Assembly: GCA_976551045.1 (NCBI GenBank)
Contig: CDPCPM010000029.1
Span: forward strand, 18,228,001-18,292,000
Reading direction: 5' to 3'
DNA from: Glaucostegus cemiculus
Taxonomy: Eukaryota
DNA length: 64,000 nt
A program made the translations under genes and the position numbers. The notes below the pieces were generated by a model. That model worked only from the letters and a program-made list of their open reading frames with translations. It was not told the DNA's origin and made no database searches. Positions 1-64,000 of this stretch are shown here, piece by piece. Position 1 is the stretch's first letter, and each line of letters opens with the position of its first letter.

Positions 1-185
1 TTCCCTCTGTTCTCTGGTCCTCTCTTCTTTTCTGCAACTGAAAACATGCTTGTTTTCTTAGTTTTTCAGTTCTGGTGAAAGGTTCTTGACCTGAAATGTC
101 AACTCTCCTTGGATGCTGCGTAAATTGATTAGTGCTTCCAGCATTTTCAATTTTTGTTTTGGAATTTCAACAGTTGCAGTTTTTT
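1..185 (+). mobile_element. PLE-derived terminal fragment with degenerate hammerhead motif
   Basis: cagtt-CTGGTGA-aaggttcttgacct-GAAA-tgtc-aact at 67-104, followed by the family tail (gatgctgc...ttccagcatttt...atttcaacagttgcagt) also seen at the end of the PLE at 41050-41190. Confidence 0.6.
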
Positions 186-189
186 CTCC

Positions 190-395
190 AGCTGGGGATA
201 ATGCCCCAGTTTTATTTGAAATAATATCATGGGATCCTTTATCCTGAGAGAGCAATGTGGAGCCAACACCTCCAACAGTACAACATTCCTTTAGTACCAC
301 AGTGAAGTATTTTTGTGATCAAGATTTTGCGGTGGGACTTGAACTCACAACCTTCTGATCCAAAGGTATGAGTGCTGTCAACCAGGCCTTGGTCG
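190..395 (-). mobile_element. tRNA-headed SINE (Deu-domain/SacSINE1-like), degraded
   Basis: gtgggacttgaactcacaaccttctga is the reverse complement of a tRNA-like B-box head; the body resembles 56320-56630. Confidence 0.55.
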
Positions 396-3383
396 GACAT
401 CCCATTTTGATGATAATATCAGATATGTGATTTTGCCACTGCCACTCATTAAACAGTTCTTCCAATTATCAGTTCCTTTGGCTTCATTGGAAATAAAAAT
501 TAAACAGGATTAAAAAGGCCTGTCAATCACCTCCTGCCCCAGTATCATTCCAACCCAAATTTACCTCTAAGATTTTCCTACATTCCAATAGTGGCTGTAG
601 TTCAAATGTACTCATTGGTTATGAAGTGATTAGTGATGAAATTAAGTCATGAAGTTGCAATATAGAAACAAGTTCTTTTTTTCCACTTTAAGCTTGGAGA
701 AGGATTCACAGTGTGACGGACTTCACATCACATCAAGAACCCGTTACAGATTTTGTTTTGTGAGTCTGTGGCTTTGAGCGAATGTGTTTTACTGAGATGG
801 GTTGATCTTTTTAAAGAGCATGATGGGCAAGTCTTTTAAAAGATTGACCCTGTATATGTGGCTTCCATTACTGACATCACCCCATTGATTTCCTTCACAA
901 ATCAGAGCATGGTTCGTCAGATTTGCTTTGCTATTTAATCACAACAGAATTCTTGACATGTGTAGAGTTTTAATAATAGTTTATTTTAACCTGTGGTAGA
1001 CCTTGTGCAAATAGTGTAATAAGCAGTTCAAATACTCTGTAAAAATAGAAAGTATTAAATTTATTATGGCTGCAAAATTTGCTGAGGGCATTTGAGAACA
1101 GTCAAAGGGTTTGACTGGCCTTCTCCATTTCTCATTGTCTCAGTCCCTTGATAATAACTGTCAAATTGTGTTGAAATTAATCACTAGAAGGTTACCAACC
1201 ATATCACTTATGCATTCCAATGAAATTATATATATTTTCTGATTTTGTTAAAACAGCAGAGAGAGGAGTTTCAGGCTTCCATTTTATTTAACAAGACAAC
1301 AAACTTTCAGAAGCACTTTACTGGGCTGGTAATTTCAGGAGTGGTTTTGGGGAGTGCGGGCTGTCCTATGCAGAATTGTTGGCATTTTTTGACATCAGAA
1401 CCACCTAGCTACAGATGCATGCATGGAAGTTTAAGTCCCAAACCTGCTGCCTGAGCTTCACTGCCAACTCCCAGAATGGAATCACGTTGGAATCCAGTGG
1501 CAGGGCCTAAATTTTTTGCCAACCTGCTGCTGGATCTGGTGGAGGAGCAATGAATCCTCTCATTGGGTTGAAGACTGCAAGGTAAGGGTATTAGGTAATT
1601 CGTGTTTAACATTTCCTTACATTAACTGAATATCTAGCAATGGCTTTAATGGTTTGAAATGTTTTTGTATTTTAGGTGATAAATTATTTTCATTAAAAAA
1701 TGATTATTTGATTTTTTAAATAGGTTTTAAATGTGCCTAAACGTCCTTGCATGGCTTAAAAGGCCCAATCACACAGCTGTATTTTCATCAGGTCACAACC
1801 TGGTCTTGTCCAGGCCAGCCGATGTCACAGGAACCATTGTTCAAGACCCTGCTCCATTTTAGATTGGGACAATTACAGCTGGATGTGGAAAAGGAAGGTG
1901 TGTACCTGGTACATATGTCATCAGGAAGGATGGGTGAATCAATGCTATTGGCACACTCTGGCTGATTATATGGTGGAGTCACAACTTTCAAATTTCTGAC
2001 TGAGAACCAAGATGGTTATTAGCTCATCCAAAGCTGCCAGAGTAAACATTCCAGACCTCCCAATGCCCCCCTCATACATGCATCCACTTATCATCTTGTT
2101 TAGGGACAGCTGGCAGAAGTGCATTTATTAAATGTTGGGTCTGCTAAATGTTTGTGTCGTAATTGTTCTTTGGGAGTACTTAAAATGGGGGAGATTGAAT
2201 CAACAGCTCAGTTTATACACTGCCCAGTTTCCATGGCCTCTCAGTATATTATCCTCTCTAACTGGGGTAAGTGCTGAAGATCAACTTCACCTCATTAGAC
2301 CAAGTACAATTGTTTGCCTCTTTAAACAACGATAGGAACAGAACACGCTGTTTCAAACTGTTAATGTACATCTTGAAAGTAATTAAAAATTCACTAATCC
2401 TAGGAACTTTAGCAACATTCTTTAAGCAGGCTGTGTTCAGGGAGAGTGAGCTGTGTTTCTTATTAGTATATAGTAGATTTTCTTGTCAACAGTTATTATT
2501 CAGCATTGACTATCCAGTTTTGTTTTAAGAGATCTTCACACAGACCTAAGTTTCCCACTGGCCATGTTACATAAAACTCTGGAACAGCCAGTATCTCAGA
2601 CAGTTTCTTCAGAGAGAGAAGTAGAGTTAAAGTTTCATGTTGATGATTTTGCACTGGTATTTTAATTCCAGGAACTAATCATGATTTTAATTCCTAAAAT
2701 GATGATGGCATTTGAGAAATTGGGTAAAATCCCAGATGGTATATTTATGAAAAAAACATGAATGAACAGGACATCCACATGATTACATTTGTAGACCCCA
2801 TCAAAATAAGGATAATGTTGGAAAAGGAAATACTCTCCAGTATTACATTGGGGAAGGCTCCTTTACTTCTTGGCACTCATGATTTTAAACTTAAAATCCA
2901 GGGATGGGTGCCAAGTGACAATTCCCAGTTAACACAAGTGCTCCCAGTGGTAAACCGTCGCTAACTGTGAGTGCATCGGAATTATAGAAGTCACAACTGC
3001 CAAGTGAGGTGCTGCCCACTGTGTGTTTTGCAAAATTCTTCACTCTATTTCTCACTGTTTCCAGTGAATGGAAATAAATATTAGCACTGGAAAGAAAAAG
3101 AGTTCTGACCAATCAACTTCTGGCTTGCAACTTCTTCCCAAAAACTTATCAACTGATATTTTTATAAAGGAATTGCCAAATTTGCTAACAGTTGATTAAT
3201 ACACAGAAACAATGCACTGCACTGCTCAGGCAACAACTGTCTTCTACTGCTGCATCTTCCTTCAATGTTGCTGGGATATGATTAAAATATTTCTGGTGCC
3301 TTCAGAAACATTCAATACCAATATAAGGATTATATTTGTTAACTGCATGGTGCTTCTGCTGTTTAACACACAGGGTAGTTCTG

Positions 3384-3538
3384 CGGAGAGACAAGAGATT
3401 GCAGATGTGGGAACCCGGAGCAACAATCTAGACTGATGCAGGGTTTCAAGCCGAAACATTGACAATTCATTCCCCCACCCCACCCACAGATGCTGCTTGA
3501 CCCGCTGAGTTCCTCCAGCAGATTCCTTGTTGCTCCGA
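3384..3538 (+). mobile_element. Short non-autonomous PLE-derived element with hammerhead-like motif
   Basis: Starts agagacaagagattgcagatgtgggaacccggagcaacaa and ends ttgttgctccg; motif CTGATGC-agggtttcaagcc-GAAA-catt at 3433-3460; degenerate TSD ggtagttctg (3374-3383) / ggtatttctg (3539-3548). Confidence 0.75.
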
Positions 3539-3699
3539 GGTATTTCTGTTGTTGTAGCTTCACCAGATTGAAACCTCTTTTGGGTAAGCCTGATCTACTC
3601 CTGATCCTGTGTCCCTCATTGAACTGGAGTTTGTCCCCTGGTTTGATGGCAGTGAAAGAGTGAAGGACCAGACAAGGACTGGTTGAGACTGATTCAGTT

Positions 3700-3965
3700 C
3701 CTCTCCAGCTGATGGTCCACAGCAGCTCATGGGTAGTAAATTTTGAGCTATTAGATCTATTCTGAATCCATTCCATTTAGCACGGTGGTAGCATTACAAA
3801 GGACGATGGAGGGTATCATTAGTTTAAAGGCAGGACTACATCTCAATCTTATCAATATTGCAAGCAGAGATGCAGCAGTAATGGAGATTAATCACAATGA
3901 GGTCAAGTATGTTTTTTGCTTGTGTTGGTTATGTCACCAATTTCCAAAGAACTAGCTTGCTCATC
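3700..3965 (-). mobile_element. Old CR1-group LINE, endonuclease/linker fragment
   Basis: Minus-strand translation gives PTQAKNILDLIVINL ... DTLHRPL*CYHRAKWNGFRIDLIAQNLLPMSCCGPSA, matching the LINE APE C-terminal 'PTR..N.LDL.LTN' motif and following linker. Confidence 0.65.
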
Positions 3966-5120
3966 CCTTCATGCTAAGCCCTTGGGTTAGAGATAAAGCA
4001 AGAGGAAGTGGAAGATATGAAAGAATATTATTCTCAAAAAACAATCTCATGAAGCACAGATACAAAGCTGCTTGTGGTTCCTTATTCATTTCTAAAGTTG
4101 GCAGTTTGATTCTAAGAGCCATTTATTGATGCAGTGTTTTCTTTTGAATCCATCTGTTTTATCCAACTGCAGGGAGCGGAACAGTGTAACTGAAGACTTG
4201 GACTTGAATACACCAAAGTGAATCAGGCAATGAAATGCAAAAACTGCTCCCAGATCAGGTTTATTGTTTTAATTCTGTCACTTGGCTGTTAGTTTTACAA
4301 CAAGGTACTCATTGTGAAAGGGAACATTGTGATCCAGAGAATGTTTTTATAGAACTTCTAATAGATGCAAAATTCTGGCCTGCCTCATTCCTTTTCGTAC
4401 ATTAGATTGATGCAGCAAAAGGCAATTATTAACAAGCATACCTCTCCTGACGCTATCAATTTCTGTGAGCAAATATGGCTCAATAATTTAAAAAGCAGTA
4501 CCCAATCAAAAAGAAGGTACAGAAACTTTTTATGTGGATATGATGCTGTTGAGATTGTACTCTGCTATTAGAGAGCCATATGCTTGTTGCAAGGTGCACT
4601 GGTGGCTTGAATGTGGGCTTGTTACTGCAGCCTTTACCCTGAGCCCTTGGGCACTACTGAGCCATTGTTGCACTGTTGCCTTGTACATTGCAGAGCACAC
4701 TATCAGCTACCGAGGCTGGGTCTGGGCAGAGTCAGGAGGAGCTGGTGGACCAGCATTTGGAGACCAGATCAAGATTAGATAGGGCTGGTTAAGTCACCCA
4801 TCTAAGAGCCTGGTGGGGTTGTGGGCAGGGTGAGGTAGGTGGGGGAGGTTATTGCTGAGTGGGGGCAAAGATCAGGACTATGAGAGTTAGGGGTGGGTTG
4901 TTGGTAATCAAGCTATCGGAGGTACCATCAGGGGGTCAGAGAGAGTGTGGACCTGGAGGTCTCAGGGGACTGGAGGAGGATCTTGGGGAATGGAGGATGC
5001 TGGCCTTGGAGGACTGGAGTATGGGGAGGCATCAGATGATTGGAGGAGGATTAGGTCTATTGAAAGATCCTGACTTTAGAGAGTTGTGATATCTTTGAGG
5101 GATTGAGGCTTTTATGGAAT

Positions 5121-5356
5121 AATTGGTTATTGGTTTATTATTGTCACATACCAAGGTACAGTGAAAAATGTCTTGCACACCATTCATACAGATTCAATTC
5201 ATTACACAGTGCAGATACATTGAGTTAGTACAGAGTGCATTGAGGTAGTACAGGTAAAAACAGTAACAGAGTGTGGAGTAAAGTGTCACAACTCTCTGCA
5301 GTTTCTTGCAGTCCTGGAAAGAACATTGCCATATCAAGCCATGATGCATCCAGATA
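5121..5356 (-). mobile_element. Rex1/Babar LINE 3' fragment (continues at about 6619-6680)
   Basis: Reverse 3' tail ggtttattattgtcacataccaaggtacagtgaaaaa plus 'CKKLQRV' peptide; 6619-6680 is the upstream part of a minus-strand copy (KKAHQRLYFLRRLKKFGM). Confidence 0.75.
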
Positions 5357-5394
5357 GTGAGTGTCCCAGACAGATTGGGACACTCACCAAAACA

Positions 5395-6618
5395 AAACAA
5401 AAACTGTCAACAAAACAAAAGAGCTGGTCATTGACTTCAGGAAAGGGGGCAGCGTACATGCACCTGTCTACATCAATGGTGCTGAGGTCAAGAGGGTTGA
5501 GAGCTTCAAGTTCCTGGGAGTGAACATCACCAACAGCCTGTCCTGGTCAAATCACATAGATGCCACAACCAAGAAAGCTCACCCACACCTCTACTTCATC
5601 AAGAGGCTAAAGAAATTTGGATTGTCCCCCTTGGCTTTATGCACCATAGAAAACATCCTGTCTGGATGTATCTGTCACAATGTTGATTGAAAAGCAAGAT
5701 CACAGAGAACCCAAATGCAGCACACTGGTACAAGACTGGAGTCAGGATACTTCCTCAGGACTGGACACAGGCAACACTGGAAGGAAATCTTGCCTCAGAG
5801 AGCTGAGTAGTAATCCCACCACAAACTGAATCTTCAAGCAGGACTAGAGAACACAGGACTGCTCTGGAGTAGACCACTCTAAGCAGCTAGGAACCAAACT
5901 GAATCTTCACAGTTGACCAATCTTCTGGCACTAGTGCTAGAGAAACCCAGGTACTTATGCTAGGCCCCTGATGGGGCTCAGGTGTGTGTCATTATGCCAT
6001 CAGTCCAGCATGGAATCCATGTGCTGTACAACGAGGCAGCTAAGGAACCAAATCAAGGGCCAGTACTCAGAATCATGACAGTATCACAGCTTGATATGGC
6101 AACTGCTCTGCGCAGATCTGCAAGAAACTGCAGAGAGTTATGGACACAGCCCAGTGCATCACGGACACTAGCCTCCCCTCCTTGGACTCTGTCTTTACCT
6201 CTCGTTGTCTTAGCGACCACCCCACCCACCCAAGACATCCTCTCTTCTCTCCTCTACCATAGGGTAGAAGATACAGGAGCCTGAGGGCATGTACCACCAG
6301 ACTTAAGGACAGCTTCTACCGCACTGTGATAAGAGTATTGCATGTTTCCCTTATACAATGAGATGAACTATGACTTCACAGTCTACTTTGTTGTGACTTT
6401 GCACCTTATTGCACTGCACTTTCTCTGTAGCTGTGACACTTTACTCTGTACTTTTATTGTTTTTACTGTTACTGTTTTTACGTGTACTACATCAATGCAC
6501 TCTGTACTAACCCAAAGTAACTGCACTGTATAATGAACTGACCTGTATGATCGGTATACAAGTTTTTCACTGTACCTCAGTACAAGTGACAATAATAAAC
6601 CAATACCAATACCAATAC
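5395..6618 (+). mobile_element. Rex1/Babar LINE 3' part, interrupted by a solo LTR
   Basis: KTKELVIDFRKGG...VYINGAEVKRVESFKFLGVNITNSLSWSNHID...TIENILSGCI | TA*YGNCSAQICKKLQRV; 3' tail ...gtgacaataataaac followed by (caatac)3. Confidence 0.85.
5673..6080. mobile_element. Solo LTR (408 bp), probably Gypsy-type
   Basis: Begins TGTCA and ends TGACA; exact 5-bp TSD GTATC at 5668-5672 and 6081-6085; removing it restores the Rex1 reading context. Confidence 0.85.
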
Positions 6619-9616
6619 ATGCCAAATTTCTTTAGCCTCCTGAGGAAGTAGAGGCGCTGGTGAGCTTTCTTGGTGATTAATCAGTGGTGGGGTGTAGGGG
6701 ACGATTGCTGAAGAAGTGGAGGTAAATTTAGAGCTCCTCTTAGAGGTCCAGCCTGCCACAGTTCTAGGGAAGTACCACTGGGAGTGCCCAGTATCAGGTA
6801 CTTCCAGGATAACATGGTCTAAATTTTCTGGCAACCAATAATGACACTTGATGCCATTTGATTTGTGCCAGATGTGGCAGGTGTAAGTGTAGCTCATACC
6901 TGAAAGTGCCCAAGTAAAATTCTAGGGTGACACAAATAGACCCAGGAGTTATTGTTATTGCTCCAGTCTGGATAAAGCACATTTATAATTTTCAGGGTAA
7001 ATAAATCTGAAATAATCTGAAATAAATCAGATTACTACCAGAATTATCTTCTGGTAAGTATCAGCACCTTTGGAAAACTGAAGGTAGCAGAGGAAAATTT
7101 GAAAGGGAATTGTCTTAGGAGTTCATATGTGTTTTAGTCTAAAGACATAACCCCAATCTTTCAATAGCAGGGCACGAAAGAGCAAATCAGTTAAATGAAG
7201 AGGTCTCCTTGGTTTGACATAATCCTTGGACCATGTACCCAAAATCTAATGGGAAACTTTTGAAAAAAGTATTTGGATTTTTAAAGTGTCACTCTTACTT
7301 TAAACAAACAACAATATTAAAATAATCACTTCTCATGCTCTATAGCATTTTGTAATAAAGTCATTATAATTAACTGCAATATTTAAAGAAAACCTCAGTA
7401 TTCGAAGTTTAAATAGTACATATTTCAAAATATTTGAGAAATTGGGCATGCTGAGCGTGAGGAGGAAACAGGAAGTGTCTTGTGTGGAGGAATTAGTACA
7501 CCTGCTGTGTTCTTTTGGCAGTGGTTCCTCAGAACCTTCCAAATTGTTTCTTTCATCTTCCTTGGAATCACCTCTTCATTTTCCTCCACCTTCTCAGATA
7601 TCACAAAGGGTTCTTCACCTGAGAGGGCACCCATTGCAGGGGAAACACATTTATCTGTAATGTCATGAAAATTAGAATCAGGAAACAACATCTTTCTAAC
7701 CAGCTTTTCATAAGGATCTAATACTTTAACAGACTACTGCCATAGAGGTCAGTATCAATTCTCTGGTCAAATATATGCACTGCAGATACAAGAAGACAAT
7801 GAGCAAAAATGTGCATAAAATATAATACTACATTAGTATCTAGCTAATCTACACCACATGTGTCCGACATCTGTTTATAGTATTCCTCCACTGAAGTCAA
7901 TAGAATTTGAGCTGCCTGTGGAATTTTTTCATTTTCCCTTTAGTACTTGTTAGATTACAAACCTTCTTATTGATTTTTTTAAAAAAATAGCTATTCTTTA
8001 TTTTTATCCTTGCCTTAAATTTGTACCTGGTCATCTTGTGTAAACATTTTCCTTCAATCTTTTGTGTTTTGTTTCAAGTGAAATACAACAAAAAAAGCTT
8101 ATACTTTTAGATCTTTCTGTCATGGCATTGCAGTGATGTCTGAAGTTAATTTCAGATGCTCGTAATGTATTCCTATCCTGGAATTTTCTCTGATTAAACC
8201 CTGTAGTGAGTTTAGAATTCCAGATCATTTCAAAGCATATCAAATATTAAGTGGTTAAGTTTTTAGGTGGTAGATCAGTAAATTTTTAATTAACCAAGTT
8301 GGATTATCTTTGGCAATGAATTGTGAAGTAAGAATGTGGCCCACGCAGCCATATGCGCTGTTCAGTGCCATAACTGGCTTACCAGAGCCAGGCAAGATGC
8401 TTCCCTGCCAGCTTACTATCAATATGCTTACTGTTGAAAGGTTGTTTTCCCTGTTCCATTGATAAATTACTGTAAGTTAGTTGATATTGAAAATGATTTT
8501 ATTAATGACATGTGAAACTTATAACTTCAATTTTGCAACCACAGTGTTGTACAGCAGCAAAAGTGGGTAGAAGTTTATTACTTCTTTTCCGTTCTAAGTG
8601 TTTATTTAACTTTTGATATTACTATTTAGGCCACATTTTTTCAAGAGTTAGGAGTTCAAATCTAAAAGAAAGTCTTTGTTTTCAGCTGTCAAGAGATTTT
8701 CATAAAGATAGGCAAGATTCTCACGTGTATTATTTCAGATTTTGTTACTGGTTCAAATAATTTTGCTTTGTCATGTAACATTCCAGGACTACATACCCAG
8801 GTCAATGCTTGAGCTTCACTTTCTACCTGCTCAACTCAAGATGATTGATGCAGACTCACAGCTGGGACTGATTAAAGGTCAGTCTAGCTGTAGAGGAGAA
8901 AGGGGAATGTTGGATAACATCTCCTGCAGGTATCCATCTTAAAACTAGGTTAAACAAAAGGAATCAATTAGTAAAGAGTGTGAATGAAAGATATATGGCT
9001 TTGATGAATAGCCTCTGCCTTTGGCCCCAAACAATTCTGCAGTACTGTTTCCACGGCACTAAACTCAACAAACATACATAAACACACATGAGAAACCATG
9101 ATTTCTACGTATTGGGCAATTGCAAAGCTTACTTAGAAAGAGCTTGTTTTAACAGGAAAAGCAGGCAAGTTGACTCATCTTTGGTCTATTTCAGTGTGAT
9201 TTCTTTTCCCTCAGTTGCATCTCTATACCAATCTATAGTCAAATCTCTTGTCAATCCTTCACTCTGCACCTCCACAAAAGAGAGTATTCTGTCATTAATT
9301 AGCAGTGGCAAGCTAGAGGATGAAATCCACATAAGTTCTCAGTACGATTTCTTGCTATTAATTTGTTTGTTTTATGTGATGTACCTGTGCATTCTGGTAT
9401 ATAAATAATTTGGTGTGGGAATTGGTCAGATGCAACCTACCTTTCCAGGGCTGACCCCATTGGAACTTGCGAGGTGACTGAGAGAGAAGCTCCCATCTTG
9501 ATGAAGCAGGTGGGCACATTCCTCTCATCAGCCTGTCTCGTTGACTCCTGTTTCAGCAACACATGCAGACGTTGTTTAAAAATCTTTTGTTTTCTTCCTC
9601 CCTAAATCTTCACATC

Positions 9617-10030
9617 AAGGCCTTTTCTCCTTGGAGAGAAGGAGGATGAGGGGTGACCTGACAGAGGTATATAAGATGATGAGAGGTATTGATCGGGTAG
9701 ATAGTCAGAGGATTTTCCCCAGGGCTGAAATGGTGGCCACAAGAGGACATTGGTTTAAGGTGCTGGGGAGTAGATATAGAGGAGATATCAGGGGTAAGTT
9801 TTTTACTCAGAGAGTGGTGAGTGTGTGGAATGGGCTGCCGAAAGCAGTGGTGGAGGCGGATACGATAGGGTCTTTCAAGAGACTGTTAGATAGGTACATG
9901 GAGCTAAGTAAACTAGAGGGCTATGGGAATGCCCAGTAATTTCTAGTGTAGGGACACGTTCGGCACAGCTTTGTGGGCCGAAGGGCCTGAATTGTGCTGT
10001 AGTTTTTCTATGTTCTATGTTCTGTGTTCT
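9617..10030 (+). mobile_element. CR1 LINE 3' end (ORF2 C-terminus and 3' UTR)
   Basis: LERRRMRGDLTEVYKMMRGIDRVDSQRIFP...TRGHWFKV...FFTQRVVSVWNGLP...FKRLLDRYM; tail gggccgaagggcctg...(ttctatg)n. Confidence 0.92.
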
Positions 10031-10249
10031 ATACATTTCCAAGGTGATTGAGATAGCCAGAGGCTTGTTGCCCAACTGAAAATTTGACGCCTATCTGCAA
10101 AAAATAAGTTATTGTTATAAATTGCAGGTTAACAGACTTTATTCCCCCTACTCTCTTTGCACAGAATTGCTTGGGCTTTACTTGGAACCTCTTGGCAATG
10201 GCACAGCACATGCCAGCCCTCACCATATAGAGAAAGACGACTGTAGATC

Positions 10250-10546
10250 TGCAATAGTGTAGCACTAGTATAATGCTATTACAGTGCAAGTGGCCCCAGT
10301 TCAATTCCCGCCGCTGTCTGTAAGGAGTTTGTACGTTCTCCCTGTGTCCGTGTGGGCTTCCTCCGGGTGCTCCGGTTTCCTCCCACATTCCAATGATGTA
10401 TGGGTAAGGAAGTTGTGGGCATGCTATGTTGGCGCCGGAAGTGTACTGACACTTGTGGGCTGTCCCCAGAACACTCTACACAAAAGATGCATTTCACTGT
10501 GTGTTTCGATGTACATGTGACTAATAAAGAAATCTTATCTTATCTT
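10250..10546 (+). mobile_element. V-domain tRNA SINE with Rex1-like 3' tail
   Basis: B-box-like gttcaattcc; V-domain-like core ggagtttgtacgttctccctgtgtccgtgtgggcttcctccgggtgctccggtttcctcccacattcca; tail tttcactgtgtgtttcgatgtacatgtgactaataaag then (atctt)n. Confidence 0.85.
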
Positions 10547-10559
10547 AGCACAAAACTCC

Positions 10560-11510
10560 AAGCAAGCTTGGTACAGTATGGAGTGAGGCACTTTAGCCTT
10601 GAGAATCCACTTTGGCCACCATGATATCTGATTGAGGTTGGAGAAGCAGCGTGGGCAATCCAATGCCTGTTCACACTTCTAGATAGTGTCCCCAGCCCAA
10701 CTGTTTCTTGCTGCATCAGCAATGACCTTCCTTCCACCATCAGGTCAGAAGGTGTTCACTGATGAACGCACCATGTTCAGTTCCACTCAAAATCGCTCAC
10801 TGTATGAATCAGCCCATGGCTACATGCAACAGGGGCTATTCAAGATTCAGGTATAGGCTGATGAGTAGTGATATTCATGCCACAAGAATTCCAGGCAATG
10901 AACATATCTGACACGATAGAATGATGAATGATAGAGAAATGGAGGGCTACGTGGGAGGGAAGGGTTAGATAGATCTCAGAGCAGGATAAAATGTCGGCAC
11001 AACATCGTGGGCCGAAGGGCCTGTACTTTGCTATAAAGTCCTATGTTCTGTGATAGAGCCTATTTGCCTTAGATGTCTAAAGGCTGAACCCACCCTTATC
11101 TACTTGGCCAGAAACTCAGCTGGACCAGTCACATAAATACTGTAACCATAAGAATCAGTCAGAGGCTAGATTCTAGGCTAGAATGCTCAGCACCCTGAGC
11201 ATTCATTCCCTCCAACACCAGCGCACAGTATCTGCAGTGCAGTTACTCACTCAAGCTACTCCGAAAGCACCCTCCAAGCTTGCAATCTCTACCACCAGCC
11301 AGGACAAGGCCAGCAGATATATAGGAACAATACCATCTGCAGATTTCTCACCAAGTCACACTGCACCCTGACTTGGAAATCTGTCACTGGTTCTCCATCA
11401 TTTCTGGGTCTAAGTGCTGGAACTCTCAGCCCAATGACACTGTGGGGAGTACCTCCACCAGAAGGACATCAATGGTTCAAGAAAGCAGCTCACCACCACC
11501 TTTTCATGGA
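10560..11510 (+). mobile_element. Old CR1-group LINE RT/3' fragments
   Basis: SVPSPTVSCCISNDLPSTIRSE..FTDERTMFS resembles the RT 'GSVLGP..F..INDLP...FADD' motif; continues after the 10925-11052 insert to ...ttcaagaaagcagctcaccaccacctt. Confidence 0.65.
10925..11052 (+). mobile_element. CR1 3' tail inserted into an older LINE
   Basis: atggagggctacgtgggagggaagggttagatag...gtcggcacaacatcgtgggccgaagggcctgtac...ctatgttc. Confidence 0.75.
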
Positions 11511-13369
11511 GGAAACATCAGATGAACAGAACATTAAAAAAGTCTCGCATTAGGACAGCCAAATCCACCTCCCCACCCCACCCCCACCCCCACCGCCATT
11601 GCTTTTAGCAGGGGTTTCTGTTGTGCAATGCTATTTTTTAGAGTTCCCACTAACAATGATAAGTTACCACATAGAATGATAGACTCATACAGAGAAACAG
11701 CACCGAAACAGGCTCTTCGGCCCTCCAATTCTACACTGACCATTAACACCCATCTACACTATCCTACAATAACTCCATTTCTTTATTCTCCCCACATTCT
11801 CATCAAATTATCCTCATCCCCTCCCCCTCCCCCCTCCAAATCTACCACTCACCTACGCACCAGGACCAATTTAGCTACCACCCTGCACACCTTTGAGATG
11901 TACGAGGAAACCAGGGTTCCTGGGGAAACCAGAGCACATGTTGTGAATTCCCCAAATTGCATTCTGAATAATAACACTAAACGCTTAGGAATTATCCCAT
12001 TTACATTAACCATTCATTACATTTCATATACATGCAAAATTCTGCCTCCATGGCCCTGGAAGAGACTGGCGTGTGTCCACAGGGGAGGACCATTCAGTGT
12101 TTATTTCCATGTGCCAAGTAATTGCTAGCCCAGAAATCCTCATTCATGCTCACAGAAAACGTAACATATTAACATCACTACTCTACCATCACCCACAAAC
12201 AGACCACAAGGAGAATGTTTCAAAATGTCAGACATATCATTAATAACAAATATTAGAAACAGAGGAAGAACCCCTACTGAATTCTCATGGGAAACTTAAA
12301 TAAACTGGCACAGAGGGAGATTAAATACAAATCATAAGCTTTTGTAATCTAAAACTCATTGTGAAAGTAGGCTTTGAATCAAATTTGAAAGCATAGTTGG
12401 TATACGCAAACTTTGTTTGTTAGTTTTTTGTGGCTTTCTTTTCATGCTTTTGAGAGGTCAACAGATTTAAACCAAAGACTTCCATGACCTAGCATTGTAT
12501 AGTTGATTCACATTGTGTAACATCTTCAGCATTGCGCTAACAGTCTCCTCCAACCTTAGAGAATGAACCTGCAAAACTGCAAGATGGATTAAATAAGAAT
12601 AGTATTGCAGGGGAACATTAATCAGTGAAAATTACTAGATCTCTGAAGTATTGCGCATTGCTTGTGCTGATTACTTTTTGATCAATATGAAATAACTCTT
12701 TGTTGATGGATTTCCCTACTGTTGTGAAACTAAGGCAACAAAAACATTGTGTCTACTTCTCTTTTGAAGTAACTCATGAGCCATCTAATTGCACCATTAA
12801 TTACATTTAATAATATACTTAACATGGCTCCCTGTCTAATAATCCATGAATGAACTGTACAGCTGAGACACACAGAATTAGAAAGTCTCAGGTTTGATCC
12901 TTGGTAATGATTTCAGCTGATTCCATCTGGGGTGAAGATTAAGAATTGGCTTCAATAACTTTAGAGTGGGAGGAAATAATAAAAAACACCAAATTTCTTG
13001 TTCTTGATTGTTACTCAGTAGTATTCAAAATGTGCATCTGTAGTTATGGTTATGGACACTGTTGAACAAAACTTTGCTGATCTCTACAGTCGAGCAGCCT
13101 AACGGTGTTCAGGCTACAGAAATAAGTGGAAGATTCCAGAATGTATCAGCTTGCATCCAAGCCTGAATCATTGACTTCAGAAGAAAAAGGAGGTAAACTA
13201 AGGTGGAGAAATAAAAGAAAATAGTTAGACTTGTATTAAGAATATAAAAATGGCCTCCAAACATTGTGTATAAGAGCTATATATAACCAGCTAATGGACT
13301 TGCAGTGTTCTCCCTCAATGTTTATGACCAGTGCATACACTTCACCATCTTAACTGCATGCACAGGGGA

Positions 13370-13705
13370 TGGAAGCACAGCGGTTAAGTTACAGAGCCAA
13401 CATCCAGGCTGGACTGTTGATCCAGAGACATTAGTTCAAGTCCTTCCATGACACTACTTAAATAAATCTGGCAACCATGAGACCACTGGATGGTTATAAA
13501 ATCCTGTCAGGTTTGTTAATGTCATAAAGGAAGCAAATCTGTCGTTCTTACCAGACTGACTGTATGTGTGACTCCAAAATCACCAATGCAGTGTCTCCTA
13601 ACTGCCTTCTGAAATGGCCTAAATGGCCTCTTGGTTCAGGAGACGGCCAATAAATGCTGGTCTTGCTAACACTGCCCATATCCTGTGAATGAATGAATAA
13701 ATGAA
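13370..13705 (+). mobile_element. tRNA-headed SINE with CR1-group-like 3' end
   Basis: Head gcacagcggttaagttac...ttagttcaagtcc; tail ggccaataaatgctggtcttgctaacactgcccatatcctgtgaatgaatgaataa, resembling the reverse of 52690-52750. Confidence 0.55.
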
Positions 13706-15077
13706 GATTTGGAAGAATTGTTATTCTCTCAGGTTCAGCAGGGGTCTTGCAACAGCTAATCATTCTGTGCAGGTCTAAATCTATCAAGCACAGGAATCCT
13801 AATGGAAATAGAAAGGAATAAGTGACAGCACACTCCCCTGTAGTACAATTTCCCTTTAAAGGCCTTTTTGTTCTGCAGATTAATCTCTTCTGGATACTGT
13901 CATATGTGGAAATACTTAATTTCTGGGTTTTGGAAGCCATTAGTGAAAAATAGTATATCTCAGCCATTTGAACTCAAGTCAAACTCTGATCCCTGGAGGT
14001 AATGGTAACAGTTCAAGAGATTTGGAAGTGCCTAATCAGCATTTTATGATAGAGTGTACCAAGCAGAACACATTTACTCAGTGATTACCAATCTGTACTG
14101 GCGAGCAAGAGCTAAAACAATAAACACTGACGAAGCAAACATGCATCATCTGACTGGATTCTAGACATTTGTACAAATATAAAGACTGCACGTAATATTG
14201 CTAATTATTCCTCCTGATTCCAAAAGAGTCCTGAATGACTGTGCTACAAGCCATCTTTAATGACCAGGTGCAGAACTTGGCTCTGGGCTTTTGTTTTTTT
14301 ATTTAATGTTTGTTCCAATTTATTTTAACAAAATGTTACTGCCATTTCCGTGTAGACTGTTCCTGCTTTAAGTTGGTTCCTGGCTTCTCCTGTTGCATAA
14401 ATGGAAATTTATTCCATTGCTCATTCTTGGTCATCACTAAAAGCTGAAGGGTTTCCAAACATCAGAGAATCATGCTCTCCTCCTTCCAAGATATGTAATA
14501 AGTCAACATGACACTGATCTAAGGAAGTGTTTAGGATATTTTAAGGGAAACCACGGTCTTAACTATGTGTGAATCGGCTGGGATCTCATTCAGTGTGACA
14601 TGGAAGCTTTTCGTTTTATGTTCTTTTTGTGGGCTTTCTACAAAATTAGGCATCTAAAACATATTATTGCTCCATGAATGGGCACACTGTCAATATAATA
14701 GCTGTGTGGGGGTGACTAATGGTGACGAGAGGGTGATGAGAGGGTGGGGCAGGTGCAGTGATTTTGGGTAGAAGCTGGGACAGATCTACTGCTGGCCCTT
14801 CTCTGCCATCAGTGAGTGGCTGGGAGATGCTGCCTCCTCTGGTACATGAAAGCACAGTGAAACCTAACCTGTTGAGACCCCAACAACAGAATCATAGAGT
14901 TATACAACACTTAAACAGACCCTTTGGCCCACCATATTCATACAAATCATCAAGTACTCATCTATACTATTCCAATTTACCAACTTTTGGCCTGTAGCCT
15001 TCTATGCCTTGGTGATTCAAGTGCTCATCTGAATGCTGCTTAAGTGTTGTGATAGAATCATTGAGAGCACCCTGATA

Positions 15078-15435
15078 ATCAAAGTCAAAGTTGAGTTGAT
15101 TGCCATACGCACTAGTATATGTGTGCACACATGCAATGAAAAACTTATTTGCAGCAGCATCACAGGCACATGGCATCAGAGACACAACAGTAACAAGAAA
15201 AACATAAGTAAATTATACAAAATTATACAGTAAAGAACACAATTAGAACAAAAAAATGTCCATTGTAGTGCAAAATGGTTAAAGTGGTCACATTTGTTGC
15301 TATACTGAGGTAGTGATTAGAGTTGTGCAGATTGGTTCAAGAACCAAATGTTTGAAAGGAAGTAGCTGTTCTTGAACCTGGTGGTGTGGGCCTTCATGCT
15401 TCTGTACCTCCTGCCCAATGGTAGCTGCGAGTAGT
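15078..15435 (-). mobile_element. Rex1/Babar LINE 3' fragment (second subfamily)
   Basis: Same sequence family as 48110-48480 (cttgaacctggtggtgtggg...tgcagcagcatcacaggcaca; aaagtcaaagttgagtt tail). Confidence 0.75.
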
Positions 15436-16074
15436 CCAGATCTCTGAATTCCAGAGGGAGCAAGGAAACAAATCTGAAGTGGATTCATTGCTTTATGGGA
15501 ATGACCTAATAGCTCTGTTGGTAGCAACAGTGTTAGGGGGAGTCACTCATTTTCTGTGGGGCCTTATCTAGGCTGCCCATGTTTCTTTGGAGCAGCAAGT
15601 ATTGAGCTATTGTTGCCTGTTGCAGTCCCAAAAGCATCTCACCCTCCCGCTTAAACAAATTTTAAGCCATCTGTCATCTTGCAGCAGCCTCAGGTGGATG
15701 CAGGAGAGCTCTGTGTGAATTATTAAATAGATGCCAAATGCTTATATTTCTGGTGGCAGTTGTTTCCCAGGCTGTATCCACTGTGGGGCAAGCTGAGAAG
15801 AGGAGACCAGCGCCAAATTCCCAAAGAGTCCTGGAACGTGAATCAGGCTCCCCCTTCACACATGTAACCAACCAGACACCTGTTCTAGGTGAATCGCAGG
15901 GACCATGAAAAAAATTGTCCAACCCAATTTCATCAAATGTCTATCAGGGGTTCTTACATCACCATCTAAAACAGGCCCTGATTGTGCCTGATTTTTACAC
16001 TTGGTCTAATTTCTAACTTAATGTATCTTCCAGTGCAGAGTGAATTGAGCTAACTGTACAATACAATACTAACT

Positions 16075-16245
16075 ATACAAGAGCAAACTCCTGTGGATAT
16101 TGGAAACCTAAAATGAAAACAGAAAAATGCTGGAAAGTCTCGGACTTCAGATGAAAGATCACAAACCTAAAATATTAACTCCACTTCTCTCTCCTCAAAT
16201 GCTGTCTGACCTCCTGAACATTTCCAGCATTTTCTGATTTTATAG
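16075..16245 (+). mobile_element. Short PLE-derived element, highly degraded
   Basis: tgtggatattggaaacctaaaatgaaaacagaaaaatgctggaaa ... cagatgaaagatcacaaacctaaaatattaact ... tttccagcattttctgattt (inverted ends). Confidence 0.55.
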
Positions 16246-17029
16246 CCTATAGAATGATGTTTATATCAGATAAGGCACTCATGTCTACCTTAATTTACAT
16301 ATGTAAATGAGCATGGCAAAGGTTATTTGCCATATGAGGGGATGTAAACTTGAATTATGCTGCCCAGAAGTTGAACCCACTTGTGCATAAAAACAAATTT
16401 TCGAAGTTTAGTAGTGATAGTGAGCATTTCTGGGTGAAAGAGTGCCCACTGCAAAACTGGACTGGGCACGATACACCTTGGAGTGTCTGGTAATTTCCCA
16501 GCATCAGGCCCTAACTGAATAACGCCACAAGTCATGTTATGCCTATTTCTACCCTTGCCAGAATAAACTGGAGCATTTGTGTGCAAGCTAGATCTTCATT
16601 GTCCACTCACAGTATGACCATGCACGCATCATTACATCTCTGTCTGTTTAAAGGGTCCTCTGCTGGCATTGAGAGGCCTAACTGAGAACTCACAACACAC
16701 AAACACTTAAGTCCACAGAATATGACACATCTAAAAGGGGTACTCTTTTTCAGCCAATATCTTTTGAGATACTCATTCAATGAGGGCCTCAGCGATGACA
16801 CTGTTGGTAGCAATCTTTTACTGGGATGTAGTTATAGTAATGAAGCTGAAATGTTAAAATAGATGAAATCATCACTGCACAAATACAATACCTGGGTGAC
16901 CTCTCTGATGCTGTAGTGAGCAGAAGATTGGGAGACATGACAGAGATCTGCTCTGGCCACTTGGAAAGGAACTGCAGCAAGGAAGTTGCTAGTCAGTGTG
17001 ACCTTGATCTCCAAGAAGAGAACAATCCA

Positions 17030-17880
17030 GGGTCAGGGACCTCAGGGTAAGGAAGCAAACACATGCCTATCCATGAAGAACCTACTTCCCAAGAGTCCAG
17101 GAAAGACTTACCTGGGCCTTGCTGATGAACAATGCATTTCCAGGCTCAGTTTTCCCAAGGATTTCATCAATGAAGTGTGTGGCATTCTCTGGGAAGACCT
17201 TTGACCAGATTCTTGTGCTTCCATCGCGCTCTCTCCAAGGAGGCTGAGCTCAAGGTCATGTTGGCTGTCAACTTCCTCACCGCAGGATCTTACCAAGTGG
17301 CCCCAGCAGATGGCCGCCATGTTTTCCAGTTTGCTGCTTCACCAGAGGATCAGAGAGGTGATCCAAGCAATTTATTCACACCGAGATGACTTTATCTCCA
17401 GCGATTTCAGTGAGGAGATGGTATCGCAGGCACTGGGTTTTGCTGAAAATCTGGCTTCTTCCTAGTGCAGGCAGCCATAAGGATTCACATTTATAACCAA
17501 GACCCATTCCTTAGCAGAGAGGGTTCCCACTCCCTTACTGCTCAGCTGAACACCATGTACCTGGGAAGTACACAAGGCAGCTTCACCCTCAGGCAGACAA
17601 AGCAGCCAGACATTTTCCATTGCCAGCACTGCCCAGGGAGATGGATTGTGGAGAAGAGGGCTACCACCTACTTACTTGGAATCTTCAAGCTGTCTGCTGG
17701 CCTACAACAGCAGCTGAATTTCGCTGCAACCAGAACCATCCAGATACTAGAATCATCATGACCTTCTTAAAATATGATTCTGCTGCCTGCATAAGTCTGG
17801 GGGCACCCTGCGATATACACACCAGTGGGTGGCATGCAGACTTCAGCACTCTGAACTGTGTGTTGCACTAGCTAGTTACC
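17030..17880 (+). pseudogene. PIF/Harbinger transposase relic (HARBI1-like)
   Basis: Colinear peptides across frameshifts: YLGLADEQCISRLSFPKDFINEVCGILWEDL; KVMLAVNFLTAGSYQ; FLSREGSHSLTAQL (cf. NRKGFHSLNVQL); YLGSTQGSFTLRQT (cf. YPGS.HD.FILRQS); C-terminal part decayed. Confidence 0.8.
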
Positions 17881-20800
17881 CCAGACACAGAGCCTGAGTG
17901 ACATGAGGAGCAGGCTGGAGAGGGGCAAGAGTATAAGGAAAGCTACTGGGAGGAGTTCCAGCAAAATACCAGCAGCTCTATCTGACAGCAGAACATAGGA
18001 AGAAGGCATTGAATTCATGGGTAACCAGAGACTCTCTGACAAGGAGTCTACAAAATTCTAGTCCTCAGTCCAGAACAAGAGACCCTCCCCACAACAGAGT
18101 CATTGACATCACTGTATTTCAACATATTCCAGCTGTTATCACCTGTACGATTGCCGGTGACACATACTCATACCCCACATCCTGCACCTTATATAACACT
18201 TCAACGTTAGATCCTCTGACTCTATACATCAAGCCCTTATTGTCTGCAAGGCGTAAGGACATGTCTTTCCATGGATAATAAGAAACACTCGGGCTGCTGA
18301 CAATGACACTCAGGCTGCAGTGACACAGAGCTTCACAGCAGTTGGCAAATCTATCCCGCTGGTCTCCCAGATGTTCACTCGTATGTACAGGGTGTACATA
18401 AGTCAAGAATCTGTAAGTTTGGGGGAGGACCTGTATTCATGTTTCAATGCTTGCCAGCATGAGAAATCAAATGCAATCCATCTCACAGCAAACAGGATTC
18501 ACTGGGCACCACAGGAAAGGGCTCTAGAGGATTGTATGATATTTACCAACACTGCTGGTAACACACAACAGACCTTATGAGCTTGTGAATCCACAGATAG
18601 CAAGTCAGGGATAACAAAGACTATGGATAATGTCAATGGCTTGAGGCCAACAATGTGCAACTCTCAATGAGTGGCGCCTTGCTTTGAAAAATCTGTGACC
18701 AAAAAATGTACCAAATAGACTTTCCTTAGATCAGCAGAACTCTGCAGATATAAACAAAATTAGAAGAAATACTAAGCAGACGTAAACATCAATCGAGCTA
18801 TTGACCCCACTCCCTCCTCAACTGCTGCTCAAAATCTTTAGTGGTTAGTCAGCACTGTGGCCACAGCAAACTGTAGCTCAACATTTCTGCCCAGGCCAAC
18901 ATTCCTCACCAGCGCTATAATCATGCAATCATGTCCACTGCGTAACTTAGTGAGGGATGGTTCTTTGAAAGATGTGAGTAGATGTGTTATTTCAACATGC
19001 AGCTTCTCTCAAATTTCTCTGCCTCTCAAGGGAGCGAGTGCCTCCCTCAAAGATGGAGCTCAAAGATGTGCCCCTCTCAAACACAATGTTGCTATTGTAA
19101 CAGTAAAACAAGTAAAGAGATGAGTAATCAATCTTGCACTGGGGGTCAGATGCAATCATTACCAGGACAACATGGTGGCAGTGGCATGAGAATAAAAATA
19201 TCCCTAAAATTTGGTCCAATGTAGTGATGCAGTGATTATCAATGGGAAAGCATCATTCAATGTGCAGGCACAGTCAAGATTTATCTTGAGCACAGCACTA
19301 TGAAATACTTTTTAAAGATTGAATTCACATGCTGTATAAAATCTGGATTCCACTTTGATGGCTGTAGTACTTCCTGCAGCAGTAATCACATAAGTGGTCT
19401 ATGCAAAGCAAAAATCTTGTCAACTCTTCTTTACATTATTTGCTTTGCATTCAAAATGTTGGCATTACAGGTGGAGTAAATTTTAAAAAGTCGGCAAATA
19501 ACATCCCATGCCGTGACTGGCTGCCAAATTAGAGAACAAAATATTTGCTTCATATATCAGGTCTGCTACAATTTTTTCCCCAGAAAATCAGAATTAAGGA
19601 AGCACTATTCAGTGCTGTTGGCTAATATTTCTTTCCTGTGCAGGATATATTCTCCCATGGACTTCCTCTGGATTGTCACAGGGTGTAGCAGGTTCTGGAG
19701 TGATAGATTTGAAAAGCAGGGTTAAGCTGTTGTTGAACATGCATTGTATGTTTTAAAAGGATGATACTGGTTACAGAAAATGAATAAAATGCCACCTTAG
19801 CAAATGATGTTTAAACCTGATATTTGGAATAATTTTTATTTGCTTAAAAATTATTGAAGCTGTGCATAGGAAAGGCAATATTTCATCGTCAATAAAAATT
19901 CTTTATAGATAGGTGCAATAACTTTGTCAACCTGTGAGTAAGTTAGTCCATTGGTGCATGTATTTGAAAACTGTCAACTGTAGCTAATCTGTCAATGCTG
20001 ATCTTCTGGTATCAGATGTGGGTTCAAATCCCACTCCGAAAACATGAGCATTGATGTTCACTGTGGTCTAACAGGGTTGTGCATCATAAAAGCTGATGGC
20101 CAAGAAATTATTCAGTGCTTGAAGGGGTGTAGTATGGGGAGCCATGTTAGTATAGCTTAAGGCTTCAGTACAGTGATACTGTAATGAGCAAAATGTGCAA
20201 TGCATCATATGTGTTAGCACTGACCAGCTCAGGCCTAGTGCAAACCTTGCAATAGGCTCAGATTGCTGCAATGAACACAACTTTGCCTCCATAAGCTTTG
20301 CCATAGCAAGATTTCTTAAAGCAGCAATTCTAATTTCTCAATTCTCAACAGAAATATTGTTGAGATAAACATAGGGAGAAAGCATATCTCAAGAGGTTTA
20401 TCATCTATTATTGATGGATGCACGGTGTGCAACATCATGAAAATCTTCCGATGATCTACCTGAGCTTTGAGGGAATGGAAACCCTCTCTGATGAGGAATA
20501 GGTCCTGGTTATTAATGGGAACCCTTATGGTGCTACTGTGTTCTTCTCTTCAATGGAAGGGTGGGCTAGTGGTAGTGGAGAGGGTGGTGGACTTTTTGCA
20601 CCTGATATCCCTGCTATGCTGCTGGCCTGAGAGAAAGCAGCATCATCAATGTGATCTCTGTCTATACTACATATTCATTAAAGTGGATATGATTGGTGCA
20701 CAATCTACAGGGAACAGAACTGATTGAATTATCAGTCTTCCTTACACTCTGTTGGATGTCGGGGCAAAAACTTTTCAAATCACTGGAGATGCTGCTCTGG

Positions 20801-21029
20801 ATAATTTGAAATCTGATAGCCATCAGTAAATCAATGGTGTCCCTCAAGGTCTGAAAGCAGAAGGCCATCCATTCAACATACTGTCCAACCTGGGGGCTTC
20901 ATTACTGGAGAGGAATGCAAGTGCTGTCGAATACGCCATTCTCTTCAGTCTGATTGGGAATGAAGAAATCCTCTCTTCGATTGTTTGTCAGTTTAATGCC
21001 CATTGTGCCAACCAATTGTGTCATATCAG

Positions 21030-21320
21030 TTAGGTGGCATGGTGGCACAGATGGTAGAGTTGCGTCTTCATTGTTCCAGCGACCCAGGTTCGATCCTAAT
21101 CTCTGGCACTGTCTATGTGGAGTTTGCACATCCTCCCTGTGATCACACAGGTTTCATCTCAAAGACATGTGGGTTGATAGGTTAGTTGGTCACTGTAAAT
21201 TGCCCCTAGTGTGTAGGTGAGTGGGAGATTCTGGAGTGAGCTGCTGGGAATATGTGGAGAACTAAATGGCATCAGAGTAGGATTACTGTAAGTGGGCAGC
21301 AGAGATTCAGTGGGCTAGAT
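21030..21320 (+). mobile_element. V-domain SINE (HE1-like) with CR1-like tail
   Basis: Head ggtggcatggtggcacagatggtagagttgcg...cccaggttcgatcc; core tgtctatgtggagtttgcacatcctccctgtga; then cactgtaaattgcccctagtgtgtagg and gcagagattcagtgggc. Confidence 0.75.
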
Positions 21321-21879
21321 GCTCACTTAGCATCTGAAAACATTTCCTTAACCTTCATGCGAAATTCAACATCACAATTCCATCTCTGCATGTGCATTTT
21401 CAGTTCCTTCATACTCAGAGACATGCTGTAATCTGCATTGTGCTCGTGACTGCCTGTGGTTCTGTCTGGGCTGGTGCATGATAGTGATGGGGGGTGGGGG
21501 TGGGTAGGGTGGGAGAAGTGGGGGTGGGACAGGTCCGAGGCAGCTGATGGGTGTACATTCCCTTCTGCAGCTCTTTCCTCTGCCCCCTCTTAGCTTACTG
21601 GATCTCAGAAAACAAGCAAGAAACAATGCCTACAGGGGCCTTGTGTCATTTAATATCACATTATCTGATTTTGGAATTTAAGCATTTTCCACCTGTGTTG
21701 ATCTGTTTTCATAATCAGACCTTTATATGCATGCATACAGTCACCAAAACTGTGTCTGGGACCTCCAAACTGACACTCTGCCACAGCTGGGGAAGAGTTA
21801 CTTCCCTGAATTTCCATGGGCTGATGCTCCTCCTGACTGGAATGCTGGATATCTGCGGATCCTGTAGCCTGTGAAGCAG

Positions 21880-22010
21880 TAGCAGAGCAGCAGGTGCTGA
21901 CCTCGATCTCTCAGTCCTGATACAGGGTTTCGACTGGAAACGTCCACATTTCCTTTCCTCCTACAGATGCTGCTTGACCAGCTGAGTTCTTCCAGCAGAT
22001 TGCTTGTTGC
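21880..22010 (+). mobile_element. PLE-derived fragment with hammerhead-like motif
   Basis: cagtc-CTGATAC-agggtttcgactg-GAAA-cgtc at 21912-21944, then cagatgctgcttgaccagctgagttcttccagcagattgcttgttgct. Confidence 0.7.
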
Positions 22011-24309
22011 TGACCAGTACCTTACTTGGTTATTAGTATTCAGTTGGTGGGCTAAAATCAGAAGATCCCTCAGACAGAGAAAGGACTGCAGATGATGGAA
22101 TCTAGATGAAAAACTCAATGATGTTGGAGGAACTCAGCAGGGCTCCCTTAGGCATCTGAGATGGAGCAAATATGCATGGCAAGTTGTGAAAGAAGGTTGG
22201 TGGAGGAATCTGTGTGTGGCATTCACTGTGTGACATCCCATACTGCAGCAACCAAAAACGTGAGGTCAAGCTTAACTCTGAGAACTTTGGCAGGCAGCCT
22301 TGACAAGGAGTTGGACTGGAATGTACCTTTACCGCCCGTGTTAGAGAATTGTTTCTTCTTGAGTTGCTGCTGACTTTCTCCTTCCACCTCACAAAGGCAG
22401 CTGAAGTATCAGCTTTCTTGACACCACTCCCAAGAGTGCCTTCCATTCTCTGACTTACTTCACCACTATATCACCCCTCTGTAAGGTCTGCAGCTCCCTT
22501 GGACCTTCCTTCTGCAGATGCTGTCTCTGGTCTCATATGCATTTACCCAGCTTCTTTCAACGGCTGCATGGCTTTAAATCCTGCTTGGGGCACTGATTCT
22601 GCCTTCTTCTGTTGTTCTCGAGACCTGCCTGGATGTAGCTTGCAGGGATCCTGTGTTGGCTCCGATCAGCTACAATCACGTTAGCTGATGATGGAATTTA
22701 AAATTCCTGGGCTTTGGCATGGGGCTGGGCCAGATTCTGCCAAAACAACCAAACTCGATGAAAGTTCACTACTCGAACATTATTCCGTACCTCCCTCCCT
22801 CCACAAATGCTCTCTGAGCTGTCAACTGTTACTAGCAGTTTTCTATTTTTATTTTAGATTTCCAACATCTGCAGTACTTCACTTTTAATTTTAAAAGTTA
22901 ACAATTGTGTGATCTGGGAAGGAGACAATTGCTAACCAGTCAATGGATCACATTTTGAATTGACTTCAATAAGGACACAACAAAGCCATGTGACCACTCT
23001 GAACCCTGCCATCCATCCAGTGTATGAAAATCTAAACATTAAAGTGGATAATTGATTTGGAGTGTAAGCAGTGAAATAATAAACTGAGTCTATTATAAAT
23101 TTTCCAGATTAATTTCTGTCATAAGTAAACACTACTTTGAGTAATGAATCTACTTGCTGTTCTCTATAATTCCTTGTGGGAACTTGAAAATACTTGTTAT
23201 AGTTGCCAACCTACTGTGAAATCCAGGTGTAGGAGTTGGCTTAGAAACTTGGCCTGCTTCTGTCATTTTACAGCTATCCAGCAGTGCCACAGGGTCTCAT
23301 ATTATGGATGGGCAGAGCTCCAGGATTAAATTAACATCAGCTTGGCTCGGCATAGACCTCACCTTAGTCTCATGTAGCTGCTGTCTACAGTTGTAGTTGC
23401 TTAACAAAGAAATAGGAATATCTAAATTATGCAATACTGACAAGAAGTGTACCTCTGCAGAGGGGATATTCTTTTACACTTAATTTTGAGTCTGAATATT
23501 ATCCCATTGCACAACTACTAGTCGAATTTGAAAGTCCAAGGCCAACCTTAAGATATGTACTGGGATCACAAAATTCATTAGCTGAATTTTTGCTGCCTAC
23601 CCTATCTCCAGGGCATATTGATATTCAAAGAAATATGAGAAATTAAATCATGAAATGCCCATTTTCGAGACACTAAATGTACATAATTGGGTTTTACCCA
23701 GATTAGATTGGTAAAATCATGTCACTTATGAAAACGGATCAGGCACTTCCATGTACAATCTACATTGGTGTGCCTGAACGTTCCCTGGAGTCAGGCGCTC
23801 ACCTGACTTCATATTTCATGATGACATCGTTATTTAACTAATGCCATTTTGGCTCATACTTACATAACTTGGAGATCAAAGCTCCAAGGTAGGATCACTA
23901 TGCAACAGTTTTGGTAGAAAATGGAGGATATTGTACAAGTTTGCTGTTTTTACATTATGTAAATGGTAACTCCACTGACATCGTAAGAGCTGATTGGATA
24001 GCTTCAGAAATGTCTGTAGGCTACTCAAGCAACTTCCAAATCCACGGAATCTGTTTAAAGTAACAGGGAGCGTTTTCCCCACCTCTTCACTGCTGAGGTA
24101 CTCATTCCCTAGATGTTTCTCCTCCTACACAACTGGTCATGATTCAGATTCCCAGAAAAAGCCTATAGCAGCCTTCGGCCCCTCTTGAACATTTGTAATG
24201 GGTCCAAACACTGTTGCACTTGATTGTCATCCATTCTGTCTCCACCTCTGGCAGGGTAAACACTCCTTTTTATCTTAAGCCCATTCTGTGGATTTGGAAG
24301 TTGCCTGTG

Positions 24310-24660
24310 TACCATCTACAAAAGGTAGGTTTTTCGTAGCCTCCTTAAGTCCTCTTTGCAACTTACTTTGCCACCTACCTGTGTCATCAGCAAATTTAGC
24401 AACCATCCTTTTAGTGCCTTCATTCAAATCACTAATATAATTTGTAAAAAGTTGAGGCCCCAGCACTGATCCCTATACATCTTGCCTCCTCTCTGTTTCT
24501 TATTAGCCAGGCAATCCTTTATTCACACCAATATTTTATCTCCTACACCATGAGTTTTTATTTTCTGTTATAAGCTGTAGTACAGTTTCTCATGCCTCCT
24601 GGAAATCTAAGTACAACTTATTCACTATTTTCCCTTTTTTGGCAATACATGTTACTTCAT
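24310..24660 (-). mobile_element. CR1 RT fragment
   Basis: GSVLGPQLFTNYISDLNEGTKRMVAKFADDT on the minus strand. Confidence 0.8.
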
Positions 24661-25193
24661 AGAATTCAGGCTTTCTGCGCTCTGTCAGATACCTGTCAGC
24701 TTCTGACCTAAGTATCCATGTGGTTCCACCAAATGGAACCACATGGATAATGCAGAGGTACACTTCTTGTCAGTATTGCACACTTTAACTACTACTATTT
24801 CTTTATTAAACAACTACAACTGTTGGCAGCAACTACATGAGACTTCGTGAGGATTGTGTCATGCAAAGCTAATGTTAATATAATCCTGGATCTCTGCCCA
24901 CCCAACAGGTATAATGTTTAAATGCTCACTGCTTCATTGCCAAGTTAATACCTGTAAGGGAAACATATCAGAAATTATATCTTATCTCTCCCTCAGCCTG
25001 TGTTAAGTTTCAACAACAAACTGGCTTATATGGCTCAATGACACATCAACCAAATCCGCTGGGAGGCCAGTCAAAAACACTGTCCTTTCTCAGGCCAACA
25101 GCCTAGCAGTGAGGCATAGATTATTACACCCAGTCAGCTGCACTAGATGCCCATGTTGCTTACATGCCTGACACTTGATTTGTGAAACAAGTT

Positions 25194-25335
25194 GATGAAA
25201 GTTGAAAAGCTGCTGGTGCTGGAAATAAAACCAGGAAATTTTGACAAGGGATCCTCGATCTAAAACGCTGGTGCTTCTTCTCTTCTCACTGATGCTGCCT
25301 GACCTCCTGAGTGCTTCCAGCGTTCTTTGTTCTCC
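25194..25335 (+). mobile_element. Short PLE-derived element with exact 11-bp TSD
   Basis: TGAAACAAGTT at 25183-25193 and 25336-25346; family body gatgctgcctgacctcctgagtgcttccagc. Confidence 0.75.
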
Positions 25336-25369
25336 TGAAACAAGTTCTTTAGTGTAAGCCTGCTATGGC

Positions 25370-25680
25370 AGGCAGGAAGACAGAGAAAATGGTTCAAGGA
25401 TATTCTCAAATTCTGTACATGGAGGTCAACATCAACTCTGGCTCATTGGTGTCCCTGGTGCAAGACCACTCACACACAAAGCATCTGGGAAGTTGCTGAG
25501 CTACGCAGGAGTCTGATGAGAATGTGAGGAAACCAAATGCAAGCAGTGGAAAGTATGTACAGCAAGCCCAACCGCTCACCCAGCCGTCCTGCCAAACACC
25601 GCCTGGCCCATCAGTCTGTCAGGACCCATAGAAGAAGCAGAAGCAAGTTATCCTTTGCCTCGAGGGACGGGCAAAGCAGA
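25370..25680 (+). mobile_element. RTE-clade LINE 3' fragment
   Basis: GRQRKWFKDILK resembles RTE 'GGQRKRFKDTLK'; end gaagcaagttatcctttgcctcgagggac. Confidence 0.55.
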
Positions 25681-25789
25681 ATCATACAGATGTTGTTCTC
25701 TCCATGAGACTGTGGGTCAGAAAGATCCCCCCTCAGTAAACCCTTGAAGAGGTCAGACTAATTTTGTTGGGAACAGACCTTGCAAAAAT

Positions 25790-25933
25790 TCTGTATAATT
25801 GATGTTTAATTTGTGTTTCTCTTGCGAATGCTGCTTATCTGATGCTATGTGCCTGTGATGCTGCTGTAAGTAAGTTTTTCATTGCACCTGTGTGTACATG
25901 TGCATATGGCAATAAACTCAACTTTGACTTTGA
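25790..25933 (+). mobile_element. Rex1/Babar 3' UTR fragment
   Basis: gtgcctgtgatgctgctgtaagtaagtttttcattgcacctg...gcaataaactcaactttgactttga, the reverse-complement match of 15078-15180. Confidence 0.7.
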
Positions 25934-26596
25934 TAAATGCCATTATGAATAATAGTGCTAAATTCACTTCTGTTCTTGCATTTTTACAGTCCTATTGTCT
26001 TACAAGGAGGAATAAAATCTACATGTGCATATTTGTAGCATGAAAAAGGAAATATTTTTCCCTTTCCCAAGATTCCAAATGATTGCTCCAAATGAATGCA
26101 ATGAAGGTGAAATCAGCAAACTTGGAATATCAGATCGAGTTCTACTTCTTATATGTGTTGTGCATGCTTATGATCCTTGGTCCATGTGGAAAAAGCTCAG
26201 AGGCTCTTCGTCTTGTGGTATGTGGTCAGCTGAGTGGAGAATGATAGTTTTGGCAGTCTGGCTGCCACTGGGCGCATTACTGCTTGGTATCACTTTCTGC
26301 CAAGGAATGAATGTGCTGTTTGCCAAATTTTTTTGGAACTTCACTCTCTTCCCTACTTGGGCACTAAAATTATGATTTCAAGCAGGTTTTTTAACAAAGA
26401 GTTATAGCTTTAACTTGTTTAACATTTGAAAGAATAAGAACGAAAGCGACTCTTGCAACTATATCCCTGTGTTATTGAATGTCTCAACAGTGTAGTGAGT
26501 GCTGAAATAGCAGAAACCAATTAGCCAGTTTGTGCACAGCAAGCACACACAAATACCAGAGCAATGTGATGGCCACCCAGATCTGCTCGTGCGATG

Positions 26597-26746
26597 AAAA
26601 ACACGATGATGTTGGAGGAACTCAGCAAGCCAGGCAGCATTTGTGGAGAAAAACAGGCGGTCAACATTTCAGGTCAGGACCCTTCCTCAGGACTAAGTAG
26701 CATCATTGTACTTTTCATCTAGATTCCAGCATCTGCATTCCTTTGT
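26597..26746 (-). mobile_element. Short PLE-derived element with intact hammerhead core
   Basis: Minus strand 26694-26660: agtc-CTGAGGA-agggtcctgacct-GAAA-tgtt-gac; TSD tctgctcgtgcgatg (26582-26596) / tctgctctttcgatg (26747-26761). Confidence 0.8.
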
Positions 26747-26824
26747 TCTGCTCTTTCGATGCTGGTTGAACATGTAACTGGACACCGGGGTTCAGGGAGG
26801 GGAATAAATCCAAAGAAAATGACA

Positions 26825-26995
26825 GCACAGAAAAAAACTTCAGATACCGGAAATCTGAAACCAAATCAGAAAAAGCTGGAAAGACTCAGCAGATCAGAAC
26901 TGACAAGGGGTTTATGACCTGAAGCGTTAACTCTGTTTCTCTTTCAACAGGTGCTGCCTGACCTGCTGGGTGTTGCCAGCAGTTTGTTTTTGTTT
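26825..26995 (+). mobile_element. Short PLE-derived element
   Basis: cagataccggaaatctgaaaccaaatcagaaaaagctggaaagactcagcag ... ctgacaaggggtttatgacctgaagcgttaactc ... gctgcctgacctgctgggtgttgccagcag. Confidence 0.6.
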
Positions 26996-29114
26996 AAAAT
27001 GGCGTCACATAAGGAAATTGTCTCCAACCCTGTCATCTTCTGGGTTCTGAGCAAACAACCTGCTCCCAGAAGGTGGATTTACGTTTTAACTATTGAAACT
27101 GTTGAAACCGTGGTTTTAACAGACCTTACGTGGACTGACCGCATTTCCAAGACCCAGGAAACCTGGCAGCTGTAGACAGAGGGGGACACCATTGGGAGAA
27201 ACTGATTGCTTCACAGCTTTGCTGTGGGACAGAAGGAACAGGATTGCTTTCCTTCCAGTTTCCTTCTCTGCTCTATCAGACATTCCACTTACCTTGTAAA
27301 GTCATGCTGAGATGAAAGCCCCTCCCCCGCCTCCCAAAAAATGTCAGGATGAGGCCCTCCCTGTGGTCAGAGCCTAGTGCTGGGATTGGGATCAGACCCT
27401 TTCCTAAAACCAGGGATCAGACATTCACTGGATTTAAAGCCCTGGGATAGGAATTGGAATTTCCTTAAGTGGACTTCACCTGCCTTCCCTACACCCCCAC
27501 CCCGACCTAAGGTTGGTGACTGGTCCTACCTGAGCATGGAGCCTGCTTCAAAAGACCTCCTGTTCATCTGGAAATCAAATCAGTCAAAGTGGGGCATCTC
27601 ACAGGCCAAATGATGCATGGGTAGTGTGACAGTGTGTGGTTAATGCAGTTTTGAAAGGAAGAAATAGAGCCACCAGGGTTAGATTCATTGCCCAACTTTC
27701 AAGGATTCTAGCAAAAGGTTTTATGGGTTTTAGGTGAATATGTGGGCAGAACCTGCTAGGTGAGACAGAGCATTAGGATCAGGAGAACAAAAGCACCAAA
27801 CCAATTTTGAGGATAAGGCAGGAAAGGCTATGAAATGATGCCGATAGGTGACCGAGAGGTTGGGCAGTGAGCAAAGGTAGGAGGCTCTGATCGGCATGTG
27901 CCAATGCAGTTTTGATCCAGTACTAACAATGCAAGCCTTAGAAGCTGGTAAACAAGTGGTCAGTGATTCAGTTGGACCGCTAGGTGGTGGCTAGATTGCA
28001 AGCTTGATCACCTTGGAGACAGATTCTTGTTAGATGTTGAAGCCATCAGGCCACAACACAACTTAGTGTCAAGAAGACGGTGTGTGAAGGTTGATCCACT
28101 ATGAGAGGGGTGCTAGGTTGCTAGTCTTCTGCTTAATGAGGGCTCAACACAAAGGCCACCAGCTGCTTGACTGGAACCAGGATGCTCATAAATAAACACT
28201 GGTCTCCAATTTCACAAGGAGAGGAAAGGGGGGAGGATAGACGAATTATTTCTTATTCACAGGAGTGGGAACTGGAGAAGGATCTCTTGGCAGGAGGCTG
28301 TTCTTTATCAGGGTGCTGTCTGCTACTTCACACAGTCACAACGATATCCAATGAAATTCATAGCTTCTCAGGTGGTACTTTATCTGCTGGGTAACATTGA
28401 TTCAGTTCTGGGGCACTGGATTATCGCTTCCTCATGAACCTGAAACATATTTTCTGTCTGATCTCCGGACGGGGTGAATTTTGTTCTGTTTTTAATTTGG
28501 GTTGTCTGTCTGTCTGAACTACCATGAGAATTCAGAATCTGAGTAACATATTTCTGGAAGAATCTCATTCCAATATTTTGTTAAAGCTGTTCAGGATAAG
28601 GTTTTTTTTCAGAAAGATGAAAAACAGTTCCTCATGCCTAGTTCCAAAGCTGTAATTTCTTACTGTTATTTTGACTAGGTCTGATCACATAGTGTTTGCC
28701 TGGATTTTGCAGGGAAATGCTGACACTTCTGTACCAACTTCCCACTGTCAGTCCAGTGCATAAGCCCTGGGTATACAGAAATGATTGTAGAAGTCTTGGA
28801 CTTGAGGAAGCTAAGTCTCCATCAGCCGTTTCCTGACTGAGGTCCAACATGCACTCCAGAGAATGGGAAGTTTTAATTCCTCTGCAGTCATACTGGTGAA
28901 TGCACAGGGAGAACCTGCCTCAGGTTAGCCCTGGTGCACAACCCACTTCTCCATTCAATTAAATGGAGAGGGACAAACATGAGGAACCAATGTGGATGCT
29001 GTGCCCTTTTAGAGAAAGTTCATCAACCTGAAACAGTAACCATGCTTCTTGCTCCACAAAAACTGTCCAGTCTGCCGAGTACTTATAACATTCCCTGTTT
29101 TTCATATTCCTTAC

Positions 29115-29445
29115 AACATTGAAAGAGGCAATTCAGCCTACCAAGTCTTTGCTGGCTCTCAGATCAATACCATCAATTCCATTCCTCTATTTATTTCCAT
29201 ATCACCTATTCTCTCTCAGACACATTAACTCCCCTATAATTGTTCTGCTCCCAACTACATGCAAAATATATTACAGCAGGCAAATAATCTGCCTACCAGC
29301 ATGTCTTTAGGATATGGAAGAATCCAGAACACCCAGGCGAAACCCAAGCAGTCACAGGAAGAAACTCCACACACAGTACCAGAGGCCAAAGTTGAAGATG
29401 GGTCGCAGTAGCTATGAGGTAGCAGCACTCCCTGCTGTACCATTT
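29115..29445 (-). mobile_element. V-domain SINE, degraded
   Basis: Reverse of the head and core seen at 21030-21320 (gaaacccaagcagtcacaggaagaaactccacacacag...gcagcactccctgctgtacc). Confidence 0.6.
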
Positions 29446-29499
29446 CACCATCCTTTAGTCAAGTGTTAGGTACTTTAGATAATTTTGATCTTACACGTT

Positions 29500-29640
29500 T
29501 TTAAACTAATTTAGTTAAATGGATAGGAAAGGTTCAGAGCAATATGGGCCAAATGCGGGCAAATGGGACTAGCTTGGATGGACATCTTGGTCAGCATGGA
29601 TGAATTGGGTTGTTGGGCATTTTTCCATGCTGTATAACGT
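29500..29640 (+). mobile_element. CR1 3' tail
   Basis: atggataggaaaggttcagagcaatatgggccaaatgcgggcaaatgggactagc...ggtcagcatggatgaattggg...tccatgctgtat. Confidence 0.7.
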
Positions 29641-32259
29641 TAGAACATAAACATTATGTTTAGAAACATTAAATGTTTTATTTTTAATTGTTTCAAGTCC
29701 TTTAACTTTTACATTTGTTTTACTTTTGATTGATTTTTAATCATTTTTGAATATTTCTGAGTGCTAGTTGCTGAAATTAGAATAATTGGATAATGCAAGG
29801 AAGGTCCTCCAAGGAATCCTTTTCATGCATTCTTTGCAACACTTATTAGGGTCAGGGTGTGAGTTTGTAGATAGGAGCATAATTGCCCTTCTTGTGCTCG
29901 TTACTCTCATCCCCTGAGATTTTTACTTTCACTGGTCACAGTCCCTTTGATTAGGCTGTGCTCCTCACTGCACTCAATCCAACTCCTTGCCCTGATCTAC
30001 CACTGACTGTGGTATATTGCAGGACTTAAGGTAGGTATTCAGTTACCCAAAAAGAAATTGTATGTCATCAAAGATGCATTTGTAGTTAGCTCTATAAGAA
30101 CCCTAGGAGTATTTGAGTGAAAGGTTAAGGCAGAGTTAGGGTGAAGTGTCCATGCCTTTCTCAGTTGTTTCATTGGCAGAGCTTGTTCTAGCTTGCAGGG
30201 CATTTTGGGCCAATACGTTCACAGTGTCAAATGAATGTGCTGCTCCTTTGGAATGTTGTGTCCACACATAGTGTTTAATGTACAAGATATTTACTCACCT
30301 ATAAGCTACTTAAGAATAATGTAGGCAGATTTGATTTTTCTCCTCAATCATCACCGCCTATTTCCTAACAATCTCACACACGTTTTCAATCTTTTAGTTA
30401 ATTTGCCAATAATTCCATGAGCCACAACTTTTTTTACAGCCTCACCTGCAGAAAGACACTGATTTATATCCCCTGACAAGCACTGATCCTCAAGGGGCCA
30501 TTTTGAAATAACCTATCCACCAGGAAACTGAGATGATGAGGTCGAACCCTGGTTTTACACTCTATCTGATTTTATTCTCCGCTGAAGTCAATTGCAGGAG
30601 ATGTAAAACCAACATTCAATCCACTCCTGTCAGTGCCTGCTGGGCAGGTTCAGTTGAAATGACCCCTAATAAATCCAGCAGTTGGAGTGAGGCATGAGCT
30701 GTGACTTCAAAATCCATTTACTCTTTGGACTCTGTGCTCTTTCCCATCTACTCATCAGCCTCCTCAGCTGCAAAGAGTTTCTTTATTTTCTTCTCTCAGT
30801 ATTTTTTGAGGATCCAGGAGTAAATTCCATCTTGCCTTGGCACCATGTAGTTAAACGTATTTATTTGAATTTTGTCATAACACAAACTTTACCGATTATT
30901 CTAGGACCTGGGTGAGGTGAGGTGCACATAGCCTATACTGGACATTTGTGACTTGGTAGAGTGGATGTCTTCCAAATGTGTAACATATCCTGAAAATATT
31001 TGTTGAGATGATAAAGCAAAGGACTGGGTAAAACTATGTTTAGCAAGTAATTGTTTCCTCAACCTTTCAGTTTTCCTTGCATGGTTTTACTTGCTTTCAA
31101 ATCTGCTTTGCACTCCATTCATAATCAGTAATGAGGCTAAGAGGTTTACTTAGCATGAAAGGTGGTCATTGCAAAATAGATCAGGACCAAAATGTTTGAA
31201 GCAAGTCTATCAGCATTTGAACAAAAAATCTGGTTAATGTTTCCGGGTTCTACATAGAGACTTAATTTGAATTATTAACCTGTCTTTTCTTTTCAGGTGC
31301 TGGCAGAATTACTGCACATTGATAGCATGGTCTGAGTTTATCTCACAGTTCCAGCAGTCACTGCGAGGTCACTTTACAAATTAGTGCCCCAGTCAGGAAG
31401 CCATTTCAGGAGCACTTTCCCCCACCCACTGCATGAGCTTTCATCCACTCATGGAAAATGGAACATTCCTGAGAGAGCTGTGCTTAAATTCTGTATATGT
31501 GATCCAGTGGGTGAAGCTGCACATTAGGAGCTGGAGTTTGTGAAGTGACTCCTCTGTAGTAAAGATACTGGAGTGAACCTCCTTCACATGGTTAAAATCT
31601 GACCAAGCTTTTCAAAGCAAAACTCTGTATAGCATTTAATATTTGACTTTATAGTCAAATAAAGTATTATATTCTCTTCATTTTGATGAAGAGTATATAG
31701 TATAATCTGTGCTGTTGTCTATACGAACTTGTGCCCTTACAGAACTTCCATCAATTTGTCTAGACCCAGATTTTCCATTTATAAAGCTTAGTCTCTTGTT
31801 CTCTTGTTATACAGATCATATCCAGGATATTATAGCAGCTGATATGGGGCAAATTTCATTAATGATGAGTTGATGCACCGTAATTAAATTGCCAGTTCTG
31901 ATAGGTATTGGAGTTAAAGATATAAACCTGAATGGAGAAAGCTAAATCTTGTACCTTAGAAATTGCTTTACTGCATTTAAATGGTTTTCACTGTGAGTCA
32001 CTCTAATGCTGTTTTTGCATGTCCCATAAAGATTGCAATCTTCATCTGCAAGGTTCCCAGAAACAGTGTTGTCAGGTTTCTCTGTGTAACATCAAACTGC
32101 GTCATTTTCAGAATATTGACCTATTGGAAGGTCTAGCAGCTCTGAGCACATGATTGAGCAGCTGTAATCTTGGCAGGCAACCCTTGAAGAGGCATATCAC
32201 AATACAAGCAGCACCCATCTAGCTACTGGTGAGCTACTGGTGACTGCTGGATTGTGCAA

Positions 32260-32450
32260 TGACAGGATGGAGGTGCAGTGGTGGAAAACTCCTGGGGGCT
32301 CTGAGTGACCAGGGCAAGCTGGTGAAGAATAACACCCACAGGAGATACGGTGCTCTTTATTGCAAGGGGGCTACAAAGACCACCAGCCTTAAACCCCAGG
32401 CTGTACTGGCAGAGGTTACCAGGGAGGTCTCTGTGAGAAGTAATGCTACA
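32260..32450 (+). pseudogene. Possible Harbinger Myb/SANT-like gene relic
   Basis: LSDQGKLVKNNTHRRYGALY...QAVLAEVTREVSVRSN loosely matches the Myb/SANT-like helix pattern (FSD..L..LV....RR..LY...W.EVA.EVS..S). Confidence 0.35.
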
Positions 32451-33559
32451 TGAGTCCAGTCTATGAATGCCTGCGCTTTGGGGAACACTGCAATTCCAGG
32501 AAGTCCCTAGCCCTATTCTGCCTGTCTCTGTGGGCATAATGAAAAGTAGATGAAGTTTTCTGTCCTTGAGTATAGAGCCTGGGTGATCTCCCTAATGCAA
32601 CAGTATGTAGCAAACTATGGCATGCGGCAGCAGCTTGGAATGACCCTGAGGCTGGGAAGCTGAGAATGACCATACGCTAGGTTCCAGATAAGTGTGTGTG
32701 GCTGTATATGAGGTCGCAGAAGGTCACAGACTTCAGTAAAGTCAAAGAGTGCATTTTGCATATCGGCCCTTCGGGGGAAGTAGAGCTAGCAAATGATAGT
32801 TACTTTGTGAGTAAGCAAAAACCATTGAGCAGAACTGTGAAAATACTGCTGAAGACACCTTTTTGAGCATCGCAACATCTCTGACATCATTTCGGGGAGA
32901 TTTACTTTGGAAAAATATTTCATGTGTTAGAAAACCAGAGGCTGAATTTCCCATCACTTCTGTCCTGGATTAAGGCTGTTTCCAACTGTTTGCTTGTTGT
33001 GCACTTTCTAGACCTATGACTTTATACCCCCAGTGCAGCATAGATTTCATGGAATGGATGTGAAGAGATGCAGCTGTTGCCAATGCTTTACACTGGAGGT
33101 TGCAAAATCTTCAAAGAGTATCATATAAAGTAGTTTTTTTTAACGGTTACACTTGTGTAAAGCTGTTCCAACCTCTGAAACCATTTGAAGCTATGAGACC
33201 AGGTCATGTTTTTAATTATTTCAAATATAACATGAGGTTCTGAGTTAAACTTTCTACTGGGCAACACTGTTCTTTACTGTTTTAATTGTAGAGTAGGGGC
33301 AGGACTGGATGGAGGAAAGCAACATGAGACAGAAGCTGTGCTTGTCCACACACCACCCTCAATCCTCAGCCCTATAAATCCAGAGATCTCGTGAAGATTT
33401 TGGTGAGAGGCACTGTAATGCGAAAGTATGGGTGCTTATCAAAAGTCATGGACATGAAACATTTACTGTGTCTCTCCACACAGAGGTTATCTGACCTGAT
33501 GAGTATTCCCAGCATTTTCTGTTTCCCTTTGGGTAAAAGAGCTGTCCCACACGTGCACT

Positions 33560-33720
33560 AGTACCTGATGCCAAGATCATCTGCTAGGGCAGTTGAATCT
33601 GCAGATGTGGAAGTGACCACTGCACTTAATTTTTATGAAACTGGCTCATTTCAAGCAGTCACAGGGGATTTAAGAAATATCGTTTAGCATACCATTTGAG
33701 CATGCATCAGTCAGTCAATG
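33560..33720 (+). pseudogene. PIF/Harbinger transposase fragment
   Basis: 33607-33684 translates VEVTTALNFYETGSFQAVTGDLRNIV, matching the HARBI1-type helix-turn-helix motif 'V..ALNF.A.GSFQ...GD...IS'. Confidence 0.7.
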
Positions 33721-34839
33721 TACTTTGGCTTAGTGAACTAGCAAATACTTTCAATATAGAAAGGCGTAATATGGACCATCATGGACCTATGCATGGAGAA
33801 CTCAATGATTGTTGCCTGGGTCATCTGCAACTGACATCCCAATGAAGTGTTGTCATCTGTTTAATAGACTCTCTTGGTCACCACTGTCATTTCCTATAGC
33901 CTTCAACTGAACCCCAACATTAATTCCAGCCCAAACACGGTGCTAGTTCCTTTAAAGCCCTACAGATTGTAGAACCAAACAGCAAATCAGAACACATTGG
34001 ACATTGAAGAGGCATTCTACAGTGTCAGATATGTCACTAAAGTACACCAGAGGAAATTTTACATATGGAAACATGCACAAAGACCTTTCCTCTATGATGT
34101 CCTACCACTGTAGAAAGTGGATGTCACTGGGGAGCAGATTTCAGGGCTGCAGAGAAAAAAAGTGAAGGTTAGAGGTAGATCAGGCTGGGTCGGACAGAAC
34201 TGAGATATGTAATGGGGAGAGAACTCGAGGGGCTGGTAGAGGGTCAGGAGAAGAAATAGTGATAGGGATGGTGAAGAGTCTTGGTGAGGTGTGGAGGGGT
34301 GCTGGGGAGGTGATCAGAGGAACAGAGTAGATGATAAAGGATGAGGAAGATTGTGGATAGTTGTACTGGGGATGTAAATGATTGAAGTGGAACCAAGGCA
34401 AGGTTTGAAAAGGGTTTGGTGTGGAGCTCATAGCATCATAGAACATAGAACATAAAGCATAGAACTGTACAGCGCAGGAATGCTTACCACTTCATCTGCC
34501 CTTCCACTAGCCTGATATCCCAATCTTTCCCCATTCACAATTTCATGAGGCTCATGGTTTAAATTTAATGCACCTCTCTTAGCATTTGGCAAATGGGTAG
34601 AATTTCAGCTTTATAGTGGGTAGAATTGAAAGTGTTTCACACTGGATTTGAATTATTTGGTTGAATTTGAAATCAGTTCTCCAAAATGTATTCAGTGAAG
34701 TGATTTTTCTGAGAGGCTGGATATATTCATTTCAATTGTAATTTATCACATTTCACAACTTTAGCCACCAACAACTTGCATTTATGCAGCTTTTTAACAT
34801 AGTAAAACATACCATGGTGCTTTGTAGAACAATTAGAAT

Positions 34840-34995
34840 ATAGAAAATAGAAGATAGAGCATTGAACATAAAACATAGACCATAGAACAGTAAAGTACAG
34901 GAGCAGGCCATTCGGCCCACAATGTCTGTGCCAAATTAAACTAATCCCTTCTGCCTGCACCTGGTCCATATCTCTCCATTCATGTGCCTATCATG
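34840..34995 (-). mobile_element. CR1 3' tail
   Basis: (catagaa)n-like repeats, then acaggagcaggccattcggcccacaatgtctgtgcc...cctgcacctggtccatatctctccat. Confidence 0.7.
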
Positions 34996-35164
34996 TAATT
35001 ATCAAGCAGAATTTGACCCAGACTGTATGTTGGGATAAAGAAGTAGGTTTCAATTAACACCTTTAAGGAGGAATGGAAGGCAAAGCTATTTGGTGGGCCT
35101 TGATTTTAATTCTTCTGCTTAAATGGAGTACTCATGGAACAAATGGTGGAAGGTAAATGGAGGG

Positions 35165-35665
35165 AAATCCCACAAGAAACTGCAGAGAGTTGTGGGCACG
35201 GCTCAGCACATCACAGAAACCTCCCCTCCATGGACTCTGTCTACACTTCTCCCTGCCTTGGTAATGCAGCCAATATAATCAAAGACCCCACCCACCCCAG
35301 ACATTCTCTTTTCTCCCTTCTCCCATCGGGCAGAAGATACAAAAGCCTGAAAGCACATACCACCATGCTCAAGAACAGCTTCTATCCAGTTGCTATAAGA
35401 CTATCGAACGATCCCCTATTTTGATAAGGCTGGACTCTTGACCTCACAATCTACCTCGTCTTGGCCTTGCACCTTATTGTCTCCCTGCACTGCACTATAA
35501 CCTTCTCTGTAACTATAACATTTTAATTCTACATTCTGTTATTGTTTTCCCTAGTACTTCCTCAATACACTGATGTGATGAAATGATCTGTATGGATGGC
35601 ATGCAAAGCAAAAATTTTCACAGTACCTTGGTACATGTGACAATAATAAACCAATTTACCAATTT
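35165..35665 (+). mobile_element. Rex1/Babar LINE 3' end
   Basis: NLPSMDSVYTSPCLGNAANIIKDPTHPRHSLFSLLPSGRRYKSLKAHTTMLKNSFYPVAIRL; 3' tail gtacatgtgacaataataaaccaatttaccaatt. Confidence 0.88.
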
Positions 35666-37089
35666 AAATATCATTGGTGATTTAACTTACAACAGGAGCT
35701 GCTTACTTGTGTCAATCTATCAAACTTGCCACAAATTACATGCAATGTCCAGAGACTGGGATCTTGACCTGAGAATTTTAAAACTGAAGCACTAATCGGC
35801 TAGGAGCGAATGGAGGTCAGTAAGGAGAGGGAGACAGGGCAAACAGGATGATTTGAAATATAATACAGACATTAGAGTACTGGATTATCTTCCTTTGGAG
35901 AAATGAAGATGGAAAACCTGCCAGGCATTCACTAAAATTGTCTGGTCTTGAGGTAACAACAGCATGGTTTTGTGAGCATGGTGAGTTAGGTGATGCTCTG
36001 ATGGTGGAATGGGGTGGCATTACTGACTACACAGGAATGTGACATGAAGGTTACTTGGGGGTCAATTATGACATCAAGGATGCAAACAGTCTGGTAGGAC
36101 TCACGGTTGTCAGGGAGAGGGATAAAGTCCATGGAAAAGGAACAGAGTTTGTGTTCAGTTATCAGTACATATTGTTTAATACCTTCCTCAATGTCTTACA
36201 TTATTTGTATGATTGATGCCATGAATCATTCTAAACACAAACAATTAACCAAAGTCTTAAAATTCAGCAATGTCTGAACTGTTATCTGGAGTACCACAAA
36301 CAGCTGCAGGGAATGAACATCTGGCTCAGTCTGGTGAGGTGAGCCTCTGCTGGCTAACCTCATTTAGACTAGTGTGTTTGAAGAAAACAGGAAGATCTAT
36401 TCATCTCATTTTCACTCCGTTTTTACTCTCTCTCCAGCTGCTTACATTAACTTTATTATTCACGAAATTTCCTTTCAAAACAATTTTAAGAAACATGAGT
36501 AGCAAGTTTTTTTTACTGAAGTGGTCTGTTTGTAACTTGACTTAAGCACTTCTCTTAAACATTCTTCACTTCCCAAACCAAGACAAACACAGGACTGTAA
36601 AGTATCTACGTGGCGTCCTTTCAATAAAAATTGTCATACTTTTACCAAAGATAGAAGAAGCATAAAATGAGGTTCCAAAGACCCTGGGGTTTAACCATGA
36701 CTGAATGAAGCATGTTCAGTGTTACATCTGTTTACCATCAGCACTTCGTAAGGCAAAAAAAATCCACATCTTTGAAGTCCAATTTTAGGTATTGTGAAAT
36801 TTTGTAACCCAGCTGGTATACACTTGATCTTATTTAGGTAATTAAGAACTCTACAGAAAAATTTGCCTCATAAAGCTCTTTCAGTCTAATGAAAGCATTA
36901 CAGTTTGACATTATGGGAGCTCATTTTATGTCTCACTCTGTTCCACTTTTAATAGCACAATTAAATTTAAGTGGGGGTGCATTTACTGTCAGATTATTAT
37001 TGGCATCATTGATGATAATCAACTCATTAAGATTTATTCATGAAATATGTGCCAATTTTAATCACTGCAGAAGATTACATAAATGTCAG

Positions 37090-37512
37090 CTTGGTTGGTT
37101 ATCTGATGAAATAATGCTCTCAAATTCAAGTCAACAGGTTTATGTCTCACCAAGGGGAGAAGCACATGAAGTGGGTTGAGATATCAATGCAATAGAGAAG
37201 GAGCACAGCGTTGCCTTTTGAATAAGGTAGTAACTGGAGGTCCTGAATATCTACTTAGGTGACGCCTGCTTTGTTATTAAAGGAAAATCATGGCTTTATT
37301 CTTGCTATGCTGGCCAACATTCCCTTTCGAGCCAATCCCCAAAATATTTGGTCATTCATTTATTGTTCGTGAAGCCTTGCTGTATGAAAATTATGATGGC
37401 CAACATAAGAATGACTACATTGAAAATTAATCTCTTCATTGTAAAATACTCTGTGATGTTCTGAGAATATGAGAATATGATAGGTGACATGTAATGTAAA
37501 TGCAAATTCTTC
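37090..37512 (+). mobile_element. Deu-type SINE, degraded
   Basis: gctggccaacattcc...ggtcattcatttattgttcgtgaagccttgctgt...actacattgaaaattaatc...aaatgcaaattctt mirrors the reverse of 56320-56630. Confidence 0.5.
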
Positions 37513-38899
37513 CCTACATAAGGATAATGATTTGTTATACATGTCTGTCTTACAGAGGTGAAGATCAAGGTGAAAGGATTTCAGAAATGTGCCGAGATCC
37601 ACCTAAGATAGCAGTTCAACATAGATAGATAAAACCTGGGTAGATTTCTGTGCCAGAGTGTAAGGAATGGGCCTTGGTATTAATTTGTCTACTTAATTGG
37701 TGTACTTATGGAACACATGGCAGAAGGAAAATATCACTGGTGATTTTGTCTACAGCCGGAGCTGCTGTATTTGTGTCAATACATCAACCTATCCACATGT
37801 AATATTTACTTGTATTTGTTGGAAGTTGAGGCTGGTTGGGCCACATTTGCTGCTGCTCCTGGGATCAGTGAAAAAAATAAAACCTTCCAACAAATAAGAT
37901 TAAAAGATCGCTGGTTAGAATTCCAGGGAAGTTTTTCCTTTTCTCCACCCAATTGATAATTTTCCTCAACAAATAACTTCTGCCCACACCCATTATTATC
38001 TTAAATAACAATTCATATGGCACTGTGATTTTTTACAGGTGCTTAAAGCAGACTTGTCTTTCCATATAAACTGGATGAATCATTTATTACTTCTCTCATT
38101 TTAATGGTTTTGCCACAATCCAATTTATATCCATAAGAAATAATTGTCCTCTTATACATTCCTGACAGGGAAACTCATAGCACTTCCAGAAATTCAGGCA
38201 CAAGTTTATATGAGATTACAGCCCTTTAATCTCATATAATGGTCAATAAACTCTGCACCAGGAATTCTGCTGGGCATCACCAGTAAGAAGTTGGCTGCAG
38301 GTTTTTGCTTATAAAATTAGAATGGAGGTTGCACTTTATCTGATGAAATAACCTTTACAGATTATCCAGTATCTTTTGTCACTTTGCAGCTCCTTTGATA
38401 AACTGCTGCTCATTTGACCATTCAAATCCCCTGCCAATTTCCTGCATTTACCTTTTTCTAAAAATTGCACTGCAGTCAATTTGTTTTACAAACCTTGTAA
38501 ATGCATATTTTTGCAAGATTTTTTTCATTTGTACCTGAATATTTTTATAAGCTTTAGGCTTTTGACTTTTTGGAAAGTATGTGTACCTCACACACTGATA
38601 GACAAAATGATCTGAAGGAGCTACTAGTGGAACTGACAACATCTACCTTTGATCTTTCTGCTTCTCATTATAACAAGTATTACGCTGTAAGATCTTTTCA
38701 AAGGTTACACAGGCAACATTGGTATATTTCCAAGTTCTGTTGGAACACCATGCATTCAGACTTGTATGTTAACTATGTTTTATAGAATCATAAGGTCATT
38801 ACAGTACAGGTTAAGGCTAAATACAGTACAGTATGTGCTGTCTTTTTTTTCAGTTTTCTGGTTAGTTCATTTCTGTTGAGTTGAGGTTTCAATATGGAG

Positions 38900-41191
38900 C
38901 AACACACACAAAGTGCTGGAGGAATTCTGTGGGTCAGGCAGCATCTATGGAGGGAAATAAACAGTCAACTTTTCAGTTCAAGATCCTTCATCAGGTCTGG
39001 AAAGGAAGAAGGCCGAAGCCAGAATAAAAAGGTCGGGGAAGGGGGAGGAGCAAAAGCTGGCAGGTGATAGGTGAGTCCAGGTGAGAGGGGTGAAGGTGAA
39101 TGGCTTGGTCTGAAAGGGAATGATGTGAGAAGCTGGGAGGTGGCAGGTGGAAGAGGCAAAAGGCTGAAGAGAAAGGTATCTGATAGGAGAGGACAGTAGA
39201 CCATGGAATAAAGGGAAAGAGGTGGGGAAATGAGAGAAGGTGATTGGCAGGTTGTGAGGGTGGAGGAGGGGAAAGAGAAGGGATGAGGGAGGCACAGGAA
39301 TGAGGGAAAGAGGGAAAGACGTGAAGAGGGAAAAGGGAAACAGAGGGGAGGGGCTACTGGCAGTTAGAGAAGTTGATGCTGATGCCTTTAGGCTGGAAGC
39401 TACCAACGCAAAATATGAGGTGTTGCTCCTCCAACCTGCGTCTGGCCTCAGCGTGGCAGTAGAGGAGGACAGTATGGAAATAGAAAGTGGAATTGAAGCG
39501 GCTGGCCACCAGGGGATCCTGGCTATTGCAGCGGATGGAGAGAAGGTGTTCGATGAAGCGGTCCCACGATCTACGCACCTGGTGCTCCTGGTGCAGTCTC
39601 ACCAATGTAGAGGAGGCCACACCAGGAGCACCAGATGCAATAAATTACACCCTCAGATGCACAGGTGAAGCGCCAACTTCCATCCTGCCCTCAAATTCAC
39701 TTGGTCCGCCTCTGACACCTCTCTCGTCTTTCTTGATCTCTCTGGCCCATCTCCAGAGACAGATTAACCACCGACATCCTTTACAAACGCACCAACTCCC
39801 ACAGTTACCTTGACTACACCTCTTCCCAGCCTGTCACTTGTAAGGACACCATCCCCTTCTCTTAGTTCCTCCGCCTGCACTACGTCTGTTCTCATGATGA
39901 GGTTTTCCATTACAGGACATTGGAGGTGTCCTCTTTTTCCAGTAAACGGGGTTTCTCTTCCACCACCATCAATGCAGCCCTCACCCGCATCTCCTCCAAT
40001 TCCTGTACATCTGCCCTCACACCATCCACCCCTGCCATAACAGGGATAGGATTCCCCTTGTCCTCACCTACCACCCCACGAGCTTGCACATCCAACACAT
40101 CATTCTCCACAACTTCTGCCGTCTCCAACGGGATCCCACCACCAGGCACATCTCCTCCACCCCCCCCAACGCACCCTCCTCCCCCCCACCCAGCTCCCTG
40201 CAGAAAGCAGGGATCACTCTCTCTGGAACTCCCTTGTCCACTCGTCCCTCCCCACTGATCACCCTCCCGGCACTTATCCCTGCAACCGTGCAAAGTGTTA
40301 CACCTGCCCCTACACCTCCTCCCTCACCATCATTCAGAGTCCTAGACAGTTCTTCCAGGTGAGGCAGCGCTTCACCTGTGAATCCAAGGGTGTCACTGAT
40401 TGCATCTGGTGTATCCAGTGCAGCTTCCTCTACATTGGTGAGACCTGATGCAAATTGGGTGACTACTTCGTTGAGCACCTTCGCTCCATCTGCTGCAACA
40501 GCCAGGATCTCCCAGTGGCCAGCCACTTTAATTCCACTTCCCATTCCCATACTGACATATCTATCCACAGCCTCCTCTGCTGCCACGTTGAGGTCAGACG
40601 CAGGTTGGAGGAGCATCTTGGTAGTCTCCAACCTGATGGAATCAACGTCAATTCTAACTTCTGGTGAACCCTCCCTTCAGTTTTCCCCTTTTTACCCCTC
40701 CACCCTCTTTGTTTTCCTTCTTTTTCCTCATTCCTGTGGCTCCCTCACCCCTTCTCTTTCCCCTCCCCTGCCATTACGACCTGCCCTAACATCCCTCCTA
40801 TTCCCCACCTCCTTCCCCTTATTCCATGGTCTACTATCTTCTACCAGATTCCTTCCTCTTCTACTAGATTCCTTCTTCTTCAGACCTTTGCCTCTTCCAC
40901 CTATCACCTCCCAGCTTCTCACATCATTCCCTTTCACCTCCCCTCCACCTACCTATCTTCTCCCTCTCACCTGAACTCACCTATCACCTGCCAGCTTGTG
41001 CTCCTTCCCCTCCAAACTACCTTTTATTCTGGCTTCTGCCTTTTTCCTTTGCATTTCTGATAAAGGGTCTTGACCTGAAAATATCGACTGTTTATTTCTC
41101 TCCATAGATGCTGCGTGATCTGCTGAGTTCCATGAGCATTTTGTGTGTGTTGTCTCAGATTTCAGCATCTGCAGAATTTCTTGTGTCTCCC
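38900..41191 (+). mobile_element. Penelope-like retroelement (5'-truncated RT and GIY-YIG) with an inverted arm
   Basis: 39673-40660 (+): NFHPALKFTWS...YKRTNSHSYLDYTSSQP..CKDTIPFS*FLRL (RT thumb) and FTCESKGVTDCIWCIQCSFLYIGET*CKLGDYFVEHLRSI...PVASHFNSTSHS...LGSLQPDGIN (GIY-YIG). 38900-39672 is an inverted copy of about 40368-41152. Degenerate TSD tttcaatatggag (38887-38899) / ttccaacatggag (41192-41204). Confidence 0.9.
38962..38999 (-). ncRNA. Putative minimal type I hammerhead ribozyme motif
   Basis: cagac-CTGATGA-aggatcttgaact-GAAA-agtt-gactg: core intact, stem I 4/5 paired, stem II weak; activity unproven. Confidence 0.55.
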
Positions 41192-41771
41192 TTCCAACAT
41201 GGAGACCTACATGGGAACGATTATCCCCTTTGTATTTTACTTACATTGGCTCAATCAGCCTCTTTCTGAGCTGTGATTTCTATTGTTTATAAGTATACTT
41301 GCAATTTTGTTTAGAAAAAGAGGAACAACAATTATACTGATTAAGCTGTCTGATATCGAGATCAAATCTTCTGATGAAAGGTTTCACAGTCCCCAGTATA
41401 GAAGTCAGAAAATCCCATTCAGAGTACACCAGTCTTTCTCTTCATGTCACCTGGCCTGATTCACAACAGGATGTGAATTCCTTGTATCAGAGGCATAGAC
41501 ACAAGAAGAAGGAAACCATGAATGAGAAAAAACACAACTTTTCACTGCACACTGACCATGTTTAATGTGTTCAATAACTTAGTGCACTTCAAAATTATAA
41601 GGAAAAAAGTCATTGATTTCAAAATGAAATCAGGTCAAGCTCTGAATTTTTATTTGTGTTTATTGCCCAACACCAGGTTTTTCTCCAAGGAAAGTATTGG
41701 AGCTCAGTGGTCAGTTTATACTTGTTGCTTTAAACGTCTTAGAGCAGACCCATGCACTTCCAATCAGTTTA

Positions 41772-42057
41772 TAAGATACGATCTTTATTAGTCACTTGTA
41801 CATCGAAACACACAGTGAAATACATCTTTTGTGTAGTGATTTTGGGGGGCAGCCCACAAGTGTCGCCACAGTTCTGGTGCCAACATAGCATCCTAACCTG
41901 TACGTCTTTGAAATGTGGGAGGAAATCAGAGCGCCTGGAGGAAATCCACACAAACACAGGGAGAACGTACAAACTCCTTACAGACAGTGCCCAGATTTGA
42001 ACCTGGGTCACTGGCACTGTAAAGCATTGCGCTAACCACTATGCTACTGTGCCGTCC
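41772..42057 (-). mobile_element. V-domain tRNA SINE with Rex1-like 3' tail
   Basis: Reverse-complement copy of 10250-10546, with head ggcacagtagcatagtggttagcgcaatgctttacagtgccagtgacccaggttcaaatc. Confidence 0.88.
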
Positions 42058-42624
42058 TTATTTAAATGAATCTAAAAGACTAAATATTAAACAAGTGGCA
42101 ATGTTCGATACATGCTGTCAGAGGTGACTTGAACTGGAAGGTTTGAGTTCACCCACAGCACAGATTGAACTATGAGATCCAGAGTTTAGAAGATTGATGT
42201 TATCATCATTGGGCACTCTTGGATCACCTTGCATTGCTCAAAGGTAAAGCCATCATTAACTGAACACTGAAGATAACTTCTAAGGTCAGGTAGAGACGCA
42301 CAGATATCCTTTGTTAGGCTGGATATATCAGATAAGTAAAACTCCAAATGACATTTGGAATTAAGCCAGACAATGGACCTCTATTGCATAAGTTGACTTG
42401 TTTACTCGTAAAAGGAATACCCTTGTTGTTTTCTGATTTAATTACTGGCGATGAACTACCTAGCTTGAATTTCTTCATGCAATAGGGAAATTTATCAGGG
42501 CTTTGTAGACAGGAACAGAATAAGTGTTGAAACCATATTCCTTATATGGCATCTGCAATTCCTGTTGGTAGCAAACTGTGATGGCAGAGAGGTTCCGATG
42601 TTGAAGGTTTCTGCAACTGGGCTA

Positions 42625-42930
42625 TAGAACAGTAGAGCACAGGATCAGGCCTTTCATCCTATGATATCTGCACCGAATACAATGCCGAATTAAACTTAAT
42701 TTCTTCTGCCTGTACATGATCCATATCCTTCCATCCCCTGCATATTCACATGTCTAACAGCTTCTCAAACACCACAAATCACCACCACTATCCTTGGCAG
42801 TTCATTCCAAGTATCTGCCAATCTCTTTGTAAAAAAATTGGCCCAACACATCTCCTTTAAACTTCCCCCCTCTCACCTTAAATGCATGTCTTCTAGTATT
42901 TGAACTTTAAATGCATGACCTCTATTATTT
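42625..42930 (-). mobile_element. CR1 3' fragment
   Basis: atagaacagtagagcacaggatcaggcc...catatccttccatcccctgcatattc...ggcagttcattcca...cacatctcctttaaacttcccccctctcaccttaaatgcatg. Confidence 0.75.
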
Positions 42931-45786
42931 GAGATAAACACACATCTGAATTACTCTAGTTCATTGAAATTCTATTCACTATATGTAAAACAAGACATGC
43001 TAAAAATCCAGGTAGCTTATTATTACATAACAAGGAAGTTTTAACTATTAATTCATTTCTATTCCTTGTACAAGACATAGGTATTTAGGCAATATGTGGA
43101 TCTTATATAAGAGTAAAGTTGGTTAGATAACTTCAAAAAATTAATGGATTCCAAAAGCTATTGTTGAAGTTGCTTAATATCACAAATATTTTGTTTGGAT
43201 CCTTTTGAAAGCAGCATCATTTTGTTTCTCCTTGGCATTGATATACTTCAAATACTCTAGTTTGAGTAGGAATGCAACTGCAAATGTAAGCTTGGCTAGC
43301 AAACCATAAAATAACCACATTTTAGACAATGCAATTTAATAAAAATACCCACCTAAAGTATTACAGCAATAACAATATCTACATAACACCCTTACTGTAG
43401 AAAATTACCTCCTGGGGCTTCAGAGAAACAAAATGAAGCAAAAATTGATCCTGAGACATAGAAGTAATTAAATTAAATGATCAAAAGTCACATTAAAGAG
43501 GTGAGAATTGCAAAGGGGGATAAAGAGTTGGAGCTGTGGAGGGGCTTAGGAAGAACATGGCAGAGCTATGGGGCATTTAACATTTAACGAATAACAAAAG
43601 AACATTTAACAATACTGGAATGAAATGAGGGACTGGAGCCAGATAAACAGAGTGCTGAAAAGGAGCAAGAAAATGAAATTGTGGGGTTGGAAGATGTTAC
43701 AGAAGGGACTTAAACATAGAGGCAAAAAGGCTTAATTTGAGGCAAAAGGGAGTGGGAGTCAATGAGATTAGGTTGTTAGTTGAGTTTAGTGTAGGATCAG
43801 TTACAGTAGGGATTTGGATGAGCTAGAAATTGTTGCGTGTAAAAGACAAGAGGCCAGCCAGGAGATTATTGAGGTTACAGGACTTGGAAGCAACTAAGCC
43901 ATAGACGAGGGTTAATTTACCATATTGGCAATCCATTCATCAATTCAGAATATATATGTGTTTAACTTGGCCAAAACCTTTAGATGTAGAACAAATAGAA
44001 CAGTCAAATCTGGAAAATGAAATAGCCCAAGACCTCTGAGTTGCTGATACATTTCACATGTTGATACTGGCTGACTCACATAGAACTTGTGCCTTTATGA
44101 CATCTACAGGTGTGAAAATAAACAGGAACATCCTAACCTGGTGACATTCAGACTCCACTATCAGGTTTTCATGTACACAAAGAAAACCATCCATAATGAT
44201 ACATATTTTCACAAGTGAATCTCACTAGCTGGGTGGTAAGTGTTGTTTGGACAGACTGCCTCAACTATGACATTCATCATATTTCACTGTTAACAGTCTT
44301 TTATTTTTGGTACCACATGTTGATAGATCTTTCTTAATGCTGCAAGCTTGGCATCGATGAACATAGTCTCCACAGTGACCATGCCAAACAGTGTTTGTTT
44401 TGGCATGAAGTGTTGCTGAGTATTAAAACTGACATTGGTTGGTAAATTCTTACCAACATCATGAATAAATATATAAGCAAGATATTTTCTATTTATAGCA
44501 TTTCAGAATTTAGTTGCAGTCATCCGTGATGTTTTTAACTTCACAGCACAAGCTCTGATAACGTTAGCTGGGAAAGAAGTGCAAGACCATAGGCATGGAA
44601 ATCCTATCAAGCCTGGTAGAATAGGGCTGACAGATCTTGGTGTAAGGAAACACCTTCCCACTGGAAATCTGAAACAAAGAGAGAAAATGCTGGAAATACT
44701 CACCACCTGTGGGGAGAGAAACAGAGACAACATTGAGGGAATCAACTGTGGAGAGAGAAACAGAGGTCATGTTTCAAGACCTTTGCATCAGAACCCTCTG
44801 CAAAGCTCTGCCACACTCAAGTTGTCAGAAGAAGTCAGGTAGGTCCTGGGAAGGGCAGAGTATGAAGGGACAGACCTGGAGTCAGGGTTGTGAGCATTCA
44901 AGAACACTGGTGGAAGAGGATTCAGGGATGGAGTATGTTGGAGGAGGGGATGTCTCAGGAATTGAACATCAGGAGAAGATGCATTATGAAAATGAGCATT
45001 GGGTCACTGAAGAGCAGGGTATAGGCCATAGCTGAGACCTCAGAGGAATGGGCATCATATTCAAAGGCAGACCTACCCTATAAAACAACAGATGCCTTCA
45101 GCTCCATGGCAGGAGACCTAATAAATGCAACTCCCTTTAATCAGTGCCACGGCAGCTTTCAGCTCTCTGCTTATGGCCCGCTTTAGTGTGAGCAGTGTGT
45201 ATCACCCATGACCAATGAATGCAGTCTGAGGACCTGAATCAAATACATGCTTCCACAAAGGAGGTAGTAGGATTTAGCAGACTGGTTTTAGGAAAAGATT
45301 TAGTGGTATAATGCACCAGAATTTTGCACTGCTAAGAAGACCTTCTAATGCATGGAATCTCATTGGAATGATAATCCATATGTTTTAGTTCTGGGGATCT
45401 AGAGAGGTTGTTTAGTAATAATTATGGTTTAGGTCATTCCTGAATGCTGATACAACAAAACTGTTTTCACAGTAGTTTACAGTTAATATTATTTGCAAAT
45501 ACATGAAGTTTTCAATCAGATCACTGACTTTTGAAGAGAATGCTGGGAAAATTGCTAAATAGTTCTCCATATGAAGGAAAGGTAATGTTAGAGATTATTC
45601 AAGAGTTATAAAATTATATGGATAACAGGTATTGATTAAAATGCGGACCAGTCTTCAGGTAATATCTGTTCGCAATTCAAGTTACACTGACACTTTAAGG
45701 CCATCAAAAACAATGTCAGATGTGGGTTCTGATTCTGTACCATTGTAAATACACAGGGGAAGACAATAAATGAATGTTCATGTTAA

Positions 45787-45838
45787 CCTGCTGAGACAAT
45801 TGAACCTGTTGAGTTCCTCCAGCACCTTTTGTGTGTTT
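45787..45838 (+). mobile_element. Very short PLE-terminus insertion with exact 12-bp TSD
   Basis: TGTTCATGTTAA at 45775-45786 and 45839-45850 flanks cctgttgagttcctccagcaccttttgtgtgtt. Confidence 0.7.
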
Positions 45839-47204
45839 TGTTCATGTTAATTGGTGCTCATTGAAACCTTCATGATAAGATCAGGGAAGCCATTAATTGG
45901 CCTTCTCCTGTTTTAACTCATTGTTAAAGGCACATCCCTGCCACTTAATGCATAGTTCAGGATATGTCTGTTTTGTCACTGTTTGTATGTTCAGGGAGCC
46001 ATCTCTCAACACTGCAACAAAAGATGTGTATTTTGAGTGTCTGGAGTTTGTGTTTAGAAACTCTCAGACCAGCCACCAGTATTTGAATATTCAAAAGGGT
46101 TTCTACTAGTTGGGATATGCTCCCATTGTAAATATTCTGCAAACATTACCTGTCTGCATTCAAAATGTTAAAATTATGTAGGTAATTATAGCCGTTGAAA
46201 TATAGTTAATCGTTTACTGTTGTCTTTGTGTTTAAAAAATATAAAACATCACTGTACTGTTGTGTGTCCGGAGAGGAGAAATAGATTCTCCAGATCTGCT
46301 GTGTTGAGTAAAGAAAGGCCTTTTTATTTCTCTCAGCTAGTCTCTGTGTGACTCAGTTCAGCCATCACAACAAGGAATAACTAACAGCAGCTTCAGGATG
46401 TATTTGTTTTTAATGCTTAAAAGGATTCCAAAAGTCATTGTTAGATGCACAATGTGATGATGGTGAGGAATAATATTTTTGCCATTATTACTTCTGAAGA
46501 AGCTGAGTTATTCCTGTGCCTTTACCTAAAAATGTTCTTGTATTTCCTATCTTCTGTTACCGTGCAAGTAACTTATGTTGGTCCCCACCTGGTGGTCCTT
46601 AACATGATGTGTGTGTAATGTTAGAAACATATTTTTGTGACAGCAACCAAGTGTGTCCTGCAGGTATAGAAACTTGCAGCTAAAAACACTTAAAGATTAT
46701 CTGAACACTGTGCATGTTGTGCCAACATAGTTGTACAAAAGGTGAAACTAAACTTTATTTTATACACATTGTGTGGGCATAAATAAGCACAGTATGAGTA
46801 CTCTCAGACTGCTGGTCTTAGAGAGGAAAGATGTCTTTCACAATCTTTCCAGAACCCATTGATATGCCTTTATGTACAACACAATGCAAGCCTCCTTCAT
46901 TGCAATGCCACCGCAAAGTCAGCCAAACAAAAATCTAGATCCAAAACTGCAGTATATTTGAGCACAAGAATAACTTTAAGAGACAATACCTTATGCTATG
47001 ACTTTTGATAAATTATTGTATCAGCCACTGCTACTGGTTGAGAGTTGACTACCTTCAGTAAAGAATGTTTTGTCAGTAGCTCTATCACTGTTAGTTGTCT
47101 GAGTAAGCAGCAACACCAAAGAACCTATAGGCATAATATTGACAATTTTGGGATGTTTTTGAGAGAGCAGGACAGTAATCACGACTGGGGTTAGTAGAGC
47201 AGCA

Positions 47205-47560
47205 TTGATGACAGGCAGTGAGCATGGTTGTCCCATCAGCAAGATTGCTAAGTACAAGCAGTCACAACCATTTACCCTGTACATAACATGGATGGAAATG
47301 TTCCTGAGGGTAAATGATATTGTTGAAGTCCCAGAGGAAGAAACAGAACAGAGCAACGAGAAAAGGAAGGTGATGTCATTATTGGTAAGTGGACCCAGAG
47401 ATATTGGTGAGTCTACTGGCATCACAAACGCAGAAGCTTCTCCCATAAGAATAATATAAAAATCACAAAGGGACATTTTAATCCAATTCTTTCAGGGACC
47501 AGGAAAACAGTTGGAAAGCATGTAGTTAAACTGTAAGCACTTTCAAAAAGGTACAATTTC
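47205..47560 (+). pseudogene. Possible Gypsy gag N-terminal relic
   Basis: FTLYITWMEMFLRVNDIVEV...EKRKVMSLLVSGP resembles Gypsy gag 'W..Y.ERLE.FF.AN.I...EK++A.LL...GP'. Confidence 0.45.
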
Positions 47561-48018
47561 CAGATCTTTTGGGATGAAGCATTGCAGGATTTCTTAATGT
47601 GCAAACTACCAGGTGAAACCATTTGGTGCACTGGACCTAATCTATGAGGAAGCATGCAGAATAGTCAATAGAATGGAGATAGCATTTAAAAACATGACAA
47701 AGCTTCACCCAGGGCACAGTTCCAAGGTCCAAGCTGTGAATAAGCCGACAGTGATGGTGATAGCAGTGTGGTGTTCACGACCAGTCAGTTGCATGAGTGC
47801 AAATGGCAAGAAGGTTGCATATGGGTGCAAAAGGCAGGAGCACTTGCCATGGATGCTATTGGGAGCACCCAGCCTCAGAATGCCCTTCCATAATGGTCTG
47901 GCCCTGTAATTTTCACAGGGGCTGCAAGTTCCTGAAGAAAGCATCCACCAGCAAAGACAGTTGACCCCATTTGCCTCACATGCAAAAGGGCAAGGATATA
48001 GAACAATCTCAATGCATA

Positions 48019-48079
48019 ACACACACACACACACACACACACACGCACGCACGCGCGCACGCACGCATACACACACACA
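48019..48079. repeat. Compound (CA)n/(CACG)n microsatellite
   Basis: Directly visible alternating purine-pyrimidine tract. Confidence 0.95.
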
Positions 48080-48109
48080 GAGTGGAATCACTGACAAAGG
48101 GGTGGAAGG

Positions 48110-50534
48110 AACTCAAGGTCAAAGTCGAGTTTATTGTCACTTGAACAAGTACATGTATGCACATGTGCAATGAAAAGCTTGCTTGCTTGCAGCAGCAGCA
48201 TCCATCACAGACATATAGCATAATATAAGAGCATTCACAAGAAAAACAAATTAAACATCAATTATGCACAATATTTACAAGAAAAAAGCACAATTAGAAC
48301 AAAAAAAGTCCATTTTAGTACAAAGTGATCAGAGTAGTCACAGTGTTGCTAAACTGTAGTGGTGATTTGGATTTTGCCAGTTGGTTCTAGAACTGAATTG
48401 TTGAAGGGAAGTAGCCGTTCTTGAACCTGACGGTGTGGGACTTAAAGCTTCTGTAGCTCCTGCCTGATGGTAACTGTGAGAAGACGGCATGGCTCGGATG
48501 GTGGATGTTGCCTTGTTGAGGCAGCGTCTCCCGTAGATACTACCAATGGTGGGGAGGGATGTGCCCGAGATGTATTGAGCAGAGCCCCCTACTCTCTGCA
48601 GCATTTGAGATGTTGTACCAGACCATGAAGCAACCAGTCAGGATACTTTCAACAGTGCATCTGTAGAAGTTTGTTAGAGTGTTCGGTGACAATCTGAACC
48701 TCCTTAACCTACTAAGAAAGTAAAGACTCTGGTGTGCTTTCTTTATGTTTGCATCTATGTGCTAGGCCCAGCACAGGTCATCCCATTTGTTAACGCCCAG
48801 GAATTTAACAATGCTGTCTCTATCCACCGCCGATCCCTCAACGCAGACTGGTGCATGTTCACCCTCCTTCCCCTTCCTGAAGTCAACAATCAGCTCTTTA
48901 GTTCTGCTGACATTGAGCGAGAGGTTGTTGTTGTGGCACCACTCAACCAGGTGTCCTATCTCGCTCCGGTAAGCTGACTCATCACCACCTGTGATCCGTC
49001 CAACAACAGTAGTGTCATCAGTGAATTTGAAGATGGCATTGGAGCTGTGCTTGACCGTACAGTCATGTGTGTATAGAAAGCAGAGCAGGGGTTGAGGTGC
49101 ACCTGGGTTGATGAGCAGTGAGGAGGAGATGTTACCAATCCTCACTGACTGAGGTCTGCCAATGAAGAAGTCGAGTATCCAGTTACAGAGGGAGGTACAG
49201 AGGCCCTTGTCTTGAAGACTGATGGCGAGTTTGGATGGGACGTTTGTTTTGAATGCCGAGCTGCAGTCTATGAACAGCAGCCTGACATATGAATTTCTAT
49301 AGTCCAAATGTTCCAGAGCAGAGGGAAGAACCAGAGAAATCGTATCTGCCATTGACCTGTTATGGTAGTAGGCAAATTGGTGCAGATCTAGGTCATCTCT
49401 GAGGCAGGAGTTGATTTGCACCATAACCAACCTCTTGAAACACTTCAATATGGTTGATGTAAGCATTACTGGACGGTAGTCATTGAGGCAGGTCACCACT
49501 CTCTCCTTGGGCACCGGTATGATAGATACCTCTTTGAAGCAGATGGGAACCTCAGAACACAGAAGCATGAGGTTGAATATGTCTTTAAATGCTCCAGCCA
49601 GTTGGTCCACACAGATCTTTAGCACTCAGCCAGGAACACCGTCTGGACCAGATGCCTTTTGTGGATCCACACTCTTGAAGGATGCCCAGACATTGACCTC
49701 AGAGATTGAAATTACAGATCATCCAGAGATGTGTGGGCTCATGTGGGTGTGTCATATTCCTCTCTATCAAAGTGTGCGTAAAAGGCATTGAGCTTATCCA
49801 GGAGTGATGGGTCATTGCCACTTATATTACCCAATCTCACCTTGTAGGAAGTTATATTGTGCAAAGCCCTGCCATAGCTGTCGAGAGTCCAACTGTAATT
49901 CTAATTTAGTCTGAAATTGCCTCTTTGCACTCATAATGGCCTTCCGGAGATTGTACCTGGACCTCTTATATGATTCTGGGCCACAGGTCCTAAATGCCAC
50001 AGACCTAGCCTTCAGCTGATTACAAATCTCCTGGTTCATCCAGGGCTTCTGGTCAGGGAAGACTAGGAATGTTTTGTGGGTACACACTCGTCCACGCTTG
50101 TCCTCATAGTTGGTGATGACTGTGGCATATAAATTTAGGTCTGCTGATGCATCCTTGAACACAGTCCAGTCTATTAACTCAAAGCAATCCTGAATTTGCT
50201 CCTCCGCCTCTGCCGCCCAGCTCTTCGTAGTCCTCTTCACTGGTGCCATGCTCTTTTTCTGACTAAACACAGCCAGGTGGTCGGATTTACCAAACTACAG
50301 GTGAGGGATGGAGCGGTAGGCGTTCTTGATGGTGGTACAGCAGTGGTCCAGTGTGTTAAGTCCTCTAGTGTTGCAGATGGTATGTTGATAGTAGATAGGC
50401 AGAGACTTCTTCAAGCTGGCCTGATTAAAGTCTCCTGCCATGATGTGACAGGCGTCGAAGCACGCCGCTTCATTCTTATTGATTACAGCACTTAGTTCCT
50501 CAAGTGTTAGCTTGATGTCTGCATGAGGTGAGAT
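48110..50534 (-). mobile_element. Rex1/Babar LINE (endonuclease end, RT, 3' UTR), decayed
   Basis: ORF 48762-49625 (LKICVDQLAGAFKDIFNL...CLNDYRPVMLTS..LKCFKRLV...HQFAY...VRLLFIDCSSAF...KFTDDTTVVG); ORF 49827-50270; AGDFNQASLKKSL near 50400-50440. Confidence 0.92.
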
Positions 50535-52165
50535 AGAACCTTACCTTACCTTACCTTACAGCACAAAACAGGCCCTTTGGCCCACCAAGTTGTGCCGTCC
50601 TTCAAACATCTCACAATCTAACTCTTTCCTCCCACATATCCTACTATTCCACATTCTTCCATGTGCCTATCTAACAATCTCTTGAACCTGTCCATCGTAT
50701 CTGCCTCTACTACCACCCCAGGCAATGCATTCCATGCGCCAACCACTCTCTGGGTGAAAAACTTCCCTCTGACATCTCCCCTAAACTTTCCACCCAATAT
50801 CTTATAGCCATGCCCTCTCGAATTGTGCATCTGCGCTCTGGGAATGAGGCGCTGGCTATCAACTCTATCTATTCCTCTCAATATCTTATACACCTCTATC
50901 AAGTCCCCTCTCATCCTCCTCCTCTCCAATGAGTAGAGCCCTAGCACCTTAAGCCTCTCCTCATATTCCATACCCTCTAATCCAGGCATCATCCTGGTAA
51001 ATTGCCTCTGTACCCTCTCCAACGCCTCCACATCCTTCCTATAATGCGGCGACCAGAACTGAACACAATACTCTAAGTGCGGCCTAACTTGAGTTTTATA
51101 AAGCAGCATCATCACCTCTCTGCTCTTGAACTCAATCCCTTTATTTATAAAAGCTAACATCCCATAAGCCTTCTTAACTGCCCTATCCACCTGCGAGGCA
51201 ACTTTGAGTGAACTGTGGATATAAACCCCAGATCCCTCTGCTCCTCTACACTGCCAAGTACCTTGCCATTTACCTCATACTCTGCCCTGGAGTTTGTCCT
51301 ACCAAAGTGCACCACCTCACACTTCTCCGGATTAAACTCCATCTGCCACCTGTCCGCCCAGCTCTGCATCCTATCAATATCCCTCTGTAAGCTCCTACAG
51401 TCCTCCACACTATCTACCACACCACCGATCTTGGTGTCATCTGCAAACTTACCAACTCATCCTTCCACTCCTTCATCTAAGTCATCTATAAATATAACAA
51501 AGAGTAGAGGCCCCAGAACCGATCCCTGCGGGACACCACTAGTCACAGCCCTCCAATCCGAGGGCACTCCCTCCACCACAATCCTCTGCTTTCTACAGGA
51601 AAGCCAATTCCTGATCCACACAGCCAACCTCCCCTGGATGCCTCGACCTCTGACCTTTTGAAGAAGCCTGCCATGAGGAACCTTATCGAACAACTTACTA
51701 AAATCCATATAGACTACATCCATGGCACTGCCCTCATCAAGCTTCCTCGTCACCTCCTCAAAGAATTCTATCAGGCTCGTGAGGCAAGATCTTCCCTTCA
51801 CAAAGCCATGCTGACTGTCTCTAATCAGTCCGTGACTCTCCAGGTGCTCATAGATCCCATCCCTCAGAATCCTTTCTAACAGCTTACCCACCACAGACGT
51901 GAGACTCACTAGTCTGTAATTTCCCGGACTATCCCTACTACCTTTCTTAAACAAGGGAACGACATCCGCTACCTGCCAATCCTCCGGCACCATCCCCGTG
52001 GACAACGAGGACTCAAAGATCCTCACCAGTGGATCAACAATCTCCTCCCTCGCCTCTTGAAGCAGCCTGGGGAATATTCCGTCAGGCCCCGGAGACTTAT
52101 CCGTCTTGATATTACTTAACAATTTCAACACCTCCTCCCTCTCAATAGCTACATACTCAGTCTCA
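50535..52165 (-). mobile_element. Relatively young 5'-truncated CR1 LINE inserted in the Rex1 element
   Basis: Near-intact RT and C-terminus ([13 protein letters not shown]...[15 protein letters not shown]...[13 protein letters not shown]...KFADDTKIGG...FKRLLDRHM) with one nonsense change (51457) and one frameshift (about 51225); (GTAAG)n tail; AGAT on both flanks. Confidence 0.95.
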
Positions 52166-52335
52166 AGATGTAGACTACAGTCAGGATGATGGCAGAGAAC
52201 TCCCGTGGAGGATAGAACGGTCGACACTTCGCTGCTAGGTGTTCCATAGTTGGGAGAGCAGGAATAGAACAAGATTGCCATATCCGTGCACCACGACAGG
52301 TTTATCATAAAGCAGACGCTGCCGCCTTTTCACTT
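52166..52335 (-). mobile_element. 5' continuation of the Rex1/Babar element (endonuclease)
   Basis: [16 protein letters not shown]...[21 protein letters not shown] joins SPHADIKLTLEEL on the far side of the CR1 insert. Confidence 0.85.
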
Positions 52336-52689
52336 ACCCATCGCTGCTGTGTGCACCCAAGGAAAATGGTATTCCACAAAATTAAGGCCACATTGATTGA
52401 GAAATCAACAATCAAAATGTGTATCTTAGTAGACCAGGATGTTAATTTGAAATACCTCAACCTGTTTCTGCTGAGGCAGAGTAAATGCTATTGGACACCA
52501 AATACAGGAGAGACTCTTTGAGTTATGAGGAAGGCAAACTGAATGCTTGTGGAGACACATAGGGCCAGTTACCTTGCAGGGTAGAGGACATGAGCATGCA
52601 CCAGCAATAGTAGGTATGGATTGGTTGGAGGGTCTGTGCATCTGAAAGGATCATCATGTTGGGAAATGAAGAGGCAATTTGCCTTTTAT

Positions 52690-53620
52690 CATTCATTTTT
52701 CAGGCTATGGGCATTGATGATAAAGCCAGCATTTATTGCTTATTCATAATTGCCCCTGAAAAAAGTGGTGTTGACTTGGCATTTTGAACTTCTGGATCAT
52801 TCTGGTGAAGATACATTGCAGTTTTATTATGTTGAGTTTCCAGGATTTAGACCCGGTGCCGAACTAAAATACCTTAACATTACGTCGGACTACTTTTTCT
52901 CTTTCTCAGTCTTGCACTAGTATTGTTGTTTATTTTTGCACATATATAATTTATGTTAATTTAAATTCATGTTAACTTATGTCTGCCATCGTCTTGTTAT
53001 GTACCGTGCTGTTGCTGCAAAAAGCTAACTTTCATGGCACTTATACCCTGAGTTTGTATGCCTGTGACAACAATAACCATGAACTTGAAGGAAAAGTGAT
53101 ATACTTCCATATCAGATAGTGTCAGTCTTGGAAGGGAACCTGACTTAGATGATCCTATCCACCTGCTTGGTACTTCAGTTGCATGAATATTGCTTACCAA
53201 TTATCAACCCATGCATAAATGTTGTCAAGTTCTGTTGCATGCACATGTGGACTGCATTTTGTGAGGAGCTGCTAATGGAACCGAACGTTATGTAAGCATC
53301 AACAAACATGTCATCTGACTTTACAATGAAACAAAGGTTGTTGATTAATCAGCTGAAAATGATTGGGTCTAAGACACACAGCCCTGAGAAATTCCTGCAG
53401 CAATCTGCTGGGACAGGGATGATTAACTTGAAGAACCACAGCCATCTTCCATTGTGTGAGGTGTGATTCTAGCCAATAGGGAGTATTCCCTTCACCGTGC
53501 GATGACTTCAGTTTTACCAGGTCTCCTTAATGGTACGTTTGGTCAAGCACTGCCTTGATATCAAGGACAGTCACTCCAAACTCACCTCTGGACTTCAGCT
53601 CTTTTGACCACATTTTGTCA
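52690..53620 (-). mobile_element. Old CR1-group LINE RT/3' fragments, with a Rex-like 3' tail insert (about 52860-53090)
   Basis: WSKELKSRGEFGVTVLDIKAVLDQ...WLESHLTQWKMAVV on the minus strand, same family as 10560-11510. Confidence 0.65.
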
Positions 53621-56319
53621 AATTAACTGATCACATTCTGTCAGCAGTTCTATTTTAAAATATTATTGTGATATTTATTTTCCATATGGTTAGCCAAACA
53701 ACTCAATATGCCTCTTACAAAAGTAATTTTATTGACCTTTTTCAGAAGTGTGTTTGTTCCATTACTTACAGTTCCTGAATGAAACTTTTCAAAGACATGA
53801 CAGACAGATTTTCCACTGCATCTTTTACTTGAAGAGGTCCTAATATCGCTGTCAAAAATCATTTTATACCTAAAATAGCCATAAGTGTATCTCTGAGCTC
53901 AGATAAATTACTTTTGATACCAAAACAACCTCCAAGAAATCAACACCCCATATCTGGACTGTGTAGAGACTGGATTGTGTAAGTCAGACAATATGTGCCT
54001 CTCTGTGCTGACTTTAACAACGTGAAAGGAAATGTTTGTAGAAGTGTAGGGCTGCAGTCATTCAAGAAGGCCACTCAGCACCATCTTCTCAAGGACAAAT
54101 TGGGATAATGTCCATGCCAATAATGCCCAAACACCACGACCAATTGAAAGAAAGCCAGAAGAAATCAATCAGCATCTAGATGATAGCTAGTTTTATAGCA
54201 CTGATGGGAGGTCCTGCCTGTTGCTGACTGGATGTTTAACTATGCCAACTTAAGAGGTAGCATTAGCTGAAGCATTGCAGTTCATATTGGCAGGCCTGTC
54301 AACAACTCAGCTTTGCATGTTGCTCTTCATACTTCTGCCTGGTGTTCACTGAGTGTGTTTTAATATCTTCTTAAAGAAAAATGTCTGGCACAATTTGCCC
54401 AGCAAATGTCCGAGTACACCATGATTGTCATTTTAAAGTTCCAAGGACACTCAAAGCAAAGAAAGGGTCACTACCTAGCCCGCCTTCACACTGTGTAATA
54501 TTTTGGTGTCATATTAAATAATGTTCATTGTGGGAATGGTTCACTTTGAGCTCTACTTATATTTCTCAGCCATTCCTTGAATGTCTTTCCCTCTGTAGGT
54601 CAGATATCTGCACAGATTGCTTGCACCATTGGGGTTTCACTGTTTGCTTCCATCTCAGCAGTACAATACTTATTAGCGTTGAAATGTCCTGAGCTTGCAC
54701 TTGAACATGTGGTCATGCTGTTTGCTGTGATTTTTACATAAAAAATCTTATTATCAACAAACACACTTTTAAAACAATATGAAATGAAATATATCAAATC
54801 TGTTTGGACAGTATGGCTATGTATAATCTCTGTTGTGTCATTCTACTTTGCCGTTGCAAAGTTTTCATTTAACAATTCACTGGTATGTACGTAATGTTCC
54901 TCTGCTAGTCTGGTAAATTCCCACTGAAGTAAAAGAAATGCCTACTTCCTTATTATATTCTTTATTGAGCAATAAACCTTAACTGGGTGAAACCCCACTC
55001 TGGTAAGGAATTCACCAATTCCTGGTATAGCTTTAATAAAATAAAGGTTGTTTCTTTTACTCTTAAAGGTCATTTTTCAATAAAGTTCTGTCAACATTTA
55101 GCTTGGATGCAGTACTTTGAAAAAGAAATTGCAAGACTTCTCTTACTGTAGGCATATTCCAGATTCCCTGATTTGTAGAAACAAAGGCTTAGGTAGAAAT
55201 GGTCCCAGAAGTAGCTAGGCTTGTCAGTGTTCTAAAAAATAAGACTTTAGGGACCCTTGTTCATATGTTGTCAGTTAATAAGAGATATCACATTCAAACT
55301 ATAACTGTTACATCTGCAAAACAAAATAGTGAGCTGCTCTACACTGAGTAACTAGGGAATTCATTCCAGTTCACTTCAGCCAAGAGAGTGCTGCAATTGC
55401 CAATTCAAACTGACAGGATGTGCCAAAAGAGAAATTAACTGAACTAAACTGAGCCTGTTTGACCATGATGTTTCCTGTCACTAACTTTCATATGGCATAC
55501 TGACAGAAATAATACATTGTTTTCAATCGAGAGTTTTTAATTGTTTTTCAAAAGCAGTAACCATTCTTTCACTCAATGGGGATAATTCCACTGCGCTGCA
55601 AAGGTGTAAAGGACTGCTCTCTGATGAAAGTTCACTTGAATGCTGCAGCTATCTCAAAGCAATAAAGTATCATTAATGCAATGATTTGTTGTTGAATTTG
55701 CCACAATCAGCGCTTTCTATCTCTGTGTTGCTGAAATTCTGCAGGTTTTTATTTTGTGTTAATCTACTGCTTCTCACTGCAAAATGAACCTCAAATGAAC
55801 CATTCAATGAAATTTAATTCTTTCCTCCTCCTCAGAATACTATCACATGTTTCAACTAAATTACTGGAAATATGAGGAAACTGGGCATAAAGCTGTCAGG
55901 TCAACTGGAGCTCTACCCGATCAGATCAGAAGTCCTGCATAAGCTGCATTTTGGACAGGCTCAACTTAGTTCCTAGGGGACCACAGCACAAAATTGGCAT
56001 TAATTAGTACTGTGTTAGTAATCTTACTCAAAATGGCCTTGGGACAGCTGATGTGGGAAATGGAAAATATCACACTAAAGCAATAAGGGGTGACCCTCCC
56101 TGGTAAGTCCAAATCATCTGTACTGCACATTGCAGCTGGCTGTACTATAATTTACCTGGAAATCTTTGAACCTAACTTCTGGAAAACTAAAATGGAACAT
56201 AATTCATTTCTCCAGCAGCAGTGCAAAAGAAGAAATGTTATTTTTCAGTGTTTCGATGTAACTATACTTGAGGTTATATTAAAATCACTGTAAGTGACAA
56301 AAAACATAACTCCAAAAAG

Positions 56320-56630
56320 CAAGAAAGGCTTGCATTAATACAATACCTTCCCAGTCTCAGGTCATCCCAAAGCATATTGCAGCCAATGAAGTACTTTCAC
56401 AGTGTAGTTACTGCCATAATATAGGGAATGCAGTCATCAATTCACACACAACCTTCTCCCACAAACAGGAATGAAGTAATCACCAGATAATTTCCTCCAG
56501 TCATGTGGATTGAGGAAAAAATATTGGCCAAAGCAAGAGGGCTAACACTCCTGATCACCTCTGGAATAGTGCTGTGGGATCTTTTAGTTCCCCAGAATGG
56601 AAAGATAAGGCTTAGTTTTAATTTCTTATC
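56320..56630 (-). mobile_element. Deu-type SINE (SacSINE1-like), 3' two-thirds
   Basis: cttgcattaatacaatacc...catcccaaagcatattgcagccaatgaagtactt...tcccacaaacaggaatgaagtaatcaccagataat...aatattggccaaagc...aatagtgctgtgggatctttt. Confidence 0.65.
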
Positions 56631-56731
56631 CAATAGGCAGTTAGCAAAATGTAAGTCATTCTGACACCCACTATCTTGTAAGTAGCTGCTTGCTGGTGTG
56701 CAAACTGTAAAGCCAGTAGCTCAGAGGAAAT

Positions 56732-56980
56732 AGAGCAACACACAAAACGCTGGAGGAACTTAGCAGATCAGGCAGCATCTATGGAGGGAAATGAACAGTC
56801 GATGTTTTGGGCTGAGACCCTTCATCTGGATTGCAATCCATCTCCAATCCGTTTGAAAGGTCTCAACCTGAATCATTGACTGTCCATTTCCCTCCATAGA
56901 TGCTGCCTGATATGCTGAGTTCCTTCAGCATTTTTGTGTTGCTCTAGATTCCAGCATCTACAATCTCTTGCATCTCACAT
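56732..56980. mobile_element. Fold-back PLE-derived element with arms of about 100 bp
   Basis: 56732-56833 is the imperfect reverse complement of 56845-56945; a 35-bp tail follows; degenerate TSD tcagaggaaat (56721-56731) / tcacaggaagt (56981-56991). Confidence 0.85.
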
Positions 56981-58049
56981 TCACAGGAAGTGCCAGATTG
57001 CCATGTCATGTACAGCAAATATGATTAGTAAAATGGAGGCTATATAAGCAGTTTAATACTTGCTGATTTCTTTGGTAATGTTTTTATTTTGCATTAATCA
57101 GTTACAAAATGTGATATGTTTGCATTGCTTCAAATCTGGCCTTCAAATTGAATTTCCAGACTGCCAAGGATTCTTTGCTTAGGTGCTTAGACGTTGAGGT
57201 GTTTCACCAATGGGAGGGTTCTGAATGAGGGAACATAGTTTCAAGAAAGGGAAGGTCTTTTAAAACTGTGTATGTAGATACTTATTCTTGCAGAGGGTAG
57301 TAGGAATTAACTACACAGGCTGCCTACTCCTGCTCCTGTTTTCTTCTTTTCTTTTTCTTTGTCACATCCAAGATCCATGAAAGAATGTACTGTAAGAAAT
57401 CTTTTCTGTGTTCTCTTTTTTATCACCTCTTCCTATTGTACTAAAGTCTAGGAAATGACTCAGTTTTCTGCAGAATTTCCAGACCTTTTGGTTATTTTCA
57501 CTTTTACATAAATGGTCTACTTCCAGGAGAATGAAAACACGTCACCATTAGAAAGCTCAGGGCTCTGATTTCAATTCATCCTCTCCCAATCCAAAGTACT
57601 CAGACCTGTTCCAATGACTCTCTGATATTAGATTCCTACAAAACCTGGAAGATCTAACTCCACCCACAGTGTCCTCTTCACATTGATGCGATCTAAGGCC
57701 AAGCACAGTGTGTGTTGGGCCTAGCCATCTTTGTTTGGGGGCATAGAAATGCACCAGGGGTGGAGCAGCCCATCTCAGGAATGCTGGGGGTCTATGCTAG
57801 GAACAGTCTGGTGTTCCAATTACCAGCATCAATGGATCTTTAACGTTTCTATATAATATGTTTGATCATATTTAGGTGGATGTATTCTATCTCTTTCAAC
57901 AAATGTAGAGCCCCTGCCCACTCTACTAATGGATTTAAAGCAAAGAAAGTGAAATAGAGAATGCGACCCTCTGAAAGAGGCTCAATAACTAAAATTGGAC
58001 CATGACAGGAAAGCTGGCATCTGAATCCCTTTTAACTAAGACAGGTAAT

Positions 58050-59405
58050 AACTAGCAATCATGAACGTCATGAAGTGCTTGGAGAGGCTGGTCATGGCAC
58101 GCATCAACTCCAGTCTCTCAGATTACTGCACCCCACTGGAATTCACCTACCACCAAAACAGGTTTACGGCGAATGCCATCTCCCTGGCCTTACATTCATT
58201 TCTGAAGCATCTGGACAGTAAAGGCACCCATGTTAGACTATTGTTTATTGACTACAACTCCTCCGTCAATACCATAATTCCTAGCAAACGTCACCAAACT
58301 TCAAGACCTGGGACTCAACAGCTCCCTTTACAACTTGATCCTTGACTTACTGACCAACAGACCGCAATTAGTGAGGCCAGGCAGCAATACCTCCGCTAAA
58401 ATTATTCTCAACACTGGTGCCCCACAAGGCTACATCTTCAGCCCCCTACTCTACTCCTTATACACCCACAACTGCGTGGCCAGAACCTGCTCAAACTCCA
58501 TCTATAATTTTGCAGATGATACCACAGTAGTGGGCCGAATCTCAAGTAACAATGAGTCAGAGTACTGGAAGGAGAGCCTAGTGACATGGTATCAGTGACA
58601 ACAACCTTTCATTCAATGTCAGCAAAATGAAAGAGCTGGTCATTGACTTCAGGAAGTGGGGAAATGTACATGCTCCTGTTTACATCAATGGTGCTGAGAT
58701 CAAGAAGATTGAGAGCTTCAAGTTCCCAGAAGTGAATATCACCAATTGCCTGTCCTGGTTCAACCACATAGATGCCATGGCCAAGAAAGCTCACCAGTGC
58801 TTCTACTTCCTCGGGAGGCTAGAGAAATTTGGCATGTCCTCTTTGGCCCTCCAATATTTTCCAATGCACCATAGAAAGTACCCTATCCAGATGCATCATG
58901 GCTTGGTATGGCAACTGCTCTGCCCGTGACTTCAGGAAACTGCAGAGAGTTGTGGACACAGCTCAGCACATCATGGAAACTAACCTCCCCACCATGGACT
59001 CTGTCTACACTTCTCGCTGCCTCGGTAAAGCAGCCAACATAATCAAAGACCCCACCCATCCTAGACCATCTCTCTTCTCCCCACTCCCATCAGGCAGAAG
59101 ATACAAAAGCCTGAAAGCATGTACCACCAGGCTCAAGGACAGCTTCTATCCCACTGTTATAAGACTATTGAATGGTCCCCTAGTACATTAAGACCTTACA
59201 ATCTACCTCATTATGGCTTTGCACCTTATTAGCTGCCTGCACTGCACTTTCTCTGTAACTATAACACTTTATTCTGCATTCTGTTATTGTGTTCCCTTGT
59301 ACTATCTCATTGCACTGTTGTAACGAAATGATCCATATGGATGTCATGCAAAACAGTTTTTCACTGTACCTCGGGTTTTGTGACACTAATAAACCAATTT
59401 ACCAA
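58050..59405 (+). mobile_element. Rex1/Babar LINE RT and 3' end, frameshifted
   Basis: VMKCLERLVMARINSSL...VRLLFIDYNSSVNTIIPSK; LNTGAPQG.IFSPLLYSLYTHNC...NFADDTTVVG; KELVIDFRK; GRRYKSLKACTTRLKDSFYP; tail gtgacactaataaaccaatttacc. Confidence 0.92.
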
Positions 59406-60419
59406 TAGAATTACATGATTAACAAACAGCTGTAGTTTTATTTACATATGGTAGATGCATTAGTGTCTTGTTACTGCAATTGAGCAGCAGGTAGTGATTG
59501 ATTTAGAGTCAATCTATGCAACTGGAATTATGAAGTTTCCAGTCTTTGCCACTAATTTTGACAGACCCATGTCAATGGCATTCAGTAAAGTTGAGCTGTG
59601 CCTAGGTGGTGGGTGTATTATTGCTGTCTCAGACCAACTGCCTTTATTCATTATACAAGAGAGAAAGCAAATGTTACTTGAGAAACTTTGATGCGCAGTT
59701 ACTGCAGTATCAGAATCACCACTGACTTTGGCAGGTAAAGGGTGTCTCCAAAGTGATAATATTGTAAAGCTCAAAGCTTATTACTTTCAATATTCAGCAG
59801 AGGGCACCAAAGGATGGAAAATAATCTCATACCAATGTCAAAATAAATGTCAGACTGAATTCTCTGTTGATAAAATAAGACTAAGGGCCAAGAATTTATT
59901 AAGAGTACAGCATCTGCCTGGTGGACTTTGCACTGTAGATTTTCTTACCTAGACATTGGATCACATAGCTCTGTGTTTTTCAATCCTATGCAATTGAGTT
60001 GTGAAGTTCAAATGGGCACTCCTGGTTATAGTGGGCACAGGCACAGTCAATGTTTGCAACATGGGATGTATAGAAAGTGATATCAGCTGTTTGGAGTATT
60101 GGCAGCTGAAAATGGATCATGATGTTCTGCTTCATGCACATTTCTCCATTCACTGTCGTTTAAGGGGCTTCTTGGCCACTTGGCACTTACTCCTACAGAA
60201 TTCGCAGTGAACATTGCAGTCTGCACGGCCCCTTGGGAAGGCATTACAACCTGACAGACTGACTTCTGGACTGGTGCACTTCCATTTCTAGAAGAGAGAA
60301 TGGTAGGGGTGGGTGGGGTCTTTGATTATGGTGTTCAGGGATACCACTATCACTAGTGGCTTTTCATCTTCAAGTTTCAATCCTTTACAGTAATAGATGG
60401 AACAGCATGGTGGATAATT

Positions 60420-60563
60420 AAGGCATGATAGTATAGCGGTAATCGTAACACTATTAAAGTGTCAGTGACCCAGGTTCAATTCTGGGTGCTGTCTGTGAGG
60501 AGTTCTCCCTATGACTGCATGGGTTTCTAAGATATCTAATCTAATCTAATCTAATCTAATCTA
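60420..60563 (+). mobile_element. Internally deleted V-SINE with (ATCTA)n tail
   Basis: Head ggcatgatagtatagcggtaatcgtaacactatt...cccaggttcaattc and partial core, then (atcta)6. Confidence 0.7.
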
Positions 60564-61362
60564 AATATATCTATAATTTTAAAAATCTTGCATCCTTTGG
60601 AAAAATAAATCTTACATTTAAGCCAATGTGTGACTCCAGACCCACAGTCATTTGGTTGGCTCTTATCTGCCATCTGAATTGCTTTGTTAAAGTTAGTCAA
60701 TTCCAACCCGATTAGAAGAGACACTTGCATCCTGTAAATGAATTTTAAAAATTTGTCATTAACTGAAGTAGAGAACTCGTTCCAAGAAAAGATGATGCTT
60801 TCTCCATTGCTCTGTTACTGCCACCAGCTACCCGAGGAATAATGCTCTTCCCTTGTTGCATCTACTGAGACTCTGTAATGATAAAGACCAAACAAAGAGC
60901 ATGGCGATAGGGATGTGCAGAGGTACACAAAGAGAACTTCATTTGTATGAGGAGAGGAGCTTTGGTAAAGGTCCTGTGGATACATGCATACCTTCTGTAC
61001 TCATGCTATCCTTATCTCCAGTAGAAATAATGGCCATGCTATCCAGTGCCCATAAGGCAGACTATCCCCTCCAGCCAGGTGAGACTTCAGATTGACGGGA
61101 CAGGTACCTGTTACAGGCCACGTTATCCAAAAGGGTAAGTTAATATCTGAGTGCTACAGAGACATGAGGACCATAGAGTGTGTGTGATGTGTGCTTGGGG
61201 TTGCCTGAGTTGCTGAGAAGAGATATGGCATTGAGGTGTAAGGAGGCATTTGGAGGAACTGCTGTCATAACGGGATAGGTATCTATGTAAGTTGCAATGT
61301 CCCATGTGTGAGCAGTGTGGATGTATCTATTTCAAGGCTGCCTTTGTGAGCAGAATACTAAA

Positions 61363-61590
61363 CTTGACAGATCTAGTGAGATCATGGAATTTCTTCCTGC
61401 ACTATTCCCAGGATGATGGTTCAAATTAGTCTGGGCAGCAATCTCTACTTCCATGTCCTATCATCTCTTCGTAACTGCTCTGGGGGCCCTCATGATACCC
61501 TTATGTAGAGGTTATGCCATTCACTCAACCTTATCCACAGTGATGTGATGAGCTATGTCTCTAAACTGAGGCACACTTCATCCTCTGCAC
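61363..61590 (-). pseudogene. Harbinger Myb/SANT-like DNA-binding gene relic
   Basis: Minus strand: VPQFRDIAHHITVDKVE ... EIAAQTN ... SWE*CRKKFHDLTRSVK, matching the Myb/SANT-like 'PRFSD...' and 'QCRKKFNDL' motifs. Confidence 0.65.
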
Positions 61591-62959
61591 TGCTTCCCCT
61601 CTAGTCATTTCAAACGAGCAACGAGATGCCCACTTCCAGCAGTGTTGTGGCTTAGTGGAGAAGTTCTCTTTAACAGATGGAGCCCTGACACCATTCAACA
61701 CAAGAATGGGTCAGCTGGTTCAAGGTACTGAGCCCACTGATCATTGTAAACTTTGCATTAACAGGATGAAGAAACTATTGCACACTCAAAAACCGGCGTG
61801 GACATTGTCAGCGTGATCATGATTGAATACTAAATGCAACCTGCTTCAGCACAAGCATGCAGGAGCTAAGCATATTTAGGCACAATCCAATTTCCAGATG
61901 TGGATCCAAGGTTGCTGAGTTTTTGGGTTCTCCTCTATTAAGTACTTCTGGTGCATTCCAATGCAGCTAGTGTTGTTCATTGGGAGTGTAGATTCCTGAA
62001 GCCAAAGGGATTTCCTGAGTGGAAGCATATGCAAAGAATGGAGTTCCTTAAAATCCACCTGCCCTTCCAGACTTGAAGAAACCATCTCCCTGCTTTGTAT
62101 AATTTGGAACATGAACCATAAGCTAAGGAAAGAAAGCACCTTTGGAGAGCATCCCTCTCAGGTGCCTTTGGAAAGTGATGATATGAAGGATCGCCATTTC
62201 TTTTCATGATGCCACCATCCATGGCAAACAGTATCTATTGATGCCAGGGAAAGGCGGCAAGCAGTTCAATCTGATGGAGAGATGGCCGGGATTTCTACCA
62301 TGGGATGACCTGGCTGTCATGTGTGTTAGAAGCTCTACTGTTGAGATACTTGCTGTCAAAGAAACGAACGTACAAGGCAGCAGGTCTAGTGAAAGTAAAT
62401 GATAAATCATACAGGCCATCCACACTAACGTAGTGTCAGCCATAAAGAGTATTTCGATGCTCCAGAGATCATTCAGTTCTGCTTCTCATGCAACAATTCT
62501 GTTTATTTTTATCAGCACCATGGGGACAGGGCTAATGAGGTTTACCAGCAATTAATACTGGTGTCAGGTTTTTAAGAAACAGAAGGCAAGTTTTCAATGT
62601 CAGCCAAGCATTAAATTGGCAGCAATGGATTGGCTTCCCATTATATATCTGCCCTCATTTTCCTTTCTATTGACTGACCTCATTGCACATTTACTGAAGT
62701 TGAATTCAATCGCTTTGACTATTTTAAGAGCAGCTAAGCTTTCTTCAAAATTATATAATTATGTTCTTTCTATAGTTTGTAGCCCCTCCTCCCCATTCCT
62801 AGAAATGTAAGGATTAATCTCAGGTGTTGAGGCCTGTAACATGAGCTGGCAGGCACTCAGGAGCAGAACCATCAGACCAGTGGTGCAGCCAGCTCACTGA
62901 TGTTTCAATTATGGCACAGGCATGGAAAGCCTATTCATAGCTGCATAATAGCTTTCTTG

Positions 62960-63324
62960 AGCATTGAATACAAAATGCTGGTCAGGCAGCATCTCTGGAG
63001 GGAAATGAACTGTTGAATTTTCAGGCCGAGACCCTTCATTGGGACAGGAGCGGAGGAAGCCAGAAGCTAGAATAAAAGGGTAGGGGGAGGGGGAGGGGGA
63101 GGAGCACACACAGGCAGGGGATAGGTGAGTCCAGGTGAGGGGGGAAGGTAGATGTGTAGGGGAGGGGGAATGAAAGGGAATGATGTGAGAAGCTAGGAGG
63201 TGATAGGTGGAAGGGGCAAAGGGCTGAGAAGAAGGAATCCAATAGGAGAGGACAGTAAGTCATGGAATAAATTTTGTGTTCGTTGCTCCAGATTTCCAGC
63301 ATCTACAGTCTCTCTCATGTCTCC
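62960..63324 (-). mobile_element. PLE 3' terminal fragment with inverted short tail
   Basis: Similar to 38900-39210; ends with the + strand tail ttgctccagatttccagcatctacagtctctctcatgtctcc; degenerate TSD ataatagctttcttg (62945-62959) / atgacaactgtcttg (63325-63339). Confidence 0.8.
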
Positions 63325-64000
63325 ATGACAACTGTCTTGCTTTCTTTTTCCTGATCTACCTTTGTGAGTCAGTGTTTCTTTGCTATAATGCATTTGTGGG
63401 ATAAAGAAAGACTAAAAATGATTAGAAACCTATTAACCATGTTCATGAAAATGTACATTCTTTTTCATCTGGATTTATTGCTTAAAATAATGGGCACCCC
63501 TCTCAGAACATTATATGTTGAAGTTCTCTGGGGAGCAATGACTTACATTTCTTGTGTATTATCTGAGCTCTTTGCAAATACTCGCTGCCTCAAGGTGAAC
63601 AGGATTGATACTCTGGATGTATTAAACAGTTGCATATTCACCAGCTCCAAATCCAAACCATTACTGCCTTTACTTTGGGAGAACGCAGAAAAATTTCATG
63701 TCCTCAAATGCCTGAAATAGGGTTAGATCTCAAATGATGATGAAACTGGGCCAACTTGAATCTATTTTTGATGCATAAATTCTTTTCAAGTTTTTGCAAC
63801 CATTCACAAAGAAAGTCCCACCTGTAAGGAAATTGGATCAGGCGATTGGTGGTATCATTCACCTGAACACAGTTTAACTTGCCCATCACATTTCCCCCAT
63901 GTCATACCACTAACTGGTTCAAAGTTCTGTGGCTGACGCCATCATAATTAATTCAAGATAAAATGAGGAATATCACGCGTTCAACGTAGTGAACAATGCC

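What the first reader, a model, noticed from the sequence alone, without database searches (positions are those of the whole stretch)
67..63046. Dispersed family of short, non-coding, hammerhead-bearing retroelements (retrozyme-like) derived from a PLE terminus
Seen in sequence: a motif with hammerhead topology recurs at 67-104 (+), 3433-3463 (+), 21912-21944 (+), 26660-26694 (-), 38962-38999 (-), 41052-41090 (+), 56786-56833 (-) and about 63008-63046 (-). More decayed traces lie near 16148, 25241, 26900, 29010, 33445, 44770 and 56845. The by-eye consensus CAGTC-CTGATGA-AGGGTCTCGGCCC-GAAA-CGTC-GACTG gives stem I (CAGTC/GACTG), the CUGANGA core, a short stem II, GAAA, a palindromic ACGU mini-stem III and a GUC cleavage triplet. 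Established: PLE termini carry minimal type I hammerheads that are thought to cleave as dimers. Inference: many copies here are only 140-370 bp, have no coding sequence and have their own TSDs. They may therefore be an abundant non-autonomous ribozyme-SINE/retrozyme-like family with subfamilies (CTGATGA versus CTGATGC/CTGATAC).
Basis: partly seen in the sequence, partly recalled or inferred. Interest (0 to 1): 0.7.

Follow-up and report, generated by a model that had tools for sequence, protein, structure and literature searches.

The report
Penelope transposon stubs starting at hammerhead
These repeats are worn end-pieces of a known kind of protein-coding jumping gene (Penelope-like elements) that carries a tiny ribozyme motif, not a separate mini-element; their one unusual trait is that many begin at the ribozyme's first bases, which likely marks where the element's RNA starts.

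Summary
The motif is real at all 8 named sites. It is the minimal type I hammerhead in the terminal repeat of Neptune-type Penelope-like elements (PLEs): window 39673-41190 joins it to a GIY-YIG endonuclease remnant, and longer genomic copies reach the reverse transcriptase. Sampling found 166 arms in 800 kb, about 600,000 genome-wide; only 4 of 187 pass a loose core descriptor. The retrozyme/SINE reading fails: no tandem arrays, no variant private to short copies, and TSDs flank short, truncated and inverted copies alike. But breakpoints are not random: 30 of 93 subfamily-A arms start at -10..+2 of the CUGAUGA core, only 4 near the predicted cut 28 nt downstream, and all seven subfamilies show this. 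Best reading: short copies are run-off cDNAs of full PLE RNA whose 5' end lies at stem I, primed at the two known internal tail sites. The start site itself is inferred; RNA reads were uninformative. The scan noted the same family and start bias before, in this genome and others.

The parts
27..178 (+). Old subfamily-F terminal arm; hammerhead remnant 67-104 (CTGGTGA, core broken); homology runs upstream toward the window edge
2569..2654 (-).
3385..3536 (+). One insertion: inverted tail piece 3385-3426 (-) plus subfamily-C arm 3433-3536 starting at core position 0; 10-nt TSD with 1 mismatch at 3374-3383 / 3539-3548 (read by eye)
16103..16243 (+). Inverted 3' piece 16103-16136 plus F1 arm starting at -2
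21908..22010 (+). Subfamily-C arm starting at -9, no tail; 8-nt flanking repeat by eye
22080..22143 (-). Subfamily-D 3' piece without ribozyme
22753..22875 (+).
25242..25332 (+). Decayed F2 arm starting near -2
26593..26749 (-). Subfamily-D arm 26593-26694 starting at -4 (no tail) plus inverted tail piece 26699-26749 (+); 14-nt flanking repeat with 2 mismatches by eye
26842..27001 (+). Inverted 3' piece 26842-26897 plus F2 arm starting at -5
29012..29103 (+). Decayed F1 arm
31256..31356 (+). Very decayed F arm
33438..33528 (+). Decayed F1 arm
38891..39669 (-). Inverted 5'-truncated subfamily-A arm without tail; end of endonuclease, 3' UTR and hammerhead 38962-38999
39673..41190 (+). 5'-truncated Neptune-type PLE: RT thumb, CX4CX2C knuckle and GIY-YIG remnant (40050-40667, broken), 3' UTR, hammerhead 41052-41090, tail to about 41190; 13-nt TSD with 2 mismatches around the pair, by eye
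44659..44794 (-). Decayed F arm in two pieces
45804..45837 (+). 3' fragment without ribozyme
56733..56976 (.). Head-to-head pair: arm 56733-56836 (-, no tail, starts at -8) and arm 56843-56976 (+, with tail, starts at -7)
62977..63325 (-). Subfamily-A arm 62977-63256 reaching about 210 nt upstream of the core, plus inverted tail piece 63271-63325 (+)

Best explanation
The repeats are terminal segments (3' UTR end, minimal hammerhead motif, first codons, optional 38-nt tail) of very abundant Neptune-type Penelope-like retrotransposons, and the short ones are likely run-off cDNAs copied from the 5' repeat of full-length element RNA that likely starts at the ribozyme's stem I. Shown: linkage to RT and GIY-YIG, two 3' ends about 38 nt apart, the tail continuing into the element's 5' body, head-to-head pairs of one tailed and one untailed arm, TSDs, and a pile-up of 5' ends at -10..+2 in seven subfamilies. 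Inferred: the element RNA is terminally redundant; the RT/endonuclease cuts both DNA strands and primes internally at the two tail sites (as shown in vitro for an anole PLE, PMC11167929); priming in the 3' repeat gives long, variably truncated copies, while priming in the 5' repeat runs off the RNA end after about 95 or 135 nt; the two cDNAs of one break are often joined head to head. The ribozyme does not set the ends of these cDNAs, and nearly all genomic copies are decayed and probably inert.
For: Majority line of long copies reads RT thumb, CX4CX2C and GIY-YIG in one frame, 368 nt before the core; weak Pfam RVT_1 and GIY-YIG hits in 2 of 9 frames, both below cut-off; RT motifs visible in L277, L290, L276. 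3' ends bimodal, 53 tailed and 40 untailed of 93; tail runs into the 5' body in most of loci L323-L352; 22 of 26 inverted pairs join a tailed and an untailed arm. This layout is as described for EN+ PLEs (PMC8557442, PMC3846280). 30 of 93 A arms picked by a 3'-side 35-mer start at -10..+2: 2.3 per nt against 0.25 (-50..-11) and 0.41 (+3..+24); 30 of 57 within -50..+41, p 9e-12. Same in A 39/69, B 14/30, C 25/41, E 6/8, D 4/6, F2 19/51, F1 17/45 of arms breaking in -50..+30, and in the position-sampled loci alone 38 of 90. Simulated uniform breakpoints give 16-20%. Only 4 of 93 break at +25..+28, in line with uncut RNA being the substrate in PMC11167929. The sequence there (CCAGTC/TCAGTC) fits the Pol II initiator pattern YYANWYY (pattern recalled). 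G precedes A(-4) in 41 of 85 junctions but C(-5) in 6 of 50 (hand counts), as copying of a cap would give.
Against: No RNA evidence for the start: three RNA runs of a related organism show no place where many molecules begin or end, and 93-99% of laid reads run into unlike sequence. The G excess is confounded by inverted-arm microhomology: 18 of 49 after removing arm-like junctions, p 0.14, and G is also common before G(-3) (about 21 of 43, hand count). The 5' ends spread over about -8..0, wider than one fixed end would give. Among upstream units of partial tandems only 1-2 of about 26 start at the hotspot, and several start further upstream. The same spot is also a good 3' splice site (pyrimidines plus CAG), and in D. 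virilis Penelope the intron ends at helix I (PMC4209133). Short and long A copies are slightly clustered on the tree (24 changes against 29.4 shuffled; 5-10 of 500 shuffles as low). No intact full-length element with both repeats was recovered.
Confidence: 0.6

Rival explanations
1. Same PLE origin, but the hard stop is made by splicing or by an RT stop at RNA structure, not by the transcription start. The pyrimidine tract plus CAG before the core acts as a 3' splice site, or the enzyme falls off after copying the ribozyme hairpin.
For: All subfamilies have a pyrimidine run and CAG directly before the core; -2 is as common a start as -5 in A; the D. virilis Penelope intron ends at the 5' end of helix I (PMC4209133).
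Against: Spliced templates should carry a shared upstream exon; the 80-nt flanks of 13 solo hotspot copies share nothing. A stem-I fold-back would fix the partner arm's end near +28..+33; partner ends vary from -5 to +82 and beyond. About half of A arms (46 of 93) pass the site.
Confidence: 0.22
2. The short copies are an independent non-autonomous ribozyme-SINE: source units of about 135 nt that begin at stem I are transcribed on their own and mobilised in trans by the PLE protein.
For: Defined 5' zone; TSDs on 6 of 13 solo hotspot copies; slight clustering on the tree and an A/G site at +16 that differs in frequency (7/30 against 23/38, p 0.003 uncorrected, 387 tests); short copies outnumber long ones in B, C, F1 and F2.
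Against: No fixed private variant; similar divergence (88.6% against 87.1% to the majority); interleaved on the tree; would need separate births at the same base in seven subfamilies; TSDs also on 4 of 14 other truncations and 19 of 26 inverted pairs; 17 of 30 hotspot arms are halves of inverted pairs.
Confidence: 0.12
3. Retrozyme: tandem hammerhead units self-cleave as dimers, circularise and are reverse-transcribed.
For: Type I core with palindromic mini-stem III; non-LTR retrozymes derive from PLE pLTRs and were reported in one chondrichthyan genome (bioRxiv 10.64898/2026.07.22.740005).
Against: No array over 2 copies in 1.84 Mb of loci enriched for the motif; close neighbours are mostly head-to-head (27 against 13 direct in the sampled set); ends are not at the cut; no circular-type joint at the cut among the joints shown (only the best supported were listed).
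Confidence: 0.04

Closest known systems
Minimal type I hammerheads (min-HHR) in pLTRs of metazoan PLEs (Cervera and de la Pena 2014, PMC4209133)
   Same: Core CUGANGA/GAAA, extra base before stem II, palindromic 15.2-16.2 with no loop III, short stem I, thousands of dispersed single copies and opposite-strand pairs, several consensus families per genome.
   Different: Cartilaginous fish are not named in the parts read (supplements not seen); roughly 600,000 arms against 4,000-9,000 motifs reported for coelacanth and Xenopus (different counting: theirs are intact motifs); amplified core variants U4A (B) and CUGAUGC (C, E).
EN+ Penelope-like elements, Neptune clade; insertion units with inverted 5'-truncated pLTR and 30-40 bp tail (PMC8557442, PMC3846280)
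   Same: RT, CX2-5CxxC knuckle, C-terminal GIY-YIG; heavy 5' truncation; partial tandems; head-to-head inverted copy; tail on one end; TSDs of about 9-15 nt; pLTR holding the first codons.
   Different: A sharp pile-up of 5' ends at stem I was not found described in the passages read or in searches. No RT tree was built, so clade rests on the knuckle and domain order.
Poseidon element of the green anole, PAc (Frangieh et al. 2024, PMC11167929)
   Same: Two genomic 3' ends matching two internal RT start sites; hammerhead beside the ORF start; no sign that cleaved RNA is the template.
   Different: Other clade; here the likely start codon lies after the ribozyme rather than in stem II; no biochemistry here.
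Non-LTR retrozymes of animals (PMC7229834; bioRxiv 10.64898/2026.07.22.740005)
   Same: Type I hammerhead, PLE ancestry, short units.
   Different: Defined by tandem arrays, mostly canonical ribozymes and circular RNAs; none seen here.

Membership tests
EN+ Penelope-like element (Neptune type) | Telomerase-like RT followed by C-terminal GIY-YIG endonuclease in one ORF | tested here: met
   Majority line open for 326 aa from RT thumb to GIY-YIG; RT motifs in L277/L290/L276; Pfam hits weak, below cut-off, 2 of 9 frames; 0 of 4 window frames hit Pfam
EN+ Penelope-like element (Neptune type) | CX2-5CxxC knuckle between RT and EN | tested here: met
   CNRAKCYTC in window frame 40050-40448; definition from PMC8557442
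EN+ Penelope-like element (Neptune type) | pLTR with optional 30-40 bp tail, inverted 5'-truncated partner, partial tandems, TSD | tested here: met
EN+ Penelope-like element (Neptune type) | RT phylogeny within Neptune | not tested
   no reference RT set on hand
PLE minimal type I hammerhead | CUGANGA and GAAA boxes, stems I and II, NUH after a loopless palindromic stem III in the source elements | tested here: met
   Majority of A, D, F1, F2 keeps the core; B has U4A in 12 of 19, C and E have CUGAUGC; inner stem I and stem II pair in all seven
PLE minimal type I hammerhead | Stem covariation | tested here: inconclusive
   One clear double change, I.1 C-G to U-A in F1/F2, and partly II.1; on 55 decayed copies the score does not beat shuffles (63 of 500) though it beats slid registers, 71% against 27-39% paired; F rows were one column off in stem II
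PLE minimal type I hammerhead | Self-cleavage as dimer | not testable with these tools
   Minimum-energy folds of 4 exact-motif copies did not give the hammerhead fold as monomer or dimer; needs an assay
Non-LTR retrozyme | Head-to-tail arrays with a ribozyme in each unit | tested here: not met
   One TRF hit of 2.0 copies in 353 sequences, 1.84 Mb; not a whole-genome scan
Non-LTR retrozyme | Unit-length linear and circular RNA ending at the cut | tested here: inconclusive
   RNA of a relative shows no start or end peak; libraries are poorly suited
SINE-like non-autonomous family | Own source lineage with diagnostic bases | tested here: not met
   (subfamily A only; few columns)
SINE-like non-autonomous family | Defined 5' end and TSD | tested here: met
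   a zone of about 8 nt, shared with halves of inverted pairs
SINE-like non-autonomous family | Internal Pol III promoter or tRNA-derived head | not tested
   no scan was run on the unit; the unit is wholly PLE terminus by alignment

The most novel reading that the evidence does not exclude
The hundreds of thousands of stubs are a fossil record of the PLE life cycle: the capped RNA begins at the first bases of the hammerhead's stem I, both cut DNA strands prime reverse transcription at the two tail sites of the 5' repeat, and the resulting strong-stop-like cDNAs are inserted alone or head to head; the ribozyme does not cut the template, and subfamilies with altered catalytic cores (U4A, CUGAUGC) spread as well as canonical ones, so the motif may serve mainly as promoter and protein-binding structure.
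Probability: 0.4. Interest if true: 0.55.

Novelty: new member of a known kind. Interest (0 to 1): 0.3.

Why it matters
As a family it is ordinary: PLE hammerheads and their dispersed stubs are in print. What could matter is the geometry. How PLEs make inverted ends and tails, and what their ribozyme is for, is open. A sharp 5' stop at stem I rather than at the cut, repeated in seven subfamilies, and the one-tail/one-no-tail rule give direct predictions for the RNA start and the priming order that can be tested in the existing in vitro PLE system.

Tried and rejected
Rfam scan of the window: no hammerhead family. Pfam on 4 window frames: none. Ribozyme cut as 5' end: 4 of 93 at +25..+28, 2 exactly at +28, not clearly above flanks. 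Stem-I fold-back priming: partner ends vary. Shared leader exon before hotspot copies: none in 13 flanks. A seeming ATG leader before AGTCC (8 of 42 G junctions) was dropped: it fits chance, CpG decay and local slippage. Apparent breakpoint clusters at about -90, -277 and -425 are alignment stops at indels, not real ends, so long-copy lengths there are lower bounds. Formal covariation count not above shuffles. Minimum-energy folding uninformative. No RNA holder was listed for the window itself. Reads of related organisms: no start or end peaks; sense excess about 1.25-1.7 in RNA against 1.0 in DNA over the terminus, but depth follows copy number and reads run into flanks. No intact full-length element found among 20 long loci and 60 loci from 5'-body searches. 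L331 and L341 looked young but share core mutations and may be duplicates; not followed. Luense et al. 2017 on PLE hammerhead variants was not held; only its title was seen, and it may cover these variants.
Full report
Observation. The window is G000:C29:18228001-18292000 of a 2.85-Gb genome; that it is a shark or ray rests on recall and on earlier scan notes, not on a test. All 8 named sites and 7 traces hold the motif. Rfam has no hammerhead hit at E<=10. A profile iterated on the terminal ~116 nt finds 23 arms in the window, 166 in 80 stretches of 10 kb taken at round coordinates of large contigs, and 0 in the reversed control; scaled up this is about 590,000 arms (rough, not a formal random sample). 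A loose descriptor (core boxes, NUH, 4 of 5 stem I pairs, 2 or more stem II pairs) is passed by 4 of 187 arms in 864 kb, two of them in the window. Positions below are relative to C3 of CUGAUGA; the predicted cut leaves a 5' end at +28.

What carries it. Window 39673-41190 is a 5'-truncated element with a broken CX4CX2C/GIY-YIG frame and the hammerhead some 385 nt after the stop, with an inverted partner at 38891-39669. Its protein piece has 32,667 first-look candidates in the genome, 150 scored and 151 matches listed. The majority line of 171 related pieces is open for 326 residues, RT thumb to GIY-YIG; longer loci show RT motifs; Pfam gives only sub-threshold RVT_1 and GIY-YIG in 2 of 9 frames. 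The knuckle marks Neptune/Nematis in PMC8557442 (passages). Walking upstream, the last 38 nt of the 3' end (the tail) continue straight into the element's 5' body, and an ATG at about +49 opens a frame through tail and body in L346, L348, L351 of 11 loci translated. So each arm is pLTR plus first codons, as for rotifer PLEs (PMC3846280, passages).

Subfamilies and ribozyme. Clustering gives seven groups, A-E, F1, F2. In 173 arms that cover the motif, majorities keep the core except U4A in B (12 of 19) and C for A after CUGAUG in C and E (15 of 19, 7 of 7); the A next to stem II is constant, so the C may be the extra base rather than a changed A9 (inference). D varies at N7, and D, F1 and F2 at H17, both tolerant positions (tolerance recalled). 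Pair I.1 is C-G in A-E and U-A in F1/F2; distal stem I is lost in C. Within subfamilies the changes are mostly CpG decay, 30-40% at CpG against 0-15% at most other sites, so copies look unselected after insertion. On 55 copies chosen by downstream identity the structure pairs 71% of cells against 27-39% for slid registers, but covariation does not beat shuffles (63 of 500; F rows misregistered in stem II). Cervera and de la Pena describe this motif, dispersed singles and opposite-strand pairs, and found no monomer and low dimer cleavage (PMC4209133, parts 1-2 of 4 read; supplements not seen).

Ends. I took the first 90 listed of 2,978 exact hits to a 35-mer that lies 3' of the ribozyme, giving 93 distinct arms. 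3' ends fall at about +95 (40) or +131 (53). 5' ends: 30 at -10..+2, 10 at -50..-11, 9 at +3..+24, 4 at +25..+28, 4 at +29..+41, 36 further upstream; 30 of 57 within -50..+41, p 9e-12 against uniform. The pile-up holds for solo arms (13 of 58) and arms with an inverted partner (17 of 35). All seven subfamilies show it (F1 scored against the F2 model), as do the position-sampled loci alone (38 of 90 within -50..+30, of 148 arms). The caller does not create it: uniform simulated ends give 16-20%, and one fixed end at -4 would give a sharper peak than seen. Long-copy breakpoints are lower bounds because the caller stops at indels. Of 26 inverted pairs with a complete partner, 22 join a tailed to an untailed arm. 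The two 3' ends match the two internal RT start sites shown for the anole PLE, which cuts and extends both strands, uses uncut RNA and tolerates ribozyme mutants (PMC11167929, parts 1-2 of 4).

TSDs. On 53 insertions with trusted outer ends (40 of the 93 arms left out as long, lacking a complete partner, or duplicate), 29 have a repeat of 9 nt or more with at most 1 mismatch, against 2.8% of 318 permuted pairs: 6 of 13 solo hotspot, 4 of 14 other solo, 19 of 26 inverted pairs. TSDs show retrotransposition, not autonomy of the short unit.

Separate family? In A, 30 short against 38 long arms differ at no fixed site (best p 0.003 of 387 tests, a site polymorphic in both) and are equally diverged. 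On a 90-row tree the label needs 24 changes against 29.4 shuffled, 5-10 of 500 shuffles as low: weak clustering, no clade, few columns. No tandem arrays: one TRF hit, 2.0 copies, in 1.84 Mb. Retrozymes are defined by arrays and circular RNA (PMC7229834, passages; bioRxiv 10.64898/2026.07.22.740005, parts 1-3 of 5, which reports them in one chondrichthyan; its supplements were closed and may bear on this).

Mechanism. A hard upstream edge that is not the cut, and that half the arms pass, is what a terminally redundant RNA gives if its 5' end lies at stem I: priming in the 5' repeat runs off after 95 or 135 nt, priming in the 3' repeat runs into the ORF. PLE promoters lie in the pLTR with an initiator (PMC2377424, passages). 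The base before A(-4) is G in 41 of 85 junctions, before C(-5) in 6 of 50 (hand counts of the first 100 of 676 and of 815 matches, long-like rows removed), but without arm-like junctions 18 of 49, p 0.14, and G is also common before -3. RNA reads of a relative show no start or end peak. The start site is therefore inferred, and a splice-site or RT-stop origin stays open.

Novelty. The ribozyme, its carrier and the insertion layout are known. Searches for Penelope with shark and hammerhead ribozyme (1 irrelevant hit, passages seen), with strong-stop, with elasmobranch and with truncation terms found no description of this shark/ray family or of the 5' pile-up; the library lacks most subscription papers, and Luense et al. 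2017 was not held (a review, PMC6765202, read in passages and part of section 11). Earlier scan notes reached the same reading on other DNA; I saw them after forming mine, and they are not independent support. Verdict: real, ordinary as a family, with one testable mechanistic clue.

Noticed in passing
window 41095-41110 and all subfamily majorities (+33..+49): A second pyrimidine tract plus YAG sits directly before the likely start codon (…CATAG/ATG, …CACAG/ATG), like a splice acceptor; an intron over the ribozyme would remove it from the mRNA. No such joint among those listed.
   Followed up: partly
L324-L351: Many partial tandems consist of terminus plus only 120-200 nt of 5' body, then a second terminus: likely template jumps to the region just behind the tail; several upstream units start near +90..+104, the other priming site.
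   Followed up: partly
L331:732-2100 and L341:757-1800 (oriented coordinates): Two near-identical GC-rich long copies with the same upstream boundary (-649) and shared core mutations; possibly a segmental or haplotype duplicate.
   Followed up: no
L284 about 5758-6091; L297 about 1075-1500 (oriented): Minisatellites grown inside the PLE ORF (36-nt unit in L284; short GC-rich unit in L297).
   Followed up: no
window 48762-49625, 50618-51274, 51457-52329 (all -): Long frames that look like LINE reverse transcriptase pieces (CR1/L2-like by eye; recalled); related dispersed repeats at about 5200-6670, 35170-35670 and 58600-59410.
   Followed up: no
window 15079-15434, 48113-48483: Another dispersed repeat, two copies about 79% alike.
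   Followed up: no
L268 upstream flank: A subfamily-A stub lies right behind what looks like the upstream part of an older F copy; nested insertion into older termini may be favoured.
   Followed up: no
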